A DNA stretch of 64,000 nt, taken from contig OY762007.1 in assembly GCA_963665115.1 (NCBI GenBank), positions 352,001-416,000 of the forward strand. Reading direction: 5' to 3'. Within the stretch, counting starts at the first letter, position 1, and each line of letters starts with the position of its first letter. Origin of the DNA: an uncultured Rivularia sp. Its GTDB lineage: Bacteria > Cyanobacteriota > Cyanobacteriia > Cyanobacteriales > Nostocaceae. The notes under the pieces were generated by a model. It was given only the letters and a program-made list of their open reading frames with translations, was not told where the DNA came from and did not search any database. Made by a program: the position numbers and the translations under genes. This document shows positions 1 to 64,000 of the stretch, one piece after another.

Positions 1-1
1 A

Positions 2-832
2 TTAAACCTTTTTCAAAATATCCAAACTATTCCCATAACCACACCTTTAAACACGCAACCAATTTCAACAGCCTATATCCATCAAGGTGATAAAGGAATA
101 CCAATTCTACTTTTACACGGTTTCGAGAGTTCTTTATTAGAATTTCGCTTGCTCATACCGTTACTTGCTGCCAAAAACGAAACTTGGGCAGTTGACTTAC
201 TCGGTTTTGGTTTTACAGAAAGACTCAAAAACATTAACTATTCCCCAGCCACCATCAAAACCCATCTTTACCACTTCTGGAAAACCCAAATTAATCGTCC
301 AGTAATTTTAATAGGTGCTTCGATGGGAGGTGCAACCGCGATAGATTTTACCCTTTCTTACCCAGATTGCGTTCATCAACTGGTTTTAATTAACAGCGTC
401 GGTTATTCCGGTAGCTTTCCTCAAGGACGATTTTTGTTTCCTCCCTTTGATTATTTGGCAGTAGAATATTGGAGACAACGCAAACTCCAACCGCTTTTCT
501 TTAGTGATTTCGGTAACTTAACAGATTCCGAACTTACATCCTTGCAATGTGCAGCTTTACATTTAGATATGCCCAACTGGCACGAAGCGACGATTAGTTT
601 TACCAAAAGTGGTGGTTATAGCGAAATAGCCCCGCGAATTAAAGATATTTCCAAACCAACATTAATATTGTGGGGAGAAAAAGACGAAACTCTTCCGATA
701 GAAGATGCTGAGAAATTTCAACGAGATATTGTGCAGAGTCAATTAATTTGGTTGAAATGCGGACATACTCCGCATCTGGAACAAGCTGGAGTGGTTGCGG
801 AATTGGTTTTAAAAAAGTCAAAAGGTTTCTAA
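2..832 (+). CDS. Alpha/beta hydrolase, 5' end outside the window
   Basis: Frame is open from base 2 (..PILLLHGFESS..); nucleophile motif GASMGG; C-terminal CGHTPHLE. Confidence 0.85.
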   Translation, partial: LNLFQNIQTIPITTPLNTQPISTAYIHQGDKGIPILLLHGFESSLLEFRLLIPLLAAKNETWAVDLLGFGFTERLKNINYSPATIKTHLYHFWKTQINRPVILIGASMGGATAIDFTLSYPDCVHQLVLINSVGYSGSFPQGRFLFPPFDYLAVEYWRQRKLQPLFFSDFGNLTDSELTSLQCAALHLDMPNWHEATISFTKSGGYSEIAPRIKDISKPTLILWGEKDETLPIEDAEKFQRDIVQSQLIWLKCGHTPHLEQAGVVAELVLKKSKGF

Positions 833-1740
833 AAATGACCTTGATTCAACACCTTATCTACAGATGGGCTTGTATCATCAACTAAAGTTTGAATTTTGCT
901 TATCATTCTCTGAAATACGTCAGGATAGTATTTAGAAGTATCTAAAAATTCAACATATTCTTGTCTGTGAATGCGTCTTGCTTCTGGTGTGCGAAATTCC
1001 TGCCTAATATTAGAAGACATACGTTTTGTTTTACGCACTATTAGAACATCATCAATCTGAGTTGAGATGATTGAAACTGGTGTCATATCCAAAAATTCAC
1101 AAATTAAGAAATATAGAGAACCAGGAACAGCTATTTTTAAATCTCTACTTGTTGCAACTGCTTCCTGGAACATAGTTTTATCTAAATTTGTTTTACATTC
1201 TGCACATACATAGCCAAGATAAGATTCAATTAATTTGAAAGTTTTAAAATCCGCATCGAAGGATGTTTTGAGATATAACTTCTTTCCTAAAACAAAGTCT
1301 TGATTTTTAGTTCTAATGTTCGGTTCACCACCTTCACTGGGATTACCAACAGATGATAAAAAGCTAAGTCCCGCAAAAGTGTTTCTAGGACCAAGCTCAA
1401 AAGATTCGTCTATTCCTCTCAAGCTACAAAAAACAAGTTGAGGTAGAAATTCTTCTAAAATAGTATTATCTAACTTGAGTTGACCTTTTTGCCTGTATAA
1501 AAAATTTTCTGTACTATCAAATATTAAGTCAAGCTCAATAAAACGTTTATATTCATTTGTAATTTCTACTAATTTTTCTGCTGTACCAAATTGACCGCGT
1601 TCGACCGACTCAAGTTCACTAATCCATTCATGATATCTTCTAATAGCCTCTTCTAAACGCTCTTTATCAGCTTCAGGCAGTCGGGGATTTTCAAGGCAAG
1701 CAATTAATTTTCCATAATGTGGACGAGATAGTTCGGGCAT
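829..1740 (-). CDS. Type II restriction endonuclease, Bpu10I/BbvCI/Bsu36I-like
   Basis: QKGQLKLDNTILEEF and QD..AECKTNLDKTMFQE motifs; directly downstream of a DNA methyltransferase. Confidence 0.8.
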   Translation of the reverse strand: MPELSRPHYGKLIACLENPRLPEADKERLEEAIRRYHEWISELESVERGQFGTAEKLVEITNEYKRFIELDLIFDSTENFLYRQKGQLKLDNTILEEFLPQLVFCSLRGIDESFELGPRNTFAGLSFLSSVGNPSEGGEPNIRTKNQDFVLGKKLYLKTSFDADFKTFKLIESYLGYVCAECKTNLDKTMFQEAVATSRDLKIAVPGSLYFLICEFLDMTPVSIISTQIDDVLIVRKTKRMSSNIRQEFRTPEARRIHRQEYVEFLDTSKYYPDVFQRMISKIQTLVDDTSPSVDKVLNQGHF

Positions 1741-1779
1741 AATTTTATAATCAATATATTTTATCGAATTAAATTTATA

Positions 1780-2982
1780 TTAAATCGTTTGTTCTAATTG
1801 TTTGATATATTCTATTTGGTCTAATTTTGGCGTACTTTTTATAATTCCGACCTTTCCAATAGCATTTTCAAGATATTTTAAATTTTTTTCAGGAACTGAA
1901 CTAATTCCCTCGATTAAGACATTTAAAGCTATTTCTCTAGCAATATCATCAATAATTTCTTTTGTACATTCAATTTTTAAATTACAAAAGTTAATTAAAT
2001 CTTCTCTGATAATTTTGCCAAATTTATTTTTAAACTGCCTTTTCTGCCTTAAAACTTTTGCATACATCCCAGATTTAATTCCAATCTTTTCAATAATGTC
2101 AGCATTATAAAAAGGTACTCCAAGAACTTTGGATTCATAACCTACTACAAACACAATACGTGCTTCTTTTTTACTTACCCTTGATATTTCCTGCAAAGTC
2201 TCTGCAATATCTAAACAATACTGTACAACTGTATAAAAACGATTGACTCTATTAGCTCTATTAGCTCCAATTTCAGATTTAGCTATTCTAAGTAAGTCCC
2301 ATCCTAAAATCTCAGCAGACTTCCTATAATTTTGATGATAGTTAAATACGTTTATATAAGGTGGAGAAGTTACAACAAAATCTACTCTATTATCTTCTAA
2401 AGGAATACATCTAGAGTCGGATAGTAATGATTTTATATTCTTATTAAGTAATGGTAAATCATGCACCATTCTTTGTAATTCAAAAAACTTTTTTTGAATA
2501 AAGTTATTAGTAATTTTATTGTTAGCAATATCTAATAGTATTATTAATGCATTAAATAATATTGTTGCATCTTCATTGTTTATATTTTGTTTAAACTTAA
2601 TTATTTTATCTTCTAAATTATAAATTTTCTTATCAGTATCTATCAATATTGTGAAAGGAAATTCTTTATTAATATATTCTCTAACTTGATTTATAGTCTT
2701 TTTTTTATCTGATTTATTGATAAATTCATAGGTTTTACTAAGTATACAAGCGGCTGGATTTATCTCAACGCCATATATCTCATGCGAAAAAGCAACTGCT
2801 TCTAATAAAACAGTTCCACTACCTACAAAAGGGTCGAGAACTACTGAGTCAGGTAAACAGTATGCTTCAAAAATTGCTTCTACTAACTGTGGTGAAAATT
2901 GACCTCGCCAAGAAAATAAATTAGAACGTTTTTTTTCAGCAATGTTTAAAAGTTCTTGCGGAATCGGTTTATCGAATTTCAA
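1780..2982 (-). CDS. Amino (probably N4-cytosine) DNA methyltransferase
   Basis: Motif I DPFVGSGT precedes motif IV TSPPY; very AT-rich. Confidence 0.85.
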   Translation of the reverse strand: MKFDKPIPQELLNIAEKKRSNLFSWRGQFSPQLVEAIFEAYCLPDSVVLDPFVGSGTVLLEAVAFSHEIYGVEINPAACILSKTYEFINKSDKKKTINQVREYINKEFPFTILIDTDKKIYNLEDKIIKFKQNINNEDATILFNALIILLDIANNKITNNFIQKKFFELQRMVHDLPLLNKNIKSLLSDSRCIPLEDNRVDFVVTSPPYINVFNYHQNYRKSAEILGWDLLRIAKSEIGANRANRVNRFYTVVQYCLDIAETLQEISRVSKKEARIVFVVGYESKVLGVPFYNADIIEKIGIKSGMYAKVLRQKRQFKNKFGKIIREDLINFCNLKIECTKEIIDDIAREIALNVLIEGISSVPEKNLKYLENAIGKVGIIKSTPKLDQIEYIKQLEQTI

Positions 2983-3115
2983 CTGCGAATCTTCCTTTTA
3001 CCAGGCATATATTTTACGGTTTAATGTAGTTTAACATTTATTTTTGTTGTAAATCCCATCTATTATTCCCAATCTCTAACTACGCCAAAAACGATAATAA
3101 ATCACAGCAGCAACA

Positions 3116-3394
3116 CTATATTCCCCAAATAAAAACTTTTATCCATCCAGAACCAAGAATAACTTTCCAAGGGTCTCGCTCATTAATAATTCGTTCATTA
3201 ATATTTTTTGACAATTGGTACAAAGCAAACATTGCTGGAATCCAAACTACAAAAAAACCATTATTTAACCACCAATTTTCACTCGCTGACTCGTTTGGCG
3301 ATCGCACTATATTCAAATGCAACGAACTGCTTTGATAAAACCCAACCAGCGCTACCACCATCAACAAAAAACTTAAATATTTCAGCACCCGCAT
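3116..3394 (-). CDS. Small hypothetical membrane protein
   Basis: 92-aa ORF with hydrophobic segments; may extend to ~3079 if the C run at 3123-3126 has an extra base. Confidence 0.5.
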   Translation of the reverse strand: MRVLKYLSFLLMVVALVGFYQSSSLHLNIVRSPNESASENWWLNNGFFVVWIPAMFALYQLSKNINERIINERDPWKVILGSGWIKVFIWGI

Positions 3395-3442
3395 ATAATC
3401 TTATTTATCAATTAGAAGTATCTATTATATGCAAGTCAAATA

Positions 3443-4978
3443 TCAAACCAACCCCAAATCCACCGCCACCCGATGAGCGCAAGCAAACCCGGAAAACGCA
3501 ACCGCATTCAATCCTTGTCCGGGAAAGGTACTATCTCCCACGATATATAATCCTTCAATTGCAGTCCGATTAAATGGCATTCCCAACAATCCCCGTAACT
3601 TCCGTCTCGGTATTGGGCCATATGTACCATCGACTCTTCCCAAAAATCTTCGATGGGTTTTTGGCGTTCCCGCTTCTAAATAATCTAAATTCGCATCTAT
3701 CCCTGGAAATATCTTTTCCAATTTATCCACAATTCGCCAAGCTGTAGCTTCTTTCTTGGCTTCATATTCTTTCTCGGATAAATTCTGCCATTCATCAATC
3801 GTGTGTGTGGCGAACGCATGAATGATATGATATCCCTTTGGAGCTAATTCTGGGTCGAGTAATGTGGGAATTGAGACAAAAATTGTCCCTTCCACATCCA
3901 TCATTTTCTCCCATTCCGAAACCAAAATATGATGACACTCAGTTCCTGGAGATAATAATTCTGCTTTTACTCCCATATGTAAACTGAAAAAACTCGGCGA
4001 TTTTTGATATCTTTGCTGCCATTTTTTTTCATTAGCAGGTATTTCTACTGGTGAAAGCAATTTCTCAAATGTATTCCAGCGAGTAGCGTTGGAAACCACA
4101 CGTTTGGCGCGATATTCTTGAGCCACTTGCGTGCGGAGGTCTCCTCCGTTGAGCAAAGTGGCGTGATTGTTCGCCAGCTTAACACCAATAACTTTTCCTT
4201 TCTCTTTTATTATTTGGGTGACTCTGGCTTGATACTTTATTTCTCCACCCTTCTTAATCAAACCTTCTACCAACTTCTGAGCAATTTGCCCTACTCCACC
4301 TTTAGGATAATTAACTCCACCATAATGTCTGTCAGAAAATACCATCCCGGCGTTAATTGCTGGTGTCATATCGGCAGGTACAACTGACCAGCAATAACAC
4401 TCTATATCGATAAACTTTAATAATTCCGGGTCGTTAATATATCTTCGCGCTATATCTCCGGCATTTTGCGGTAAGTATTTCGCCAAAGCCAAACAGGCCA
4501 ATGGATGCCCAAAAAACGCCCGCATTAAATATCGGGGTTCTTCTAAAGACAGTAACTCCATTTGATTTAAGCAGTTAAAAACTTTCCAACACTCGTCATA
4601 AAAACGACGAATTCCCTTGCTTTCGTGAGGAAAATAAGCAATTAAATTTTGTAAAAAATCTTCATAATTTCGTTCAACTTTCAAATCCAACGAGTTCGGC
4701 AAATGATAGTGAATCTGCACGTTATCGGGAATAGTTTCCAAACTCACATCTACTGCTGACAAAGCACGGGTAAGTAAATTAGTAGTTCCTTTGTCCCCAA
4801 ACCCAAAAATCATCGAAGCCCCTACATCAAAGCGATAACCTTCCCGTTCAAAATAGCCAGAGCTACCACCAGGAATCGTATATCCCTCTAAAACCAGCAC
4901 CTTAGCACCCTTAGCCACTAATTGAGTCGCAGTTACCAAACCACCGATACCCGAACCAATTACAATCACATCGTACAT
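3443..4978 (-). CDS. crtH: Carotenoid cis-trans isomerase CrtH
   Basis: GSGIGG FAD motif, [29 protein letters not shown]. Confidence 0.93.
4121..4164. repeat. Small palindromic dispersed repeat inserted in frame in crtH
   Basis: AGCCACTTGCGTGCGGAGGTCTCCTCCGTTGAGCAAAGTGGCGT; GCCACTT/AAGTGGC arms; encodes [15 protein letters not shown]. Confidence 0.7.
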
Positions 4979-5107
4979 AAGTTGTAAATCTTTAAAGGTT
5001 AAAGGTTAAAGGTCAAAGGTTAAATAATTATAATTCCTAATTCCTAACTTTTCTTTACCAATGCCCTATCCCCAATTACCTATTACCTATTACCTATTAC
5101 CAAAATA

Positions 5108-5177
5108 AAAAAAGAGGGACAAGTCTGCAACTGCTGACCAATCCCGTCTGCCGTTCCTTAAAGAGAGGAGAACACTG
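5108..5177 (-). ncRNA. isaR1: Iron-stress sRNA, IsaR1 homologue
   Basis: Minus strand CAGTGTTCTCCTCTC..., then a GGGA..TCCC hairpin and U-tract (~70 nt); lies between crtH and upp, the synteny I recall for IsaR1. Confidence 0.75.
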
Positions 5178-5183
5178 GAAATT

Positions 5184-5240
5184 AATATAGCGCTGATTGA
5201 GAATAAATGTCAACTAGTAATAAAAAAGATTCTCAATAAA
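5184..5240 (-). promoter_or_regulatory. Sigma70-type promoter with Fur-box-like AT-rich repeats
   Basis: TTGACA (5213-5208), 18 bp, TATATT (5189-5184); ATTGAGAAT/ATTCTCAAT half-sites flank the -35. Confidence 0.65.
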
Positions 5241-5360
5241 ATTTGATACTAATATCGGATCAATTTATGAATGCCAATGTTAGATGTTAGTCACTGGCTT
5301 GAAAGAGTATTATGATGTTGCAGTTGCGATACCTTATATATTGAAGCTTTTATATCTACT

Positions 5361-6011
5361 ATGACGCTACAATTGCGCGTTTATGTTCCACCCCATCCCT
5401 TAATCAAACATTGGCTGGCAGTTGCTCGCGATGCTGGTACGCCTTCCGTATTGTTTCGTTCGGCAATGACTGAATTGGGGCGCTGGCTAACTTATGAAGC
5501 CGCTAGGGAATGGTTGCCGACGTTAGAGACAACGGTTCAAACTCCTTTAGAGGAATGTCCTGCAACTTTTATTAATCCTGAAATTCCGGTGGCAGTAGTG
5601 CCAATTTTGCGAGCGGGGTTAGGATTGCTAGAAGGCGCACAAACTTTGCTTCCTTTGGCATCTATTTATCATTTGGGTTTAGTCCGCAACGAGAAAACTT
5701 TGCAACCGGAATGTTATCTTAATAAGCTACCAGAAAAAATTAACCCTCAGACAAGAGTGTTAATTACCGACCCTATGTTGGCTACTGGAGGCTCTATAAT
5801 GGCTGCAATGTCGGAATTAGTCGGGCGAGGCGTTGACCCTGCTTTAACGCGGATTGTCTGCGTAGTTGCTTCTCCCCCAGCATTACAACAATTGAGTGCA
5901 GCTTATCCGGGTTTAAATGTTTATACTGCAACAATTGATGAAAAACTTAACGAACGAGGATTTATAGTACCTGGTTTAGGAGATGCTGGCGATCGCACTT
6001 TTGGAACTTAA
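5361..6011 (+). CDS. upp: Uracil phosphoribosyltransferase
   Basis: PILRAGLG, DPMLATGGS, PGLGDAGDR motifs. Confidence 0.96.
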   Translation: MTLQLRVYVPPHPLIKHWLAVARDAGTPSVLFRSAMTELGRWLTYEAAREWLPTLETTVQTPLEECPATFINPEIPVAVVPILRAGLGLLEGAQTLLPLASIYHLGLVRNEKTLQPECYLNKLPEKINPQTRVLITDPMLATGGSIMAAMSELVGRGVDPALTRIVCVVASPPALQQLSAAYPGLNVYTATIDEKLNERGFIVPGLGDAGDRTFGT

Positions 6012-6099
6012 AAAAGGAACTTAAAAAAATATACAGTTTATCCGGCGGGGTTGGTTGCGATCGTTAAAGTAGGAAGTAGCGATTAAAGGTGGTAAACAT

Positions 6100-6462
6100 A
6101 TGAGTCAACGCGATGGTTTTGCTAGCGGATTTTTTGCCGGAGCGATTTTTGGTAGTGTAGTTGGTGGCGTTATCGGGACGCTGGCAACCCAAAGACGCAA
6201 TGGGGCAGAATTTGCTGAAGATGAAGCAGAACAGCAAATAACGGGTAAGAACTCAAACTTGGATAAATCTGGCAAACGAAGACAGATGCGAGGTGCGGCG
6301 ACGACTGGGGTAGAAATGGAAACAGCGCGACGTTCTCTAGAAGACAAAATTGCTCAGTTAAACGCCACAATCGATGAAGTGCGCGATCAGCTTGGCAATG
6401 TTAACAACAATTCTGGTGGAGTAAACGAATTTCCCTCTCGCAGCGAAGAATTACAATCTTAA
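6100..6462 (+). CDS. Conserved cyanobacterial protein (Gly-rich TM helix plus coiled coil)
   Basis: GFFAGAIFGSVVGGVIG; ARRSLEDKIAQLN; lies between upp and yggT. Confidence 0.75.
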   Translation: MSQRDGFASGFFAGAIFGSVVGGVIGTLATQRRNGAEFAEDEAEQQITGKNSNLDKSGKRRQMRGAATTGVEMETARRSLEDKIAQLNATIDEVRDQLGNVNNNSGGVNEFPSRSEELQS

Positions 6463-6644
6463 CCAAACCCAAAGGAACTTGAGCGGTAATAAAGCGATAA
6501 ATTGTTTTATAGCCGCTCAAAATACTCAAGCTAGAGAATTAAAAAAGATGAATACCGAAACAATTGTCTCGGCATCTTGGTGCCAGCTAAATTAAAATCA
6601 ATAATAAGACCGCTTTTCACTAAAACTCAAAACACCAAATATCT

Positions 6645-6947
6645 ATGGTTTCAAATTCGCCTTTTGCTTTATTGATTGAGACACTGCTCAAATTCATCCA
6701 GTTTTACAGTTATTTACTGATCGGTAGGGTTCTATTAACTTGGTTCCCACAAATCGAATGGAGTAGCCAACCATTCGCAGCACTCAGTCAGATAACCGAT
6801 CCTTATCTGAATTTGTTCCGTAATATAATTCCCCCCCTCGGAGGAATTGACTTATCCCCAATTCTGGCTTTTTTAGCGCTAAACGTAGTCAGCGGACTTT
6901 TAGCAGGTGTAGCTGGTAGTCTATTAGCTTCAGCTTCAGTTTATTAA
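6645..6947 (+). CDS. ylmG: YggT/YlmG family membrane protein
   Basis: LLTWFP..TDPYLNLFRNIIPPLGGIDLSPILA. Confidence 0.88.
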   Translation: MVSNSPFALLIETLLKFIQFYSYLLIGRVLLTWFPQIEWSSQPFAALSQITDPYLNLFRNIIPPLGGIDLSPILAFLALNVVSGLLAGVAGSLLASASVY

Positions 6948-7062
6948 ATTCAGCAGACTAATCAAACACGAAGTATGAAGTTTGACATCTAAAATACGAT
7001 CTGCTTTTTATCAAAGGGCGATCGCCTAAACAAATTTTCGTTTTTTTGTTTTTTTGTTAAAT

Positions 7063-7094
7063 GCGATCTGCTTGCAGCAGCGCTTCGCTATCGC
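7063..7094. repeat. 24-nt SDR5-like element inside a HIP1 site
   Basis: GCG|ATCTGCTTGCAGCAGCGCTTCGCT|ATCGC; removing the insert restores GCGATCGC. Confidence 0.65.
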
Positions 7095-7136
7095 GATTCA
7101 TGTTTTGATGTTTCATTCTTCATACTTTGTAACTAT

Positions 7137-7571
7137 TTAGTAACGAACTTTAGAAGTAAACCCCGACGCTTTAAACTGCTTTAACTTTAATGGCGTAGGT
7201 TGATTTGCTGGAACGGTAATTCTCATTTCAAAAGTACTTTCTCCGGGTGGTACTTCGCTAATAGAACCGACGCGAGTACGGTTTTGCATTACCGTATTAT
7301 TATTAGCATCATAAATCCGCCCAAAAATATCTGCATCATACACAGTTTTACTAGTCATATTTTTTGCAGTACCAGTGACTATAAAGCAATTTGCAGCCCT
7401 GCTAGCACCACCACTAGTAACATTCCCTGTACTCAGTTCCGCCGGACACTCTTGGTAAGAAATATTTGATAAAGGAATCGGCGTTAGTGCCAAAGCAGCA
7501 GGTGAATAAATCCAGGAAAATATTCCAATAATGCAGGAAATAAAGATAGTCGTCAGCGAACGTAACAGCAT
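7137..7571 (-). CDS. Conserved exported hypothetical protein
   Basis: Signal-like N-terminus ending AALA; Cys pair; VYDADIFGRIYDA. ATG at 7571 preferred over 7604. Confidence 0.7.
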   Translation of the reverse strand: MLLRSLTTIFISCIIGIFSWIYSPAALALTPIPLSNISYQECPAELSTGNVTSGGASRAANCFIVTGTAKNMTSKTVYDADIFGRIYDANNNTVMQNRTRVGSISEVPPGESTFEMRITVPANQPTPLKLKQFKASGFTSKVRY

Positions 7572-7902
7572 ACTATACACCGTAAAAATTTTAATTATAT
7601 GCAACCAGCTTATCAGTTAACAGCAAGCAGTTAAGGTGAGTAGGTTTAAAAAAATATCTTTAAATATTATTCTCGCTTTTGGCATGGAAGTAGTCATTTT
7701 CAGTAACCATTCACAATCTTGATGTTGGGTTACGACACGATTAATACAGGTTTTTGTTATGAGTTGATTTTTTTTCGTATCTAACCCAATCTACTAGTAG
7801 TTGATTGCATAAATTCTGAAGGATTCGTTTTTCCCGTAACCTTCGGGAGACGTTATGTATAACGTCTCTACAACCCGTCAAAACAAATGAAAAGGACTAC
7901 TC

Positions 7903-8052
7903 GTACTTCACCACGATAATTCTGCGGGGTTCCAGGAGTGCGAGCATCTTGCTCGCTGGTTGTCACGAGGGAGCGTCTCGCTCCCTGTTGGAAGCTAGCG
8001 ATCTGGAAAGCTCGCACTCCCAACACCCCGCAAAATTAATGTGCCGAAGTAC
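7903..8052. mobile_element. MITE-like element carrying internal REP-type palindromes
   Basis: TIRs GTACTTCACCACGATAATTCTGCGGGG and CCCCGCAAAATTAATGTGCCGAAGTAC; related inverted copy at 40034-40155. Confidence 0.65.
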
Positions 8053-8137
8053 CATCTACAAAAAAAAGATGAGCATTAATTGCCCACCTTAGAGTTTAAA
8101 TTAATAAATCTTTACTAAAACCAACTCTAGCTAAGAT

Positions 8138-9214
8138 TTACTTAACACTACCTTCCATTGCAGCAGAATCAATCGGTTTGATAAAGTACAACTTCACAGC
8201 TTGCCAACCGTTGGAAAGATAGTAAGGCAGCTTTTGGAAGATTTGGAGGAATTTAGGCGTTGTAGAATTCACGATGGCTCTAAGCTTCTCGTTATTCTTG
8301 ACGCAAGTTTCCAAACGTTCGTAAAATTCCGGTGTCTTAACATTTAACATTACTGGAAATACACGCCCAGCAGTTTCGTTGGTTTTTTCAATCACTTCTT
8401 TGTCGTATTCCCGTGCATTTAAACCAATTGCAGCATAAAAACCATCACGCTGAATATCGTTTAAGTACATTGTGCCAAATACCGACAATAGGAAGAAGCG
8501 ACACCATAAACGCGCTTTCCAATCGTTTAAGGTTTGAGGTTGCGCTCTCATTACCGCGTCGAAGAAGTCACCGTGGCGGTTTTCATCTTGACACCAGTTT
8601 TCAAAGAATCGGAAAATTGGATAAATTCTATCTTCGGGATGCTGTTCTAAATGGCGATAAATAGTGATATAGCGCCAGTAACCAATCTTTTCGGAAAGAT
8701 ATGTCGCGTAAAAGATGAATTTAGGCTTAAAGAAAGTGTAGCTACGACTCTTGGTTAAAAATCCTAAATCGAGCGACAGATTAAAATCTGACATTGCCTT
8801 ATTTAAGAAACCAGCATGACGGGCTTCATCCCGCGACATTAAGTTAAAGCCTTCAGCTAAAACCGGGTTTTTTCCTTTGAGACGACGACTTAATTCTTTG
8901 TACAGCAAAAAGCCAGAGAATTCGGCCGTACAGGAACGTTCTAAAAACTCAACAAACACCCGGCGAGTGTCCCCATCAATATGTTCCCAGGATTGCTCAA
9001 ACTCTTCATCCCGAACAAAATGATGGCGGTTATAGTCAGCACGAAACTCTTCAATGATGGCTCTCAACTCGTCTTCATTAACCGAGATGTCCATTTTAGC
9101 CATCTCGTCAAAGTCAGTGGTGTAAAACCTGGGTGTCAGCAGAGTTTCTTTTGCTGGGACTTTAACACCCGGACGTATTTCGTTAAAGCCTGGTTTTTGT
9201 AGGGAATCTACCAT
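8138..9214 (-). CDS. acsF: Mg-protoporphyrin IX monomethyl ester oxidative cyclase
   Basis: [11 protein letters not shown]; di-iron motifs DEARHAG and DENRHGD; start taken at MVDSLQK (9214). Confidence 0.95.
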
Positions 9215-9824
9215 ATCCTGATTATTATAAGTGTCGGGTTTGTAGACGCTGTTTTGATGTATAAACGCAGCACATTGCAACGCTTAAAAATCGAAAAACG
9301 GAAATATTGCGTTAAGTATAAATATCAGTTTACCAAGGAGTCTGGGAGTAATTACTAGATCAAACGTTAAGAGTTGCAACAATGAGGAGAGGGCGAGACA
9401 TTTAATCAATTATCAATTATCAATTATCAATGCCCCATGCCCCATCCCCAATTCCCAATCCCCAATTCTCAAATTAGCCGGATTTGTAATGCTGATGGAT
9501 GTAAATCCTAAAGGTAGATAATTCAATATTGAGTTTTACTTATGGGTGCGATTATCCAATGCACGGAATTAATAGAAATTCACTCACGCGGCAATCGTCA
9601 CGATAGTAAATAAGTAATCAAAAATAAATATATTTATTAAACTCGATGACTGTAATTAACTGATTGTTGTAATGGAATAACATTTTATTATAGCTTCATT
9701 TTCAAATTACATCAAAACGTAGCGAGATATAAAAATATTACACTAAAATTAAATTGTTAATATCGATAATTATTAATTCACATACATTTCAGTTGCCTTA
9801 AGCGTTCGGTGGAGTTGAAATCAG

Positions 9825-10352
9825 ATGAAGATTAAAGTCAAAGATAAGAATCAGAACAACGATGCAGATAAAGAAAAAGAGCGGATGAAAATATCCTATA
9901 TGCTCAACGTATTGGGTTTTTTAGGATTTACCGGCGGACTGCATCGTTTGTATAATGGTAAGGTTGCTACGGGTTTGCTATGGATGTTTACCCTTGGCTT
10001 GTTCGGTTTTGGTCAATTTGTAGATTTATTTCTCATTCCTAATATGGTGGAAGAAAGAGAAATGAAATTGAGATTAAAAGCTGGTTTATCGCCTTTTGGT
10101 GTTGCACAAACTCCTCAAGTCATAGCAACTGAAATATATGAATCTCCTCAAGAAACTTTAATGGTGAACTTATTAAAAGCTGCCGAAAAACGCGGTGGTG
10201 AACTTAGCGTTACTCAAGGAGTCCTTGAAACGGGTGCAAAGTTTTCGCAGGTAGAAGCAACTTTAAAAGAGATGCACAAATCTGGTTATGTTGGCATAGG
10301 TAACAACTCCGAAAATGGAGCCGTTACCTATATTTTTCACGAACTTACTTAA
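9825..10352 (+). CDS. TM2 (NINE) domain membrane protein
   Basis: GLHRLYNGK..GLLW..T.GLFG.GQFVDLFLIP. Confidence 0.8.
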   Translation: MKIKVKDKNQNNDADKEKERMKISYMLNVLGFLGFTGGLHRLYNGKVATGLLWMFTLGLFGFGQFVDLFLIPNMVEEREMKLRLKAGLSPFGVAQTPQVIATEIYESPQETLMVNLLKAAEKRGGELSVTQGVLETGAKFSQVEATLKEMHKSGYVGIGNNSENGAVTYIFHELT

Positions 10353-10831
10353 TTTCTTCCCAACCACTTTTGACCGTTCAAACGCATTATTACTCCAAAT
10401 ACCATTAAGTCTAGAGTAATTCTACGCTCGTCAATTAAAAATGATTCGAGGGTGCTGGGGCTTTTGCCTTCATTGCAAGAAAACGCTTTTTTCCCTTTAA
10501 TATCTTCATCTGGGAAATATAGATTAAATTGGCGATCGCCATTTTTGAAGTTACCTAAAACTTGCCAGCATTCCTCAGCTTTCTCATATCCAGGAATCGG
10601 AAGTTTTTGCTTTTGGAAATCCAAATCCAAATCTTCCACCCCTTCACCAGCGATCGCCTCTTGCAGCGCAGGTACGTAATGCTCTCGCATAAATTCCTCA
10701 AACGGCTTATCTTCAACCGCTGGAGGCTTTTCTTTCTTTTTCGCGGCAGGTTTCTTATCACCTGCGGGTTTAGCAGCAGCTTTGGGCTTTTCTTCCGATG
10801 CTGCTTCGTTTTTATTCGTTTCTTCTGCCAT
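10349..10831 (-). CDS. ndhV: DUF2996 protein, NDH-1 subunit NdhV
   Basis: [36 protein letters not shown]. Confidence 0.72.
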
Positions 10832-10883
10832 TACTTGGGTTAATCCTTCTGGTTTGAATCATCTTCATTTTACCTATGATGCG

Positions 10884-11012
10884 GAATTGGGGATTAGGAA
10901 TTGGAAATTGGGAATTGGGGATTGGGCATTGGGGATTGGGGATTGGGCATTGGGGATTGGGAATTGGGAATTGGTAATTGGTAATTGGGGATTGGGGATT
11001 GGGAATTGGGAA
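10884..11012. repeat. STRR heptamer tract (GGGAATT/GGGGATT/GGGCATT)
   Basis: Directly visible. Similar short tandem tracts near 4992, 5072, 9405, 11415, 11485, 50090, 51100, 53619, 59810 and 59923. Confidence 0.9.
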
Positions 11013-11123
11013 TAAGCAAAATTCAAAAATAAAAGGCAGGCTATAAGCCCACCCCACAAAAAATCCATTAAAAACTAACTATCAACCATTAATAATTGAT
11101 AATTGATAATTGTTCATTGATTC

Positions 11124-11400
11124 TCAGCCGCCAGCTACAGCAGGAACGATACTTACTTCATCACCATCTTTTAAAGGTGTCGCCGCACCATCCAAGAAGC
11201 GGATATCTTCGCTATTTACATATAAATTTAAAAAACGACGCGGTTTTCCGGATTCATCGCATAAACGGGACTTAATACCGGGGACAAGCTTTTTCTAAAG
11301 AATCGAAGAGTTCGGTAATGGTGTTACCGCTACATTCTAAAGTCGCTTGATTATTAGTGAATTTTTGAAGTGCGGTGGGAACGAGAACTTTTACAGACAT
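11124..11400 (-). CDS. MoaD/ThiS-family sulfur carrier (apparent +1 frameshift at 11280-11283)
   Basis: [35 protein letters not shown]; di-Gly end restored by removing one base from the G run. Confidence 0.85.
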
Positions 11401-11521
11401 ATCTTTTGAAATTGAAATTGGAATGGGAATTGGGCATTGGGCATTGGGCATTGGGTTGGGAGACAAGATGAAGAATAAACTAACTACTCCCTACTCCCTA
11501 CTCCCTACTCCCTAATCTTAA

Positions 11522-12826
11522 TTAAACCAAAACTTGCTGCCACTCTAAGCGATCGAGGGTGCGTGAACGTTCGAGGGCTGATTCAAAGCTATCGAGTTTC
11601 GCGTCAATTGTCAAAGGTTCGCCGACGCAACTCTGTACTGCTTCTTGGGTTTTTAAACCGTTGCCTGTGATATATACAACTGTGGTTTCTTCAGGATCGA
11701 TTTTGCCTGCTTCTACCAGTTTCTTTAATACCGCAACTGTTGTACCACCAGCAGTTTCTGTGAATATACCTTCGGTTTCCGCGAGCAGTTTCATGCCTTC
11801 GATAATTTCAGTATCGTTGACTGTTTCTATATTACCGTTGGTTTTGTTCGCTATTTCTACTGCGTAAATACCATCTGCTGGATTTCCAATTGCAATAGAT
11901 TTGGCGATGGTATTTGGCTTTACTGGCTCAATGAAATCGCGCTTTTCTTTGAATGCTTTGGCGATTGGGGAACATCCTTCAGCTTGTGCGCCGCTGAATC
12001 TAACGTTCTTATCTTCTACTAAACCTACTTCTTTAAATTCGTTGAAGCCTTTATAAATTTTGCTGAATAAAGAACCGCTTGCCAAAGGTGCCACTATATG
12101 GTCTGGCAATTCCCAACCTAGTTGTTCGGCAACTTCAAAACCTAATGTTTTGGAACCTTCGGAATAGTAAGGACGCAAGTTAATATTTACAAATCCCCAT
12201 CCGTGGGTATTCGCAACTTCCGAACACAGACGGTTAACTTGGTCGTAATTTCCCTTAACAGCCATCAAAGTCGGGCTATAAATAAGACTTCCTAAAATTT
12301 TACCGGCTTCTAAATCGGCGGGTATAAACACGCAACAATCTAAACCTGCATGAGCTGCGATCGCGGCGGTCGAATTTGCTAAGTTTCCGGTGCTGGCGCA
12401 GGATACTGTAGTAAAACCCAATTCCTTGGCGCGAGTCATCGCCACAGATACTACCCGATCTTTGAAGCTCAGGGTAGGCATATTAACGGCATCATTCTTT
12501 ATATATAGTTTCTTTAAACCCAAGCGACGAGCCAAACGATGCGAGCGAACCAAAGGAGTCATACCCGTTCCAACATCAATGGGGTTTTCGCTAGTTACAG
12601 GCAAAAATTTACCATAGCGCCATATAGAATTAGGTCCCGCTTGAATGGTTTCGCGAGTTACCGTTTGACGCAATTTGCTGTAATCGTAGCTTACCTCCAA
12701 AGGACCAAAGCAGAATTCACATACGTTTTTTGCTTCAAGTTCGTACTCTGCACCACATTCTTTACACTTCAAGGCATGAAAAGCATGGGTAAAGCTTTGG
12801 TTTTGGATGTTGGTTGCCGCTTGCAT
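11522..12826 (-). CDS. thrC: Threonine synthase-like PLP enzyme
   Basis: PTLSFKDR, ASTGNLA, TGNGLK; N-terminal CxxC..CxxC; upstream of a sulfur carrier. Confidence 0.8.
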   Translation of the reverse strand: MQAATNIQNQSFTHAFHALKCKECGAEYELEAKNVCEFCFGPLEVSYDYSKLRQTVTRETIQAGPNSIWRYGKFLPVTSENPIDVGTGMTPLVRSHRLARRLGLKKLYIKNDAVNMPTLSFKDRVVSVAMTRAKELGFTTVSCASTGNLANSTAAIAAHAGLDCCVFIPADLEAGKILGSLIYSPTLMAVKGNYDQVNRLCSEVANTHGWGFVNINLRPYYSEGSKTLGFEVAEQLGWELPDHIVAPLASGSLFSKIYKGFNEFKEVGLVEDKNVRFSGAQAEGCSPIAKAFKEKRDFIEPVKPNTIAKSIAIGNPADGIYAVEIANKTNGNIETVNDTEIIEGMKLLAETEGIFTETAGGTTVAVLKKLVEAGKIDPEETTVVYITGNGLKTQEAVQSCVGEPLTIDAKLDSFESALERSRTLDRLEWQQVLV

Positions 12827-12871
12827 TTGGTGTATCTCCCTGGAAAACCTTTAACTGTCAACTGTCGGCTG

Positions 12872-12928
12872 ATAGTAACATGGCTCAAATGCCGAGTCAA
12901 ATAATCCCGATAAATTTTGTCGGGATTA
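12872..12928 (-). promoter_or_regulatory. Promoter with adjacent palindromic operator
   Basis: TTGACT, 17 bp, TACTAT (TG-extended); perfect TAATCCCGA-N9-TCGGGATTA at 12902-12928 abuts the -35. Confidence 0.6.
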
Positions 12929-13684
12929 GATTAATGCTGGTTTTTTGTGGAGACGTTGCAATTAATCCTGTCTGTGTAAACTATCTTTTGCTTTACCTGA
13001 GCCAAAAAAATGTGATGAGGCTATGAAACCTGTGTAGAAATTAGCCCAAACAGTAATTCTATTTTTAATAGAATTTAACGAAAGTAATATAATCCTTTGC
13101 TTCTTAAGCGATGTCTCTTTGTGTATATACATAATCCCTTAATCCTTAAATTATTCATTCGCAATGAAAGTCCTCAAAAGTTAACGACTTAATCTAATAC
13201 CTATGTGGATCGCAGCTTTCTTTTGCTATTAACATATAAATTGTGATATGGCTGTGACATAAATTGCGAACAACGTGTGATAAATTTACGCAGAAATATC
13301 CAGATTCTTATGTATAAGAAAAATCAAAAAAATTGATCGGGAAAATTCCTTTAATTTTTATAATTTCCATATTTATACTGACGATATGATAAAGATTTAA
13401 AATTAAGATTTATCTGTTACCAAAAATACTTTCGATATTTCTGACAAATCAAAAAACCTAAAAAAACTCCATGTTTAAGAGTAAAAGAGCAGCTTCCGGG
13501 CATCAGGGCTAGGTCTATCTACCAATCAGTTCGGGGAAATATCAAAGTTGATTTGGTTGAAGCTATACTCAATAACTTGGGTTTATAGGTGATGAATGCT
13601 ATTAGCAATTCCAAAAGAGTTGCAAAAAAAAACCTACGTGCTTGCACGCAGGTTGAGAAGTCATAATTTGCTATTAATTCTAAA

Positions 13685-16226
13685 ATGTCACAGAAAAAGA
13701 AATTTGTCAAAAAGGGACAGGTCTACCGTTCCTTGGTTGCGGCTGCATTGATTGCTAATGGTGTATTTCAATTTATTGCTCCTGTATTAGCTCAAACATC
13801 AGCAGGTGGGGAAATTAAGAACAGAGCTACGGCAACCTACGAAGACCCCCACAGATCCGGGAACAACAATCAATACCACATCCAACGAAGTAGTTGTACA
13901 AGTTGCGGAAGTAGCAGGTATCACCGTTACAGGTGCCGGTACTACATTGAACACGGATGCTGATGGCGATAATACTCCCGATGCTGGCGATGAAGTTTAC
14001 TTTAACTACACCGTTACTAACGTTGGTAATGACTCAACACAGTTCAGAATACCAAACTTAGCAAGTACAACAGGTCCAGCTACTGTTTCTGGCAGTTTGG
14101 AATATAGTACTGATGGTGGTACTACTTGGATACCAATCGACAGCGGTGCAGGAGAAACTGAAGTCACAGTACCGGAGATTCCAGTTGGGGGTACAGTACA
14201 AGTTCGCGTTCCTGTTACAGTCGCAGCTGGTGCTCAAGCAGACGATATTATCACCGTTAAGTTGGGTGATACTCCAGGTGATGCCCAAAACCAACCACGT
14301 AATCCTGATGGTGGTGACATTTACACCGTGGATAACCCCGATGGCACTGGTAATGGTGAAGTAGATGGCGCTCCTGTTAACGGTACTCGTGAAGCTAGTG
14401 CTACTCAAGAAATTCAAGTCGATGCAACCTTAAAGACCTATGCATTGGCAAAGGTACTCAAAGAACGTAGTGACTACAGTAATTCGGGAACTCTAACTGA
14501 TATTACTGATGACACTTTAACCTACGACCTCAGCTTAGAAGTTGAGCAAAATGATTCTACTAACAGTGGAATTACTCCTGCACCATTAGTTGGTACAAAT
14601 ATTACTGTTGATGGTACCGCTAGTCCCCGTATCTTAGTTTCCGATGCAATTCCAGCTGGTACAGACTTGGCTAGCGTGCCTGCTGCACCTCCTGGTTGGG
14701 AAGTCGTTTACACCACAGATGCGGTAACAATAGATGCCAATGCAGCGACTTGGACTACAACAGCCCCGTCTCCTTTATCAACCGTAACCCGCGTTGGTTT
14801 TGTTAACAATCCTGGTATAGTCACCTCTGTTAACCCAGGTCAAACGGTAACTGGTTTCAAGATTAATCTTGTAGTTGAATCAACGGCAACAGCACCGTTA
14901 ACTGTCAACAATATCGCTCAGTTATTCGGTTCGTCTCCTGATAACGATAACGATGCCACCAACAATCCTCCAGTATATGACGAATCTGGTGATCAAAACC
15001 CCAGTAACTTTAATGATGATGGTACACCACTGACAGGAACAGATCCTGATGGTGATGGTATCCCCGAGACATTACCTGATACTGTTGTTGATGATGGTTT
15101 CATTGACGATCCTGCTGATGAAACGGCGACTGGAGTTGACACTGGAAACAATAACAGCGCTACAGGCAGTGAAGGTGGTGAACTGAACCAGTTTGTTATC
15201 GACCCAGATGCAAATGCACTAGTGAATGGACCTGAAGGTAGTCCAGATGCAATTGGTCCTACAGATAATAACGATGACTTCACCAACAAGTCTTCCTTAG
15301 TACCGCCTAATCTTGTACCAGATAATGGTACTACAATCGACCCAGCACCCGTAGCTTTCACGAATACCGTTGAAAATGGTAGTGCTACTCCAACTGATAT
15401 TTCACTGGTTCCCGCCCCACCTGCTAATCCCGCGGATTTACCTACTGGTACTACAGTAACTGTTAGTTATGATGCTGATTCTGTAGTTTACACCTGGGAT
15501 GGTACCAACTTTAATCCTCCTGCTGGTACTCCTCCTATTATCATTACTGCAGTACAACCTGGTCAAGAAGTCAACTATGGTGTTGAAGTCAACTTACCAA
15601 GTGATACACCTTTATCTACTGACTTGAATGACCCCGCAGACCCCAATTCCGGTACAATCGGTGGTTTCCCAGTTCCGATCAGAGCCTTTGTTGACGATGG
15701 AACTCCAGGTTTCGATGGTACAGAAGTTAACAATATCACTATTGACCAGGTATACACTGGCTACTTAAGACTGGATAAAGAGTCTAGAATTCTCAAAGGT
15801 GATGGCCCAGACGTATTAACTGGTCAGGATCAGTTCAGTAAAGATGAGAAGCAGCCTTCGGAAGGCAACTTGATTGAATACCGAATTATCTACAGCAACA
15901 TCTCTGATGCTGAAGCTGGAGATGGCAACATTACTTTAGATGCCGATAATGTGGTAGTCGAAGACGATGGTACCCTTGGTGATAACAACTGGGCAAAAGA
16001 CAATGATGGCGATAACATTATTGATACCAGTAACGTAGTTGGTTCTGCTCAAGATTCTGATGGTGGAAATATCCAATTCTTCAGCGGCGATCCTGCAACA
16101 ACTACCGCACAAGATCAAACAGGTACAGATGCTAATACTGATGTTACTAAGTATGTAGACGAAGTGGCACAACCTGTTGAACCTGGTGCGTCAGGAAACT
16201 TCACCTTCCAACGTAAGGTTAACTAA
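13685..16226 (+). CDS. Secreted acidic multi-Ig DUF11 protein, putative major fibre subunit (apparent +1 frameshift at 13846-13850)
   Basis: Signal peptide ..APVLA-Q; EIKNRATATYEDP|TDPGTTINTTSNEVVVQVAEVAGI; ends GNFTFQRKVN. Confidence 0.8.
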
Positions 16227-16236
16227 ATAAGTTTTG

Positions 16237-16267
16237 AATAGGGATGTTGGATTGCAACATCTCTATT
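16237..16267 (+). terminator. Stem-loop after the putative major subunit
   Basis: AATAGGGATGTTG-GATTG-CAACATCTCTATT. Confidence 0.55.
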
Positions 16268-16302
16268 AATATCAAGTCTGCTTCGTTACCCAGCGCCTGA
16301 CA

Positions 16303-16396
16303 GACTTACGCCTTCATTCGGCTCCTAAAAACGGCAAAGGGTTGAGGGAATTCTGAGGTAATAAATACTTAATTTTTCTTGCCCGTTGCGTAAGTC
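16303..16396. mobile_element. Short MITE-like element
   Basis: TIRs GACTTACGC/GCGTAAGTC; related ends at 49256-49344 and 40179-40445. Confidence 0.55.
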
Positions 16397-16452
16397 CTAT
16401 TGGTATAAATGGTTAAATTTCCTAAAACGTTGATTTAGAAGAGGTATTGACA

Positions 16453-17029
16453 ATGAAAATAAAGCATGGCTCGTTTGTAGGTTTAAGCGCTCTAGCGATT
16501 ATCGCAACTATTTCCTTTAGCAATGCAATTCCTGCTGTCACGAATGCATTCAGTGGTGGAATTGCAAACGCGCAAAATGCTAAGAAGTCACAAGTACAGC
16601 TACGCTTAGAAGCTGAAAAGAAAATTGTTGGCAAAGATGCTCAAGGCAATAGAAAAGTAACTTGGCAAGGATTAAAAGATGGCGCTCAAGTACAGCCAGG
16701 AGATGTATTACGTTACTCTGTAAGTGGTGCAAACAATGGTACTAAAGCAGTCAAAAATCTTGCTATCAATCAGCCAATTCCTAGAGGAATGTCTTTCCTA
16801 CTGAATTCTGCAACTGTAAATGCTAATTCCGGCGCACAAATTACTTACAGTATTAACGATGGTAAGACTTTTGTAAAAAATCCTACTGTCCAAGTTAAGT
16901 TAGCAGACGGTACGGTAGTAACCCGTCCCCGCTCCAGATATTGCTTATACTCACATCCGCTGGAACTTTGGTAAATCCGTTCCTGCAAAAGCAGCAGTTA
17001 ATGGCACTTATCAAGTAAAAGTACGGTAA
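16453..17029 (+). CDS. Secreted single-domain DUF11 protein (apparent +1 frameshift at 16927-16930)
   Basis: GAGG SD; signal peptide; LEAEKK..QPGDVLRYSVSGANNG..INQPIPRG..TRP|APDIAYTHIRWNF..GTYQVKVR*. Confidence 0.8.
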
Positions 17030-17081
17030 CTAAATTTTAGGAGACGTTGCGGTGTAACGTCTCTAAAACAATAAAAAATAA

Positions 17082-17216
17082 GGCATTGCTGAATCGTGCG
17101 GATGAATTGGCAATTTCACGTTATATGAGACTTACCAGTGCAGATATCTTTACACAGATTTCGGACTTACTACAAAATACAAACAAATATAATTCATTGC
17201 ACAATTCAGCAACGCC
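17082..17216. mobile_element. MITE-like element
   Basis: TIRs GGCATTGCTGAAT and ATTCAGCAACGCC. Confidence 0.55.
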
Positions 17217-17485
17217 AAAAACAATTTATAACTATCGAAGATACCCATGATGGTAAATGGGGTAATTAGATGCAAAATATTATTAGGGTGAGATAGGAAG
17301 AAGTAATCCCATTACTTAAGATGAACCGCACCCTCCAGTTGAATGCTTAGTTTCTGGCAACGACTAAGCGTATTACATTTATTTTTATCCATCTACTTAA
17401 AAGCTTGATAATGCGTTAGCAGACATAACGGTAAGAAATCAAAAAACGCTAAGTGTCTTATTATTAATTATATTAGGAGAAATTT

Positions 17486-19051
17486 GTGAGCCGCAAAAAG
17501 AAGCGATACCAGATTTATGGTAGTAGCTGGTTCCGACGGATAGCGGCTACCTTTTTAGCAGGAAGTATTGTTCAAAGTTCTATCTCTACATTTGCTCAAG
17601 AGGTTCCGAGTCCGTCAATTAACAACCAAGCTGAATTTAGTTATAAAAATAAAAAAGCTAGTCAAAATTTTCGGGGAATTACTAGTCAAATACAACTTGC
17701 TCCTTCAACTTCTGACCCAGAATCACCATTAATCGACCCGTTTGGACAAATTTTAGGTTGTAATAGCGAGGAATTAGACGATTATACGGGTTTTAGAGTT
17801 ACTTTATTTAATCCTGACCCTAACGACGCAACAGGAACAGAACCGGGGACAGAGGTTGACTTAACTGTAACCGATGACGATCCAAATACTGCTACTCCTC
17901 AAGGTATACAACCCAATATTACGAATACTAATAATTATGCTGTCACGAATGAAGCAGTTATTGATAGTAACGGTGAGTCTAAACGAGGTGTTTATAACTT
18001 CTTGTTTGACCAAAGCAAGAATCAAACCGATGTAGGTCGTACTTATATTTTAGTTATTAATCCTCCAGAAAATTCTAGTTTTACCGAGCGACGAATAAGA
18101 TTAGAAATTCAAAGTTTAAATGGCAATATCCTGACTTATATTGCTACCGCTTTAGATGGTCAGCCGATTACTGCTACAGGTGAAAATGCCGTTCAAATTT
18201 CTGATACTCAAATTTCCCAAGAATCTGTAGTTATCGATGATGCGGAAAGAATCGGATTAGCTTTAGCCCTTCAATTTAATTTAGATTTATGCTCTCCCGA
18301 GCAAATCCGCATCACTAAAACCGGAGATAGAGCTACAGCAGAACCTGGAGAAACGACTGTTTATCGTCTCTCGTTGAGAAATACAGGTGATGTTGGTTTG
18401 AATGATATAGTCGTTACCGACCAATTCCCCCTCGGATTCAAATTCTTACCCAAATCTGTTCGCGGTCAAATTGGGGATGAAGAAGTTGCTGTAACTACTG
18501 AAACAAATGGTTCAACCGTTACCTTCCGGACTGATGCAACAATTCCGGTTGATGGAGTTCTTAATATTGCTTACGCTGCAAAATTAACTCCCGATGCGGT
18601 GCGTGGTTCGGGTAGGAATACAGCGACTGTTAACGCCGAACGTATTGATAATGATTTTGCTGTCAAAGATGGACCAGCATCCCATTTACTTAAGATTCGT
18701 CCGGGAATTACTTCCGATTGCGGTACTATCATCGGTCGCGTATTTGTTGATAAAAACTTTGATGGGGAACAGCAAGCAGGTGAACCGGGAGTACCAAATG
18801 CGGTGGTCTTCTTAGAAAACGGCAACCGTATTACTACTGACCCAGACGGATTATATTCTGTCAAAAATGTATTGCCAGGTAAACATACAGGCGTTCTGGA
18901 TTTACAGAGTCTACCCGGCTATACTTTGGCTCCCAATGTCAAATTCAAAGAACGCAACAGCCAATCACGACTAGTAAATTTAGAACCTGGTGGAATGGTA
19001 AGAATGAACTTCGCAGTCACTCCTAGCTTTGGTGAGGAGGCAAAGAAATGA
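17486..19051 (+). CDS. Secreted DUF11 plus SdrD-B-like protein, putative base/anchor subunit
   Basis: SINNQAEFSY; ITKTGD..PGE..Y..VTDQFP..RNTATV; GRVFVDKNFDGEQQAGEPG; ATGA overlap with the next gene. Confidence 0.8.
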   Translation: MSRKKKRYQIYGSSWFRRIAATFLAGSIVQSSISTFAQEVPSPSINNQAEFSYKNKKASQNFRGITSQIQLAPSTSDPESPLIDPFGQILGCNSEELDDYTGFRVTLFNPDPNDATGTEPGTEVDLTVTDDDPNTATPQGIQPNITNTNNYAVTNEAVIDSNGESKRGVYNFLFDQSKNQTDVGRTYILVINPPENSSFTERRIRLEIQSLNGNILTYIATALDGQPITATGENAVQISDTQISQESVVIDDAERIGLALALQFNLDLCSPEQIRITKTGDRATAEPGETTVYRLSLRNTGDVGLNDIVVTDQFPLGFKFLPKSVRGQIGDEEVAVTTETNGSTVTFRTDATIPVDGVLNIAYAAKLTPDAVRGSGRNTATVNAERIDNDFAVKDGPASHLLKIRPGITSDCGTIIGRVFVDKNFDGEQQAGEPGVPNAVVFLENGNRITTDPDGLYSVKNVLPGKHTGVLDLQSLPGYTLAPNVKFKERNSQSRLVNLEPGGMVRMNFAVTPSFGEEAKK

Positions 19052-22000
19052 AACGACAATTAAATCGTACAGATACTTTTAATTTAAAGTTAGTCGGTGT
19101 AATGGCAGGAGCTATGACTGTGGTGTTATCCCCAATCATCGCAAGTGCAGAGTCTAAATCACAATCTACAAAACTTGAAGTTACAAAAGGAAAAGATTCC
19201 GAAGATAACAATCAATCTACTCGTTCTAAAAGAATTCTAAAAGTACTTGAAGTCCAAAATCGGAATAGTAAGAATAGTAAGAACAACAATAAAGATAAAA
19301 TTACTCCAGATTTTAATGAAGAGAGTAATACAGATTTGACTGCTAATTTACAAAAATTAGTAGCAGAAGGCAATAATAGCGCAGGATATATTTTAGCTGC
19401 ATTAAAAGCATCGGATATAAATGCAAAAAAAATATCTAGCAGTTTACAGAAGTTGGCAGACGAACGTAAAAAGGCGAATGATGAAAAGCTGATTGCTTTA
19501 AAGTCTGTTGAAGTTTCCGAACCTAAATTATCTCTAGTACAAAAGCTAAAAGTAACGCGCAATCATATCACCGATTCAAAAAAAGAATTGGTTGCTTTAG
19601 AGCCATCTCACAGTGAGAATAAGCTGCTTGAAGAAGATAACATGAATTTAGAGACGCAATCTATTGCGTCTACTATTAAATCTGAGAAAATAACAATTAA
19701 AGAGGCAGAGTATAATCCATTTTTACAAAATAGTTTATTTTCGATAGATATAGATAAAAAGTTATCTGATAACTTGCAAAAAATAAATCCAGCGGATAAT
19801 TATTTAGTTGCTTTAGAACCTTTTCTTGACGAACAAAAGCCAGTTGAATCGAAAATTGGTTCAAATAGTAAAGGTAAATATTTACTCTCTCTAGAACCTT
19901 TTATTAACGAAGAAAAGCCAACACAATCACCACAAAGTTCTACAGATAATTATTTTCTTGCTTCATTAACTAGCGAGAAAAATACATTTGCTTCGCGCAC
20001 ACTAAGCCCTTCGGGCATACTTAGCGAACGCGAACGCACTGAGAATTTTAATACTTGGAATGCTCCCAAACGTGGTAACTATTTTCTTGCTTTAGAACCT
20101 TTTCTTAATGAACAAAAGCTGGTTGAATCGAAAATTAGTCCAAATAGTAATTATTTTCTGGCTTTAGAACCTTTCCTCAAGCAAGAACAATCAGTAGAAT
20201 CTCAAATTCAAAATATATCAGAAAACGAAACAAATGTAAGACAATGGTTTTCTCAACTGGTTGCAATCAATGTATTTGAATCAACCCCTAAGAATCAAAT
20301 ACTAGAAAATGCCCCTACTTTAATTGCAAAGAATTGGAACGCAGATAATTTTACCAATAAAGACTATAGTTTTACATCATTAGTTGCCATAAAACCTTCA
20401 TCTTTTGCAGATAATGCAGATAATTATGAAAATAATTCATCTGAGATGCAACTAGCAGCAAGGTATAGTTCATTTAATTCTGGTGACAATCGCAATCAAG
20501 AGTTTCCGGGAAATAACCTGCTGACAGTTTATTCTAAATCTCCTTTTGGATTACCGAATTTAGAAAATTTAAACCCTAATTTAGCACCAAATTCTACTCA
20601 ATATATTTCTCAATTTCCCAAAGATACTAATAATTCTTCAACTGTAGTAATCCTCTCACCCACACCTGATGCTCTTGTGGATGTGGCTGCTACTCCAATT
20701 ATCGTGCAGTTCCCCGTAGGTAACGAAGTAGAATTACGAGTTAACGGGGAATTATCCGACCGTTCTTTAATTGGACGAACCGAAACAAACCCCGATACCG
20801 ATTTAGTTACGCAGACTTGGTATGGTGTTTCTCTGCAAAATGGAGAAAATGTTATATCGGCTCAGGTTCTTGGCTCCAAGGAACCTCCCGCTACGGTAAA
20901 GATAATGGTAAGGGGTGGAGCGAACGAACTAAAAATAGATACGGTAGAAGCACGGATTCCTGCTGACGGAATTTCTACGGCGACTATTAAAGGTACGTTA
21001 CTCGATGAAAATGGCAATCGTTCCAATCACGATGCAGTTGTTACTTTAGCAACTACTGCTGGGGAATTTGTCGAACCCGATTTTAAACCAGGACAACCGG
21101 GATTTCAAATACAGGCAAAAACTGGAGAATTTACTGCAACTCTAAAATCCGATTTAGAAGCGAAAACTGTACGAATTAAGGCGAAAGCTGGAAAATTAGA
21201 AGCTTTTACACAACTGCAATTTCAAACGGCTTTGCGTCCTAGTTTGATGACGGGGGTTATTGATTTTCGCTTAGGTGCTAGAGGTACAGATTTCTATAGT
21301 AGATTTAAAGATTTCCTCCCAGAAGACGAAGACAACGATACCGAAGTCAAATTCCGTTCGGCTGTATTTGCAACTGGTGCAATTGGTGAATGGCTGGTAA
21401 CTGGTGCTTATGATAGCAGTCGCTCTTTAAATGAAGATTGTAACTGCGATAATCGCTTATTTGGAACTTACCAGTTTAACGAAAATAATTACCCTACTTA
21501 CGGTGATAGTTCTACAGTAAATGCTACGACTCCATCTACTGACAGCGTATATTTACGGTTAGAGCGCTCGTCTCGTACTCCGGGGGCTAATCCCGATTAT
21601 GCGATGTGGGGTGATTACAACACTGAAGAATTTTCTCGTTCTTCACAGCAGTTTACTTCCCTGACTCGTCAGCTACACGGTTTCAAAGCTAATTACAATA
21701 TTGGCAAACTTCAAGCTACAGCTTTCTACGGCAACAATATAGAAGGTTTTCAACGCGATATCTTACCCCCTGACGGAACCAGCGGTTTTTACTTTTTATC
21801 TCGCAGATTAACCGTACCCGGTAGTGAAAGTGTCTTCATTGAATTAGAAGAATTGAATCGTCCCGGTACCGTATTGCAACGGGAACGGTTGAATAGGGGT
21901 GCGGATTACGAGATTGATTACGATAGAGGAACAGTTCTATTCCGCGAACCAGTTTTACGTACAGATGTCAATGAATTTGGTGAAGTTTTGGTAAGACGTA

Positions 22001-24027
22001 TTGTCGTTACTTATCAATACGAAGGAGAAGCAGGAAACGATACTGATATTTACGCGGGAAGATTGCAATATAACTTCTCTCAAGGGGCAGAAAAAGATAG
22101 CTGGTTGGCTACAACTTATCTCCAAGAAAATCAAGGCGATCGCGATTTTGAATTGTACGGTGCGGATGCTCAATTTACTTTTGGTAAGTTAGGTAAAATT
22201 GTTGCCGAATACGCTCGGAGTCGCAACGATTCCGACGAGATGGGAATGGTGGAAGGTGATGCTGTCAGGGCTGAAGCTGAAGCAGAATTTATTAAAGGTT
22301 TACGCGCTCGCGCTTATTACCGTTTTGCAGATACTGGATTTGCAAACAACGCTACTATTAGCTTTGTCCCCGGACAAACTCGTTACGGAGCGCAGGTTAA
22401 CGGAAGAGTTTCCAAGACAACCAATTTACGGTTTCAGTACGACCGTGAAGACAACTTTGGGATTGCACCTCAACCGCTGGATACTTTTGAAGAGTTCTTT
22501 TCACCTCGTACAACAGCTGTTCCTGGTAGTGAAGTTGATAACTCTTTAACTACAATTTCTGCTGGTATCGTACAGAGATTGGGTAAAGCTAGCTTATCAG
22601 TAGATTGGATCAATCGGGAACGAGAAGATCGGATATCACCCCAAACTCTCAATACAGATTCTAGTCAATTACGTTCTCGTCTTAATGTTCCTATTGCCAA
22701 AAAACTTTCTTTCTTAGCTCAAAACGAAACTACATTATCTGACGATACAGATGCAGTTTACCCAGATAGAACTGTCTTCGGAATTAACTGGGAAGCGATT
22801 CAAGGTATTAATCTTTCGTTAACGCAACAGTTTTTTACTCAAGGACAATTTGACGGTAATTCTATCACCAGTTTCAATGTCAATGGGGAACATAACTTTG
22901 GAACGGATACCACTGTTACCGGACGTTTCTCTGTATTGGGTGGTTCTAACGGACCTACTACTCAAGGTGCTTTAGGTTTAAAACAAGGTTTAACTATAGC
23001 TCCCGGATTGCGGTTGAGTATGGCTTACGAACACGTTTTTGGCGACTTCTTCGGTCGTAACGGTTCCGGAGTACAATTCGCACAACCTTTCGCTGTAGGT
23101 TCGAGTACTGCGGCTTTAGGTTTCAATTCCGGAGATAGTTATAGTGTCGGCTTGGAATACACCGATAATCCAGACTTCAAAGCCAGCGCTCGGTTTGAAC
23201 GCAGAAGTTCTTCAAGCGGAAATAATACCGTAATTTCCGCAGGTGCTACTGGTAAAATTTCATCTTCAATTACAGCTTTAGCACGCTATCAACAAGCAGG
23301 TTCGAGCAATCAAACTTTGAGAGCATTAGGAGATACGGCTAATTTAAGAGTTGGTTTAGCATATCGCAATCCTAAAAACGATAAACTTAATGCTTTATTG
23401 CGTTATGAATATCGTAAAAATCCTTCAACGATTCCCGAAAGTATTTTACTCGGAAGCGGTTCTGGAGCAGAAGACCATACTTTTGCCATTGAAACAATCT
23501 ACGCACCGAATTGGCAATGGGAATTTTATGGTAAATATGCTTTACGCAACAGTACCACTTACTTAGCTAACGATTTTTCATCCAGCACTTCAACCAATTT
23601 AGGACAGTTACGCGCTACCTATCGCTTGGGATACAGTTGGGATTTAGTCGGAGAAGCACGAGTAATTAAGCAATCTGACTATACGGAAACTGGTTTTGTT
23701 GTCGAAGCAGGTTATTATCTAACCCCGAATTTAAGAGTAGCTGGAGGTTACGCTTTTGGGGAAATAGACGACCGCGATTTTGATGGTAGTCGTTCCGCTA
23801 GCGGACCATATTTGGGTGTGACAATGAAGCTTAACCAGTTATTTAGCGGCTTTGGTTTACAGAAAAAAGTACCCCGCAAAGAAATAGAAGCACGACAAGG
23901 CTTATTGAATAAACTTAGAAACGAGAAAAACCCAACCACTCAAACATTAACCGAAAGAATCAAAAGAGCTAACACAAAGAATGAAATAGAAAAAAAAGCT
24001 GTTGTAAAGACTGACGACGAGGAGTAA
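19048..24027 (+). CDS. Large putative outer-membrane beta-barrel protein with Ig-like N-terminal domains
   Basis: Signal peptide; low-complexity N-terminus; invasin-like IPADGISTATI; long region of alternating aromatic strands ending GPYLGVTMKLNQLF. Confidence 0.75.
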   Translation: MKRQLNRTDTFNLKLVGVMAGAMTVVLSPIIASAESKSQSTKLEVTKGKDSEDNNQSTRSKRILKVLEVQNRNSKNSKNNNKDKITPDFNEESNTDLTANLQKLVAEGNNSAGYILAALKASDINAKKISSSLQKLADERKKANDEKLIALKSVEVSEPKLSLVQKLKVTRNHITDSKKELVALEPSHSENKLLEEDNMNLETQSIASTIKSEKITIKEAEYNPFLQNSLFSIDIDKKLSDNLQKINPADNYLVALEPFLDEQKPVESKIGSNSKGKYLLSLEPFINEEKPTQSPQSSTDNYFLASLTSEKNTFASRTLSPSGILSERERTENFNTWNAPKRGNYFLALEPFLNEQKLVESKISPNSNYFLALEPFLKQEQSVESQIQNISENETNVRQWFSQLVAINVFESTPKNQILENAPTLIAKNWNADNFTNKDYSFTSLVAIKPSSFADNADNYENNSSEMQLAARYSSFNSGDNRNQEFPGNNLLTVYSKSPFGLPNLENLNPNLAPNSTQYISQFPKDTNNSSTVVILSPTPDALVDVAATPIIVQFPVGNEVELRVNGELSDRSLIGRTETNPDTDLVTQTWYGVSLQNGENVISAQVLGSKEPPATVKIMVRGGANELKIDTVEARIPADGISTATIKGTLLDENGNRSNHDAVVTLATTAGEFVEPDFKPGQPGFQIQAKTGEFTATLKSDLEAKTVRIKAKAGKLEAFTQLQFQTALRPSLMTGVIDFRLGARGTDFYSRFKDFLPEDEDNDTEVKFRSAVFATGAIGEWLVTGAYDSSRSLNEDCNCDNRLFGTYQFNENNYPTYGDSSTVNATTPSTDSVYLRLERSSRTPGANPDYAMWGDYNTEEFSRSSQQFTSLTRQLHGFKANYNIGKLQATAFYGNNIEGFQRDILPPDGTSGFYFLSRRLTVPGSESVFIELEELNRPGTVLQRERLNRGADYEIDYDRGTVLFREPVLRTDVNEFGEVLVRRIVVTYQYEGEAGNDTDIYAGRLQYNFSQGAEKDSWLATTYLQENQGDRDFELYGADAQFTFGKLGKIVAEYARSRNDSDEMGMVEGDAVRAEAEAEFIKGLRARAYYRFADTGFANNATISFVPGQTRYGAQVNGRVSKTTNLRFQYDREDNFGIAPQPLDTFEEFFSPRTTAVPGSEVDNSLTTISAGIVQRLGKASLSVDWINREREDRISPQTLNTDSSQLRSRLNVPIAKKLSFLAQNETTLSDDTDAVYPDRTVFGINWEAIQGINLSLTQQFFTQGQFDGNSITSFNVNGEHNFGTDTTVTGRFSVLGGSNGPTTQGALGLKQGLTIAPGLRLSMAYEHVFGDFFGRNGSGVQFAQPFAVGSSTAALGFNSGDSYSVGLEYTDNPDFKASARFERRSSSSGNNTVISAGATGKISSSITALARYQQAGSSNQTLRALGDTANLRVGLAYRNPKNDKLNALLRYEYRKNPSTIPESILLGSGSGAEDHTFAIETIYAPNWQWEFYGKYALRNSTTYLANDFSSSTSTNLGQLRATYRLGYSWDLVGEARVIKQSDYTETGFVVEAGYYLTPNLRVAGGYAFGEIDDRDFDGSRSASGPYLGVTMKLNQLFSGFGLQKKVPRKEIEARQGLLNKLRNEKNPTTQTLTERIKRANTKNEIEKKAVVKTDDEE

Positions 24028-24146
24028 GAGATGAATAAAGATACATGAAGCAAAATATACATTTAGCTTCCAAGCTTTTCTTCCCGTATTTCTAGTATGG
24101 AAAGGCAATATGCTCAGATGTCATCAGTAATATAACGGCAACAAAG

Positions 24147-26309
24147 ATGTATAAAAATACTAAAAAAAACTCTTTTGAAAAGTTCAACGCAGCAAAACGT
24201 TTATTAATTAGCCTACCAGTTTTATTACTAACGGCTCCAAATATCGCTTTTGCTCAACCAACTACAGCTTTAAGTTTAAGCGTAACAGTCAACAGCAACC
24301 AGGATGGAAGCATACAGGCTGATGATAAGCTAACATTACGCGAAGCAATTGCCATCGTCAACGGTAATCTATCTGTAGAAAAACTCAGTGCTGCTGAAAA
24401 ATCTTTGGTTTCATCTGGGAATAACCAGTCTCGGATTGAATTTAATCTTGCTCCCGGACAAACTACAATCACCTTAGAAAGCATTCTCCCAGCTTTAACA
24501 AATCCAGGATTGATAGTTGACGGTACCTCTCAACCAGGATACAAAGCCGATAAATCTGCAACCGCAGAAATTGAGATTCCCATTCCAGTTGTAGAAATCA
24601 CTTCCGCTGCCGACAAACAAGTATTTCGCGGTTTAACGGTAGCAGCCGATAATATTACAGTTCAGGGATTGAGTATATATGGGTTTAGTTCAAAACATAC
24701 AGATACAGCTAGCTTACCTCCAGGGGATGTTGTTGTTGTACCCTATCGTTCCGTTTTAATACAAGATAGGGAGACAAGGGGACAAGGAGACGAGGAGAAT
24801 TCTTCTCAGCCACCCAAAAATGTCAACATTAAAAATAACTGGTTGGGTATTACCTCAGAAGAACAAGTTCCTAATAAAACTTCGGCTTTTGGGGTTTCTG
24901 TATTTGATGCAACTGGTACAAATATCAACCGTAACCTGATTGCAAATCATGAAGGTAGCGGAATTATTACTGGAAAATTAGCAGAAAATACTCAAATTCA
25001 ATCAAATATCATCGTTGGTAATGGAATAGCTGGTGTTCCCGATGCAATTAGACTGGAAGGTCGAATTAATAATTCTCAAGTTACTTCAAACTTAATTTGC
25101 GCCAACGACGGCAGCGGAGTGTACTTGTTTAAGCCAGAAGGCTCAGTACAAATACAGTCAAACAATATTAAGTATAACGGTAGACGCTTGCGACGTGCGG
25201 GTGTTTACTTGATGGGTAATAACCATCAGGTAGCTAATAACCAAATCACCAATCAACCAGGTTCCGGAGTTGCGATTACAGCTTATCCCGACAGCAAAGG
25301 AAACGTTGTCAGAGACAACAGCTTTGGCAATATAGAAGGATTGAGTATCGACCTCAACTACAGAAATACTGCCAGCGTCCGCGATTTTCAACGAGGAGAC
25401 GGTCCCAACCCACCGAGAAATTCTGGAAATCGTCGTAAGGATACCGCAAACGGTGCTATCAACGCTCCAGAGTTTCTCAGTTCCGAATTTATTATTATTA
25501 ACGGTAAAGTAAATATTGACGGAAAAGCCGACCCAGGTAGCGAAATTGATATTTATAAAGTAAATCCCAATAGCAGACAGCAAATAGATTTATATCCCGC
25601 ATATTCCGCATTAGGGGAAGTAATTGGCAGAGTTAAAACTGACGAAAAAGGTAGATTCAAAGCCACCTTTACAAACCTGCAACCTGGGGAAATTATTAGT
25701 GCGATCGCCACTCAAAATAAATACGGAACCTCAGAACCAGCAGCGAATGCAATAGTTAAATCAGTTGGTAATTCCGGAATCCAAAATCCACAATCCCCAA
25801 TCCAAAATTTTGAAACCCCCAACTGTACAACCCGTCCGGTAGCACCAACACCAGAACCACCAATTCCTCAACCACCAATTCCAGATCCAATACCCGAACC
25901 ACCCGCACCAATTCGTTTAAGCGTACCTAGAAACGTCCACTTTGCACTAGATAAAGACTTTATCAGTCCCAAAAGTGGAGAAGTTCTAGATAAAATCGCT
26001 GAAGTCATGGAGCAATATCCCAACATAGTCATTGAACTACAAGGACATACCGACTCCCGCGCTAGCGTTGCTTATAACCAAGATTTGGCGAAAAGACGCG
26101 CAACAAACGCGAGAAATTACCTAGTTAAAAGAGGTATCGCACCCGAAAGAATGACCATTCGTTCCTTTGGAGAACGGAAATTACGGACAGAGGAAAATAA
26201 TCGAGTAGATTACGCACGCAACCGTCGAGTTGAAGTATTGTTCTTTGATGTTAGGGGAATTGACATCGAATTTGAGAATCAGGAAAGAGATTTGCAGATA
26301 GAAAAGTAA
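24147..26309 (+). CDS. Right-handed beta-helix protein with Pro linker and C-terminal OmpA domain
   Basis: VNSNQDG..LTLREAI; I.NN.I repeats; VHFALDK..GHTDSRASVAYNQDLAKRRA..RNRRVE. Confidence 0.88.
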   Translation: MYKNTKKNSFEKFNAAKRLLISLPVLLLTAPNIAFAQPTTALSLSVTVNSNQDGSIQADDKLTLREAIAIVNGNLSVEKLSAAEKSLVSSGNNQSRIEFNLAPGQTTITLESILPALTNPGLIVDGTSQPGYKADKSATAEIEIPIPVVEITSAADKQVFRGLTVAADNITVQGLSIYGFSSKHTDTASLPPGDVVVVPYRSVLIQDRETRGQGDEENSSQPPKNVNIKNNWLGITSEEQVPNKTSAFGVSVFDATGTNINRNLIANHEGSGIITGKLAENTQIQSNIIVGNGIAGVPDAIRLEGRINNSQVTSNLICANDGSGVYLFKPEGSVQIQSNNIKYNGRRLRRAGVYLMGNNHQVANNQITNQPGSGVAITAYPDSKGNVVRDNSFGNIEGLSIDLNYRNTASVRDFQRGDGPNPPRNSGNRRKDTANGAINAPEFLSSEFIIINGKVNIDGKADPGSEIDIYKVNPNSRQQIDLYPAYSALGEVIGRVKTDEKGRFKATFTNLQPGEIISAIATQNKYGTSEPAANAIVKSVGNSGIQNPQSPIQNFETPNCTTRPVAPTPEPPIPQPPIPDPIPEPPAPIRLSVPRNVHFALDKDFISPKSGEVLDKIAEVMEQYPNIVIELQGHTDSRASVAYNQDLAKRRATNARNYLVKRGIAPERMTIRSFGERKLRTEENNRVDYARNRRVEVLFFDVRGIDIEFENQERDLQIEK

Positions 26310-26320
26310 TTTCCCCTGAT

Positions 26321-27922
26321 GTAGAGACGTAGCAGTGCTACGTCTCCGGGCAATTTGAACATAACACAGACAACCCCAACAACCCGAACACAACACAGAC
26401 AACACCAACATCTCAAACACAACACAAACAACCCCAGCCGATAAATGCTAATTACCACCATAAATACGGAGACGTAGCACTGCTACGTCTCTACACCAGT
26501 ACTGAAAACGATTTAAAACAACAACACAGACAATCCCTAATAACCCGAACACCAAACAAATAACCCCAACCGATAAATGCTAATTACCACCACTAATGTA
26601 GAGACGTAGCAGTGCTACGTCTCCCGGCAATTTGAACATCACACAGACAACCCCCAACAACCCGAACACCAAACAAACAACCCCAGCCGATAGATGCTAA
26701 CTACCACCACTAATGTAGAGACGTAGCAGTGCTACGTCTCCCGGCAATTTGAACATCACACAGACAACCCCCAATAACCCGAACATCTCAAACACCAAAC
26801 AAACAACCACAGCCGATAGATGCTAACTACAACCATAAATACGGAGACGTAGCACTGCTACGTCTCTACACCAGTACTGAAAACAACTTAAAACATCTGA
26901 TTATGATGCAACCGAAATTCAAAGGTAAATACCGAATTGAATCTACCCGTTTACCAGATAGGGATTATGCTGCTAATGGTTGGTATTTCGTCACTATTTG
27001 TACAAAAAATTGTATTTATCATTTGGGTAATGCGGTTGTTTCTGGTGAGGTACAGCTAACACCAATTGGTGAAATAGCCCAACAATATTTTATTGATATC
27101 CCCAAATATTCTAAACATACCTATATAGACACATATGTAATAATGCCCAATCACGTCCACGGAATTGTGGTTATCGACAAACCTACAGATACTGCAATAT
27201 CACGTCATAAAAATACGGAAGTGGACATTATACAAGGTGAATTTATGTCCCAGATATCCCCAAAACCAGGTTCGTTAAGTACTATTATCCGTTCTTACAA
27301 ATCAGCCGTTACCCGATGGTGTCGTCGCAACAAACATGAATATTTCGCATGGCAAGAAAGATTTTATGAAAGCATTATTCGCGTCGATGATTCCATAGAT
27401 AGAATTCGCCAATACATCATTAATAACCCCGCGAAATGGGAACAACACAAAAACAACCCCCCAGATTTATGGATGTAAAACACCCACCAATAATAAATGT
27501 AGAGACGTAGCACTGCTACGTCTCCCGGCAATTTGAACACAACACAGACAACCCCAGCGACCTAAACCACAACACAAATAACCCCAGCCGATAGATGCTA
27601 ATCACAACCATTAATGTAGAGACGTAGCAGTGCTACGTCTCCCGGCAATTTGAACACAACACAGACAACCCCAGCGACCTAAACCACAACACAGACAACC
27701 CCAACATCTCAAACACAACACAAACAACCCCAGCCGATAAATGCTAACTACAACCCTATATAAGGAGACGTAGCAGTGCTACGTCTCTACACCAGTACTG
27801 AAAACGATTTAAAACAACAACACAGACAATCCCTAATAACCCGAACACCAAACAAACAACCCCAGCCGATAGATGCTAATCACAACCATAAATACGGAGA
27901 CGTAGCACTGCTACGTCTCTAC
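26321..27922. repeat. Tandem REP/BIME-like array of 9 REPs surrounding the RAYT gene
   Basis: GTAGAGACGTAGCA(G/C)TGCTACGTCTC forward at 26321, 26598, 26715, 27499, 27616; reverse (ending CTAC) at 26469, 26844, 27765, 27897; homologous A/C-rich linkers. Confidence 0.9.
26903..27478 (+). CDS. REP-associated tyrosine transposase (RAYT/TnpA-REP, HUH Y1)
   Basis: YFVTICT, MPNHVHGI (HUH), WQERFYE, QYIINNP (catalytic Tyr); flanked by GTAG-REPs. Confidence 0.9.
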   Translation: MMQPKFKGKYRIESTRLPDRDYAANGWYFVTICTKNCIYHLGNAVVSGEVQLTPIGEIAQQYFIDIPKYSKHTYIDTYVIMPNHVHGIVVIDKPTDTAISRHKNTEVDIIQGEFMSQISPKPGSLSTIIRSYKSAVTRWCRRNKHEYFAWQERFYESIIRVDDSIDRIRQYIINNPAKWEQHKNNPPDLWM

Positions 27923-28099
27923 ACCATTGACATCGTATTTTCACGCATTATAAAAATATTTCAATTAGTAATTATACGGAAGTCAAAAACAATAAATAAA
28001 AGTTTTAATGCCAGTGGGAAAGGAACTTTAAACTATCTTTATATTTAAATTTTTAAATCAGCAAAAATAGCACCATTGTAATATTTATCACTCAAAGCT

Positions 28100-29935
28100 A
28101 TGGAATTTATATTTAAACACTTACTTGGCTTATATAGCGCCGAATCTGCAAAAAATAAACCCAAAAACAAGAGATTTTCCCAAAAATTAATTATAAATCT
28201 CGGATATATGGGAGTTTTTCTGTTTCAGTTTTTAATAGCTTCGCCAAAAGTTTTAGCTCAAAGTAACTTTTGCTCCAGCCCTTACAACATGGTTTACTCG
28301 GGGCATTTCCCTAATAGGATTGATGCGATTCACGTTGATAGCGGTGCTTCTGTGCCGTTGACAACATCAAATATTGCTGCTAACACTAACAGTCTCGCTA
28401 GCGACCATGTTAATAACTTAGTTTATTATGCAGAAAACCAGTCTATTTATGCCTGGAGTCCAATTACTAATACACATACTGTGATTACAAGTAATATAAA
28501 AGGCTTCGCTGGCACTAGCAATATTAGCAGTCTTAGTAGTGGTGGTGCAGCTTTTTATAATGGCTCGCTCTACCTGGGTATTGATGAAAATCAACATACT
28601 GGTGGTGCTGAAGTGTATAAAGTTGATTTTGTACCTGCTTCCAATGGTCAGACAGTTCAAAGCGTGACTTCGCTTAATATCGCTAGTTTGATTCCACCTA
28701 GCGATTGGGGGGATCTTAGTATTGATAATAATGGTGTAATGTTAGGTGCTACCCCCGGTGGCTTTTGGACTTATAACCTAAACAACGGTACATACACCTC
28801 TCTTTCGAGTAACCTTCCAGGAGGTCAGCACCAACTAGCTAAAGATGGCCAAGGTCGCCTATGGGCTGTAGTTTACACGCCGACTAAATTCATCTTTCAA
28901 GTTCAGGTTGTTGGTAATAGCATTCAACAAGTAGGTCAAACTATTTCTGTAGATCCTCATGACACTAATGATGCTGCTGAATGTGTAATTGGTGAGTCTA
29001 GTATAGGCGACCGTGTTTGGAATGATGCTAATGAAAATGGCGTGCAAGATGCTGGAGAAGATGGTATTGAGAATGTCACAGTTGACTTGTACTGGGACAT
29101 TAACGGCAATGGTCAAATTGATAATGGTGACGATCCTCTATTAGCAACCCAAACCACAGGTACTAATGGTAATTATGATTTTCCTGACCTAATTTTTGGT
29201 AATTATATTGTTAAAGTTTCTGATACCAATGGGGTGCTTACAAACGCTTCATTGACTAGTGCGTCGGATACCCACAGCGTAAATTTATTACCTGGCACTG
29301 TAGATTATAATGATGCAGACTTTGGTTATAAACTGGCAATTGCCAGTAACCCTGACGTATTAATAGTCAAACGCATCACCGCAATAAACGGCGATCGCAC
29401 TAAAAACCCCAACGACAATACTCCCTTAAATACCTTCGTCGATGATACAGTTTCTGCTCGTAAAGATGATGATAACAATCCCAACTGGCTAGATAATTAC
29501 CTCATTGGTGCCATTGATGCAGGTAAAGTAAAACCCGGTGACGAAATTGAATATACGGTTTACTTCCTTAATGCTGGAAGTAGCGATGGAGAAAACCTGC
29601 GAATATGCGACAGAATTACTCCCGACCAAGATTTTAAATTAAATGCTTACGGTACTGGTAACGACTTGCAATTAAAATTAGACAGCAAGGCTGTAATTAA
29701 TTTAACCAGTGCTTCCGATACTAATGACCGCGCTCAATTAATTCCAACAACTGGTAGTGTTCCAGCTAACTGTAACCTCAAGGGTACAAACGATAGCGGC
29801 ACATTACAAATTGACATTACAGGTACAGGAAATACTACCCAATCCGATTTAAACAGCGTACCCGGTTCTACAGGAAAAGGAACCCCCGATAACTCCTACG
29901 GATTCTTCAGATTTACAACCACCGTCAAACCATAA
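28100..29935 (+). CDS. Adhesin A: signal, Cys-bracketed propeller, SdrD-B, truncated C-terminal DUF11
   Basis: VLA-QSNFC..NDAAEC; SIGDRVWNDANENG; VKRIT..PGDEIEY..ICDRI..YGFFRFTTTVKP*. Confidence 0.8.
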   Translation: MEFIFKHLLGLYSAESAKNKPKNKRFSQKLIINLGYMGVFLFQFLIASPKVLAQSNFCSSPYNMVYSGHFPNRIDAIHVDSGASVPLTTSNIAANTNSLASDHVNNLVYYAENQSIYAWSPITNTHTVITSNIKGFAGTSNISSLSSGGAAFYNGSLYLGIDENQHTGGAEVYKVDFVPASNGQTVQSVTSLNIASLIPPSDWGDLSIDNNGVMLGATPGGFWTYNLNNGTYTSLSSNLPGGQHQLAKDGQGRLWAVVYTPTKFIFQVQVVGNSIQQVGQTISVDPHDTNDAAECVIGESSIGDRVWNDANENGVQDAGEDGIENVTVDLYWDINGNGQIDNGDDPLLATQTTGTNGNYDFPDLIFGNYIVKVSDTNGVLTNASLTSASDTHSVNLLPGTVDYNDADFGYKLAIASNPDVLIVKRITAINGDRTKNPNDNTPLNTFVDDTVSARKDDDNNPNWLDNYLIGAIDAGKVKPGDEIEYTVYFLNAGSSDGENLRICDRITPDQDFKLNAYGTGNDLQLKLDSKAVINLTSASDTNDRAQLIPTTGSVPANCNLKGTNDSGTLQIDITGTGNTTQSDLNSVPGSTGKGTPDNSYGFFRFTTTVKP

Positions 29936-29947
29936 CCCACAACTAAT

Positions 29948-30070
29948 GTAGCGGGGAGACGTAGCAATGCTACGTCTCCCCGCAATGCGAACACAACACA
30001 AACAACCTCAGCCGATAGATCCTAATCGCAACCCTATATACGGAGACGTAGCATTGCGCCCCGTCTCTAC
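29948..30070. repeat. REPIN-like inverted REP pair between adhesins A and B
   Basis: Forward REP variant, linker homologous to the RAYT array, reverse REP ending CTCTAC. Confidence 0.75.
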
Positions 30071-30104
30071 AAAAAAATTATTTTCAATATTGAACAAAAC
30101 ACCC

Positions 30105-32675
30105 ATGCTAAATTCTAAACTGAAATCAAACCTTCCCCGCAAAAATAAACGAAATCGCCGCAATAAACGTATTTACGATTATCGTCCTTTGCTGATGACA
30201 TTTTTACTTACAGGTAGTAACTGGTTGTCAGCATTGCCATTATTAGCCGCCAGTCCGACACCTGGAACGGTAATTGATAACCAAGCAACTGGTAGTTTTA
30301 CTGACCCAAATGACAATAATAACGAAGTACAAATTGAATCAAACGTAGTTCAAGTAGAAGTTGCTGAAGTTGCGGGTATCACTATTTCCCAATCAGCCGT
30401 CCCAGAAGAAGCCCCCAGTGGTGTTAGCGGTGCGGGAGCTAATCAAGGCAATGGTGATATTAACCCCGATGATATTATTTACTTTACTTATAAAATTACT
30501 AACGTTGGTAACGATCCTACACAATTCTTTATTCCTGACGCACCTTCTTCAGTTAACAATGGTAATCTTAACGGAAATATTCAAATTATTGAATATGACC
30601 CCGATGGTTCTGGTGCAACTGCTGCAACTGATTTAAGTGGTTCTCCTATAACTATTCCCAGTGGTGGAATTAGTACAGGAGATGCTGCTGCTTTAGATTT
30701 ACCTAACGGTTCTATTCCCCCTGAAGGTACAGTAACAATTCGCGTTCCCATCAAAGCTAGTTCCACATTGATTGATGGGGATACAGTAACGGTGGTCATG
30801 GGTGATACTAACCCTGTAGGCGGACAAAACCAAGTTTACGCTGCTGGGACCAATGATGTTTATACCCAAGATAATCCAGATGGGACAACGGGGGAAACCA
30901 ATGGGACTCCAATAAATGGAGACGCTACAAATCATCGACAGGAAGCGAGTTTTAGTCAAGAAGTGACAATCGTGGCAAATCCTAGCGGTCCCGTTGTTAC
31001 TACAAACTTTTGCTCCAGTGCTTACAACATGATTTACTCGGGGCATTTCCCTAATAGGATCGATGCGATTCACGTTGATAGCGGTGCTTCTGTGCCGTTG
31101 ACAACATCAAATGTTGCTGCTAACACTAACAGTCTCGCTAGCGACCATGTTAATAACTTAGTTTACTATGCAGAAAACCAGTCTATTTATGCCTGGAGTC
31201 CAATTACTAATACACATACTGTGATTACAAGTAATATAAAAGGCTTCGCTGGCACTAGCAATATTAGCAGTCTTAGTAGTGGTGGTGCAGCTTTTTATAA
31301 TGGCTCGCTCTACCTGGGTATTGATGAAAATCAACATACTGGTGGTGCTGAAGTGTATAAAGTTGATTTTGTACCTGCTTCCAATGGTCAGACAGTTCAA
31401 AGCGTGACTTCGCTTAATATCGCTAGTTTGATTCCACCTAGCGATTGGGGGGATCTTAGTATTGATAATAATGGTGTAATGTTAGGTGCTACCCCCGGTG
31501 GCTTTTGGACTTATAACCTAAACAACGGTACATACACCTCTCTTTCCAATAACCTTCCAGGAGGCCAGCACCAACTAGCTAAAGATGGCCAAGGTCGCCT
31601 ATGGGCTGTAGTTTACACGCCGAATAAATTCATCTTTCAAGTTCAGGTTGTTGGTAATAGCATTCAACAAGTAGGTCAAACTATTTCTGTAGATCCTCAT
31701 GACACTAATGATGCTGCTGAATGTGTAATTGGTGAGTCTAGTATAGGCGACCGTGTTTGGAATGATGCTAATGAAAATGGCGTGCAAGATGCTGGAGAAG
31801 ATGGTATTGAGAATGTCACAGTTGACTTGTACTGGGACATTAACGGCAATGGTCAAATTGATAATGGTGACGATCCTGTATTAGCAACCCAAACCACAGG
31901 TACTGATGGTAATTATGATTTTCCTGACCTAATTTTTGGTAATTATATTGTTAAAGTTTCCGATACCAATGGAGTGCTTACAAACGCTTCATTGACTAGT
32001 GCGTCCGATACCCACAGCGTAAATTTATTACCTGGCACTGTAGATTATAATGATGCAGACTTTGGTTATAAACTGGCAATTGCCAGCAATCCCGATGTCA
32101 TTCTAGTCAAACGCATCACCGCAATAAACGGCGATCGCGATAAAAACCCCAACGACAATACTCCCTTAAATACCTTTGTCGATGATACAGTTTCTGCTCG
32201 TAAAGATGATGATAACAATCCCAACTGGCTAGATAATTACCTTATTGGTGCCATTGATGCAGGTAAAGTAAAACCCGGTGACGAAATTGAATATACGGTT
32301 TACTTCCTCAATGCTGGAAGTAGCGATGGAGAAAACCTGCGAATATGCGACAGAATTACTCCCGACCAAGATTTTAAATTAAATGCTTACGGTACTGGTA
32401 ACGACTTGCAATTAAAATTAGACAGCAAGGCTGTAATTAATTTAACCAGTGCTTCCGATACTAATGACCGCGCTCAATTAATTCCAACAACTGGTAGTGT
32501 TCCAGCTAACTGTAACCTCAAAGCCACCAACGATAACGGCACATTACAAATTGACATTACAGGTACAGGAAATACCACCCAATCTGATTTAACAACCGTA
32601 CCCGGTTCCACAGGAAAAGGAACACCCGATAATTCCTACGGATTCTTCAGATTTACAACCACCGTCAAACCCTAA
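30105..32675 (+). CDS. Adhesin B: donor hairpin, Ig domain, propeller, SdrD-B, truncated DUF11
   Basis: Start by homology to 32868; PGTVIDNQATGSFTD..ESNVVQVEVAEVAGI; 3' part near-identical to adhesin A. Confidence 0.8.
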   Translation: MLNSKLKSNLPRKNKRNRRNKRIYDYRPLLMTFLLTGSNWLSALPLLAASPTPGTVIDNQATGSFTDPNDNNNEVQIESNVVQVEVAEVAGITISQSAVPEEAPSGVSGAGANQGNGDINPDDIIYFTYKITNVGNDPTQFFIPDAPSSVNNGNLNGNIQIIEYDPDGSGATAATDLSGSPITIPSGGISTGDAAALDLPNGSIPPEGTVTIRVPIKASSTLIDGDTVTVVMGDTNPVGGQNQVYAAGTNDVYTQDNPDGTTGETNGTPINGDATNHRQEASFSQEVTIVANPSGPVVTTNFCSSAYNMIYSGHFPNRIDAIHVDSGASVPLTTSNVAANTNSLASDHVNNLVYYAENQSIYAWSPITNTHTVITSNIKGFAGTSNISSLSSGGAAFYNGSLYLGIDENQHTGGAEVYKVDFVPASNGQTVQSVTSLNIASLIPPSDWGDLSIDNNGVMLGATPGGFWTYNLNNGTYTSLSNNLPGGQHQLAKDGQGRLWAVVYTPNKFIFQVQVVGNSIQQVGQTISVDPHDTNDAAECVIGESSIGDRVWNDANENGVQDAGEDGIENVTVDLYWDINGNGQIDNGDDPVLATQTTGTDGNYDFPDLIFGNYIVKVSDTNGVLTNASLTSASDTHSVNLLPGTVDYNDADFGYKLAIASNPDVILVKRITAINGDRDKNPNDNTPLNTFVDDTVSARKDDDNNPNWLDNYLIGAIDAGKVKPGDEIEYTVYFLNAGSSDGENLRICDRITPDQDFKLNAYGTGNDLQLKLDSKAVINLTSASDTNDRAQLIPTTGSVPANCNLKATNDNGTLQIDITGTGNTTQSDLTTVPGSTGKGTPDNSYGFFRFTTTVKP

Positions 32676-32687
32676 CCCACAACTAAT

Positions 32688-32833
32688 GTAGAGACGGGGC
32701 GCAATGCGCCCCGTCTCCCCGCAATGCGAACACAACACAAACAACCCCAGTACCCCAGCCACCCAAACAACCTCAGCCGATAGATCCTAATCACAACCCT
32801 ATATACGGAGACGTAGCAGTGCTACATCTCTAC
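32688..32833. repeat. REPIN-like inverted REP pair between adhesins B and C
   Basis: GTAGAGACGGGGCGCAATGCGCCCCGTCTC ... GAGACGTAGCAGTGCTACATCTCTAC. Confidence 0.75.
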
Positions 32834-32867
32834 AAAAAAATTATTTTAAATATTAAACAAAACACCT

Positions 32868-35800
32868 ATGCTAAATCCTAAATTTAAACCTAACCTACAG
32901 CGCAAGAAACGTATTTACGATTATCGTCCTTTGCTGATGACGTTTTTACTTACAGGTAGTAACTGGTTGTCAGCATTGCCATTGTTAGCCGCTAATTCGA
33001 CACCTGGAACCGTAATTGATAACCAAGCTACTGGTAGTTTCACTGACCCAAACGATAGTAATAACGAAGTACAAATTGAATCAAACGTAGTTCAAGTAGA
33101 AGTTGCTGAAGTTGCGGGTATCACTATTTCCCAATCAGCAATCCCAGAAGAAGCCCCCAGCGGTGTCACTGATGCGGGAGCTAATCAAGGCAATGGTGAT
33201 ATTAATCCCGATGACGTTATTTACTTTACATATAAAATTACTAACGTCGGTAACGACCCTACACAATTCTTTATTCCCGATGCTCCTTCTTCAGTTAATA
33301 ACGGTAGTTTAAACGGAAATATTCAAATTATTGAATATGACCCCGATGGTGCTTCAGCAGTAGATTTAACTAGTGATAATATTACTGTTCCCAGCAACGG
33401 TGATACTACTGGAAGTTTATTAAATGGAGTTGCTAATACTAATGATGGTTCTGTTCCTGTGGGGGGTAGTATTACTATTCGCGTTCCCATTAAAGCTGAT
33501 TCCAACTTAAGTGATGGGGATACGGTAACTGTAATCATGGGTGATACGGGAAGCAATGATAATTCCGCAGCAACGCAAAACCAAGTTTACGCTGTGGGTA
33601 CTAATGATGTTTACACAGAAGATAATCCAAACGGGACAACGGGGGAAACTGATGGGACTCCAATAAATGGAGACGCTACGAATAATCGTCAGGAAGCTAG
33701 TTTCAGTCAGGATGTGACGGTGAGTGCTATTAACACAAACCCATTTTCCTGTGCCAGAGCGTTTTATCAAGTTATTGACAACCAACTCAAAAAACTAGAT
33801 CCACTCACAGGTAATTATCTCAATATAGGTAGTCCGGCACCCGGTCACTACAATGCCGCAGCATATAACTCAATTGACAATTTCATCTACGGCTATGGTC
33901 GTGAGGGTTCGATTGCAGGTCACTTGGTCAAAATTAGCCAAGATGGTGCCTTACAAGACTTGGGAGCGCCGACAAAAATTAAAGGGGTTGGCTCTCTCGA
34001 GAGTGCCCATTCGGGCGATTTTGATAATAGCGGCAATTTGTGGCTGCGTTCGAGTGCTTCGGGAGCGTTTATTTATCGCCTCAATGTCCAAACTAATGAG
34101 TATGAAGGGTTTGCGTTCAGCCAAGATATTGGAAACGTAGCCGACCTTGTGTATATTAACGGCAAGCTATACGGTGCCCAATCTAACAAGCTTTACATTA
34201 TTGACATTACTAATCCGGTTTCTGGCACCACGCTATCAGTGACAACCGCAACTGTTTCTGGATTACCTGCAAGTACTGGTAATCCTAGTTTCTATGGTGC
34301 TGCCTACACAGATATCGCAGACAATTTATATGTTTCTCGTAACACCAACGGCGCGGGCAGTGGAGAACTGTATCAAGTTATTGGCTACGATACGGGAACG
34401 CCCAAGGCGGTCAAACTGGTGGATACTCAGACGACTAACAAAAACGATGGCATGAGCTGCCCGAATGCACTACCACCACTTGACTTGGACTTAGGCGATG
34501 CGCCAGATTCCGGTGCAGGTACAGGAAGCAACAACTACAATACACTTGCGATTGATGAGGGTCCTTTACATATTATTAATAGCAATATTTACTTAGGTAG
34601 TGCTGTGACTGCTGATACTGATGGATTTGGTGACGGCACTGATAATAACGGCGATGCTAGCGATGATGCCAATGATGATGGCGTGCAGTTGAGCAGTGCT
34701 TCCCTGCAAGGTCAGAGTTTGACCGCAGGTCAAACAGTAAACCTAGATATTACAACCGCAGGAAGTGGTAAACTAAGCGTCTGGTTTGACTGGAACCAAG
34801 ACGGTGATTTCGACGATGCTGACGAGAAAGTAGCTACGGATATTGCACCAAGTAGCAATGCAATTTCTCTACCCGTAAACGTACCAGCAACAGCTACCGA
34901 AGGAACTACTTACGCTCGCTTCCGTTATAGTTCGCAAGATGGACTTACACCGACAGGTACAGCCAGCGATGGGGAAGTGGAAGATTATCAAGTTGAAATT
35001 GCAGCAGCACCAACAGTCTTTGACTACGGTGACGCACCGAATGATTTATCTTCAATTGACGGTGATTTAAGTTCCGCTTACCCCACCCTAGATGCGGAAA
35101 ATGGAGCCAAGCATACAATTGACGGTAGTACTTTCCTCGGCTCAGGTGTCAATAACGAAAGCGACGGACAACCCACTTTAAATGCTGACGGTGATACCGA
35201 TGATGGTGTTACCTTCCCCACTCTTGGTAGTAATACCGCATTAGTAGTTGGTCAAAACAACACTATTACTGTGGAAGCTTCCAAAACTGGCGTACTCAAT
35301 GCTTGGGTTGACTGGAACCAAGATGGTGACTGGGACGATCCAGGAGAACAAATCGCTACCAACGAGGCTCTTAGTGCTGGCTCAAATACACTTAACGTTA
35401 ATCCAGGCACAACTACTCCTCATGGTGCTACTTACGCCCGCTTCCGGTTTAGCAGCCAATCTAATTTATCGCCAACGGGAGCAGCCAGCGACGGTGAAGT
35501 GGAAGACTATAAAGTGAACGTTGTTATCCCAGAAATTACTGCTTGTTTAGCACCATTACTGAATGGTGGTTTCGAGTCACCCGCAGTTAATGGCTCAACA
35601 CCAACTCCATTAGAAGTTTTTCAATCAGGACGAATTGTTGCTTATCGAGAATCAGAAGTTGATGCTTGGGCTTATATTTCCAGCAATCCTAATAGTTCAA
35701 AATCAGATCGTTCACCAACTGGTTTTGAACAACGTAACGCCATTGAATTGTGGAGAACTGGCAACTTATTGAATGTACCACCTCACGAAGGTAATCAGTT

Positions 35801-37148
35801 TGCAGAAATTAATGCTTATATTCTTGGTAACTTGCATCAAGATATTATCACCACACCAGGCGTTGTCATGCGATGGCAGTTTGCTCACCGTGGACGCACA
35901 GGTAATGATACTATCCGAATTAAAATCGGAGCACCAGGAGCAACGGTTAACCAAGGAGAATTTACTACAGGCAACACTGAGTGGAAAGTTTATAGTGGTA
36001 CCTATACCGTTCCCGTCGGTCAAACAATTACACGTTTTGAGTTTGAAGCCGTTAGTACAGCCAATGGTGATGCTAGTACAGGTAACTTTATTGATGATAT
36101 CCGTTTCGGCGTAGACTGTAACAACAGCATTAACGGTACGGTTTTCCAAGATTACGGAACAACCACCGATAGCAATACCGGAAATGATGTCCTAGATGTA
36201 GATGAAAGCGGTATCCAAGATGTTGGTATTAGCCTTTATCAAGATGGTGGTGACGGTGTCTTTGGTGATGGAAACGGCAATCCAGGGGGCGATGATACAG
36301 TTGTCGGTAGCCCAGTAGATACCGATAGCGACGGTAACTACAACTTTACAGGACTTATAGCTGGCAACTACTGGGTTGATGTAGATACAGATGATGAGGA
36401 CTTAAAGGGTCGTGCTTATGGTGGTGGTGATGCAGATGCAACTCAGACCGATCCACGTTTGGTTACAATAGTCCCAGGTAACGACCAAACCGTAAACTTC
36501 CCTTTCAATGCCAACAACCCTAATGTTTTATTAATCAAACGCATTACCAAAATCAACGACGGTACCACTACCAACGACGGTGATAACCTCTCAGTTTACA
36601 ACCAAGATAGCTCCAATCCTTACGACGATAATGAATTAGACAATCCCGCACCCGACCCAATCGACACTGACAAATGGCTTGATACCACCTCAGACACAAG
36701 CAGTACCTTCCTCATCGGCGGAATTAACGGTGGTACAGTAAAACCCGATGACGAACTAGAATACACAATTTACTACCTCTCAGCAGGTGACACCGAAGCA
36801 GAAAACGTATTATTTTGCGATCGCGTTCCTGAAAATGTTTCTTTTATCCCCACCAGCTTTAACGGTGAAGCAAATAAAGCAACGGGAGGATTACAAAACG
36901 CGGATAGGGGTATTCAATGGTTAAAAGACGGTAATACAGAATCTTTAACCAATGTCCAAGATGGAGACGTAGCTCAATACTTCCCCCCTGGTGTTGAACC
37001 TTCTACGCTTTATCCAAAAATCAAGTGTGATGGTACAAATACGAATGGTGCGGTTGTCGTGAATTTAGGTAACTTACCTAATGCTACCGCTCCAGGTACG
37101 CCAAATACTTCTTATGGATTTGTTCGTTTCCGAGGAAAGGTGAAGTAG
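32868..37148 (+). CDS. Adhesin C: donor hairpin, Ig, propeller, two GEVED domains, lectin-like domain, SdrD-B, truncated DUF11
   Basis: FSC..NDGMSC; two DGEVEDY; NGGFESP..GNFIDDI; LIKRIT..YGFVRFRGKVK*. Confidence 0.82.
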   Translation: MLNPKFKPNLQRKKRIYDYRPLLMTFLLTGSNWLSALPLLAANSTPGTVIDNQATGSFTDPNDSNNEVQIESNVVQVEVAEVAGITISQSAIPEEAPSGVTDAGANQGNGDINPDDVIYFTYKITNVGNDPTQFFIPDAPSSVNNGSLNGNIQIIEYDPDGASAVDLTSDNITVPSNGDTTGSLLNGVANTNDGSVPVGGSITIRVPIKADSNLSDGDTVTVIMGDTGSNDNSAATQNQVYAVGTNDVYTEDNPNGTTGETDGTPINGDATNNRQEASFSQDVTVSAINTNPFSCARAFYQVIDNQLKKLDPLTGNYLNIGSPAPGHYNAAAYNSIDNFIYGYGREGSIAGHLVKISQDGALQDLGAPTKIKGVGSLESAHSGDFDNSGNLWLRSSASGAFIYRLNVQTNEYEGFAFSQDIGNVADLVYINGKLYGAQSNKLYIIDITNPVSGTTLSVTTATVSGLPASTGNPSFYGAAYTDIADNLYVSRNTNGAGSGELYQVIGYDTGTPKAVKLVDTQTTNKNDGMSCPNALPPLDLDLGDAPDSGAGTGSNNYNTLAIDEGPLHIINSNIYLGSAVTADTDGFGDGTDNNGDASDDANDDGVQLSSASLQGQSLTAGQTVNLDITTAGSGKLSVWFDWNQDGDFDDADEKVATDIAPSSNAISLPVNVPATATEGTTYARFRYSSQDGLTPTGTASDGEVEDYQVEIAAAPTVFDYGDAPNDLSSIDGDLSSAYPTLDAENGAKHTIDGSTFLGSGVNNESDGQPTLNADGDTDDGVTFPTLGSNTALVVGQNNTITVEASKTGVLNAWVDWNQDGDWDDPGEQIATNEALSAGSNTLNVNPGTTTPHGATYARFRFSSQSNLSPTGAASDGEVEDYKVNVVIPEITACLAPLLNGGFESPAVNGSTPTPLEVFQSGRIVAYRESEVDAWAYISSNPNSSKSDRSPTGFEQRNAIELWRTGNLLNVPPHEGNQFAEINAYILGNLHQDIITTPGVVMRWQFAHRGRTGNDTIRIKIGAPGATVNQGEFTTGNTEWKVYSGTYTVPVGQTITRFEFEAVSTANGDASTGNFIDDIRFGVDCNNSINGTVFQDYGTTTDSNTGNDVLDVDESGIQDVGISLYQDGGDGVFGDGNGNPGGDDTVVGSPVDTDSDGNYNFTGLIAGNYWVDVDTDDEDLKGRAYGGGDADATQTDPRLVTIVPGNDQTVNFPFNANNPNVLLIKRITKINDGTTTNDGDNLSVYNQDSSNPYDDNELDNPAPDPIDTDKWLDTTSDTSSTFLIGGINGGTVKPDDELEYTIYYLSAGDTEAENVLFCDRVPENVSFIPTSFNGEANKATGGLQNADRGIQWLKDGNTESLTNVQDGDVAQYFPPGVEPSTLYPKIKCDGTNTNGAVVVNLGNLPNATAPGTPNTSYGFVRFRGKVK

Positions 37149-37359
37149 ACAATGCTGCAACGTGTTTTATCCTATTACCCAAGACGTAGCATTGCTACGT
37201 CTCTACACTGTTTTTCGATTTACCCTCGAAGATAAAAATAACTGTTCCCTATTCCCTTTTGCTAATTAGAATTTTTAACGCTAATCTACTTATGATTTAT
37301 ATTTAATGGTTTTCAGGGGTTGCTACCAAAATCAAACCATTTTATAGTCAATCATCAAA

Positions 37360-39992
37360 GTGAAAAATCTTTACCAACAAATTAAATCGAATCATATTCG
37401 ATACCAGAAAAAGACTCGTAATTTCACTTCTCTTACTTATCACTTAAAAGTATTTCTAGCTCTGGCAATATTCACAACCAGTCCTTTTTATTGGCTGTTA
37501 CCCACCCTTGCCAATACTGCACCGGGAACCACAATTAATAACACTGCTACAGGTTCCTTTGAAGATTCAAACAACCCTGGTACTGTAACAAGCATTGAAT
37601 CTAATACGGTTTCGGTCACAGTTGCCGAAGTTGCGGGTATTACTATTACTCAATCTGCAATCCCAGAAGAAGCCCCCAGCGGTGTCACTGATGCGGGAGC
37701 TAATCAAGATAATGGTGAAATAAACCCAGACGATATTATTTACTTTACTTATAAAATTACTAACGTCGGTAACGACCCCCACACAATTTTTTATTCCTGA
37801 CGCACCTAGTAATATTACCAACGGTAGCTTAAGCGGAGATATTCAAATTATTGAATATGACCCCGATGGTGCTTCGGCAGTAGATTTAACTAGTAATAAT
37901 ATTACAGTTCCTAATAATGGAGCTACCACGGGAACCTTATTAAATGGGGTTGCTAATAGTAATGATGGTTCTGTTCCGGTTGGGGGTAGTATTACAATTC
38001 GCGTTCCCGTTAAAGCTGATTCAAATTCAGCTGATGGGGATAATGTAACTGTAATCATGGGTGATACGGGAAGTAATGATAATTCCGCAGCAACGCAAAA
38101 CCAAGTTTACGCTGTGGGTACTAATGATGTTTATACCCAAGATAATTCAGATGGGACAACGGGGGAAACCAATGGTAATCCAGTTAATGGGGATGCAACC
38201 AATCATCGACAGGAAGCGAGTTTTAGTCAAGAAGTGACAATCGTGGCAAATCCTAGCGGTCCCGTTGTTACTACAAACTTTTGCTCCAGTGCTTACAACA
38301 TGATTTACTCGGGGCATTTCCCTAATAGGATCGATGCGATTCACGTTGATAGCGGTGCTTCTGTGCCGTTGACAACATCAAATATTGCTGCTAACACTAA
38401 CAGTCTCGCTAGCGACCATATTAATAACTTAGTTTACTATGCAGAAAACCAGTCTATTTATGCCTGGAGTCCAATTACTAATACACATACTGTGATTACA
38501 AGTAATATAAAAGGCTTCGCTGGCACTAGCAATATTAGCAGTCTTAGTAGTGGTGGTGCAGCTTTTTATAATGGCTCGCTCTACCTGGGTATTGATGAAA
38601 ATCAACATACTGGTGGTGCTGAAGTTTACAAAGTTGATTTTGTACCTGGTTCCAATGGTCAGACAGTTCAAAGCGTGACTTCGCTTAATATCGCTAGTTT
38701 GATTCCACCTAGCGATTGGGGGGATCTTAGTATTGATAATAATGGTGTAATATTAAGTGCTACCCCCGATGGCTTTTGGACTTATAACCTAAACAACGGT
38801 ACATACACCTCTCTTTCGAGTAACCTTCCAGGAGGTCAGCACCAACTAGCTAAAGATGGCCAAGGTCGCCTATGGGCTGTAGTTTACACGCCGACTAAAT
38901 TCATCTTTCAAGTTCAGGTTGTTGGTAATAGCATTCAACAAGTAGGTCAAACTATTTCTGTAGATCCTCATGACACTAATGATGCTGCTGAATGTGTAAT
39001 TGGTGAGTCTAGTATAGGCGACCGTGTTTGGAATGATGCTAATGAAAATGGCGTGCAAGATGCTGGAGAAGATGGTATTGAGAATGTCACAGTTGACTTG
39101 TACTGGGACATTAACGGCAATGGTCAAATTGATAATGGTGACGATCCTGTATTAGCAACCCAAACCACAGGTACTGATGGTAATTATGATTTTCCTGACC
39201 TAATTTTTGGTAATTATATTGTTAAAGTTTCCGATACCAATGGAGTGCTTACAAACGCTTCATTGACTAGTGCGTCCGATACCCACAGCGTAAATTTATT
39301 ACCTGGCACTGTAGATTATAATGATGCAGACTTTGGTTATAAACTGGCAATTGCCAGCAATCCCGATGTCATTCTAGTCAAACGCATCACCAAGATTAAC
39401 GATAGTACTACTACTAATAATGGTGATAACCTCTTAATTTACAATCAAGAAGAATCTAACCCCTACGACGATAATAAATTAGACAATCCCGCACCCGACC
39501 CCAATCGACACTGACAAATGGCTTGATACCACCTCAGACACAAGCAGTACCTTCCTCATCGGCGGAATTAACGGTGGTACAGTAAAACCCGATGACGAAC
39601 TAGAATATACTATTTACTACCTCTCAGCAGGTGACACCGAAGCAGAAAACGTATTATTTTGCGATCGCGTTCCTGAAAATGTTTCTTTTATCCCCACCAG
39701 CTTTAACGGTGAAGCAAATAAAGCAACGGGAGGATTACAAAACGCGGATAGGGGTATTCAATGGTTAAAAGACGGTAATACAGAATCTTTAACCAATGTC
39801 CAAGATGGAGACGTAGCTCAATACTTCCCCCCTGGTGTTGAACCTTCTACGCTTTATCCCAAAATCAAGTGTGATGGTACAAATACGAATGGTGCGGTTG
39901 TCGTGAATTTAGGTAACTTACCTAATGCTACCGCTCCAGGTACACCAAATACTTCTTATGGATTTGTTCGTTTCCGAGGAAGAGTAAAGTAG
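37360..39992 (+). CDS. Adhesin D, mosaic of B and C modules (apparent +1 frameshifts at 37776-37780 and 39499-39502)
   Basis: Comparison with paralogue C shows one extra C at each site; ends YGFVRFRGRVK*. Confidence 0.75.
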
Positions 39993-40019
39993 TTTGTGAA
40001 AACTTAAGAAACATAATAT

Positions 40020-40445
40020 AAAGACGTAGCAATAGTCCGCCACATTAATTATGAGGGGTAACACATTCGTAGTGGGAGCGTCTCGCTCCCTCGTGACAAG
40101 CAGCGAGCTTTCCGGCTCGCACTCCCGAAACCCCGTAGAATTATCGTGGTTGGGTAATGCTACGTCTTTACTTTGTCAGAATCTACGCAATTGTCACAAT
40201 AACCTACTGGTGCGTGACACTAAAAACCTGATTACTAGATTAAAAATTAGTCAAAGTGTTACAGCAAAGGCAATAAATGGGGATATTATCTACACCCGGA
40301 CACTTGCTACAAGTCGGGGAACCCCTCCGGGTTCAACACTTTGCTTATGTCGGGGAAGCCGTCCACCGCAACTGTGTCACCGCCCAACGCAGTGTCCTCC
40401 CTTTTTGCCTCCTCTATAAGAAAAATGTCAAGTTGCGTAAGTTCT
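40020..40445. repeat. Nested repeat cluster: split REP, MITE and SDR-type hairpins
   Basis: AAGACGTAGCAAT (to 40033) and AATGCTACGTCTTTAC (40156-40171) separated by a copy of the 7903 element; nested hairpins at 40300-40400. Confidence 0.65.
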
Positions 40446-41473
40446 ATTTGTTTTGGGCAAATGTATCACTATTTCCATGTCTAAGCATTCTATGTATCAA
40501 AAAAAAATATACAACTATACAAAATAGTAATGTTATTTTTGCTGAAATATGGAGCGCATTGATTATAGGAAGTACATCATTTCAAGTATTCAATAAAGGC
40601 TACAAAGCTTTTAATAAAAGTATTTCAGAGGGTATGCTATTTGTCTGATCTTGCTGTAAAATTGTTACATATACAAGTTTTGATAAACTTTATTACTTAC
40701 GTATAAACACTGTAGTAATACTAAAAAAATACAGGTATTCTTAATAAAGAGGCTTGATAATTGCTTGATACTTAACAGTCAGTAGCTTAATGATTTAGGT
40801 ACTAAAACCGCGTGTCACAAAGCTGAAATATTTTTTGGTTCGACTTTCTGGGTTATCTTCCCTGATTGTGAGGAGGCGCATTCCTCACTTAGAGTCAAGA
40901 AATTTTGCTAATTGCGGTAAGTCTGAATTGATTGAGTTTTTTGCTTGCTATGCTATCAGTGATTGATTTAGCAGGAAATGGTTAGACTAACTCTTTTCTG
41001 ACGGCTATTTGAGTTCTATTTTGTTCCCTATTTTTTCGTTCCCTATTCGCATCAATTTAATAATAAAACAATCCTATGAAGTAGGATTTGAACGCTGATT
41101 TCTTGGAGAAAAATATCTGAAAAATTATCTAAAGTTGCTTGGTTAAGCTGATGTGCAGCTAAATTATATAATGCGTTAGCGCAGCGTGTCCGCGAGGACA
41201 TGCATCTTGCAAGAAGGGTATTATACAAATTAAGTGCGTAACGGCTTAGTATGGGAATCCTCGGCAGAATTTTGTTCGTGCAGCGTGCCTGGAGGACATA
41301 AAATATACAGGCTGCTGTTAGCGAAGCATAACGTTATGTAGCATTCATTCTTTGGTGCGGTTCACCACAACCTTGTGATGCTTATTTATATTCGGTGACT
41401 TGTATTGTAATTCAAACTCGATTACCCTAATATCTATCCTCTCGAAGCTGTTTTGGAACGTTAAATATTAAGT

Positions 41474-42037
41474 GTGAATTTATCAAAGAATAACAATTTA
41501 TTTCATGCAGTACGATATTGCAAACGGTGCTGTAGTTATAATTCCTGTATTCAAGATATAAATCAACCTAATCTTGTCTACATAATTAGATTATTATTGA
41601 TAGTCATAGCAATTTTGCTGATGCGCTCGACTATGGCGAATTGGTCAATTTTTGTGATGTCGATAATACTAACTTTAGAAATTTTAAACAAGCTGTTATA
41701 CAGAAGATTACCTCGCAGAATTGATTTAAATCGGATTGAGTATTACTTAGTAAAATTTACAAATATTACCCAAGTTATTAGTCTTGAACTGTATTATGTT
41801 ACGCCCAAAATCAAAATCCTTCACGTTGGCTTAAAGGTTGCTATAGAGGATATAGAAGCAGGGGAATGCCTAAGAAAACAAATTAAATCCGATCTATGGC
41901 AAAAGTTTGGTGTAACTGAAACTTTAATTGATATGACAGAATTTATTTTAGGTAAACCATACAATCTAGATTCTATACAGCTAGAATTCCAAACACAGTT
42001 AAATTTCAAAAGACAAGCATCGATTGACCGGAATTGA
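41474..42037 (+). CDS. Hypothetical membrane protein; C-terminus weakly resembles a cation-efflux cytoplasmic domain
   Basis: Two hydrophobic helices; HVGLKV..LWQKFGVTETLID. Confidence 0.4.
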   Translation: MNLSKNNNLFHAVRYCKRCCSYNSCIQDINQPNLVYIIRLLLIVIAILLMRSTMANWSIFVMSIILTLEILNKLLYRRLPRRIDLNRIEYYLVKFTNITQVISLELYYVTPKIKILHVGLKVAIEDIEAGECLRKQIKSDLWQKFGVTETLIDMTEFILGKPYNLDSIQLEFQTQLNFKRQASIDRN

Positions 42038-42038
42038 A

Positions 42039-42158
42039 TAAGTATTTAGGCAACATTAATTGTCTATTTGTCATTGTGGGTGAAACGAAGCATTCAACGT
42101 TCACCGGAGGTGCGGCTCATCTCTTATATTTAATTACCCCCCGCCTACTACCTACTTA
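42039..42158. mobile_element. Degenerate MITE-like element
   Basis: TAAGTA..ATTAATT and TTTAATTA..CCTACTTA ends; abuts the adhesin remnant. Confidence 0.45.
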
Positions 42159-42287
42159 TTACTGGTAATGCTGGTACCGGAGAACCAAATCTAACAAGCT
42201 TACCCGGTTCCACCGGAGAAGGTTTTGTAACAGTAATTAATATATTAACTAATGCTCACTAAAGCTAATATATGATAAAATTTATGT

Positions 42288-42884
42288 ATGAGTAAATATA
42301 TCCCGCTAAGAAAAGCGGTTGAACGGTTGGGATTGCATCCAAACACTTTAAGAAGATATGCGGATAATGGAGAAATCGAGAGTATCAAAAATAAAGCAGG
42401 GCAAAGATTGTACAACGTCGATTCCTACATCAACGGTGCAGCTAGAGCTACTACCATTTGTTACTGTCGAGTCAGTTCCAAAAAGCAAAAAGACGACCTT
42501 CAAAGACAAATCGAATATATGCAATCCCAATACCCGAGTGCAGAAATCATCTTTGATATCGGTTCCGGACTCAACTTTAAAAGAAAAGGATTGCGTTCCA
42601 TACTGGACAGATTATTGCTTGGAGATAAGCTCCAGATTATTGTTGCCTGTAGGGATAGATTATGCCGATTTGGATTTGAGCTTATACAGTATTTGGTCGA
42701 ACAAAACGGTGGACAAATCTTGGTTCTCGACAAAAATGTTCACTGTCCACAAACTGAACTCACAGCCGATATTCTCTCAATTATCCACGTCTTCTCTTGT
42801 AGAATGCACGGACTCAGAAAATATAGTCAAAAAATCAAAGAAGATAAAGATATTCCTGAATCGGCAGCAGAAAGCAATAATTAA
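42288..42884 (+). CDS. tnpA: IS607 serine recombinase TnpA
   Basis: N-terminal HTH; YCRVSS..QKDDLQRQ; DIGSGLNFKRKGL; DRLCRFGFE. Confidence 0.93.
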   Translation: MSKYIPLRKAVERLGLHPNTLRRYADNGEIESIKNKAGQRLYNVDSYINGAARATTICYCRVSSKKQKDDLQRQIEYMQSQYPSAEIIFDIGSGLNFKRKGLRSILDRLLLGDKLQIIVACRDRLCRFGFELIQYLVEQNGGQILVLDKNVHCPQTELTADILSIIHVFSCRMHGLRKYSQKIKEDKDIPESAAESNN

Positions 42885-43936
42885 AAAGTGGTTCGGAGTA
42901 AGTCGGTTTGTTTATAATCAAACTATTGAATATTTGAAGGAACCCGAGAATAAAGCAAATTGGAAGGCGATTAAAACAGGAATTTTAAATAGTTTACCAG
43001 ACTGGTGTTCATGTGTTCCTTATCAAATTAAGTCAATCGCTATTAAAGACGCTTGTCAAGCTGTTAGTAAAGCTAAAAAGGATTATAAGAAGACAGGTAA
43101 ATTTAATAATTGCAGATTTAGGTCAAGAAAAGCGATTATTCAAAGTTGTTATATCCCTAAAAGCGCGATAAATGAAAAAGGAATCTATTACACTAAGTTA
43201 GGACATCTAGAATATGGTGAATCTTTGCCAGAAAATATTTTAGATAGTAGATTAGTATGTGCTTATGGGGATTACTATGTGACTATCCCTATCAATGATA
43301 AGCAGTATAAATCCGATAACCAAGGAAGAGTAGTTGCTTTAGATCCAGGTATTAGAACTTTTCAAACTTTCTTTTCTGAAACTAGTTTTGGTGAAATTGG
43401 TAATGGTGCTAATTTAAAAGTACAGAAATTATGCTTTAAATTAGATGCGCTAGTATCAAAAATAAGTCAAGCTAAATGTAAACAAAAAAGAAGATTAAAA
43501 AAAGCTGCGAATAGACTTCGTTGCAAAATAAAGTCCCTCATTGATGAATTACATAAAAAGACTGCTAAATTTTTGGTAGATAGTTTCGACTTCATCTTAC
43601 TTCCGACATTTGAAACATCACAAATGTCTAAAAAAGCTAAGCGCAGAATTCGTTCTAAATCTGTCCGGCAAATGCTAACTTTGAGCCATTACAAATTCAA
43701 ACAATTTTTAAAACATAAAGCATTTGAATATGGTAAAAAAGTTTTTGATGTTAATGAAGCATACACATCAAAAACCGTAAGTTGGACAGGTGAGATTCTA
43801 CAAAAACTTAGTGGTTCTAAAGTTGTAACTTCTAAAATAGATGGACGTTTCTATGCCTAGAGATTTAAATGGTGCGCGAGGAATTTTTCTTCGTGCATTG
43901 GTTGATACGCCATCTCTTAGAGATTGTATTTGTTAA
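42358..43936 (+). CDS. tnpB: TnpB RNA-guided nuclease with rearranged RuvC (Fanzor-like); apparent +1 T at 43848-43850; start uncertain
   Basis: ALDPGIRTF; ILLPTFET; VNEAYTSKT; after correction DGRSMPRDLNGARGIFLR..CIC*. Confidence 0.85.
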
Positions 43937-44485
43937 CGAATGTTAGCAAAAAAGTATCGGTACCCCGAATAATTCTTACGGATTATTTCGGTTTACACTC
44001 AAAGTAAAACGTTAATTTTCAATTCTGCTTTTTTAAACCTGTATTTTCCCGGATGTTAGGTAATATCCGGGAAAATTTCTGCTATTTATTGTAATTTCAA
44101 TAGTTTTACGTAGATACAAATCATGATTTTATATGCAATATATGAAGTAAGAGAAAAATCTCATTTGGTTTAGTTGTTTTAATCTATGTCACTTGTGTTT
44201 TTGCATCCTGAAAAACATATTTCTTTTTTTAGAATATGCAATCTTGAAGTAAAGATAATGGTTCTACTATGATTAATAACAAAAAAACTTGATTGGAAAA
44301 TATTTTATGGGATTTGCTTGATTCTCCTGTAGGTAAGGAATGCGCCTCCTTGCTTAAATATATAAACATCCCATAACTTTGGCTGAATTGTGTGAATAAT
44401 TCAGGTTTTTTAATGTCATATGCTGCGTTGAAAAAGCATATGCCAAATTTATAAAGTTCGGTTCTAATTGTGACACGCGGCTTGA

Positions 44486-47285
44486 GTGAGTGCATCAATG
44501 AAATATATGTTAAAAGGGTTGTATCTTAGTAAATCTAAATTTACTAACGTTAAAATAAATATAAATATACAGCTGTTTAGGAGTTTATTTTTTACATTAT
44601 TTATTTTGAATCTGTGGACGTTAACAGCAAAAGCTGAAGGTTCAAAAGACTTAGTTGAAAAAGGCGGAGATAGACCTTATACAGAATGGGCTACAGCTAC
44701 ATCTGCAAATATTGAACGTAAAACCAGGCTCAAGGTTTTTGTTAAGAATGGAGAAATCGTAAATCTTGGCTCCAGCGTACATAATAGTTCTGATGGTAAA
44801 GATATAGTCTTTCGCAGTCCTTCTGGTGTTGAGCAAGTTTGTGATGTTCTGACATCTGGTGAAGGCTTTATAGATACCGTAGCTAAAGAAACTGCTGGTC
44901 CTTTACCCAATACTGGGGGTTATACACCATGTACCTTTACAGCTACAGAGACAGGAATTTACGATGTAGAATTTCATTCCCCTAAAACCAGTGGAGATCC
45001 ACCTGTTAGGTCGGTAACGCAACAATTCCCTACAGGTAATACACAAGGGCAAGCTGTAGCTGCTTGGGATATTACAGTTCGAGATGGTGCAAATACTAAG
45101 ATGGGACGGGTATTTACCAACTATGTTGCGATGAACATGGGAGCTAGCGGTCAATCTCTCAACTCAGAATTTTTTATTCAAACAAAAGATGGTTTTTTAT
45201 ATAAAACCGTAATGAATGGGGTAGACCCTTTCGGGTTTATTTTCTTTGGTAACAGCAGGGGATTTATTGACAAAACTGATAATAGTACCCTCTATCATTC
45301 TGCTAAAGCCAATAATAATCAATTATCTCCATTTCTAGGAAACGTTCAAGTACAGCGTCCCGATGTTGCGGATACTCCAACCGATATTACTCATTTAACA
45401 TTTTTCAATACTCCCGACCCGGAGACTCTAGATGAATTAGGGATTCCCCGTACACCAGCAATTCCAGCAACACCAACGAACTTTGAATTTACTGGTGGTA
45501 CTGGTGGAAGCGGAAACCAAACTTTTGTAGGTGTTGGGGGAAATTTCAGTTTTGATTCTACAAGCGCAGGTAGTTACGAAATTATTATTGACACGGATGA
45601 AGATGGTGTATTTGACCCCAGTCAAGATAGAGTCTTACAGAATATAGCTAATCTCGGTAGTAACGTCGTATCTTGGGATGGTCAAGATGCTGACGGTAAT
45701 AATGTGGGTCCTCGCGTTAATAACGACCCCTACAATGCCAGAATTAGACTGCGAACTGGAGAATATCACTTTCCCATGTTGGATGCGGAAAACAATCCTA
45801 ATGGATTTGTGATTGAAATGCAAAATCCACCGACTGCATTTCCCAATGGATTTAACGAATTTACTGTCTACTACGATGATGACGATTACACGACTAGTGA
45901 CGGTACACCTGTAAGCTTGGACGATAGCGGTGCGAGTAATCCCCGCAATGCTGCGACTGGAACTGATAGTTCTACTGGAGCGCACAGGTTTACTGGGGAT
46001 TACGGTGATTTTAAAGGAATCGATACTTGGTCTTATTTTCCTAGTGAAGGAACATCAACCAATCTGATTATCACCAACGATAAATCTGCAAATGTACGCG
46101 GTACTAAATCGGTACAGTTCTTTGAAGACAAAGATAGTAGCGGTACCGTGACTGTGGGAGATACCGTTGAATACACTATTACATACAGCAATAATGCTCC
46201 TGAAGCTACCACAGACGCAAATAATTTTACGATCCAAGATGATTTACCACCACAATTAACTTACAATTCATCTCAAATCGTTTCGCAAACAACTGGTAAT
46301 AATATTCAGCTAAATTCTTCCTATAACGGTTCTGGTGCATTAACTAATTCTGGTACTTTGAGAATTGATGATGAAATTACTATCAAAATAATCGCTACTA
46401 TTGATGATAGAAATAATGGAGACTCAATTAGCAACCAAGCTAACGCAACTTTCACTACACCCGATAACCCAGCAGCAACTGGAAGCGCTTTAACCGATGC
46501 TGATTCTGCGGGAGTTACCCAAGATAATCCACCAACTGTAGGGAGTGCTTTCAAACAAATTGATGATGATAGTCAAAATACCGGAAACGACCCCTTCAGA
46601 TACAGCAGATGACGAACCGACTCTTATCAATGTAGAAGAATCACCTGTGGTAAGCGGTTCTCCTAAGATTATTTTAGTGAAGAGAATTACAGCACTTAAT
46701 GGGGTTGATTTTAACGACTTTGTTGATGACCCCAATAGTGCTGACGATAATAACTCGAATTGGCCAGACTCCGATCCTTCAGATACAAATAGAAATGATT
46801 TTTTACGTGGAATTATTAGCGGTGCTTTGGTTCTTCCTGGTGATGAGTTGGAATACACAATCTACTTTCTTTCAATGGGTGAAACAGATGCCAGCAAATT
46901 AAGAATCTGCGACTTAATACCAACTTATACAACTTTTCTTCCTACAGCTTTTAATGGTTCAACACCTAGAGATGGTGGATTGCTCAATGCAAATTTAGGT
47001 ATCGCAATTTCTCTAGATAATACTAATTTTTCTAGCACTCCAACGGCTTTTATAACTAATATTGCTGATGGTGATAGAGGAGAGTTTTTCGATGCTGGAA
47101 AAAAACCATCTATGGATTGTTCTCGTAGCAATAATGGTGTGAATGACAATGGCGCTGTTGTTGTGAACATGGTCAATAAAGATAATGCTAACCAAGATAT
47201 TATACCTACCGCAAATGTTGACCAGACACAACCCAAACCAACTAGTTCCTATGGTTTTATCAGATTTAAAGTCAAAATTAATTGA
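44486..47285 (+). CDS. Adhesin E: signal, unknown head, complete DUF11, truncated DUF11 (apparent +1 frameshift at 46591-46594)
   Basis: AKA-EGS; GTKSV..GDTVEY..IQDDLP..ISNQANATF; LVKRIT..PGDELEY..ICDLIP..YGFIRFKVKIN*. Confidence 0.78.
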
Positions 47286-47349
47286 TAGTTAGAATCGGGC
47301 GGGTATTTCTGCCCGTACCGCAATAATTTTTTATTTTTTTCGATTAAAT

Positions 47350-48228
47350 CTATATTTTCTCAATTTCTTCAATATTTAACCCCGTAGTCTCCACAATTAA
47401 ATTAATATCAATTCCTCTGGCTTTCAAAGATTTAGCGATTTTGATCTGTGCTATTTTTTCCCCTTCTTTCATTCCTTCTTTCCTCCCCCGCAATTCTCCC
47501 GTTACTTCCGCACTTTCTATAATGCTAATTTCATATCTTCTATCTTCGAGATATTTTTGATATGCAGTTCTTTCCGCTGGCGATAAATTTTCAATCTTTA
47601 AATTATCTTTTGCTTGAGCCAATCCTCTGGCTTGAAATTCGTCTTTGATTTCACTATTTTTCAAGAAATATATCCACTCATCTAAACTATCTTTCGCTAC
47701 GTCGTTAAAGTTATTAACTCTTAAAACGTAATATTCTGGAAATATTTCGTAAACTTCTTCAATCTTAAATACCTCTTTCTGTAATTCTGAAGGTTCTAAT
47801 TTATCATTGATGTGAATTCCACAAAAATCTACTTTACCTTGATAAATATAATCCCTTCCTTGTCCCAGAGAAAAATAAACGATATTAATCGAATAAACTT
47901 TTTTTACTTTACCGTAAGCTTCCCCTTTACCAAGATATTCGCTAATTAATGCCGAAACTCCATACAGCATCCGATGAAAATAATCATTTTCTGGGCTGTT
48001 TTGAACTTCAATTAATAAAAATTCATCTTTAGTATTTTTAGCTAAAATATCAACTCTGTTAAGCTTGCTTTCTTCAGTTATTCGATTGCTTTCGCTTTCT
48101 AAAATCGACTCAATAAAGATATCTTCTTTTAATAACTCGCTGATAAAACCTTCTAGAACTACGTAATTAGCTTTATCGCGCAATAGTTTTTTGATTGCCC
48201 AGTCGAAGCGGATATGTGTTCCTGCCAT
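47350..48228 (-). CDS. Rpn-family PD-(D/E)xK nuclease, copy 1
   Basis: RFDWAIKKLL; RVDILAK..IEVQ; (G.KE)n tail; IAKSL..TGL..EEI. Confidence 0.87.
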   Translation of the reverse strand: MAGTHIRFDWAIKKLLRDKANYVVLEGFISELLKEDIFIESILESESNRITEESKLNRVDILAKNTKDEFLLIEVQNSPENDYFHRMLYGVSALISEYLGKGEAYGKVKKVYSINIVYFSLGQGRDYIYQGKVDFCGIHINDKLEPSELQKEVFKIEEVYEIFPEYYVLRVNNFNDVAKDSLDEWIYFLKNSEIKDEFQARGLAQAKDNLKIENLSPAERTAYQKYLEDRRYEISIIESAEVTGELRGRKEGMKEGEKIAQIKIAKSLKARGIDINLIVETTGLNIEEIEKI

Positions 48229-48244
48229 GATAATTTTTGTTTAT

Positions 48245-49147
48245 TTATAATTTGTCAATTTCTTCAACACTTAATCCTGTAGCTTTGACAATCAAATTAA
48301 TATCAGTTCCTTCTGCTTTCAACGATTTAGCAATTTTAATTTGGGTTTGCTTCTCTCCTTCTTTTATCCCTTCTTTCTTTCCTTCCTCTCTTCCTTCTTT
48401 CCTCCCCCGCAATTCTCCCGTTACTTCCGCACTTTCAATAATGCTAATTTCATATCTTCTATCTTCGAGATATTTTTGATATGCAGTTCTTTCCGCTGGC
48501 GATAAATTCTCAACTTTTAAATTATCTTTTGCTTGAGCCAATCCTCTGGCTTGAAATTCGTCTTTAATTTCACTATTTTTCAAGAAATAGATCCACTCAT
48601 CTAAACTATCTTTCGCTACATCGTTAAAGTTATTAACTCTTAAAACGTAATATTCTGGAAATATTTCGTAAACTTCTTCAATTTTAAATACCTCTTTCTG
48701 TAATTCTGAAGGTTCTAATTTATCATTAATGTGAATTCCACAAAAATCTACTTTACCTTGATAAATATAATCCCTTCCTTGTCCGAGAGAAAAATAAACA
48801 ATATTAATCGAATAAACTTTTTTTACTTTACCGTAAGCTTCCCCTTTACCAAGATATTCGCTAATTAATGCCGAAACTCCATACAGCATCCGATGAAAAT
48901 AATCATTTTCTGGGCTGTTTTGAACTTCAATTAATAAAAATTCATCTTTCGTATTTTTAGCTAAAATATCAACTCTGTTAAGCTTGCTTTCTTCAGTTAT
49001 TCGATTGCTTTCACTTTCTAAAATCGACTCAATAAAGATATCTTCTTTTAATAATTCGCTGACAAAACCTTCTAAAACTACGTAATTAGCTTTATCGCGC
49101 AATAGTTTTTTGATTGCCCAGTCGAAGCGAATATGTGTTCCTGCCAT
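48245..49147 (-). CDS. Rpn-family PD-(D/E)xK nuclease, copy 2
   Basis: Near-identical to copy 1 except the C-terminal tail. Confidence 0.87.
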   Translation of the reverse strand: MAGTHIRFDWAIKKLLRDKANYVVLEGFVSELLKEDIFIESILESESNRITEESKLNRVDILAKNTKDEFLLIEVQNSPENDYFHRMLYGVSALISEYLGKGEAYGKVKKVYSINIVYFSLGQGRDYIYQGKVDFCGIHINDKLEPSELQKEVFKIEEVYEIFPEYYVLRVNNFNDVAKDSLDEWIYFLKNSEIKDEFQARGLAQAKDNLKVENLSPAERTAYQKYLEDRRYEISIIESAEVTGELRGRKEGREEGKKEGIKEGEKQTQIKIAKSLKAEGTDINLIVKATGLSVEEIDKL

Positions 49148-49367
49148 GATTGTTTTTGCGATTGAAAGCGATCTGGGTTATTTTAAATTTTATTGTAGAA
49201 GAAATTAGACGGGCAGGGATGCCCACCCCACAAGAAATTTTTTTTTAATCATTAAAGATTTACGCAAAGCCCCCCTTTTTAAGGGGGTTGGGGGGATCTA
49301 AACGGCGCTAATAGTTATTTTATCGTTGCGGTTGCGTAAGTCTTGTGATTATTTAAAGCATAATCAA

Positions 49368-49625
49368 TTATCCCCCGCTAACGGGTGGAATTAATACAAC
49401 TTCATCTCCATCATTTAAAGGAGTATCTGGTTCGACAAAATCTAAATTTACGCCAAATCTGGTTACATCTCGCCACTGTTCGAGTTCGGGATGTTCTGCG
49501 ATTAAATGTTCTCTTACTTGGGATACTGGCGTATTTTCGGGAAATTCTAATGTTAGTTCTGGTTCGTCGTATGCTTCTTGATAAGCCGCAAATAGTTTAA
49601 CGGTAATTTTTATTGAATTGGGCAT
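49368..49625 (-). CDS. moaD: Molybdopterin synthase sulfur carrier MoaD
   Basis: VKLFAAYQE..DEVVLIPPVSGG. Confidence 0.88.
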   Translation of the reverse strand: MPNSIKITVKLFAAYQEAYDEPELTLEFPENTPVSQVREHLIAEHPELEQWRDVTRFGVNLDFVEPDTPLNDGDEVVLIPPVSGG

Positions 49626-49792
49626 GAGGAATTGGGGATAGGGGATTGGGCATGGGGCATTGTCTCCCTAATAATTATTATTATCGAAAAGAGTAAGGGC
49701 AGTAGTTTAGTATTTCATTCTTAAGATAGTGTGTTATCTCAAAAGCATCTTCTAAGCTGATAAGCTAAGTCACATAGCAAAAAGACAACAAT

Positions 49793-49982
49793 ATGAGCGA
49801 AGATACAGCAAAAAATCAAGCTGAAAAAAACAATCCCAAAGAAGAAGCACCAGAATTAAGTCCGGAAATGCTCGACAAAATTAAGCATCCCCCATCAATT
49901 AACAACACACTCCAGAAACCAATCCCCCGAAGAGCTAAAAGGCAACCCCGCAGTATCACCCGAAATGCTCGACGACAGGTAA
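49793..49982 (+). CDS. Small hypothetical protein (apparent +1 frameshift at 49924-49928)
   Basis: Correction gives ..KPIPEELKGNPAVSPEMLDDR*, repeating the earlier SPEMLD. Confidence 0.55.
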
Positions 49983-50171
49983 GCAGTTAGGAGTGAGGGG
50001 TTAGGAGTATCAAGTAGTGAGTAGTAAGTAGTAAGTAACGAGTACTACAAATGTAGTGGGAGCGTCTCGCTCCCTAGAAAAAATCTCACTCCCCATCTCC
50101 CCATCTCCCCATCTCCCCATCTCCCCATCTTCCCATCTTCCCATCTTCCCATCCCCAATGCCCAATCCCCC

Positions 50172-51101
50172 ATGCCCAATTCCACGTTCCCCATAATCTA
50201 CTCGGACGAATTTCTCGAACACCTTACCGGAAGAGGACATCCGGAAAAGCCAGAGCGTTTAAGTGCTGTTGTTTCGGCTTTGAAAGAAGTTGCTTTTTCT
50301 CAACAAATTGAATGGCGATCGCCAACTTCCGTAAACCAAAATTCGCCGCTTGCTTTGATTGAGGAAATCCATTCACCGCGCTATATCCGTAAAGTTAAGG
50401 AAATCGCTACCGATGGCGGTGGCTTTTTGGATACGGATACTTATGTTTCCCCACGCAGCTATGATGTGGCGTTGTTAGCGGTGAATGCTTGGCTCGATGG
50501 GGTAGATATTGTTCTAAAAACTGGTAAACCTGCTTTTGTGTTGGCACGCCCACCGGGGCACCATGCGGAAATCGATTATGGTATGGGGTTCTGTTTATTT
50601 TCTAATGCGGCTATTTCTGCTTTCCATGCTTTAAAAAAAACAGAAGTTAACCGTGTCGCGATTTTGGATTGGGATGTGCATCACGGTAACGGTACTCAAG
50701 CAATCGTAGAAAACAATCCCGATATTGCTTACTGCTCGCTGCATCAATATCCCTGTTATCCCGGAACTGGTAAAACTTCGGAACGGGGTATTAATAATAA
50801 TGTATTAAATTTGCCCATACCTCCCGACAGCGATATTAGTACTTATCAACCGGCATTCGAGAAAGAAGTACTGCCGTTTTTATCAAACTTTCAGCCAGAT
50901 TTACTCTTAGTCAGCGCTGGTTACGATGCCAATCTCGACGATCCATTAGCGCGAATGAATTTGCAACCACAAGATTACGGTTTATTTACGCAATATTGCT
51001 TAAAAGTCACTCCTAAAATAGTATTCGGTTTAGAAGGCGGTTACGATTTACCAACACTTTCTCAATCAGTAATAGCAACCGTTGAAAGTTGTTTGGATTG
51101 A
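50172..51101 (+). CDS. Histone deacetylase-family (AcuC/AphA) protein
   Basis: HPEKPERL, RPPGHHA, DWDVHHGNGTQ, LEGGY. Confidence 0.92.
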   Translation: MPNSTFPIIYSDEFLEHLTGRGHPEKPERLSAVVSALKEVAFSQQIEWRSPTSVNQNSPLALIEEIHSPRYIRKVKEIATDGGGFLDTDTYVSPRSYDVALLAVNAWLDGVDIVLKTGKPAFVLARPPGHHAEIDYGMGFCLFSNAAISAFHALKKTEVNRVAILDWDVHHGNGTQAIVENNPDIAYCSLHQYPCYPGTGKTSERGINNNVLNLPIPPDSDISTYQPAFEKEVLPFLSNFQPDLLLVSAGYDANLDDPLARMNLQPQDYGLFTQYCLKVTPKIVFGLEGGYDLPTLSQSVIATVESCLD

Positions 51102-51292
51102 GAATTGAGAATTGGGCATTGGGCATTGGTAATTGGTAATTGGTAATTGGTAATTGGTAATTGGTAATTGGTAATTGGTAATTGGTAATTGGGCATGGGG
51201 AGCATCTTGCTCGCTTGCGATAAGGGCATAAAAAAATCTTAGTTCTTTAAAAATAGTAGTGCGAGCATCTTGCTCGCTTGCCTGTTCTAGCC

Positions 51293-51415
51293 AACAAGAT
51301 GCATATCCTTACGGACACGCTGCGCTAACGCACTACTTAAATTTCACGATTTTCTAACGAGCAAGATGCATATCCTTACGGACACGCTGCGCTAACGCAC
51401 TACTTATAATTTCAC
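51293..51415. repeat. Tandem pair of SDR/REP-type elements
   Basis: CAAGATGCATATCCTTACGGACACGCTGCGCTAACGCACTACTTA twice; inverted relative near 41172. Confidence 0.7.
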
Positions 51416-51598
51416 GAAGCATTAAAGATTGTTCTAACTCCTAACTCCTAACTGTTAATTGATAAGCTGTTGTGCATTTAATTTGTATATTGCAAGCGGG
51501 CAGGATGCCCGCACTACAATAACTCTAACTGTGTCCCTTATTCAATCTAGCTACACATCAGCTTAATTGTTAATTGATAATTGTTCACTGCTCACTGC

Positions 51599-53533
51599 TC
51601 ACTCCTCCCTACTCACTGCCAGCTGTTCGCTGTTAACGGTTTCTTCAAAAATTTCTAAGTCAAACCAAAATGTCGTTCCAATTCCTACTTCACTTACTAA
51701 ACATACTTGAGTGTGATGTTTGTCTTCAAGAATGTTTCTGACGATTGATAATCCTAAACCAGTTCCTTCCAGGGTATGGACGCGGTTTTCAACGCGGAAA
51801 AAGCGGTCGAAAATAGCTTGCTGATCTTCATGAGGAATACCAATTCCTGTATCGCCAATTTCTACGCGCACGCGAGATATTGAGAGATTTAAAAGTGGCT
51901 GGGGTTGGAGTTCGTATGCCCGGAGTGCTACTTTTCCACCGGCTTTACTAAACTTGAGTGCATTACCAATTAAGTTTGCTAATACTTGCAGCAATAAATC
52001 GTAATGTCCTCTTACTAAAGGCAAGTTTGGACCTATATCTTGAATTAATTCAATACCTTTATCTCTAGCATTTAATTGATAAGTACGTAGAGTTTGTTCG
52101 ATGGCTTGACTTAAATCAACTCCATCCATGCTGTAGCTGCGTCCGGATTCCAATTTTGATAAATCTAATACATCGTTAACTAAACGTGCAAGTCTATCTG
52201 TTTCATTATTAACTGTTTGTAAAAACTCCTTTCGCTGTTCTATATCCAATTCTTCGCCGAATTCGTGTAGGGTTTCAATAAAAGATTTGATATTAAATAA
52301 AGGCGTTCGTAATTCGTGGGAAACGTTACTAATAAATTGACTTTTCGCTTCATTAAGTTCTACTTCGCGAGTAATATCTTGGATGGTTATTGCAATGCCC
52401 TTGATACTTTCTCGCTGCTGATTTATAACTGTAGTTAAAAGAATGCGGATAGTTCTTTTAATCGGTTCATTGATAGTAATGCGGAACTCGGCGCGTTCTA
52501 AGTCTCCGGCCGTCATTTTGTGCAAATAACGATTAATTTCTATCTGCATCTGTGAAGGTAAATAGTTCAATACGCTATTACCAACTACCTCAGCTTCTTC
52601 CCAACCAAAAATTGCTTTCGCGGTCGGGTTGGCTAATATTACCTGCATTTCGTTGTCAATCAACACCGCACCATCAGCAATAGTGGAAACCAAAGTTTCT
52701 AACTTAGCTTTTTCTGCTGTTAATTCCTCTATATTTTGTTCTTCATAACCTTCTAAGCGCTCGCCCATTTCATTGAAGCTAGAAATTAATTCTTTGAGTT
52801 CTCCGGAAAACTCTAGCTCGATTCGCTGCTTAAAATTCCCCGCAGCAATTTGTTTGACTCCTGCCAACAACTCTTTTATGGGCTTAGTAATAGTCAAAGC
52901 ATTAATTACTCCTCCCAAAATTACCATTACCCAAATCGAGATAAACACCGCAATTGTCACATCGCGGGTAAAGTTGGTAGAAATAACAGCGGTTTGATTG
53001 GGGTTAATACCAACCGCTAAAATGCCCAAATCTTTACCATTCGCTCTCAAAGGGACAAAAACGTCGGTAACTTCCCCATCCGGTGAAGAATGGTGACGCA
53101 CCATAGGTTTTTCCACATTAGCGGCATAATCTTCTGGAAGCTGAATCTTGCGTTCGATAGTCAGTGAATTTTCGACTTCTGGTTCCCAGAAAGGAATACC
53201 AAAAAATATTTTTCCAGTTTCATCAGCATAAAGCATATAGCGAACGCTAGAAGTTGTGCTATAAAAGCGTTGAGAAAACTGTGCTATCTCAGTGTAATTA
53301 TTCTCAGCCAAAAACGGAGAAACATTCGCAGCCAGCAGCAAACCTAAATCTCGTCCAAAACGAGTGTCGTTTACACGTGCATCCTGCTGAATAGTATTTA
53401 CCGCCCAAAACGTCAAACCGCTCATCACCAAAGATACAACCAAAGTGACAGCCGCCAACAGCCTTGTTTGAAGATTAAAATCTGACCACCAATGGGCGAT
53501 CGCTTCTCTAATTGTTTTAAAAATAGCTCGCAT
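51599..53533 (-). CDS. nblS: Sensor histidine kinase NblS/Hik33
   Basis: NDTRFGRDLGLLLA; HAMP and PAS; SHELRTPLFNIK; RVENRVHTLEGTGLGL. Confidence 0.93.
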   Translation of the reverse strand: MRAIFKTIREAIAHWWSDFNLQTRLLAAVTLVVSLVMSGLTFWAVNTIQQDARVNDTRFGRDLGLLLAANVSPFLAENNYTEIAQFSQRFYSTTSSVRYMLYADETGKIFFGIPFWEPEVENSLTIERKIQLPEDYAANVEKPMVRHHSSPDGEVTDVFVPLRANGKDLGILAVGINPNQTAVISTNFTRDVTIAVFISIWVMVILGGVINALTITKPIKELLAGVKQIAAGNFKQRIELEFSGELKELISSFNEMGERLEGYEEQNIEELTAEKAKLETLVSTIADGAVLIDNEMQVILANPTAKAIFGWEEAEVVGNSVLNYLPSQMQIEINRYLHKMTAGDLERAEFRITINEPIKRTIRILLTTVINQQRESIKGIAITIQDITREVELNEAKSQFISNVSHELRTPLFNIKSFIETLHEFGEELDIEQRKEFLQTVNNETDRLARLVNDVLDLSKLESGRSYSMDGVDLSQAIEQTLRTYQLNARDKGIELIQDIGPNLPLVRGHYDLLLQVLANLIGNALKFSKAGGKVALRAYELQPQPLLNLSISRVRVEIGDTGIGIPHEDQQAIFDRFFRVENRVHTLEGTGLGLSIVRNILEDKHHTQVCLVSEVGIGTTFWFDLEIFEETVNSEQLAVSREE

Positions 53534-53744
53534 CTCAAATACAAGTTGTTAGTAGTTTTTATGAAGACAGCCCCAACAACTAAAAGTTAACAGCTAAGTT
53601 GACAAACAGTGAAGAAAGTTGGGAATTGGGGATTGGGAATTGGGGATTGGGAATTGGGGATTGGGAATTGGGAGACAAGGGGACAAGGGGAAGAATTCTT
53701 AATTTACTACTCACTACTCGCTACTCGCTACTTACTACTCTCTC

Positions 53745-55016
53745 CTAACTCCTGACTCGATACCCAATATCCCTTCGATAGTACATTTGATCGAAGTTGA
53801 TTTTTTCAATACCACCGTATGCTAATCGTAATGCTTGCTCGAAGTTTTCTCCGACTCCTGTTACGTTTAAAACCCTACCTCCATCTGTAATTAACTGTTG
53901 ATTTAACTGCGTTCCGGCGTGAAATACGGTTGCTCCTGCGGCTTCGGCTTCGGCAATGCCTGTAATAACTTTACCTTTTTCATAAGCTCGGGGATATCCC
54001 CCAGAAGCAGCAACTACTGTCGCGGCGGCTCCTTGTTTCCATTTTATGGGTGGCATTTGCTCTAGACGCTGCTCGATGCAGGCAAGCATTAATTCTTCTA
54101 AAGGCGTTTCTAATAATGGTAATATTACTTGGGTTTCTGGGTCGCCAAAACGACAGTTAAATTCTAAAACTTTGAATTCACCTGTTGAAGTGACCATTAA
54201 TCCGGCATAAAGTACGCCTCGATAATCAATTTTCTTTGCTTTTAAAACATTTATAGTTCGATCTAAAACTTGTTTTTGAACTCGTTCCATTAAATTAACG
54301 GTAGCTATGGGTGTTGGTGCATAGGCTCCCATTCCGCCTGTATTCTCTCCCGTATCTCCTTCACCAATGCGTTTGTGATCTTGGGCTGGCAATAAAGGTC
54401 TTATAGTTAAACCATCCGTCAAAGCTAAAACGGATACTTCCTGCCCGGTTAAACATTCTTCAACAACTACAAATTCCCCAGCGTTACCAAACTGACCGTC
54501 AAAGATTGCTTCAACTGCCTCTACGGCTTGGTTTAAGCTGGTTGCAACGGTGACACCCTTACCGGCGGCCAAACCGTCAGCTTTGATGACAATTGGCACC
54601 CCGTGTTCTTTGATATAGCTTTTCGCGGGTGCTGCTTTATTGAATACCACACTATTAGCTGTGGGAATATTCGCTTCTTGCATGATACTTTTTGCCCATG
54701 CTTTGCTAGCTTCGATCTGCGCTCCCGCTTTGGTTGGGCCAAAAACTGTTAAACCAATTGAATGCAGATAATCGGTAATTCCTTTTGCTAAAGGTACTTC
54801 TGGCCCTATAACCACAAGGTTGATTTGTGCTTTTAAAGCAAAATTACTGATGCCTTCAAAGTCATCAACTTTCAAAGAAACATTTTCACAGTTGTCCAAA
54901 CTAGCCGTACCGCCATTTCCCGGCACGCAGACAACCTGCTCAACTTGACTTGATTGAAGAAACTTCCAAGCCAGAGCGTGTTCTCTTCCTCCACTACCTA
55001 CAACTAAAATTTTCAC
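53745..55016 (-). CDS. purD: Phosphoribosylamine--glycine ligase
   Basis: [32 protein letters not shown]. Confidence 0.96.
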
Positions 55017-55396
55017 TGATTATCCTCGAATTCACCTTGATGATGCGCTTTATTTTTTCACCAATTTTAATACTTATCCTGACTTAACGATAGGAATTAA
55101 CAGTTATCAGTTACCAGTAATCAATTAATATTCTTCCTTCTCTCCAATTTACTGTTGGGTTTTGGTTAAAAAAACATCAGAATTTATACTGTATTCTTCT
55201 CATAAGTTAACTCTGAATATTCGTATAATTATGGATAGAAAACTAATTTTTATTAGATATAAATACGGAACTTTTAAAAATATTTGTGGATCGGTTAGAA
55301 TGTGCTTAAAAAAGTTTGAAAACTAGTGGCAACTACCTGTCTATACGGATTAACCTGTGAATATTGAGTTAAGAAAATATCTAAATATCTAGAGAC

Positions 55397-56344
55397 ATGA
55401 CTAAAAATATCGTTACTGGCGCGGCAGGTTTTATAGGTTCGCATTTAGCAGAAACATTGTTAAAAAAAGGAGAAGAAGTAATTGGCATAGATGAATTCAA
55501 TGACTATTACGATCCTTTCTTTAAAAATAAAAATGTTACATTCTTAAAAAGCTATGACAACTTTAAGTTAATTGAAGCAGATATTCAGTTTTTAGACTGG
55601 AACTCTTTGTTACAGGATGTTGACGTAGTTTACCATCAGGCAGCGCAAGCAGGGGTAAGGGCTAGCTGGGGGCAAGGTTTCCGTTTTTATACGGAGCGCA
55701 ATATTAGCGCAACTCAAGTTTTGTTGGAAGCAGCAAAAGATGCGAAAAATTTAAAAAGGTTGGTTTATGCTTCCACATCAAGCGTTTATGGTGATGCGGA
55801 AACTTTACCTACCAGCGAATTAGTTTGTCCCAAACCAGTTTCACCCTATGGAATTACTAAGTTAGCTGCGGAAAGATTGTGCGGGCTTTATCACAAAAAC
55901 TTTGGCGTACCTTTCGTAGCCTTACGTTATTTTACAGTTTATGGGCCTCGTCAGCGTCCCGATATGGCTTTTCACAAATTTTATAAGGCTGTAATTGAAG
56001 ATGAAGCGATTCCCGTTTATGGTGATGGATTGCAAACCAGAGATTTTACCTTTGTCAGCGATGCGGTTGCGGCGAATTTAGCTGCTGCGACTGTAGATGA
56101 TGCAGTTGGAGAAATTTTTAATATTGGTGGTGGTAGCAGAGTCGTTTTAAAAGAAGTCTTGGAAACAATCGAAGAAATTGTTGGTAAACCCATCAAGAGA
56201 AACCATATTGAAAAAGCGATGGGAGATGCTCGTCACACTGCTGCGGATGTGAGTAAAGCTAAAAAGATTTTGGGTTATCAGCCACAGGTTAGTTTAAAAG
56301 AAGGTTTAACTAGAGAATGGGAATGGGTGAAAGGGATGTATTAA
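55397..56344 (+). CDS. NAD-dependent nucleotide-sugar epimerase
   Basis: TGAAGFIG, AQAGVR, YGITK, YGPRQRPDMA. Confidence 0.9.
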   Translation: MTKNIVTGAAGFIGSHLAETLLKKGEEVIGIDEFNDYYDPFFKNKNVTFLKSYDNFKLIEADIQFLDWNSLLQDVDVVYHQAAQAGVRASWGQGFRFYTERNISATQVLLEAAKDAKNLKRLVYASTSSVYGDAETLPTSELVCPKPVSPYGITKLAAERLCGLYHKNFGVPFVALRYFTVYGPRQRPDMAFHKFYKAVIEDEAIPVYGDGLQTRDFTFVSDAVAANLAAATVDDAVGEIFNIGGGSRVVLKEVLETIEEIVGKPIKRNHIEKAMGDARHTAADVSKAKKILGYQPQVSLKEGLTREWEWVKGMY

Positions 56345-56484
56345 ATTTCTTTTACCTTTAAATAAAAATGTAAAGACGTAGCAATGCTACGTCTTTTTGT
56401 ATTTTGGGTTTTAACGATAATCATACTACCGCGTTATGCTCGCACGCTTTGCGCGAATGCAAGGTTTTGTAAACATACAAATAG

Positions 56485-56766
56485 CTATGTAAATTCGGGA
56501 AGTTCACCATCATATTCCAACTCTATAATAAATGTAATAAAATCACCATTCCCTAACTGAGTAGTTAACTCGAAAGAAGTAGTCTTCGTCGCTTGTAGTT
56601 CATCAGATTCATTCCCAAATAGCTCATTATCTGATATGCAAAAATTCGCTTCCAAATTTTCAATTCCATTGATAGTATTTATATGACCTATCCGATTTAT
56701 TTCAATAGATTCAAAAATAGTTTTTTGTTCTATAATTTTTTTCAGAAACTCTTGATTGGAAGTCAT
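56485..56766 (-). CDS. Acidic orphan protein flanked by REPs
   Basis: 93-aa AT-rich ORF; GGAG SD upstream. Confidence 0.55.
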   Translation of the reverse strand: MTSNQEFLKKIIEQKTIFESIEINRIGHINTINGIENLEANFCISDNELFGNESDELQATKTTSFELTTQLGNGDFITFIIELEYDGELPEFT

Positions 56767-56966
56767 TGCAATAATTCTCCAATATTTTATTTTTTGCTAT
56801 CCTTATTACAGTTATGGGTAGTAAGTAAATATAATTATGCAAAAAACAATATTATTTAGAAAAAAATAACTTCTCCTGTCTATGTGGTTAAGATAAATTC
56901 GGCCGATCTTCCTTCCATAAATTCAAAGACGTAGCACTGCTACGTCTCTACACAATAGTCATAAAT

Positions 56967-59807
56967 TTAATTTGTATTATCCCCATTCACAACTTGCTTC
57001 AATGTCTGCAATAGTTCATGCTCGTTGTAAGGTTTGGTTAAATACACTGCTGCTCCTAACTGTATGGCTAGCTGACGATATTTCTCGGTGGTGCGCGAGC
57101 TTAGCATGACAACCGGAATATTTTGCAGATTCTCTTGAGATTTAAGACGAATCAGGAAGTTGTAACCGTCGAGACGCGGCATTTCGATGTCACAAATTAT
57201 GCTTTCTACCTGTAAGCCGCTTTGTAGTTGGAAAAGTGCGTCTTGTCCGTCTTTTGCTTGTTCTACAAAGTATCCGGCTCTTTCTAAGGTAAGTGCTAAA
57301 AAGCGGCGCACGTTTACCGAATCATCTACTATTAGTATACAATTTTTCCGGCTTTTTGGTGATAGGAATGAGGTAGAAGATAAAGGTTGGGAAGTTAGAT
57401 TTAAGGTATCTTTTTTAGCAATTAAATTTAATATTTGTGCCGGACTGACCAAGGGAACTATGCGACCGTTATCTAAAACAGTACAGTTATTAAAGCCTTC
57501 TGGTAAAGGAATTTTGCCTTCTACCCTACGGATTGCTACTTCTTGTTCGTCCCAACAGCGGTCTGCTTTGATTGCTATTGATTTATTGCCTGTACTAATA
57601 ATTAATACAATTTTATCTTCTATTCTCGGTGGAACTTCTTGGACTGATGAAATGGAACGTATATTGTTGAAATGTAAGTAGTTACTAATATTAATTAACT
57701 CTACTAATGAACCTTGCCAGTTAATTAATTCGCCATTTTGTCCTGGTAAAATCTGCTGATTTTCTAATAAGCATATTTCTTGAATTGCGTCGGTGGGAAA
57801 TGCTAATGGTATGCCGTTGCTTTCTGCTAAAACGATTCTTGCTACCGAGAGGGTAAAAGGTACCGAGAGGGTAAAAGTAGTTCCTTTGCCAGGGATGGAA
57901 TCAACTGCTATTTCTCCGTTGATTAATTCGAGATTGTTACGTACCACATCCATACCCACACCACGCCCGGATAATGTGGTGACTTGTTCGGAGGTACTAA
58001 ATCCAGGTTCAAAAATCAGAGTTAATAAATCATCATCGCTAGCAGTGGCTAACATTTGAGCATCCAAACCCATTTCTTCGGCACGGGTGCGAATTTTTTC
58101 TACAGGTATTCCGTTGCCGTCGTCGCTGATGGTAATAATAGTGCGATCGCCTTTATGAACGGTTTTGATTTTGATTAGCCCCTGCTCTGATTTACCTGCT
58201 GCAATTCTGGTTTGATTGTCTTCGATTCCATGTGCGAAAGCGTTTCTCACAAGATGCATCAAGGGTTCGTTTAAGGCTTCTAATATACCTCGTTCCATCA
58301 AGCTATCTGCACCTTCGATTTCTAAGCGAACGTTTTTACCGTATTCTGCATTTAAATTCTGCAAAGCTCTGGGTAGACGCTCTAATATTTCGGAAAGCGG
58401 ACGCATCCTGACTTTTGTTAAAGAGTTTTGCAGTTTTCTTGATGTTCTATTAAGTAAGTGATTTACTTGTTCTGTATCTTCTAAATTAAGAGTAATGTCA
58501 CCTGTAATTTCTTGAATTTTAACTATATTTTCCATCACTGTTTGAGACAGTGTATGCAGTTCGCTATAGCGTTCTAATTCTAAAGCATCAAATTTATTAT
58601 TACTGCTTGAAATGTTTTCGGTGGGGTGCCATTCCCAGTTTTTTTGTACTTGATAATATTTTGGTTTTAAGGTAGACAACTGTAAAGAAAATTTTTCGTA
58701 AGACAAGCGTAATTCGTGGTTTTCGCGTTCGAGAGTTTTTAATCGGATCGAAAGATTACGAATTAATTTACTGATTCTTTCTAACTGCAATCTCACGGTA
58801 TTGCGTCCGATTGTTAATTCCCCAAATAAATCGTTGATTTGTTCGAGTTGTTTGCTGGGAACTCTTACGTATGGTTCTCTATTTTCTCTTTTACTTGCTG
58901 GAGTAAATTCTGGTGTTGTTTGGATAATTTCTTCTACATTTGGAGCAAAATTATTTACTAAATTCAACTCCGGATCGATGACTAGTTTTTGACAATCTTG
59001 ATTTTTTTTATTGTTGATTGTCGTGGGTAAATTATCTTGTTGATTTGCAAGCAGTAAAGTCTGGGTATTTCGCCACGATTGCAATCCTAATTCCGCAATT
59101 TCTTCAACTTCCGCATCAGAAACCGCAGTCGATAAACGTTGAATTATCGATTCGCAAAGTTGAACAAAAGCGGGTATTTGCAGCATTTCCCCCAAACCAC
59201 CCAACTGAGAAGACATCATGATAATTTCTTCCCGTAAAACAGAAGATTCTTTTTGTTTTAATAAAGACTCTAAACGTTGTAAATAGCCTTCGACTTCAGT
59301 TTTAAATAATAAAGATATAATTTCTTGGGGATTTTCTTCTGTAGCAAGAATACTCATCGCGTCTTCAGGAGCGGGTTCTCCTAAAATGGTGCGTAATTCT
59401 TCAAATACTGGATAGCAAAAAGTAGTTATCCATTGTTCATCAACATCATGACCTATTGAAATAGATTCTACAATTTGACGCAACCAGTCAATTGCAGATA
59501 GCAGTAAACTTTGTAACGAACTATCAACTTCTAAAGGCTTTTTACCAGTTTTTAAAACCTTGAAAGAATCTTCGAGCAGATGAGATAAATCGCTTAAAGG
59601 ATGAAACCCCATAATTGCCGCACCGCCTTTGATAGAATGAGCGGCTCTTAATGCAGCATTAATTCTTTGTAGATCGATTTTACGATTATTTTTAGCTTCA
59701 ACAATCACATTTTCTAGAGTATTAATATGCTCGGTAGCTTCCTCTAGAAACTGCATTTTTATCTCTAATTCTTTTTGTGAGGACATAGGGTGAGGCGGAT
59801 TGGACAT
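56967..59807 (-). CDS. cheA: CheA-like hybrid histidine kinase (Hpt, HATPase, CheW, REC)
   Basis: AHSIKGGA, HLVRNAFAHGIE, SGRGVGMDVV, CDIEMPRLDG; true start may be 59786. Confidence 0.92.
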   Translation of the reverse strand: MSNPPHPMSSQKELEIKMQFLEEATEHINTLENVIVEAKNNRKIDLQRINAALRAAHSIKGGAAIMGFHPLSDLSHLLEDSFKVLKTGKKPLEVDSSLQSLLLSAIDWLRQIVESISIGHDVDEQWITTFCYPVFEELRTILGEPAPEDAMSILATEENPQEIISLLFKTEVEGYLQRLESLLKQKESSVLREEIIMMSSQLGGLGEMLQIPAFVQLCESIIQRLSTAVSDAEVEEIAELGLQSWRNTQTLLLANQQDNLPTTINNKKNQDCQKLVIDPELNLVNNFAPNVEEIIQTTPEFTPASKRENREPYVRVPSKQLEQINDLFGELTIGRNTVRLQLERISKLIRNLSIRLKTLERENHELRLSYEKFSLQLSTLKPKYYQVQKNWEWHPTENISSSNNKFDALELERYSELHTLSQTVMENIVKIQEITGDITLNLEDTEQVNHLLNRTSRKLQNSLTKVRMRPLSEILERLPRALQNLNAEYGKNVRLEIEGADSLMERGILEALNEPLMHLVRNAFAHGIEDNQTRIAAGKSEQGLIKIKTVHKGDRTIITISDDGNGIPVEKIRTRAEEMGLDAQMLATASDDDLLTLIFEPGFSTSEQVTTLSGRGVGMDVVRNNLELINGEIAVDSIPGKGTTFTLSVPFTLSVARIVLAESNGIPLAFPTDAIQEICLLENQQILPGQNGELINWQGSLVELINISNYLHFNNIRSISSVQEVPPRIEDKIVLIISTGNKSIAIKADRCWDEQEVAIRRVEGKIPLPEGFNNCTVLDNGRIVPLVSPAQILNLIAKKDTLNLTSQPLSSTSFLSPKSRKNCILIVDDSVNVRRFLALTLERAGYFVEQAKDGQDALFQLQSGLQVESIICDIEMPRLDGYNFLIRLKSQENLQNIPVVMLSSRTTEKYRQLAIQLGAAVYLTKPYNEHELLQTLKQVVNGDNTN

Positions 59808-60013
59808 TGGGCATGGGGGGTGGGGAGATGGGGTAGATGGGGAGATGGGGAGATGGGGAGAGGGGGGAGAGGGGGGAGAGGGGGTAGAGGGGGTAGATGG
59901 GGTAGATAATAATTAAGAACTTACTACTCCCTATTCACTACTCACTACTCCCTACTCCCTACTCACTACTCCCTACTCCCTACTCCCTACTTATTACTCC
60001 TAACTGTTCACTG

Positions 60014-62569
60014 TTAACTGACTTTAAAAGCGTCTACACTTGCGGCTAATTTATGGGAAATATCTACAGTTTTTTGTAATGATAGAGATATTTCTTGGGA
60101 GGAATTTTCGGTGTTTTCTGATATCTGGGCTATTTCTTTCATTAAACTGGTTACTTGTTTTGAAGTTTTTACTTGAATGACTGTGGCGGCGGAAATTGAT
60201 TCGATTAATCCATCAATTTGATGGCTAACATCCAAGATTTCGTTAAAGTTTTGTTTGGTATTTTCAATTAAACCAGTTTCTTCTACTACCTGGGTGATTC
60301 CTAATTCCATTGCTTTAACTACTTGGCTGGTTTCTCGCTGAATTCCGGCAACGATGTCTTCAATCTCTGCGGTTGCATCGCTGCTACGATTAGCTAAAGC
60401 TGCTACTTCTTCGGCTACTACTGCAAAACCTTGTCCTTGCTCTCCGGCTCGGGTGGCTTCGATTCCGGCGTTGATAGCAAGTAGGTTGGTTTGCATGGCG
60501 ATCTGATTTATCAATGACACTACGTGAGAAATTTTCTGCGAAGATTCCCCGAGTTGCTTGACTTTTTTTGCTGTATCGCCGATGGTTTCACGTAGATAAT
60601 GAATGTTTTCTACAGTTAAATCCATCGCTGCACTTCCTGATTCGGCGGTACGGAAGGCTTGACTGGCAACAGTTGCAGCTTTTCTGACACCCTTGGCTAT
60701 GGACTTAATCGAACTTCTCATCTCCTGTACTGAGTCTAATGTGCGATTTATTTCCAAAGCTTGCTCTTTAGCGTTAATGCTCAGTTTATTAACTGCACTT
60801 TCGTCATTTGCGATCGCGCTGTTAACTTCGGTAACTGTCAGCTTGACTTGAGTAACGATTTCGCCCAAGTTTTCGATGATGGAATTGAAAAAATCGGCTA
60901 CCGTACCAATTTCCCCGGAAGTAAATTCGGCACGTACAGTTAAGTCACCGCTATTTACCGCTTCAATATTTGCAATTAACTGAGCAATTTGCTGTTGCAA
61001 TACTTCTTTTTTATCAAGTTGCCCTTGAGAAAGCTGTTGGAGTTCAAAAACATTATTGACTCGTTGCAAAGCTTCTCGTACAATTCCAGCCGATTCATCA
61101 AATAACTGTATTTCCGATTGCTGCCAAAGATAATGCGAACAATGACAAGCGATTAAATAACCAAATAATTTATCGTCTTGTTTCAGAGGTACAATTAAAG
61201 TTGCTTTAATATTTAATGCTTCTAATTGTTTGACAACAGATTTTGGTAAACCTACTCTATTGATATCATTAATGGCAATAACACCGTCAACCTGTAATTC
61301 AGAAAAATCAAACTTTTTATCTAAAACTGAAGGTAAACCAATATTACCCGATTCCGCAATGAAGCTTCCCGTTTCAGTTGAATCAAATTTATAAATCAGC
61401 GCTTTTTCTACTTTCAAAGATTTGCGGATATTTTCAACCGCTAGATTACAAATCTCTTGATGGTTGATGGAATCAGATAAATTAATTGCCAGTTGTTGAA
61501 TAGCTGCCCGTTTTTCTGAAGTCGTTAACTGTTCTAAAGTTAATCCTAGTTGAATTGCTAGCTGTTTTAACAAATGGATTTCAAAGGCTTGCCAAAGATG
61601 TGGGTTCCAGCAGTGATGCGCTATCAGAAAACCGAATATTTTGTTATTTATGAAAATAGGTGTTAGTAAAATTGCTTTAATTTTCAAGCGCTTCATTAAT
61701 TCCAAATGTTCGCTGCTGAGTCCAGCTTCATCGATATTATTGATAGCTAAAACTTCAGATTGTTTGTAAAGTTCTGTAAGTTCTTTCGCCAAAGAAATAT
61801 CTTCTATCGTCTCTCCAAAAGTGATCGGTAAACCCGGAGCAATTTCTTCTGCGATAACTTGACCTTCACCATCCGAGTTACAATGATAAATAACTACTCG
61901 GTGCGCTCCTAAAGTTTGCCGGACTTCTTTTACAGTTCTATTGAACAAATCTTCACTATTCAGAGACTGAGAAATTGAAATAATCGTATCCGAAAGTAAT
62001 TTCGCTTGTTCGCTTTCAACTCTTTCTTGAAATAGTAATTCTTGTAATTGTTCGACAATTAAATTAACATTGCGACTCAAAATAGCAAACTCATCTTTAC
62101 CTTTGATGGGAATGCGGCTATTAAGATTACCATTCGCTAACTTTTTCACTGCTAAATTAGCAGCAGTAATTGGTAAAACCAAACGACGAGCAAGTGTTGC
62201 AGCGCTGATACCCGCAAGCAATGCAGCAGCTAAAGTACCCATTTGCAACATTAGTAATAACTGCTTCTGAGATGCTTCTACCTGCTGTGGTGTTTTAACA
62301 TCCGTGTCGCTAACTTCTGGGGTAATAATTTGATTGCCTAAATGATAAGATAATGCTGTAATACCTGCTGTGGGTAAACAGCACAAAGCAAGAGATAGCA
62401 TTACCGCTTTACCGCTTAAGTTGATGTTTCTCAACCGATTCATTCGTTTAATAAAAGCAGAATGCGATTGTCTTGGTTGATTTTTAATATTTTTAGGAAA
62501 ATTCGAGAATTCAGACTGCGAATGTCTGTTTTTTGTTTGGGTTTGATTTTTTTTCAAGTTATTCATCAT
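60014..62569 (-). CDS. Methyl-accepting chemotaxis protein with HAMP and two GAF domains (PixJ-like)
   Basis: QTNLLAINAGIEATRAGEQGQGFAVVAEEV; two GAFs without the bilin Cys. Confidence 0.9.
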   Translation of the reverse strand: MMNNLKKNQTQTKNRHSQSEFSNFPKNIKNQPRQSHSAFIKRMNRLRNINLSGKAVMLSLALCCLPTAGITALSYHLGNQIITPEVSDTDVKTPQQVEASQKQLLLMLQMGTLAAALLAGISAATLARRLVLPITAANLAVKKLANGNLNSRIPIKGKDEFAILSRNVNLIVEQLQELLFQERVESEQAKLLSDTIISISQSLNSEDLFNRTVKEVRQTLGAHRVVIYHCNSDGEGQVIAEEIAPGLPITFGETIEDISLAKELTELYKQSEVLAINNIDEAGLSSEHLELMKRLKIKAILLTPIFINNKIFGFLIAHHCWNPHLWQAFEIHLLKQLAIQLGLTLEQLTTSEKRAAIQQLAINLSDSINHQEICNLAVENIRKSLKVEKALIYKFDSTETGSFIAESGNIGLPSVLDKKFDFSELQVDGVIAINDINRVGLPKSVVKQLEALNIKATLIVPLKQDDKLFGYLIACHCSHYLWQQSEIQLFDESAGIVREALQRVNNVFELQQLSQGQLDKKEVLQQQIAQLIANIEAVNSGDLTVRAEFTSGEIGTVADFFNSIIENLGEIVTQVKLTVTEVNSAIANDESAVNKLSINAKEQALEINRTLDSVQEMRSSIKSIAKGVRKAATVASQAFRTAESGSAAMDLTVENIHYLRETIGDTAKKVKQLGESSQKISHVVSLINQIAMQTNLLAINAGIEATRAGEQGQGFAVVAEEVAALANRSSDATAEIEDIVAGIQRETSQVVKAMELGITQVVEETGLIENTKQNFNEILDVSHQIDGLIESISAATVIQVKTSKQVTSLMKEIAQISENTENSSQEISLSLQKTVDISHKLAASVDAFKVS

Positions 62570-62846
62570 TCAGCTATTCTCAAATCTTTTTGCGTGCTTG
62601 TATCTTATTCAGTTGTAAATATTGATGGAAATAGGGAACGGGGAATGGGGAACGGAATTAATAAACCTTTTAGTTATCGCCGTATATAGTATGCTAAAGA
62701 TATAGATCAAATTGTATTCCTTAGTATACAAAAATCGGATTTTGGATTTTATATTAACGGTTACTCCTCTCAACGTTTTAAGATTACCGATATAATTTCT
62801 TTTTTTTATACTTCCTACTCCCCGTTCCCCGTTCTCTTTTTTAAGC

Positions 62847-63335
62847 TTACTTATTGTAAAGAAACGAAGATTTGAGAATAGCCTGTATATTTAATACCAA
62901 ATTTAATTCATCTTCGTCAGCAATACATCCATTTAGATAAGGAATTATATCACTTGCTTGATTTTGAGCCGATTGAATAGTGCCGGAATCAAATCTGACT
63001 GTACCTTTGATTTCTGGAACCATTAAACCGATGGTTTCCGCTTCATGACGAATTACAATAATATTGCATTGTCGCATTTGAGATTGTGACTCCAAACCCA
63101 ATATTTTTGGTAAGTCAACAACCCAGATAATTCGATTGCGCCAATTCATTAATCCCAGAATTAACTCAGACGTATTTGGGATTGAAGTTATTGCTGCTAA
63201 AGGTAATACAACTACTTCTTCAGTAAAATTTACCAGTAAAACAGCAGTAGTACTTCGATTTAGCTTGAATTGAAGATAGCCCTCACCTAAATTTGTCTGT
63301 GGCTGGGTTAATAGCTTCATATTAGATGCATTCAT
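62847..63335 (-). CDS. cheW: CheW-like coupling protein
   Basis: LGLMNWRNRIIWVVDL. Confidence 0.88.
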   Translation of the reverse strand: MNASNMKLLTQPQTNLGEGYLQFKLNRSTTAVLLVNFTEEVVVLPLAAITSIPNTSELILGLMNWRNRIIWVVDLPKILGLESQSQMRQCNIIVIRHEAETIGLMVPEIKGTVRFDSGTIQSAQNQASDIIPYLNGCIADEDELNLVLNIQAILKSSFLYNK

Positions 63336-63368
63336 ATTTAATAAAGTCTGATTTCCAATGTCGTCAAC

Positions 63369-63543
63369 TTATGCAAAAACCGATTGAATTGTATTAAGTA
63401 GTTATTCGCAGTTATAAAGCTTATTTAGCTCCCGTAGACTTAACAATTTTGTAATCACCATTATCAAGATAATGACTCATTAGCTCCAATTCACTTAGAG
63501 AGTCTTCAACAATTAATACAGTAATGAAAGAACAACCAATCAA
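63369..63543 (-). pseudogene. CheY-like receiver pseudogene
   Basis: TVLIVEDSLSELELMSHYL..GAK*AL*, then a deletion, then LLNTIQSVFA*. Confidence 0.72.
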
Positions 63544-63582
63544 ATTAAATAGGACTTATTGGTAATTGTTCACTGCTCGCTG

Positions 63583-64000
63583 TTATAGTAAATGATGGAA
63601 AATCATCTTCAATAGCTCACTTTGATCGAAAGGCTTAGTTAAATAACCGCTAGCTCTAACCATTTTTGCCTTGGCTCGATCGATAAAACCTTTTCTTCCA
63701 GTCACCATAATTACGGGTACATCTTTGAAATACGAATGTTTCCGCAACAGCGAACATAATTCATAACCATCCAAATTCGGCATTTCTATATCCAGTAAAA
63801 TTAAATCTGGATTCGTGCTTAGAATTTGCATCAAAGCTTTTAAAGGTTCGTTGAAACCAACAACGCTAAAAATTTCTTCGTCTAAAAAAGATTGAATTGC
63901 AGTTAACACTGTAGGGCTATCGTCAATACAGACTATGGTGTAAACCTTTTTTCGATAATTCTGTCTGTAAACGCGCTGAGGGCTGTTGGGATAATTCGCA
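63583..64000 (-). CDS. PatA-type response regulator, 5' end outside the window
   Basis: Frame open to the edge; IVCIDDSPTVL..LDIEMPNLDGYELCSLLR..GFIDRAKAKMV. Confidence 0.85.
   Translation of the reverse strand, partial: ANYPNSPQRVYRQNYRKKVYTIVCIDDSPTVLTAIQSFLDEEIFSVVGFNEPLKALMQILSTNPDLILLDIEMPNLDGYELCSLLRKHSYFKDVPVIMVTGRKGFIDRAKAKMVRASGYLTKPFDQSELLKMIFHHLL

Follow-up and report, generated by a model that had tools for sequence, protein, structure and literature searches.

The locus and its genes

The window, i.e. the whole stretch of DNA that was analysed, comprises 64,000 nt of an uncultured Rivularia sp. (GCA_963665115.1, OY762007.1, positions 352,001-416,000, forward strand). Within positions 13685..47285 it carries ten co-oriented genes (+) plus one remnant; genes are named here by their first coordinate. 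The term socket denotes a domain that retains the isopeptide Lys and Asp/Glu residues and ends before the Asn strand. A plug, or donor hairpin, supplies the terminal strand together with the Asn.

13685..16226 (+): likely shaft subunit; signal peptide, then donor hairpin (Asn, 13811), a complete DUF7925 domain with an Ig domain on either side, and a C-terminal socket (Lys strand at 15765, acid strand at 15951)
16453..17029 (+): small DUF11 protein, socket only; Lys present, Gln in place of the catalytic Asp (16762-16782)
17486..19051 (+): likely base or terminator; a donor hairpin (17615) but no socket, with a complete DUF11 domain and an SdrD_B-like domain
19048..24027 (+): giant outer-membrane beta-barrel protein; combines a low-complexity N-terminal part with an invasin-like Ig domain and a predicted barrel
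24147..26309 (+): beta-helix and OmpA-family peptidoglycan-binding protein; likely a tether in the periplasm
28100..29935 (+): likely tip adhesin; repeats at the N-terminus, an SdrD_B domain and, at the C-terminus, a socket that has Lys and Asp; without donor
30105..32675 (+): likely in-line minor subunit; Ig domain and 28100-like module between donor hairpin (30270) and socket
32868..37148 (+): likely in-line minor subunit; DUF6923 domain and two GEVED domains between donor hairpin (33012) and socket
37360..39992 (+): likely in-line minor subunit; a mosaic of modules resembling those of 28100 and 32868 between donor hairpin (37531) and socket
43947..44015 (+): remnant; isolated final strand of a tip-type socket, belonging to no gene and adjoining an IS607-like element
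44486..47285 (+): likely tip adhesin; N-terminal domains, a complete DUF11 isopeptide domain and a socket at the C-terminus that retains Lys and Asp; without donor

All ten products have a basic start and a hydrophobic segment, which are weakest in 30105 and 32868; a hydropathy heuristic was the sole signal-peptide check. The stop codon of 17486 overlaps the start of the barrel gene. Proteins 30105 and 28100 have one module in common, with 94% identity at the DNA level. The N-terminal repeat region of 28100 appears propeller-like by eye. A scan for promoters and terminators gave a result at chance level.

Five frameshifts interrupt the locus, at 13846 (in 13685), 16927 (in 16453), 37776 and 39499 (both in 37360) and 46591 (in 44486). 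The contigs of runs X2 and X3 lack those at 13846, 16927 and 46591, where X1 agrees with the window; the other two are absent from the contigs of all three runs. All five lie in C runs, and orthologues of the affected genes are intact. Because the read contigs lack them and the orthologues are intact, the frameshifts are one-base assembly errors; these data and the C-run location rule out real pseudogenes.

A DUF11 domain divided between proteins

The preliminary description had proposed that seven products stop short within a DUF11 domain, and that the missing strands are found at the N-terminus of five proteins. All of the underlying elements are present: the C-termini FTFQRKVN (16226), TYQVKVR (17029, past the frameshift), FRFTTTVKP twice (29935, 32675), FRGKVK (37148), FRGRVK (39992) and FKVKIN (47285); the five donor Asn hairpins (13811, 17615, 30270, 33012, 37531), followed by SN.V.V.V in four and by TSQIQL in 17486; the internal Asn strands of the complete domains (14898, 18605, 46418); and the remnant at 43947-44015. 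One assignment stood only in part. The domain within 13685 that had been taken for a complete DUF11 is indeed complete, and its structure model has a CLIPPER-like fold that matches the CLIPPER crystal structure, but Pfam calls it DUF7925.

Profiles place the two parts at complementary ends of the same domain. When aligned to a profile made from 107 complete DUF11 domains, the sockets fall inside positions 19-101, and the four shaft-type donors fall, weakly (2.7-11.6 bits), inside positions 92-140. A donor profile made from 352 shafts of other genomes matched only five of 54,551 reading-frame segments covering the whole genome; all five are at donors of the locus, two being the halves of the frameshifted 13685 donor, and the pattern therefore exceeds chance. 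The 17486 donor lay below the reach of this profile in the same search; a profile of 61 non-cyanobacterial base donors finds it in register, weakly, at 7.4 bits (orthologues: 4.7-21.9 bits). PF01345/TIGR01451 match in 16453, 17486, 44486 and the tip and minor sockets; the shaft socket of 13685 is detected as DUF11 by custom profiles only.

Natural fusions of the two parts occur in large proteins of cyanobacterial genomes. In six of the 99 genomes that match the shaft socket, the socket reads through without a stop into a shaft-type plug in the same chain, with a spacing of 1-6 residues in the five fusions placed by profile. In each case the plug comes after the socket, not at the far N-terminus. 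The socket Lys is lost in two of the six, and none of the six genomes has a barrel match. Read from their sequences, these fusions are natural self-completed modules and the best new evidence for complementation. One of the genomes matched, G025, was considered as a case of a barrel-free fibre and rejected, since the match lies inside an RTX-repeat protein, in a module that completes itself.

Complementation between hairpin and socket, as first proposed, thus draws support from profile complementarity, from the fusions and from the existence of donor-only and acceptor-only genes, since proteins with a socket only or a plug only are unable to complete themselves. An adhesin domain cut into a socket and a two-strand plug implies that subunits likely snap together head to tail. 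Direct-coupling analysis of donor versus socket in 352 shafts (effective number 183) gave no interpretable signal between the parts. An AlphaFold2 monomer of the shaft orders the donor hairpin at pLDDT 88-93, and also the last socket strand with high confidence; the ordered donor in this model could be a sign of closure in cis. Searches of PDB sequences with the shaft of the window, a profile of shafts, one short shaft from a distant genome and the small protein returned nothing meaningful. Fold searches with the shaft returned tandem-Ig and CnaA proteins and no filament of the shaft family, and barely covered the socket domain.

A Lys/Asp/Asn triad split between socket and plug

The division of the Lys/Asp/Asn triad was overlooked in the first reading of the sequence. 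In the internal domains of 17486 and 44486, all three residues are found in one chain; in the seven C-terminal sockets they are not, as the Asn strand is absent. Couplings within 392 complete domains are strongest for three pairs, Asp-Asn, Lys-Asp and Lys-Asn, corresponding to Lys715/Asp748/Asn806 of the CLIPPER crystal structure (PMC12617251, accessible sections). Lys and acid are retained in 312 of 337 complete domains that have the Asn, versus 4 of 29 that lack it (202/224 versus 4/25 at 50% clustering). In cyanobacterial split shafts, Lys and acid reside in the socket and Asn in the donor in 97 of 97. Outside cyanobacteria, Lys and acid are found in 243 of 248 split shaft sockets (25/30 clustered). 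The donor Asn is found in 375 of 380. With Lys and acid on the socket and Asn on the plug, the lock is probably covalent. Several Bacteroidota sockets are without Lys or Asp, and the acid is absent in 18 of 55 proteins binned as tips, which form a mixed bin; the putative isopeptide lock is not universal across lineages.

The small socket-only protein

The product of 16453 likely acts on the donor hairpin as a chaperone during assembly, or else as a cap. The catalytic acid is absent in 22 of 23 small-protein sequences from the window's phylum, and Asp is retained in 1 of 19 closer orthologues. The replacement of Asp by Gln is seen in cyanobacteria only. Absence of the catalytic acid as a rule for every small protein was rejected, because Asp is kept in 22 of 28 non-cyanobacterial sequences, and this weakens the case for a general chaperone role. 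Among 151 genomes, 15 have the small protein, and all 15 also match shaft and barrel; seven barrel genomes have neither shaft nor small protein.

Barrel, base and anchor

The model of 19048 (pLDDT 81.7, pTM 0.78) is a single-chain barrel of roughly 35-40 strands. Fold searches gave generic barrel matches only, with query TM <= 0.26 (versus FimD, SprA, LptD, SlpA and MtrB); the likeness to FimD/PapC is generic (TM <= 0.21), and the best structural match has Z 13.6 but an rmsd of 13.9. A profile of the barrel protein matched Ig domains of glycosidases and, weakly, porins. The family has 1,838 representatives at 50% identity. As modelled, the barrel is a very large single-chain pore, apparently without a close solved match, and likely an export and anchor platform. 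The proposed coupling of base (17486) to barrel and OmpA is supported by fusions of base and barrel, in some cases with OmpA, in other phyla. OmpA is fused into some barrel homologues, and the 24147-type OmpA gene is absent from some related loci. Where base and barrel are fused, chains could be terminated immediately, and long fibres are therefore not assured.

Distribution

A shaft-socket match is found in 99 of 401 genomes drawn from the window's order (about a quarter). Matches to the system extend to Desulfobacterota, Nitrospirota, Bacteroidota, Marinimicrobia and others. A neighbourhood survey across phyla revealed a conserved layout: the order tip, small protein, shaft, base/barrel recurs in distant phyla, with base, barrel and OmpA often fused. 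The same logic of content recurs there too, i.e. donor plus acceptor in shaft and minor subunits, acceptor only in tips and donor only in bases, in keeping with the roles first assigned. Of 62 distant loci with a length of at least 12 kb, 42 retain the plug-plus-socket gene, and in cyanobacteria the shaft gene stands first in the operon. Some shafts have two domains and a length of about 340 aa. Shaftless base-barrel-tip loci occur in the same Rivularia genome and in others.

Comparison with known systems

The preliminary description had seen no chaperone-usher, sortase, type IV pilus or curli genes, and this holds. In the complete genome, usher PF00577 has 0 matches (E. coli control positive) and sortase PF04203 has 0 (control positive in 3/14); no usher-family match to the barrel was found. 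Among the 39 Pfam-scanned window ORFs (56 of at least 100 aa are listed), there are no pilin, ATPase, secretin or Csg genes. The locus proteins scanned have no match to a PapD-type two-domain chaperone and none, in Pfam or NCBIfam, to the TasA/camelysin family. The C-termini show no LPxTG motif with hydrophobic anchor and basic tail; in each of the seven socket proteins a beta strand closes the chain.

Covalent pili are known from the sortase systems of Gram-positive bacteria, in which an enzyme makes the link to an LPxTG end and the hosts are monoderm. Sortase pili (BcpA, SpaD, RrgB) and the Rivularia locus have CnaA isopeptide domains in common (Z 8.5-9.7 to the shaft internal domain), as well as, by our reading, a covalent linear polymer. 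In chaperone-usher pili the joint is non-covalent, a single strand is donated, the usher has 24 strands and the chaperone fills the groove. The small protein of the Rivularia locus is itself a socket, in contrast to their strand-donating chaperone. Donor-strand assembly without an usher is reportedly also found in the archaeal thread.

Chaperone-usher pili (FimH/FimA/FimI, FimC, FimD; Pap), as described in the available part of PMC13721041, resemble the locus in an acceptor-only tip, a donor-plus-acceptor rod, a donor-only terminator and a large outer-membrane barrel. The CLIPPER/DUF11 (PF01345) fibrillar adhesins (PDB 9IFR) have an isopeptide bond within one chain of tandem repeats, and the accessible sections of the paper (PMC12617251) do not mention a 'donor strand'. 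They have in common with the locus a CnaA-like domain, the Lys-Asp-Asn triad, signal peptides and GEVED and OmpA partners; 9IFR aligns with the shaft internal domain at Z 8.6 and rmsd 2.6 over 123 residues. As far as those sections go, the CLIPPER domain is whole in one chain, whereas in Rivularia it is split between proteins and accompanied by a dedicated barrel.

A chemical parallel is BsaA of Clostridium perfringens (TasA family). According to the available text (bioRxiv 10.1101/2024.11.04.621531), it assembles by donor-strand exchange, the N-terminal Asn bonding to the Lys of the next subunit with catalysis by an acid of the recipient. Asn on the donor and Lys plus acid on the recipient is also the arrangement read from sequence at the locus, and in 97/97 cyanobacterial shafts. 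The same text describes BsaA as a SipW-linked TasA/camelysin protein with a single N-terminal strand, its triad mostly in Gram-positive clostridia and no outer-membrane barrel; the Rivularia locus differs in its DUF11 fold, its plug of two strands, its multi-domain subunits with the socket at the C-terminus and its diderm hosts. Donor-strand assembly without an usher is described in the available parts of the reports on tafi (PMC11821415) and the WxL/Elr pilus (10.64898/2026.10.17.759780), the latter without mention of DUF11 there. The former was rejected as prior art, as the part available concerns DUF1102, not DUF11. The cyanobacterial CT pilus has a porin nearby, and CT pilin has a tubular fold and is confined to cyanobacteria (PMC12397347, in the part available). 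To the extent covered by these sources, thread, tafi, Elr and CT pilus belong to protein families that differ from the parts of the locus. Strand donation, the BsaA lock and ushers are precedents for each principle; the locus parts are outside all those families. A check for a prior description of a split-domain fibre found none among the papers listed by literature searches that cover few subscription journals.

Proposed mechanism and alternatives

Taken as a whole, the locus probably encodes a split-domain, likely self-locking surface fibre at a giant barrel. The N-terminal two-strand hairpin of one subunit would complete the truncated C-terminal DUF11/CLIPPER domain of the next, head to tail, and the joint would be sealed by a spontaneous inter-chain Lys-Asn isopeptide bond. 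We strongly infer both steps: completion of the socket in trans is very probable, and formation of the bond highly likely. The product would be a thin surface fibre, exported and anchored at the barrel. By analogy with chaperone-usher pili, the tip may come first, shaft and minor subunits may be added from the periplasm, the plug-only base may end the chain and anchor it at the barrel, and the OmpA protein may tie it to peptidoglycan; we somewhat favour this order. The small protein, non-locking in cyanobacteria, might shield shaft plugs until use as a reversed chaperone, to which we give an even chance. Shaftless loci would make a short base-plus-tip adhesin through the same joint. Polymerisation, barrel export and the cap-or-chaperone role of 16453 are what we infer from these features.

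There are three other readings. The joint might rely on strand complementation alone, with Lys, Asp and Asn as structural leftovers. Sockets of some lineages lack Lys or Asp while the donor Asn is still present, Lys is gone from two fusions, and the bond is absent from some DUF11 domains (PMC12617251, section 2.3, among the sections available). Such a non-covalent joint is nevertheless improbable, given that complete domains without Asn keep Lys and acid in only 4/29 and that split cyanobacterial shafts retain all three residues without exception. It is very doubtful that each plug-plus-socket protein closes on itself, as a monomer or ring, with the cluster encoding separate barrel cargos. The confidently ordered AlphaFold2 monomer speaks for such closure, as do the fusions, which indicate that the module works inside one chain; yet the fusions place the plug after the socket, two-domain shafts of about 340 aa would require a very tight ring, and the socket-only (28100, 44486, 16453) and plug-only (17486) proteins, unable to self-complete, are conserved together.

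There may, finally, be no long pilus, only short modular adhesins on the barrel (base, one or a few spacers, tip), or growth outward from the base after secretion, with the small protein as cap. The shaftless loci fit this, as does the small protein, which usually has Lys and Asp outside cyanobacteria; the base fused to the barrel in many phyla may also terminate chains early. Against it, the plug-plus-socket gene is widely kept in the larger distant loci and heads the cyanobacterial operon, and its protein has no built-in stop to repeating. We regard these variants as unlikely.

The split-domain fibre, if correctly read, may represent a new and widespread class of diderm pilus, a conclusion towards which we lean slightly. 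It would combine split-CLIPPER plugs, an enzyme-free cross-link, a reversed chaperone, an exporting barrel that exceeds every known usher in size, with about 35-40 strands, and is then permanently joined to the chain via its own plug, and interchangeable adhesin cassettes with the same covalent joint. If true, this would add a new kind of pilus and of export pathway to those of diderm bacteria, with covalent links that need no enzyme. It would also provide testable roles for thousands of 'hypothetical' DUF11/DUF7925 genes and for an uncharacterised family of giant barrels, and would offer natural split isopeptide tag/catcher pairs.

Gene content and reading frames

The ten co-oriented genes and one remnant of the preliminary description are present in the window as claimed (13685-47285, plus strand). 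The seven truncated socket ends were all found in their places, as were the Asn motifs at five N-termini and the internal Asn strands, of which there are three. In Pfam and NCBIfam, the predicted shaft (13685) matches DUF7925, 24147 matches OmpA plus beta-helix families, and the barrel protein (19048) gives Ig matches only; DUF11/TIGR01451 is matched in the small socket protein (16453), the predicted base (17486), 44486, and the sockets of the tip and minor subunits. Shaft homologues that bear names are cyanobacterial.

Five apparent gene breaks each consist of one extra base inside a C run. These were compared with contigs from four sequencing runs of one study (X1-X4), of which X4 hardly covers the locus. 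The extra bases at 13846, 16927 and 46591 are absent from X2 and X3 contigs, with X1 agreeing with the window; those at 37776 and 39499 are absent from contigs of X1-X3. The shaft, small, base and barrel genes are intact in the orthologous loci of five genomes (G013, G005, G009, G012, G020), while the shaft is broken in that of G001. Because the bases are missing from contigs of other runs and the orthologues are intact, the breaks are treated as assembly errors.

A domain split between chains

Barrel-fusion proteins from outside the cyanobacteria supplied 107 complete DUF11 domains for a profile, with window seeds left out; the profile carries Lys at position 16 (73/107), Asp at 50 (89/107) and Asn at 113 (92/107). 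Window sockets align to its positions 19-101, and the four shaft-type donors align, weakly (2.7-11.6 bits), to 92-140. The 17486 donor received no in-register placement from this profile; a profile made from the base donors of 61 distant proteins places it in register at 7.4 bits, and its orthologues at up to 21.9 bits. A donor profile from 352 shafts gave five matches among 54,551 genome-wide frame segments, every one at a donor of the preliminary description.

Natural fusions join socket and plug in one chain. Genome G025 has a shaft match and no barrel match, and the former lies inside a 2709-aa protein carrying RTX repeats; there, a match to the two C-terminal domains of the shaft (487 bits) gives way after six residues to the shaft's own donor hairpin (profile 45-78, E 8.8e-9). 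The 201-aa module was searched in 401 genomes and matched in 99. In six of these, spread over five families, the match reaches position 195-201 without a stop; the remaining matches end at or before 184, mostly at 160-170 at a stop codon.

Fusion proteins (large; the two C-terminal shaft domains, then the plug)
L120, 2262-10391, minus strand
L126-L130, five further loci

In G251, a single residue separates the socket from a donor and first Ig domain behind it, an arrangement that reproduces within one chain the predicted junction between subunits. Asn is kept in 6/6 fusions, Lys in 4/6 and the usual acid motif, by pattern, in 3/6. RTX repeats occur in five of the six proteins, the sixth ending at a contig edge, and a barrel match was found in none of the six genomes (one 82% complete). 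As the fusions may share a single origin, they are counted as one line of evidence.

The predicted covalent lock

The CLIPPER crystal structure contains a Lys715-Asn806 bond with Asp748 (PMC12617251). Direct coupling in 392 complete domains ranks Asp-Asn, Lys-Asp and Lys-Asn as the top three pairs; donor-to-socket coupling within shafts was uninformative. Among the 366 complete domains scored (26 were dropped owing to gaps), Lys and acid occur together in 312/337 with Asn versus 4/29 without, or 202/224 versus 4/25 at 50% clustering. Cyanobacterial split shaft sockets, which lack their own Asn strand, have Lys and acid in 97/97, with the donor Asn also in 97/97. Other split shaft sockets have the pair in 243/248 (25/30 clustered), in a set chosen by a pattern that demanded the donor Asn; where it was not demanded, Asn is found in 375/380 donors, and 34/414 candidates gave no donor match. 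Since related sequences are not independent, these counts are patterns rather than p-values.

Distribution and locus layout

A barrel match occurs in 22 of 31 related genomes (18/18 within the genus), and the barrel family has 1,838 representatives. Many homologues start with an N-terminal donor motif; among 18, picked mostly by length, DUF11 is in the same chain in 12 and OmpA in 6. Searching with a distant barrel alignment turned up 77 loci in Desulfobacterota, Nitrospirota, Bacteroidota, Marinimicrobia and others, usually in the order tip, small socket, shaft, then a donor-bearing base joined to or adjoining the barrel. The 62 of at least 12 kb include a shaft in 42, the small protein in 34, a tip in 39 and a donor-only base in 33, with all four in 17; strict patterns and contig ends make these underestimates.

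Across 151 genomes of the phylum, the small protein was found in 15, the shaft profile in 17 and the barrel in 23. All 15 small-protein genomes have shaft and barrel, seven barrel genomes lack both shaft and small protein, and base-barrel-tip loci without either occur in G030, G074 and G109; the small protein therefore goes along with the shaft. The residue at its catalytic position is Gln in 18/19 closer orthologues (the window's included) and Asp in 1/19, Gly or Ala in four distant orthologues, and Asp in 22/28 from other phyla.

Extra barrel loci in the window's genome (base and tip; no shaft, no small protein)
G000:C1:959597-971452
G000:C1:3276567-3283938

One of these includes an OmpA gene, and several of their genes look frameshifted.

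Repeats, mobile elements and neighbours

Features in and around the locus
829-2982, minus strand: Bpu10I-type restriction endonuclease and N4/N6 DNA methylase
26310-27930: REP-associated tyrosine transposase (gene 26903-27478; NF047646 below cut-off, Y1_Tnp), with palindromic repeats either side
42220-44030: IS607-like element (resolvase 42288-42884; TnpB-like from 42358)
47350-49147, minus strand: two tandem near-identical PD-(D/E)XK (Rpn-like) genes, directly after the locus
56967-63909, minus strand: chemotaxis-like cluster (CheA-type kinase, two-GAF methyl-accepting protein, CheW)

Palindromes of the transposase type number 299 genome-wide and 13 in the window, 12 of them in the locus, where they also precede 30105, 32868 and 37360. 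A REP-associated transposase occupies the equivalent site in G013, G001, G009 and G012 and is absent there in G005. The tip and minor genes (28265-39992) are mosaics of modules that are 86-98% identical in DNA across stretches of 0.25-2.4 kb. The set of tip genes also varies among related genomes, and the two observations together suggest that adhesin heads may be exchanged by cassette shuffling. The IS607-like element is skipped in one X4 contig, and a further assembly indel is likely at 43848. The Rpn-like genes are also present in G009, with one copy in G005.

Structure models and alternative explanations

The shaft modelled was that of L015, which shares 85% identity with the window ORF; the model has four beta domains (pLDDT 84.1, pTM 0.60) and an ordered donor hairpin (pLDDT 88-93). 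In fold searches its second domain matched BcpA (Z 9.7, rmsd 2.4, 122 aligned) and CLIPPER 9IFR (Z 8.6, rmsd 2.6, 123 aligned); these searches scarcely covered the socket. The barrel part (912 aa; pLDDT 81.7, pTM 0.78) has 32 strand elements from residue 268 onward and up to about 8 earlier. Its structural matches are generic only (SlpA TM 0.25; FimD/PapC at most 0.21; MtrB Z 13.6 but rmsd 13.9), and the atlas structures resembling it are outer-membrane proteins without annotation.

The ordered donor in the shaft monomer model may reflect closure in cis, as self-closing monomers would require. The arrangement of the natural fusions shows that the predicted shaft plug belongs behind the shaft socket, and hairpin complementation between chains is very probably correct. 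A fibre held non-covalently is a rival to the lock: Lys or Asp is absent from several Bacteroidota sockets, and the acid is found in just 37/55 proteins of a mixed tip bin.

Bacteroidota loci with shaft and giant tip sockets without Lys or Asp
L084, L094, L097, L103, L111, L112, L117

In these seven, Asn is mostly kept in the donors seen, and they are likely a non-covalent branch. Short modular adhesins, or outward growth, might take the place of a pilus. In those barrel fusions where OmpA lies between base domains and barrel, the base would begin in the periplasm and have to extend through the pore. Overall, the probable reading is a fibre that is locked covalently and attached to the barrel.

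Known systems and proposed assembly

Chaperone-usher, sortase, type IV and curli genes had been said to be missing, and this holds: usher and sortase have no matches in the genome, and pilin, curli and TasA family matches are absent from the scanned window ORFs. The locus belongs to none of these families. The proposed role logic is like that of chaperone-usher pili (PMC13721041), the predicted lock chemistry like that of BsaA fibres (BsaA preprint), and the domain used is the CLIPPER domain (PMC12617251); a description of such a system was not found in the literature searched, including the available parts of PMC11821415, PMC12397347 and the Elr preprint.

The anatomy of the parts and its conservation are observed in sequence. 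In the proposed mechanism, subunits would be exported via Sec, the plug of one chain would join the socket of another in trans, and a spontaneous Lys-Asn bond would lock the joint. The fibre would grow tip-first from the periplasm and out through the barrel; the plug-only base would end the chain and anchor the fibre, the OmpA protein would tether the complex to peptidoglycan, and 16453 may act in cyanobacteria as a reversed chaperone. The system encoded at the locus, probably of the fibre type, is real, conserved and apparently undescribed.

Follow-up and report, generated by a model that had tools for sequence, protein, structure and literature searches.

We propose that the protein encoded by the first gene of the cluster described here assembles into a head-to-tail fibre, in which a domain split between the two ends of the chain is completed in trans by a neighbouring subunit and locked by a Lys-Asn bond. 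This predicted fibre is our best reading of the evidence and we hold it to be likely. Taken part by part, completion of the truncated C-terminal domain (D4) by an N-terminal hairpin is the firmest element and highly probable, completion in trans is also very probable, and a covalent Lys-Asn link in trans is predicted to be probable.

The window (the whole 64,000-nucleotide stretch of DNA analysed) comes from a genome of one 8.7-Mb contig, and its flanking genes and closest named homologs are typical of heterocyst-forming filamentous cyanobacteria. It holds a same-strand cluster made of genes 1-5 and then five adhesin-like genes, reaching position 47285. The operon is uncharacterised and common among filamentous cyanobacteria, gene 1 having been matched in 40 of 61 related genomes; the DUF7925 family found within gene 1 was present in 21 of 201 genomes sampled across the phylum. 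Upstream of gene 1, 30 bases before its start, a 10-bp hairpin (13631-13654) preceded by an A run scores as terminator-like on the minus strand; promoter and terminator scans gave scores no better than chance. Gene 1 and its 3' flank comprise the following features.

13685..13792, plus strand: start of gene 1 and Sec-type signal peptide of 36 aa, ending VLA/Q (from sequence; cleavage site by eye)
13793..13904, plus strand: donor hairpin, predicted strands F and G of a CLIPPER-like domain (profile register, conservation and pLDDT)
13846..13850, plus strand: C run with one extra base, which breaks the gene 1 frame (run comparison)
13905..14429, plus strand: D1, complete Ig-like domain without the first-strand Lys (model and sequence)
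14430..15209, plus strand: D2, DUF7925 with an acidic extension; predicted intramolecular triad K 14460, D 14643 and N 14910
15210..15752, plus strand: D3, complete Ig-like domain (model and sequence)
15753..16226, plus strand: D4, truncated acceptor of 157 residues that stops after strand E; Lys 15777, Asp 15963
16237..16268, plus strand: stem-loop 3' of gene 1, copy of a dispersed palindromic repeat (pattern search)

The encoded protein therefore reads, in order, signal peptide, a 39-residue two-strand segment, D1, D2, D3 and D4. The signal-peptide pattern was repeated in intact relatives of gene 1. D2 matched the DUF7925 profile PF25546 with an E value of 3e-72, and its triad is K262/D323/N412 in P0002, the intact ortholog used for modelling (866 aa, with 85% identity across the matching portion), against K264/D326/N415 in Q8YS00, for whose DUF7925 domain Table 1 of PMC12617251 predicts an intramolecular bond between K264, D326 and N415.

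Judged from its sequence, D4 lacks its last two strands, and those strands are located behind the signal peptide. The final strand of D4 has the pattern PGxxGxFxFxRxVN, at which the protein stops in 118 of 119 close homologs, while the longer tails seen among distant homologs are short and rich in Pro, Gly and Thr. The gene 1 protein ends FTFQRKVN, with no C-terminal LPXTG sortase signal or membrane anchor. The earlier note had placed a Lys and an acid on the truncated domains and a conserved Asn on the N-terminal extension, and the motifs that it named are all present. The Lys of LDKES is encoded at 15777-15779. VVEDDG was found as described, but it offers three acids, of which the first Asp (15963-15965) falls in the catalytic register. 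The extension does carry the Asn, the predicted bonding residue of IKNRATATY (13820-13822), and turns out to be a two-strand hairpin, F plus G, with a second near-invariant Asn at 13884-13886 (kept in 120/122 homologs). In gene 1 the bonding Asn thus sits at the mature N-terminus, with the Lys about 670 and the acid about 730 residues further on; the triad stands in one domain only in the natural fusions described below.

The K-D-N bond of CLIPPER domains has been solved structurally (PDB 9IFR, PF01345; PMC12617251), with K on the first strand, the acid after the third and N on the penultimate strand, and the split triad resembles this layout. To place gene 1 in this register, a profile was built from 45 complete CLIPPER-type domains of these loci, in which K is kept in 41/45, D in 45/45 and N in 45/45. 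In hhalign comparisons D4 covered profile columns 1-95 and the hairpin the adjoining columns 96-132, with no gap between the two. The acid aligned to the invariant D, and N47 to the invariant N; both are weak matches of low probability (E 1e-4 to 8e-4), the hairpin matching the complete-domain profile at E 5e-4. The Lys was left unaligned by hhalign owing to a 20-residue insertion after strand A. Its register was taken from an LxLxK pattern, which corresponds to LxIxK of complete CLIPPER domains, and from the predicted first strand at residues 714-723. An hhalign comparison with the gene 3 domain alone was also tried and rejected, as it misplaced the Lys. Neither gene 1 nor D4 alone gave a Pfam DUF11 (PF01345) or TIGR01451 match, and DUF11 matches were found for gene 2, gene 3 and the adhesin acceptors. 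PDB sequence searches with five queries yielded no credible relative, and 9IFR was not among their matches.

Conservation was assessed over P0002 and 121 full-length representatives with a median identity of 42%. K718 was kept in 122/122, residue 780 was acidic in 122/122 (Glu in 114 and Asp in 8) and N47 was kept in 121/122, as the earlier note had led us to expect of the N-terminal Asn; all three were intact together in 121/122. The catalytic position is Asp in gene 1 of the window and Glu in most relatives. K718 was the sole Lys column conserved above 90%, and 13 further Asn columns also exceeded this level. The homologs are related by descent and the counts overstate their independence. 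By comparison, the intramolecular D2 triad was intact in 98 of the 112 homologs that have D2, its residues going missing together; the split triad is therefore more constrained than the recognised D2 isopeptide triad.

The 121 representatives remained from 150 after the exclusion of 29, namely six fusions, 21 sequences that are fragments or miss one end, and two full-length proteins missed by the donor HMM. Those two retain N, K and E, and no counter-example was found among full-length split proteins within the 29. Mutual-information covariation over 240 sequences (Neff 142) recovered the D2 pairs K262-D323 (z 5.9) and D323-N412 (z 7.3) and placed no donor-D4 pair within the top 500; as the key residues are invariant, this is uninformative either way.

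Eight larger proteins were found to contain D4 and the hairpin in one chain (P0128, P0134, P0135, P0176, P0179, P0258, P0392 and P0393), six of them being the excluded representatives and two being further long proteins. In these fusions the hairpin follows D4 after no more than about 10 residues (for example FQRKVN, about 8 residues, IxN). The proteins are 54-69% alike over the D4-hairpin stretch and are otherwise unrelated giant proteins with RTX, T9SS, cadherin, Calx-beta or FG-GAP domains, one of them recorded under Runella defluvii. The acid and Asn were kept in 8/8 and the Lys in 6/8, against 122/122 for Lys in the split forms. A fusion also occurs in the single-contig genome G043 (L038:10353-10943, minus strand; counted once with P0392), which argues that the arrangement is not merely a metagenome chimera. 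The fusions show that D4 and the hairpin are able to occupy the order and spacing of one domain. Loss of the Lys is confined to chains whose two parts are already connected by a peptide bond, which fits a linking role, the numbers being small. We also observed that the fusions are circularly permuted modules (D3-D4-hairpin, some running into D1-D2) in giant RTX/T9SS proteins, that the junction lies almost exactly at the mature N-terminus, and that one permuted copy, in a Bacteroidota genome, has 51% identity to cyanobacterial D4.

A structural model of a natural fusion reached a pLDDT of only 51. Its residues 7-203 aligned to Ig-like domains, with unrelated folds scoring equally high. Against SpaD D2 it gave Z 7.0 and an rmsd of 3.4 over 127 aligned residues, with end points that place the SpaD Lys one residue off the D4 Lys; 9IFR was absent among the matches listed for this model. 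The top Foldseek match of this low-confidence model was TTHA1873 of Thermus thermophilus (7WRK/7WWO, 160 aa; E 4e-4). Thermus gave a sub-threshold DUF7925 match; TTHA1873 is a possible relative, which sequence search did not confirm.

The remaining genes of the cluster distribute donors and acceptors differently, as listed here.

16447..17029, plus strand: gene 2, small signal-peptide protein, acceptor only; one extra base at 16927
17486..19051, plus strand: gene 3, donor hairpin (Asn 17624), complete CLIPPER domain and SdrD_B (Pfam)
19048..24027, plus strand: gene 4, 1659 aa; Ig domains plus a long C-terminal part similar to outer-membrane proteins
24147..26309, plus strand: gene 5, beta-helix and OmpA peptidoglycan-binding domain (profile match)
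28100..29935, plus strand: adhesin-like subunit, acceptor only (VKRIT, ICDRI); candidate tip
29967..32675, plus strand: minor subunit, donor (IDNQATGSF) and acceptor
32868..37148, plus strand: minor subunit, donor and acceptor; GEVED and DUF6923 domains
37360..39992, plus strand: minor subunit, donor and acceptor; broken near 37775 and 39500
44486..47285, plus strand: adhesin-like subunit, TIGR04226 isopeptide domain inside the chain, acceptor at the C-terminus (VKRIT, ICDLI) and donor absent; frame broken near 46590

Gene 2 keeps its Lys (16618) and has Gln (16771) at the catalytic position, both invariant in 13/13, with a DUF11 match in 12/13. From these residues we infer a candidate non-covalent chaperone or cap, which may bind donor hairpins reversibly. 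Gene 3 has no truncated acceptor; its donor Asn was kept in 118/120 and its internal CLIPPER triad (K 18317, D 18419 and N 18617) in 120/120; it is a candidate base adaptor. Gene 4 gave Big_1/Invasin_D3 matches below cut-off and was assigned to an unnamed outer-membrane cluster (Atlas 0.97); it is a candidate for a predicted assembly or anchor barrel. Neither gene 2 nor gene 4 matched a PapD-family chaperone or PapC-family usher in Pfam or NCBIfam.

The (V/I/M)KRIT and xCD motifs attributed to the adhesin genes were confirmed. Across the window and 20 further loci, Lys and Asp were kept in 27/27 adhesin acceptor ends (24 Lys and 25 Asp by regular expression, the others by eye, one of them across a frame break). 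A donor motif was recognised by regular expression in the same ORF for 5/27 adhesins and for one more across breaks, leaving 21/27 without one, some of these ORFs being fragments. The adhesin genes between 28100 and 39992 are built as mosaics in which near-identical blocks recur: three of the genes have one block in common (propeller-like plus SdrD_B), and two alternative acceptor types occur. This suggests that tip subunits may be shuffled by recombination.

Mobile and repeated sequences were also noted at this locus. Inserted within the cluster at 26325-27900, a palindromic repeat (AGACGTAGCA..GCTACGTCT) occurs nine times around a Y1 transposase gene (26903-27478), in a layout that resembles REP/RAYT. 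An IS607-like element with a resolvase-type ORF (by eye) and TnpB (NF040570) lies between adhesin genes at 42288-43860, and at 47350-49147 a tandem pair of nearly identical ORFs, each about 300 aa long, presumably encodes Rpn/PD-(D/E)XK proteins. Two further CLIPPER-type genes lie outside the cluster: one with a gene 3-like domain at G000:C1 970520-971461 (minus strand), and one at G000:C1 3276570-3279299 (minus strand) whose product has an acceptor-type domain at its end and may be an orphan tip subunit.

Donor-only gene 3 and the donor-less adhesins have no partner in cis, so that for them only trans pairing is possible. The earlier claim that the triad is completed in trans is supported by the register, by conservation, by the natural fusions and by these donor-only and acceptor-only neighbours.

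Whether the completed domain would also be locked is the point on which a donor-hairpin polymer held non-covalently has to be weighed. In such a polymer, comparable to TasA or chaperone-usher pili, the K, E/D and N side chains would make a buried network of polar contacts. This is improbable, but it has some support: gene 1 homologs have Glu in place of Asp in 114/122, whereas all CnaA-type examples in Table 1 of PMC12617251 use Asp; gene 2 retains its Lys without the acid, which means that Lys conservation is by itself not proof of bonding; and, in the accessible account of BsaA, N35A oligomers are still SDS-resistant without heating (bioRxiv 10.1101/2024.11.04.621531). However, all three residues occupy CLIPPER positions, their conservation is stricter than that of the D2 triad, the Lys is gone in two of the eight chains already joined by a peptide bond, and the adhesin acceptors keep the canonical Asp in 27/27. 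We therefore favour the covalent Lys-Asn link.

The length of the fibre is a separate matter. The earlier note had taken first position in the cluster, a long upstream region and a following stem-loop to fit the most abundant subunit. The first position was borne out, the order gene 1-gene 2-gene 3 being kept with gene 1 first in 13/13 relatives that show all three, and a stem is indeed present. The stem is, however, a copy of a genome-wide repeat, whose pattern was matched 439 times, at a density of about 50 per Mb where one shuffled Mb gave 10; abundance is weakly supported. Some stem follows the stop codon in 13/14 relatives, as judged by eye with no control.

Exoproteome reports bear on the same question. 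In Anabaena PCC 7120, All3292 (Q8YS00) is listed with All3288 in the exoproteome supplement of PMC10957091; by family and residue numbering it is likely to be the ortholog of gene 1. The gene also appears in the FurC-site table of PMC10406281, and gave no match in the main text of PMC4390845 or in the supplements of PMC10936207. All3289 is described in the portion of PMC9705863 available as a 1289-aa protein and possible outer-membrane anchor, a description compatible with gene 4. In Synechococcus PCC 11901, PMC11424642 records the detection of three DUF11 proteins under neighbouring tags (185, 512 and 2030 aa), most strongly that of 185 aa; the tag just before this trio was not found in its exoproteome tables, the orthology being drawn from tags and lengths only.

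A real covalent trans link confined to a short fixed stalk (adhesin, one or a few copies of gene 1, gene 3 and the barrel) would agree with a generic repeat 3' of gene 1 and with the missing tag of the presumed gene 1 protein in this exoproteome, which holds its neighbours. We consider such a stalk unlikely, since gene 1 carries both ends and stands first in all 13 relatives, the stem recurs in relatives, and under-detection is possible, given that trypsin would release from P0002 no more than 14 peptides 7-35 residues long. A longer fibre of repeated gene 1 subunits remains our preferred reading.

It may also be asked whether gene 1 closes on itself, its own hairpin filling its own D4 to give a covalently cyclised monomeric or dimeric adhesin, with trans pairing left to the minor genes. 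An AlphaFold2 single-chain model of the intact ortholog (88 sequences) had a mean pLDDT of 88, with the hairpin at 94 and D4 at about 97, which suggests a docked hairpin, and low-confidence hinges at residues 248-253 and 518-522 might permit closure. Such a monomer model could, however, place the hairpin solely in cis or unbound, since it offers no alternative partner. A Foldseek search with the full model returned only multi-Ig matches with TM below 0.16. Donor and acceptor persist in gene 1 homologs whatever the number of spacer domains, which is three in 111, two in 9 and one in 1 of 121 (D1 is absent in 1 of 121); with both ends kept over so variable a spacer, a closed ring is not easily allowed. 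Together with the neighbours that require trans partners, this makes self-closure quite unlikely, and trans pairing between subunits the better account.

Lastly, the coding sequence at 13685-16226 is not a single ORF in the window. It is split into a 92-aa ORF (signal peptide and Asn strand) and an 806-aa ORF (the remainder) by one extra C in the run of five at 13846-13850, and gene 1 is a single open frame in all 19 relatives examined. Sequencing runs X2 and X3 show zero substitutions against the window over 5.2-5.5 kb yet lack the extra bases at 13846 and at 16927 in gene 2, so that sequencing error is the likeliest cause, and the extra C at 13846 is probably such an error. Run X1, otherwise identical to the window, has both extra bases, and run X4, from a diverged strain, has neither. 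In total the window holds five breaks in four genes (13846, 16927, ~37775, ~39500 and ~46590), all of them +1 at C runs, the comparison with the runs covering the first two. Elsewhere, a +1 break of similar context was seen at G000:C1 ~4063176, and +1 breaks often stand after GA. Decay of the cluster in this strain, whatever its role in relatives, would account for five breaks and for their presence in X1, but is very improbable given their absence from the otherwise identical X2 and X3, their single type and the occurrence of a similar break far outside the cluster. The assembly probably carries systematic errors, and pseudogene calls in this genome therefore need caution.

SpyTag/SpyCatcher and SnoopTag/SnoopCatcher are split isopeptide domains, engineered from intact pilin or adhesin domains, that reconstitute and bond. 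Here, by contrast, the split appears natural and is repeated head to tail. A-ENA fibres and an Enterococcus donor-strand pilus are reportedly further systems for comparison. Chaperone-usher pili have a donor-less tip adhesin, a small periplasmic partner and a large outer-membrane protein. Their incomplete Ig domain is completed by the N-terminal extension of the next subunit (Fim and Pap; PMC9715654, as far as consulted), and an incomplete Ig domain with an N-terminal donor was found here too, but as two strands where those pili use one, non-covalent strand, and with no PapC or PapD family match in this cluster. The archaeal thread protein Saci_0406, in the same source, likewise combines donor-strand complementation with an apparent intermolecular amide to Asn, but from the N-terminal amine of subunit n+2 rather than from a Lys, and in a different fold.

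The closest likeness is to BsaA of Clostridium perfringens, for which the accessible text reports mutants that support a donor-strand N-K lock with a catalytic Glu (bioRxiv 10.1101/2024.11.04.621531). The N-terminal donor Asn, the receiver Lys with catalytic Glu and the autocatalytic, sortase-free intermolecular bond are shared, and since such a lock is already described for BsaA the Lys-Asn chemistry is not new. The differences lie in the fold, in a donor of two strands and in the diderm machinery. BsaA has a TasA-type fold, one interdigitated strand, SipW processing and a Gram-positive host, whereas here a CnaA/CLIPPER-like domain is split A-E/F-G within multidomain subunits, alongside tip and base subunits and an outer-membrane partner. 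At E values up to 0.1 gene 1 matched only DUF7925 and no TasA-family profile, and no SipW signal peptidase was found among the 15 cluster ORFs scanned. Overall, the cluster works like BsaA and is laid out like a chaperone-usher operon, yet matches the families of neither.

With CLIPPER and DUF7925 (PF25546) domains the relationship is one of family, DUF7925 being the central domain of the gene 1 protein. The main text of PMC12617251, as far as seen, treats intramolecular bonds only, with no mention of split domains and no use of the word 'donor', while here the terminal domain is split across the chain ends and mostly has Glu. DUF11 proteins, and not a split-domain mechanism, are mentioned in the consulted parts of PMC13297417 and bioRxiv 2025.08.19.671072. 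No description of split CLIPPER domains or of this system was found in the literature searched, which largely left subscription journals uncovered.

We propose the following assembly. After Sec export, gene 2 would hold the free hairpin, its Gln in place of the acid allowing binding without locking, and the gene 4 outer-membrane protein would be the site where hairpins are then transferred to acceptor domains. Each subunit would complete D4 of the next with its hairpin, Lys 15777 bonding with the neighbour's Asn 13820 and the acid at 15963 being the likely catalyst. Repeated junctions would give a covalent head-to-tail fibre, with an acceptor-only adhesin as tip cap, repeated gene 1 copies as shaft and donor-only gene 3 as the chain end at the base, while D2 would contribute a separate intramolecular bond. 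That this amounts to a separate class of diderm pilus, with two-strand hairpin exchange, a Lys-Asn seal, a dead-acceptor chaperone and a giant outer-membrane usher, we regard as an even chance; the fibre would then be covalently continuous from tip adhesin to base, and its junctions a natural Tag/Catcher family.

If the proposal is true, gene 2 and the Lys-less fusions would be built-in negative controls, and hairpin/acceptor pairs possible protein-ligation tools. Bacteria with an outer membrane would be able to build sortase-free covalent pili distinct from chaperone-usher, type IV and type V systems, and this cyanobacterial operon would gain a function, with a likely bearing on mats and biofilms.

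Follow-up and report, generated by a model that had tools for sequence, protein, structure and literature searches.

The window, a 64,000-nucleotide stretch of DNA from an uncultured Rivularia sp., encodes two adjacent proteins for which we give the following reading about an even chance of being correct. The protein beginning at 19048 (B) would be a 38-strand outer-membrane pore, and the protein beginning at 17486 (A) would be its cork, lodged by means of an SdrD-like domain, with the rest of A threaded outward and its N-terminal hairpin starting and holding a surface fibre. The features concerned are collected in Table 1.

Table 1. Coordinates of features in the window (numbered from its first letter)
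Feature	Coordinates	Strand	Basis
Major subunit M: N-terminal donor hairpin and C-terminal hairpin-less DUF11 acceptor; extra base at 13846 in assembly	13685..16226	+	
Small acceptor-only protein S without isopeptide Lys or Asp; candidate reversible cap/chaperone; extra base at 16927 in assembly	16453..17029	+	
Anchor subunit A, 521 aa: signal peptide, donor-like hairpin, Ig-like, DUF11/CLIPPER and docking SdrD-B-like domains	17486..19051	+	Model pLDDT 84.8, profiles
Free N-terminal beta-hairpin of A, residues 45-70, invariant Asn47; donor-like	17618..17695	+	Model pLDDT ~60, alignment
Complete DUF11/CLIPPER domain of A with Lys278, Asp312, Asn378	18305..18697	+	Profile, fold, triad
SdrD-B-like docking domain of A, predicted in barrel lumen	18704..19030	+	Complex prediction, lumen-face contacts
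ATGA stop/start overlap, GAGGAGG ahead	19048..19051	+	Sequence, read assembly, relatives
Barrel protein B, 1659 aa	19048..24027	+	ORF, relatives, model
Variable low-complexity N-terminal extension of B, residues 35-524, four short NYFLAL-like repeats	19150..20619	+	Composition, alignment
Two Ig-like domains of B (invasin/intimin/GH2 type), probably periplasmic	20632..21228	+	Profiles, model
Predicted 38-strand outer-membrane barrel, residues 733-1596	21244..23835	+	Model pLDDT 83.9, pTM 0.77
Long loop L2, residues 790-833, low confidence alone, predicted pairing with docked SdrD	21415..21546	+	Models
Conserved beta-rich insert between strands 7 and 8, residues 900-991; candidate plug/lid	21745..22020	+	Conservation, model
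Beta-helix and OmpA-C protein, likely peptidoglycan tether	24147..26309	+	Profiles
Four adhesin-like genes, acceptor domain at end: 28100 without donor; 29967 and 32868 with donors; 37360/38057 frame-broken	28100..40000	+	
Further acceptor-only adhesin-like gene, frame-broken near 46600	44486..47285	+	

Thirty-seven barrel strands were modelled in B, and one more (residues 1288-1297) is implied by the sequence pattern of a low-confidence stretch. The strands alternate, their connections being long loops at one end of the barrel and short turns at the opposite end, and the insert emerges after strand 7 on the long-loop side. The earlier note on this DNA had spoken of a 1659-aa barrel, but the predicted barrel occupies only residues 733-1596, the first ~525 residues being a variable extension. 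Between residues 35 and 524 this extension, which was excluded from the structure model, is rich in S, N, K and E and matches none of the 55 other copies of B, whose Ig domains begin at a median of residue 141. What the note had otherwise observed in B was borne out: the very long run of strands models as a barrel of about 38, the Ig-like domains are matched by Big_1/Invasin_D3 at residues 630-725 and modelled as two, and the lack of recognisable TonB, POTRA or usher features agrees with a Pfam/NCBIfam scan in which no TonB, Plug, POTRA or Usher profile matched. The barrel, as predicted, would be larger than any solved outer-membrane pore that we found.

Structure prediction and structural search, both suggested by the note, returned ushers, LptD, SlpA and SprA as best matches, tied at Z ~12, with no solved structure matching the barrel in comparisons that included Foldseek. 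FimD (Z 12.4, rmsd 16.0, 378 aligned) and PapC (Z 11.8, rmsd 6.3, 308 aligned) stood beside SprA, which against the whole barrel gave Z 11.9 and rmsd 14.4 over 503 aligned residues, with a Foldseek TM of 0.17; the top Foldseek match was the 30-stranded SlpA of Deinococcus (TM 0.22). In a search of the Atlas with the barrel, 28 of 30 hits were unnamed clusters. Sequence searches of solved structures produced zero matches to the whole of 17486 or of 19048 and no complex resembling the A-B pair, and a profile search of the same structures recovered the Ig domains only.

The proposal that A corks the pore draws chiefly on complex prediction, which placed its SdrD-like domain in the barrel lumen with a score of 0.84 in three runs, against 0.01 for the best control. 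The runs shared at least 91% of contacts, with a partner pLDDT of at least 82. The mark applied to this score was reached by 116 of 157 solved complexes and by 2 of 215 mismatched pairs, numbers that are approximate for the alignments used here. For reasons of size the DUF11 and Ig domains were omitted from the complex model, and the docked pair corresponds to two halves of a gene fused elsewhere, such fusions being included in both alignments. Residues in predicted contact lie on the polar side of the strands, with a hydrophobic share of 0.33 versus 0.54 for the next residues, and among 37 distant relatives lumen-face conservation is 0.42-0.78 for strands 26-38 and 1-11, versus 0.27-0.46 for strands 12-23. 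The earlier suggestion that the pair anchors the base of a fibre thereby acquires a physical, if predicted, basis.

The middle domain of A is, by profile, fold and triad, a DUF11/CLIPPER domain with a putative isopeptide bond: it superposes on CLIPPER 9IFR with Z 15.0 and rmsd 2.7 over 121 aligned residues, and the Lys/Asp/Asn triad is found in 52 of 52 A proteins. The protein ends, as had been noted, in an SdrD-B-like domain and not in an acceptor (SdrD_B at residues 418-483, C-terminal to DUF11, Pfam E 2e-7). Judged by profile score, this docking domain is distinct from the SdrD domains of adhesins, scoring 175 bits, with A itself in the profile, versus 13-15 bits.

The reading frames of the two genes, 17486-19051 (521 aa, GTG start) and 19048-24027 (1659 aa), share an ATGA at 19048-19051, and a GAGGAGG ends 9 nt 5' of the ATG at 19048. 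This overlap, reported in the earlier note, was confirmed by read assembly, in which run X2 yielded a single contig across 18748-26346 with zero mismatches to the assembly (run X4 covered a small part of the window). An assembly artefact is ruled out by that contig and by the relatives, which are separate genes with their own signal peptides. Among the 55 barrel genes of at least 900 aa, which as related copies are non-independent, the junction with the upstream partner is a -4 overlap in 42 and a -1 overlap in two more; the background in the window's genome is 49 of 1625 same-strand neighbours, and the overlap frequency exceeds chance. In 38 of 45 such cases an SD-like 4-mer lies ahead of the junction. 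From the overlap we infer that 17486 and 19048 are translationally coupled.

Of 301 genomes searched across the phylum, 44 had the barrel, and in the host's family, the Nostocaceae, 22 of 37 did. The earlier note had tied the barrel to DUF11 genes, and a DUF11/SdrD partner is indeed adjacent, fused or broken at all 55 full-length barrel genes of the cyanobacterial phylum, these counts excluding genome G052 (two fragments on short contigs) and the G267:C165 fragment. It is likewise upstream or fused, as a DUF11 or docking-SdrD gene, at 10 of 10 plasmid loci found by the barrel alone (10 of 26 plasmid records were opened), two of which, L069 and L074, were overlooked by the docking-domain profile; twelve loci retrieved by the fused query are biased towards linkage. 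The sole partnerless case seen was L047, a 435-aa barrel fragment. Fusion of DUF11/SdrD to the barrel occurs in 49 of 75 distant relatives, defined by at least 600 matched barrel residues. Fusions of 17486, 19048 and OmpA, which had been predicted, were found: OmpA follows SdrD in P0203, P0249, P0257, P0259, P0262, L058, L060, L061 and L062, and fused relatives carry OmpA, SLH or Ig domains after the docking domain. In P0136 the SdrD domain continues directly into strand 1, and in P0212 eight cadherin-like repeats precede DUF11-SdrD-barrel. In Proteobacteria the docking domain forms the C-terminal end of giant DUF11 adhesins just upstream of the barrel, as in Roseovarius, Roseivivax, Sinorhizobium and Devosia, where some are annotated at 3,300-6,100 aa. 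Since many Proteobacteria thus have the same pore and domain with a single giant adhesin, the conserved core appears to be pore plus cork.

Around this core the loci vary. S occurs alongside M in all 34 M-containing loci, a short A stands without M or S in the stretch fetched at 17 of 55, and 21 of 55 include an OmpA domain. Apparent frame breaks in the assembly lie at about 37790, 39510 and 46600, among the adhesin-like genes. According to sequence, the C-terminal DUF11 domains of M and D keep Lys and Asp and lack the last, Asn-bearing hairpin; all 35 copies of M retain the C-terminal Lys, and the C-terminal Asp is kept in every one of 32 copies of D. In S the Lys position holds Ala, Gly, Val or Ser (36/36) and the Asp position Gln (31/36). 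Of 35 M proteins, 26 have Asp and 9 have Asn at the catalytic position. With an independent last-hairpin profile, built from 115 internal non-cyanobacterial DUF11 domains, 30 of 35 M N-termini scored above the 99th percentile of shuffles, as did none of the C-termini of M (0/35) or S (0/37) and 3 of 43 of those of D. Judged by these profiles, the N-terminal donor of M is homologous to the element missing from the C-terminal acceptors.

The donor-like N-terminus claimed for 17486 stands in part. Across the family, 28 of 35 long-type relatives exceed the 99th percentile of shuffles on the donor hairpin profile of M, the hairpin of A is free in the model, and its Asn and Tyr, invariant in 84 of 84 aligned rows, are present in the window's copy. 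That copy itself, however, reaches only 0.7 bits on one hairpin profile and -0.2 bits on the other, and the independent profile recognises only 2 of 35 long-type A. A profile from A's own DUF11 domain came out near noise (10/52 A, 2/35 M) and did not separate donors from shuffles; the "Aduf vs An" match is in-sample and was disregarded.

A mechanism may be sketched from these data. A and B, each with a signal peptide, would be made together, likely in about equal amounts if translation is coupled. Inside the barrel, the SdrD-like domain is predicted to bind the wall formed by strands 30-38 and 1-4 and to pair with loop L2, its C-terminal end probably facing the periplasm and its N-terminal part lying outward. 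A donor hairpin would complete the DUF11 acceptor of M or D and could form an inter-subunit Lys-Asn bond. Because A is donor-only and fused to the pore in many bacteria, growth would most likely proceed outward from it, with M added at the distal end and acceptor-only adhesins capping the fibre, while S, an acceptor without Lys or Asp, may reversibly shield donors in the periplasm. The weakest step is exit: the barrel, which may act as translocon for the other subunits, as the earlier note proposed, would probably pass them through the free, less conserved half of its lumen, and no energy source for this export is evident. More tentatively, and with rather less than an even chance, the system may represent an undescribed class of secretion and anchoring machinery found in several phyla: a dedicated SdrD-like domain would cork, from within, the largest outer-membrane barrel made of a single chain, which would pass folded, isopeptide-stabilised Ig domains, and in cyanobacteria the system would nucleate a sortase-free, covalently self-locking pilus growing at its far end, with an S-type "inverse chaperone" shielding donors.

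Chaperone-usher systems combine an outer-membrane barrel bearing an inserted domain with Ig-type subunits joined by N-terminal donors, acceptor-only tips and a donor-only anchor, and the present system, as predicted, resembles them in these respects. It differs in that the donor is a DUF11-fold hairpin with isopeptide residues and the anchor, often part of the same chain as the pore, is predicted to sit within the lumen. PF00577 gave zero matches in the window's genome, an E. coli control being positive, and Pfam matched no PapD-family chaperone among the 33 window proteins scanned, S being DUF11-like; together with strand count, these results rule out the fimbrial ushers. We take a short motif of the insert to resemble SprA, and TIGR04189 matched 1 of 25 relatives weakly (E 0.29). 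SprA is also a very large single-chain barrel, but exceeds 2,000 residues, against 864 for the barrel here, which has a dedicated DUF11/SdrD partner. In logic only, the pair recalls autotransporters and two-partner secretion (types Va and Vb), with an N-terminal passenger held by its C-terminal end and a C-terminal barrel, fused or split in adjacent genes; those barrels have 12 or 16 strands, whereas here we predict 38, no POTRA, a folded SdrD-like retention domain and a passenger able to nucleate a polymer. Omp85/TpsB (16 strands and POTRA) is ruled out by strand count and by the POTRA search, in which a fragment of the insert gave only a sub-threshold match (E 0.045).

Ushers have 24 strands, and SprA, a single chain called the largest known, has 36, in the portion consulted of a recent preprint (bioRxiv 10.64898/2026.03.07.710327), compared with 38 predicted for B. 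The DUF11/CLIPPER adhesin 9IFR shares its fold and triad with A, and the available sections of its description treat intramolecular bonds in tandem stalks, with no subunit-split domain or barrel partner (PMC12617251). Archaeal Saci_0406 threads and haloarchaeal tafi are described, in the parts consulted, as donor-strand fibres without an usher, and in the threads the isopeptide bonds are intermolecular and Saci_0405 is a donor-only cap (PMC9715654, PMC11821415); they differ in having no outer membrane or barrel and a bond from Asn to N-terminal Asp. Three 38-stranded barrels are predicted for D. radiodurans in one sentence that, in the text consulted, names no function or partner (PMC9388160). 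Their likeness to B lies in strand number, and no Deinococcus plasmid was among the matches listed for three barrel queries.

Other readings of the pair must be weighed. Many relatives of B are named "TonB-dependent receptor" in source databases, and the earlier note had set an ordinary receptor of this kind against its translocon; we give it almost no credence. Such barrels have 22 strands, whereas about 38 are modelled here (37 and one implied), the Ig domains precede strand 1, where an N-terminal plug would be, no TonB or Plug profile of Pfam or NCBIfam matched the window protein or 34 and 23 relatives, and the DUF11/SdrD partner is constant. At model level, strand number, plug absence and profiles refute this identity; TonB receptors were also missing from the best 50 structure-comparison rows and the Foldseek rows listed, an absence that alone excludes no family. 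Usher-like assembly from the tip is unlikely. The barrel would build the fibre at its base, acceptor-only adhesins first and then M, with S as chaperone and A last as terminator and anchor, the role of PapH and FimI in chaperone-usher pili. The same subunit polarity, the FimD and PapC matches (Z 11.8-12.4), the constant company of S and M, and possible binding sites in a mid-barrel insert and the two Ig domains all speak for it. Yet where A is covalently fused to the barrel it is there from the start, the Ig domains are missing from one fused relative (P0136 / L039), and the resemblance to ushers, which is only partial at 273-383 aligned residues and rmsd 6-17, is no better than that to LptD, SlpA and SprA.

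It is improbable, in our estimate, that the barrel merely threads and holds A or a giant adhesin, M and D being exported otherwise (for example by a secretin) and assembled outside. A universal core of barrel and docking domain alone, two-gene proteobacterial loci without separate subunits and a lumen wall that is poorly conserved over half its extent would all fit; the tight linkage of M, S and D genes to the barrel would not, nor would a 38-strand lumen that seems far to exceed the needs of one docked domain. Very doubtful is a device facing the periplasm, with A plugging from below and its DUF11 chain serving as periplasmic scaffold or tether, or with the barrel a gated channel for other cargo. 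Partners have stalk- or adhesin-type domains (GEVED, cadherin-like, tandem DUF11), those of 3,000-6,000 aa would fit the periplasm poorly, and DUF11 is, in the sections consulted, a stalk domain of surface adhesins (PMC12617251). Against these stand many predicted A-B contacts at periplasmic turns, the OmpA-C and SLH domains that accompany the module, and a docked-domain orientation read from contact pairs rather than coordinates.

For the corked pore, the contact map pinpoints residues to mutate, so that the model is directly testable. We found no description of this pore and anchor system in the full-text literature, most subscription papers falling outside that scope; as modelled, it likely anchors and probably exports a surface fibre or adhesin by a route undescribed in the literature found. 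If this is true, the name "TonB-dependent receptor" would be hiding a new system of export and anchoring at the outer membrane, whose barrel exceeds SprA in size. A naturally split isopeptide domain would offer a new covalent tag-catcher pair, and a pore retaining folded passengers a display tool. Such a system would also explain how DUF11 adhesins reach and stay on the surface of two-membrane bacteria, and would give cyanobacteria a candidate fibre for biofilm formation and adhesion.

Two adjoining reading frames, a 521-aa ORF at 17486-19051 (the partner, A) and a 1659-aa ORF at 19048-24027 (the barrel protein, B), have the bases ATGA in common, and the closest named relatives are proteins of Rivularia and Calothrix. 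The overlap, which an earlier note had claimed, is real: both ORFs are intact in the window, and their junction shows zero differences from short-contig data (sequencing run X2, record 12). Of 43 other genomes that gave a match, 42 supplied 54 fetched stretches for comparison, to which the three copies in the window's own genome were added. Among 55 barrel genes of at least 900 aa, the overlap with the upstream partner was 4 nt in 42, against a background overlap rate of 49/1625 in the window's genome; it was 1 nt in two, eight were arranged otherwise, and the last three were locus L039, which is fused, L046, whose partner is larger, and own copy 2, whose partner is broken. L045 is an additional fusion and L047 a partnerless 435-aa fragment. 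Both extra barrel copies of the window's genome have a short partner, one of them split into pieces of 119 and 153 aa.

Residues 525-1610 of B were folded with a 108-row alignment (pLDDT 83.9, pTM 0.77). In the model two Ig domains come first. Seven strands follow, then a beta-rich insertion (900-991) and fifteen more strands; after a low-confidence stretch, in which a single amphipathic strand (1288-1297) is clear, come a last fifteen. The predicted total, counted on the model's secondary-structure string, is 38. Long loops and short turns lie on opposite sides. The Ig-like domains and very long amphipathic run noticed earlier are borne out, and the description of B as a 1659-aa barrel stands for a large barrel but not for its full length: residues 35-524 are lineage-specific and of low complexity, so that 1659 aa overstates the machine. 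The proposed Foldseek comparison gave TM-scores of at most 0.26 throughout (SlpA 0.22, SprA 0.17), and a barrel of about 38 predicted strands is not a standard 22-strand TonB receptor. In VIA-align the Ig pair falls among domains of the GH2 and invasin types (Z 12-15), while the barrel gives a tie, by partial alignments in every case, between FimD (12.4), LptD (12.1), SlpA (12.0), SprA (11.9) and PapC (11.8). Family scans of B and its relatives returned zero barrel families above cut-off; the earlier note had recognised no TonB-box, POTRA or usher motif. Membership of the TonB receptors, ushers and Omp85 proteins failed in each case, and that of SprA failed on size and strand number. Among known barrels the 36-strand SprA is named as the largest in a 2026 preprint (bioRxiv 10.64898/2026.03.07.710327); a 2022 paper mentions, without detail, three predicted 38-strand barrels of D. 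radiodurans (PMC9388160).

The model of mature A (pLDDT 84.8) starts with a free hairpin, from which a disordered linker leads to three domains, in turn Ig-like, DUF11 and SdrD-B-like. Its overall fold is similar to Gram-positive pilins, and its middle domain to CLIPPER 9IFR (Z 15.0). The DUF11 domain is complete, since the Lys/Asp/Asn triad is retained in 52/52 and the fold is CLIPPER-like. 'Donor-only' is therefore right for A as architecture, and the protein ends, as the earlier note had it, in an SdrD-B-like domain with no C-terminal acceptor. The claim of a donor-like N-terminus divides: 28 of 35 long-type relatives of A match the donor profile of the major subunit M (only 2 of 35 match an independent profile), but the window's own hairpin scores 0.7 and -0.2 bits on two hairpin profiles. 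The case for a donor is thus solid across the family and in M, and weak for this copy of A.

A complex predicted from the barrel of B and the SdrD domain of A scored 0.84, with the best control at 0.01; of 157 complexes of solved structure 116 attain the score mark, as do 2 of 215 mismatched pairs. Contacts agree between runs to at least 91%, with a partner pLDDT of at least 82. The prediction supports, rather than proves, binding of the SdrD domain, which is predicted to sit within the lumen. Predicted contacts fall on alternate residues of the polar face of strands 30-38 and 1-4, the more conserved side of the lumen too, and on loop L2, predicted to pair edge-on with the docked domain. Read from the contact pairs, the domain would turn its C-terminal pole to the periplasm and reach further into the membrane with its N-terminal one. 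This orientation fits the presence of OmpA after the domain in some relatives, and of strand 1 directly after it in P0136.

Searched without a profile, 1.84 billion representatives yielded 1823 relatives at E <=0.001. One relative (P0070) is recorded for Trichormus variabilis ATCC 29413. An SdrD-like domain is fused to the barrel in 49 of 75 distant relatives whose match covers 600 barrel residues or more, and a donor-like motif follows the signal peptide in 31 of 50 fusions by pattern (P0136 counted) and 23 of 49 by profile. Organism names were attached to 2 of 20 fusions looked up; named carriers include Acidobacteriota, Moraxella, a deltaproteobacterium, Chloroflexota, Leucothrix, Gemmatimonadetes, Halieaceae, Ignavibacteriaceae, and Alpha-, Beta- and Gammaproteobacteria. 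In an alphaproteobacterial two-gene form (L071, L072, L076, L068), a giant DUF11 protein (~2,700-6,100 aa) with a C-terminal docking domain immediately precedes the barrel. Nor is the barrel common without DUF11 genes: among ten plasmid loci retrieved by barrel alone, a DUF11 gene lies upstream of the barrel or is fused to it in nine, and the tenth has a remnant with the docking domain adjoining an insertion sequence. The docking-domain profile matches 8/10.

The order M, small protein S, long A, barrel occurs at 34 of 55 loci; at 17, A is short, and M and S are absent within the fetched stretch. The N-terminus of M copies the last DUF11 hairpin (30/35), and its C-terminal DUF11 domain stops right before that hairpin, with Lys kept in 35/35. 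Downstream adhesins are mostly acceptor-only (donor profile 3/43); S is an acceptor with Lys and Asp substituted. An inter-subunit bond would form if a donor Asn completes the acceptor Lys and Asp. CLIPPER bonds are given as intramolecular (PMC12617251); archaeal threads offer a precedent for intermolecular bonds in a donor-strand fibre, by a chemistry unlike the proposed Lys-Asn bond (PMC9715654).

In the window, a single additional base inside a C-run breaks the frame of M (13846), and another that of S (16927). Both insertions are absent from runs X2 and X3, and X1 is identical to the window; over 13 kb they are the only indels listed against X2/X3, with zero substitutions listed. They may be one run's sequencing error or true variation among samples, such as on/off switching through slippage. 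Three further apparent frame breaks (~37790, 39510, 46600), at short homopolymer runs, occur in adhesin-like genes of the cluster.

A near-identical block of ~330 aa, putatively a propeller plus SdrD, recurs in three adhesin genes within 28100-39514 (28100, 29967, 38057). It is recombined there with either of two acceptor C-termini, and a donor N-terminus may be present or absent, a sign of recent domain shuffling. A short stop-terminated remnant (~43850-43875) resembling an acceptor C-terminus follows a resolvase/TnpB pair and suggests that a further adhesin gene was interrupted by this element. At 26086-26500, contig depth reaches ~50x that of the rest.

Additional features of the window and its genome (G000)
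Feature	Position	Remark
Second and third barrel copies	G000:C1:3279389-3282031 and 966753-969440	57% and 55% identical
Four short NYFLAL-like repeats, variable N-terminal extension of B	19876-20190	residues 277-381
REP-associated tyrosine transposase	26903-27478 (within 26316-27800)	high-copy repeats on flanks
IS607-like resolvase and TnpB pair	42288-43860 (within 41474-43870)	resolvase label is our own reading
Bpu10I-type restriction endonuclease adjoining DNA methylase	829-2982	
Two tandem PD-(D/E)XK (PDDEXK_2) genes	47350-49147	
Chemotaxis-like cluster (CheA, GAF-MCP, CheW)	56967-63335	

The reading we favour, with about an even chance of being right, is a pore plus cork. A would occupy the barrel lumen and display its donor outside, M would add at the distal end of the fibre, adhesins would cap it, S would shield donors, and OmpA-C proteins would tie the pore to the wall. 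Of this picture, the genes, their overlap and linkage, the fusions and the residue patterns are observed; the number of strands and the docking in the lumen are predictions; and orientation, export, inter-subunit bonds, the direction of growth and the part played by S are inferred. Usher-like, tip-first assembly seems rather unlikely. Slightly less likely again is that the barrel is an anchor only, with the other subunits not exported through it. All three of these readings agree with the earlier note in seeing the barrel as the anchor at the base of the fibre. A periplasm-facing device is quite improbable, and a TonB receptor, as the barrel of the alphaproteobacterial two-gene form is often annotated, is hardly credible at the predicted strand number.

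Full-text searches of the accessible literature listed no description of the A/B system. As a pore plus cork, it would combine the workings of an autotransporter or two-partner system with those of a donor-strand pilus.

Follow-up and report, generated by a model that had tools for sequence, protein, structure and literature searches.

Cargo replacement between conserved gene ends in a hypervariable surface-protein array beside a REP transposase gene in Rivularia

How do adjoining surface-protein genes come to carry the same middle between different ends, and what moves it from one gene to the next? In the window (the whole 64,000-nucleotide stretch of DNA analysed, from an uncultured Rivularia sp.), four adjoining surface-protein genes, A to D, are patchworks among which a common, recently copied 1.1-kb middle, module M, is shared. 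A first-pass annotation ascribed this to recombination or gene conversion that swaps cargo between fixed ends, possibly promoted by RAYT nicking. The first part of that proposal is backed both within the genome and across the genus; the role of the RAYT is discussed below.

Upstream of the array, on the + strand, lie the genes for a protein with Pfam DUF7925 and an N-terminal L domain like that of B, C and D (13806..16226, the 5′ end probably broken by a homopolymer error near 13848), for a DUF11 and SdrD_B protein of the operon that is kept in relatives (Pfam; 17486..19051), for a protein of 1,659 aa that has an Ig-like domain and, towards the C-terminus, a long conserved region (Pfam; 19048..24027), and for a beta-helix and OmpA protein (24147..26309), which by Pfam and by comparison with relatives is the left fixed flank of the variable array. 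The L-domain match and the position of the DUF7925 protein are conserved in the genus, and it is likely to be the major fibre subunit. The 1,659-aa protein, whose Pfam match to Big_1/Invasin_D3 falls below the cutoff, is predicted to be a large outer-membrane barrel, and in almost every long locus of the relatives its gene precedes that for OmpA.

The array proteins consist of a signal or leader, a variable cargo and a conserved C-terminal domain. Gene A (28100..29935, +) encodes a signal peptide, module M and tail T1 but no L domain; the same layout is found in relative G011, and the product is likely a tip-type subunit. Gene B (30105..32675, +; the corrected start is most likely the ATG at 30105) joins leader Lb, a linker, M and T1, and gene C (32868..37148, +) joins leader Lc, DUF6923, two GEVED domains, further cargo and tail T2. 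Gene D (37360..39992, +) has its own N-terminus, a C-like L domain with a B-like end, M, and a T2 whose start is D-specific and whose remainder is homogenised with C. Outside the span first annotated, gene E (44486..47285, +), probably split by a homopolymer error near 46590, is a fifth paralogue with a tail, its T domain being of a different type. Two Rpn/PDDEXK_2 genes (47350..49147, −) follow, which in many relatives bound the array on its right.

Module M, a predicted propeller-like head followed by SdrD_B, spans 1,116 bp and occurs in A (28265..29380), B (31005..32120) and D (38276..39391, ending at the KRIT codons), all on the + strand. The three copies are 97.8–98.9% identical, as near to unchanged as the first-pass annotation had them, and a genome search found no further copy elsewhere. 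At an offset of 2,740, a 1,671-bp stretch of gene A matches gene B (97.5% identity), and the tails of C and D match over 641 bp (94.1%), in agreement with the 2,740-bp period and the two shared tail types noticed at first reading. The leader described as common to B and C is homologous but only 82% identical in the two genes, so that A, B and C do not stem from one clean recent tandem duplication; a simple recent 2,740-bp event was rejected on the contrast between this value and the 97.5% identity of M-T1. Gene D crosses from C-like to B-like sequence within 38122..38134 (+), where the switch had been placed at about 38125. It leaves M at 39391/39392, directly after the KRIT codons, close to the 39390 first given for a return to C-like sequence, but the initial 85 bp or so past 39392 are its own. 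The tail of D differs from that of C at 30 positions in the first 125 bp and at 7 in the next 515 bp, and the A/B tract holds 14 differences in 154 bp beside the REP versus 5 in 418 bp. All junctions of the mosaic are intragenic, 346–1,073 bp from the nearest REP, and fall in blocks of shared sequence, with the single exception of the left end of M in B, which joins the leader linker non-homologously.

Per 1,116 bp, the copies of M differ at 23 (A-B), 25 (A-D) and 12 (B-D) positions. When each of the 30 informative sites is assigned to the odd copy out, the order is AAAABDADDDDDDBBBBAAAAAAAAAAAAA, with only 7 runs (p≈1e-5, 200,000 shuffles) and with D- and B-specific blocks of 6 and 4 sites. 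Variant sharing between the paralogues is thus clustered and tract-like, and together with the tract pattern of the C/D tails this argues for repeated gene conversion.

An obvious concern is that noisy long reads, misassembled or polished too far, gave rise to the extra copies and junctions. The assembly does contain homopolymer errors: the two frameshifts of gene D are due to an extra C near 37776 and near 39499, both absent from the short-read contigs of 3/3 runs, and are assembly errors, so that D is likely intact (876 aa). We compared contigs from three short-read runs of the organism (X2–X4, from one study and perhaps the source of the assembly itself), leaving out run X1 (share 0.05). 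Contigs of M had depths of 489, 157 and 628 versus single-copy values of about 200, 52–69 and 200–230 in the three runs, or ~2.4–3 times single-copy depth; contigs across the junctions at 38104–38230, 39362–39501 and 27899–28351 were present at single-copy depth, and both the T1 and the T2 continuation were found at position 39391. Module M is therefore neither a collapsed nor an invented repeat. No short-read contig phases the whole module between its unique flanks, but in depth and junctions these contigs show no sign of the assembly chimera that the first-pass annotation had considered, and an artefact, largely refuted by these data, is very improbable.

Comparison of strains, which had been proposed as a check, covered the locus in 24 relatives, where arrays of 1–6 genes keep their ends and differ in cargo. 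Cargo is unlinked from gene ends across strains: in the genus, 53 genes with cargo fall into 23 cargo clusters and 58 genes into 9 T clusters, and 92 of the 144 cross-genome pairs with T domains at least 75% identical share under 30% of their cargo. The array of relative G011 is limited to A and one C-like gene whose cargo is different; G001 has A-, B- and D-like ends (81–88% DNA identity) around unrelated middles, its slot 2 being 85% identical in DNA to Lb and carrying other cargo. The steps in identity fall at domain borders, mostly at the NPxVLLVKRIT codons; in most of 10 hand-picked pairs the step is at the start of T, for example from 66–88% to 22–38% at residue 486. The Arg codon of KRIT varies among 57 genes (CGC 29, CGG 9, AGA 8, CGT 7, CGA 3, AGG 1), biased but not invariant, and we rejected the block as a site-specific recombination site; synonymous variation fits a block of homology. 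No invariant, integron- or shufflon-like site was present at the points of exchange, and neither were REPs.

A mosaic of cargo, a patchwork of differences and the replacement of cargo between orthologous ends across the genus are what has to be explained. We put at roughly two in three the probability that this is a hypervariable secreted-protein array in which short, conserved domain borders are the sites where homologous recombination and gene conversion exchange cargo. Module M would have been located first in gene A. A single join, illegitimate or at a microhomology, may then have set M-T1 behind a second leader allele, giving gene B and the 2,740-bp period; one such non-homologous step is needed, since homology that could serve is lacking where M begins in B. 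Gene D would have acquired M from B by crossovers in the common end of the leader (38122–38134) and in the NPxVLLVKRIT block of ~40 bp, after which conversion tracts would have homogenised parts of A, B and D and of the tails of C and D. If selection favours products that stay in frame and keep their domains whole, this would explain why the junctions lie at domain borders.

A variant of this explanation, rather than a different enzyme, is that the leader alleles of B, C and D came from different strains, the array having been built by unequal crossing-over and by import of donor DNA between the conserved flanks, OmpA and Rpn; the near-identical copies of M would then reflect recent sharing in a population, not copying inside one chromosome. 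One and the same T1 spacer precedes Lb in some relatives and Lc in others, so that the two resemble alleles of a single slot that have come to stand in tandem, the D- and B-specific blocks in M could be imported patches, and IS elements and unrelated genes are present in the locus of relatives. However, M was found at high identity in only 1/30 relatives (G011, 85%), and copying inside the genome best fits the 98.9% identity of M between B and D together with their exactly shared linker. We regard import as improbable.

Exchange by homologous recombination and conversion does not by itself account for cargo turning over so much faster here than at homologous operons, and it is at this locus that a RAYT lies. 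The RAYT, a TnpA-REP-like Y1 transposase gene (26903..27478, +; Pfam Y1_Tnp 25 bits, cutoff 23), has the HxH and Tyr motifs, scores 50.6 bits with NF047646 (below the cutoff of 80), and is the only close copy found in the genome. It is flanked on the left by five GTAG-type REPs in 117–145-bp repeat units (26319..26870) and on the right by four REPs (27497..27925). A single-copy Y1/HUH transposase gene at a fixed extragenic site between GTAG palindromes resembles a REPtron, a RAYT/TnpA-REP flanked by GTAG REPs and BIME-like units in the available parts of the descriptions (PMC3333891, PMC8266576, PMC3733652, 10.1101/2021.07.10.451892). Unlike the REPtrons of those papers, this one lies inside a fibre operon and heads a hypervariable array, whose spacers derive from the REPtron flank unit.

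REP cores are present at 27898, 29957, 30044, 32692, 32809 and 37182, much as first annotated, but at 40022 only the left arm of a degenerate REP was found, behind D (40022..40031). The GTAG palindrome family has about 330 copies in the genome. The A-B spacer (29936..30104, two REPs) is the ancestral T1-to-L spacer and the B-C spacer (32676..32867, two REPs) its second copy, one inherited spacer copied twice; the two-REP form is conserved in relatives G011, G001, G018 and G031. A single REP (37182..37202) lies 34 bp past the stop of C. Three candidate marks of recombination were discarded: the hybrid REP at 30044 as a crossover scar, since the genome has 9 REPs of this hybrid form; C|T at a junction as a RAYT signature, since 64% of 9-nt windows hold CT or AG; and HIP1, 10 nt inside T1 only and not in T2. 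Within our preferred explanation, the REPs are most likely for the most part inherited passengers of the adjacent REPtron, and they possibly act as 3′ mRNA hairpins.

Could the REPtron instead prime the diversification, nicking single-stranded DNA at or away from the REP spacers, with conversion tracts or rolling-circle copying resolving at domain borders? The host would then retain the RAYT because it diversifies fibre adhesins locally. In 12 relatives an orthologue (67–88% identity) occupies the same extragenic site, flanked by the OmpA gene and the array, and 2 more have remnants there; with the window's RAYT as query, one was found in 14/26 loci whose OmpA is at least 60% identical and in 0/54 more distant loci. 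The heads of first genes match in 6/120 pairs at the RAYT-bearing locus versus 21/21 at the RAYT-less paralogous operon of the same genus, and where T domains are at least 70% identical, cargo is shared in 3/30 pairs versus 49/50 (75/81 genes retained by the motif used); the RAYT-less loci keep their cargo. REPs are enriched behind T genes, at 22/58 versus 13/224 other genes of the same loci, counts in which kin are not independent. According to the accessible text of PMC3333891 and PMC8266576, the TnpA-REP of E. coli cleaves C|T sites, distant ones included, and has been proposed to sequester flanking genes.

The contrast between RAYT-bearing and RAYT-less loci is nevertheless one evolutionary event, probably one insertion in one clade, and RAYTs typically stay in the same extragenic space, as stated in part of 10.1101/2021.07.10.451892. 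No junction is near a REP, and A/B homogenisation is weakest beside the REP. None of the 12 relatives with a full RAYT has a recent cross-gene copy, and in 26 related loci no copy of at least 250 bp and 90% identity was found between tail-bearing genes, although fragmented assemblies would hide such copies. In G031, whose array is the largest (6 T genes), no more than a 31-aa remnant of the RAYT is present. In the nearest precedent, the prochlorosin arrays of marine picocyanobacteria, a TnpA-REP gene is likewise linked to a family with conserved leaders and variable cargo, and diversifying recombination was proposed; a post-submission note found no strong evidence for or against causation (10.1101/2020.03.09.984088). 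Those arrays have many TnpA-REP copies, no REPs and indel-type variation, whereas here there are one RAYT, true REPs and whole-domain swaps. In the parts of the REPtron papers seen, REPtrons have no established role in shuffling coding sequence. Thus, of the earlier suggestion that RAYT nicking promotes the swaps, the correlation with higher turnover stands, while the distance of the junctions from REPs, the single ancestral spacer and the poorly homogenised REP-side tract speak against it. The RAYT might speed cargo exchange, but priming of exchange by the REPtron seems to us unlikely, and it is a little more doubtful still that the REP transposase, domesticated and fixed in one heterocystous clade at the start of the fibre operon, drives cargo exchange by nicks in the REP spacers.

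What, then, keeps the gene ends constant? T and L are TIGR01451-like in sequence, with TIGR01451 above cutoff for B and C. The model of T (pLDDT 87) aligns to residues 18–110 of 123 of CLIPPER 9IFR (Z 6.2, rmsd 2.6, 91 aligned), a middling match (Z under 8) among many pilin domains at Z 6–8; Foldseek of T alone returned nothing at E ≤0.001. In a single-chain model of mature B (mean pLDDT 66.5, pTM 0.56), L and T were confident and the module head, which may be propeller-like, had no confident fold; Foldseek matched this model to pilin and SdrD domains with low TM-scores. T is likely to have the CLIPPER/DUF11 fold (PF01345, PDB 9IFR; PMC12617251, in the portion available) less its last strand or strands; these would come from the following subunit, through its N-terminal hairpin, a putative contact that would likely explain why the ends are fixed. 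Of a candidate Lys-Asp-Asn triad, Lys and Asp lie in T (K10 and D90, invariant in 52/52 sequences) and the candidate Asn in the L hairpin (N11, in 90% or more of 22 sequences). CLIPPER bonds are described as intramolecular in that part of PMC12617251, whereas here the domain appears to be split between the C- and N-termini of two proteins, so that any isopeptide bond would be intermolecular. The products of the array genes are likely to be tip subunits and minor subunits in a surface fibre of the split-CLIPPER/DUF11 type.

The locus is most likely a variant of the adhesin arrays that recombination diversifies. Segmental gene conversion reportedly diversifies the adhesin and antigen genes babA of H. 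pylori and Kgp of P. gingivalis. Anaplasma msp2 and Borrelia vmp/vlsE, in the part of PMC4534519 available, likewise combine conserved 5′ and 3′ blocks, exchanged middles, patchwork tracts and surface-exposed products. Unlike msp2 and vlsE, the array has no silent library of truncated donor cassettes and no single expression site, its paralogues look intact and lie in one operon-like array (A to D being full-length genes if homopolymer errors are disregarded), whole unrelated domains of 0.3–1 kb and more are exchanged, and the host is a free-living cyanobacterium without immune selection. A literature search, from whose coverage most subscription papers fall outside, returned no account of this operon's array or of RAYT-driven shuffling of adhesins.

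Even without a role for the RAYT, the locus is a natural plug-and-play display scaffold: within one genus, 9 tail types carry 23 types of cargo, crossovers recur in a block where the tail domain starts, and one adhesin head has recently swept into three subunits. It also offers a testable case with a built-in control, since paralogous fibre operons in the same genus have either a REPtron and fast cargo turnover or neither. On why bacteria keep RAYTs, part of 10.1101/2021.07.10.451892 argues that their retention requires a benefit to the host. If the RAYT does prime exchange, a combinatorial adhesin repertoire built from plug-and-socket subunits would be a concrete host benefit that explains its retention.

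The genome is a single contig of 8.69 Mb (37.9% G+C). Upstream of the adhesin array lies an operon encoding, in order, a DUF7925 protein, a DUF11/SdrD_B protein, a 1,659-aa predicted barrel and a beta-helix/OmpA protein, the closest named carriers of the OmpA gene being Rivularia- and Calothrix-type cyanobacteria. Downstream of the operon follow a TnpA-REP-like Y1 transposase gene (RAYT, 26903-27478) with nine flanking REPs (GTAG-type palindromes), the adhesin-like paralogues A (28100-29935), B (30105-32675), C (32868-37148) and D (37360-39992), an IS607-like resolvase and TnpB pair (42288-43860; one base is missing at 43848 in two of three short-read runs), a fifth paralogue, E (44486-47285), and two Rpn/PDDEXK_2 genes (47350-49147). 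In their first 240 aa the two Rpn genes share 99% identity, and no other close copies were found in the genome; in many relatives the right flank of the array is likewise formed by Rpn genes, with pairs at 85-95% DNA identity. The promoter region before the first array gene (27930-28100) is ~76-87% conserved among relatives (L025/L026, L029, L021/L022, L036) and is kept despite a differing gene behind it.

Self-comparison bore out the mosaic map that the first-pass annotation had drawn for these paralogues. The module described there as three almost unchanged copies in A, B and D (from 28265, 31005 and 38276) is 1,116 bp long, with 23, 25 and 12 base differences for A-B, A-D and B-D, respectively; a whole-genome search found no further copy. 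At the predicted offset of 2,740 bp, A and B are 97.5% identical over 1,671 bp, and the C-terminal tails of C and D, assigned to a common type (T2; A and B carry T1), match at 94.1%. Gene D, whose N-terminus is its own, makes the proposed switches: it resembles C as far as 38122 and B from 38134 on, and its module ends directly 3' of the KRIT codons (NPxVLLVKRIT motif, the start of the tail domain). The leader said to be common to B and C was also found, albeit at just 82% identity. The module's 30 informative sites are grouped in 7 runs (p≈1e-5, 200,000 shuffles); between the C and D tails, the first 125 bp hold 30 differences and the next 515 bp hold 7. Given this clustering and the step in the tail, the within-genome pattern is one of several overlapping conversion tracts and does not look like a single duplication. 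HIP1 (GCGATCGC; ~0.3 per kb genome-wide) occurs at 29391 in A and 32131 in B, 10 nt past the point where the module meets T1.

That the mosaic is an assembly chimera, the reading singled out earlier for exclusion, is very improbable. Short-read contigs (rather than reads) from three runs of one study, which hold ~90% of the sampled words and may be the assembly's own source, give the module a depth of 489, 157 and 628 against single-copy values of ~200, 52-69 and 200-230. Both tail types continue from 39391, and the contigs specific to D (38104-38230 and 39362-39501) and to A (27899-28351) have single-copy depth. No short-read contig covers the module with both unique flanks, and phasing rests on the assembly. 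One base is absent at 37776 and 39499 in all three runs, so the two frameshifts of D are homopolymer assembly errors. Four reading frames are broken where a short C run has one C too many (~13848, 37776, 39499 and ~46590); the breaks in the DUF7925 gene (~13848) and gene E (~46590) are seen in the assembly sequence, outside short-read contig coverage. Since the short-read contigs show two of these breaks to be errors, apparent pseudogenes in this assembly call for caution.

A strain comparison, which had been called for, demonstrates at the sequence level that cargo (the middle of the gene) is swapped between fixed ends across the genus. Tail T2 has a match in 25 of the 27 genus genomes searched, and we fetched 26 loci from 24 relatives; from OmpA to the downstream flank, the number of tail-bearing genes per locus runs from 1 to 6. 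The 58 tail-bearing genes form 9 tail clusters, and there are 23 cargo clusters among the 53 with >150 aa of cargo. When tails were at least 75% identical, 92 of 144 cross-genome pairs had <30% of their cargo in common and 40 had at least 70%, frameshifted ORFs in some assemblies adding noise. One genome (G011) has A plus a C-like gene carrying other cargo, and another (G001) combines ends like those of A, B and D with middles unrelated to theirs. In 10 hand-picked pairs the identity step lies mostly at the NPxVLLVKRIT motif or the leader end; the NPxVLLVKRIT block is synonymously variable, which argues that it acts as a homology patch. We hold it improbable that import from other strains is the main source of the mosaic. 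No recent three-way copy like that in A, B and D was found in the 26 other loci, where fragmented assemblies could hide cases, so cross-gene copying is episodic. At L021/L022 and L023 (G007, G003), ~1-kb domain duplications at 82-87% identity occur within array genes.

The gene ends would be fixed by split-domain donation between the tail domain (T) and the leader (L). A Lys and an Asp are invariant in all 52 T sequences, and an Asn in the N-terminal hairpin of L is conserved in at least 90% of 22 sequences, including the relatives' DUF7925 subunit. The T model aligned to the CLIPPER structure 9IFR up to residue 110 of 123 only; as CLIPPER uses Lys715, Asp748 and Asn806 (extract of PMC12617251), the Asn strand is likely missing from T and would come from L. 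B, C and D carry both ends, and A, which has no L, would cap the fibre.

The first-pass annotation had ascribed the swapping to recombination, possibly promoted by RAYT nicking. The module-site runs and cargo clusters uphold the recombination, but the nearest REP lies 346-1,073 bp from the mosaic junctions, which speaks against the nicking, and the A/B tract diverges most in the 154 bp adjoining the REP. Distance alone does not rule out RAYT, since TnpA-REP can also cut distant sites and has been proposed to capture flanking genes (extracts of PMC3333891 and PMC8266576). In favour of a RAYT role, REPs stand behind 22/58 tail genes versus 13/224 other genes of the same loci, the related genomes not being independent, and a RAYT query matched 14/26 close versus 0/54 distant loci (80 recovered by OmpA alignment). 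For tails at least 70% identical, cargo was kept in 49/50 pairs outside the RAYT clade versus 3/30 inside (75 of 81 genes retained). Heads of the first gene after OmpA match in 4/94 pairs at the RAYT locus (OmpA at least 75% identical), 21/21 at the second operon of this genus, which has no RAYT, and 89/144 in other cyanobacteria; a frameshift-proof DNA version gave 6/120 at the RAYT locus versus 21/21. This contrast is confounded, because arrays are somewhat larger in the RAYT clade (at least 2 tail genes within 10 kb in 5/10 full loci versus 6/30), which also has the only leader-bearing tail genes found (3/27 versus 0/53). Ordinary recombination has more to work on where there are more paralogues, and a single insertion probably accounts for the RAYT link. 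On the opposing side, no recent cross-gene copy was seen in the 12 relatives with a full RAYT, the largest array has a mere RAYT remnant, and a fixed RAYT position is normal (extract of 10.1101/2021.07.10.451892). RAYT priming of cargo exchange is doubtful.

The REP family has 331 genome copies at ≤3 mismatches, with no match in 2 Mb of shuffled sequence, and occurs in 83 of 1,822 short tandem spacers (crude gene calls). Also telling against RAYT, both the A-B and the B-C spacer go back to one ancestral spacer with two REPs, present as well in G011, G001, G018 and G031, and the REP before A is part of the REPtron (RAYT plus flanking REPs). Both spacers hold REP variants with rewritten arms, at 29948-29985 (16-bp perfect stem) and 32688-32720 (a GGGCGCA/TGCGCCC variant, the only fully palindromic one in the genome). 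Two loci outside the genus, L064 and L067, also have a RAYT in the gap that separates OmpA from the first tail gene (73/50% and 51% identity). Two more barrel genes with tail-domain matches nearby lie at G000:C1:959,600-969,500, beside an OmpA paralogue (50% identity) but without a RAYT match, and at 3,276,500-3,282,200 of the same contig; orthologous second operons in the genus retain cargo. A 5.4-kb local direct repeat (99.5% identity) lies at G000:C1:3,205,546-3,217,581 with no nearby REP.

We favour, at a probability of about two in three, a mechanism in which one non-homologous join would seed exchange, homologous recombination and conversion would act at the leader end and the KRIT block, and selection would favour whole-domain products. 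No account of this array was found in the literature searched, and extracts of PMC3733652, PMC6329079 and PMC13297417 hold no description of it. The RAYT idea has its nearest precedent in the association of TnpA-REP with prochlorosin genes, for which the authors later reported no strong evidence for or against (10.1101/2020.03.09.984088); the link of RAYT to cargo swapping is unproven and testable. Unlike programmed donor/expression-site and site-specific cassette systems, the array works like conversion-diversified surface antigen loci (as extracted from PMC4534519), and it is a real, well-delimited hypervariable adhesin-cargo locus.
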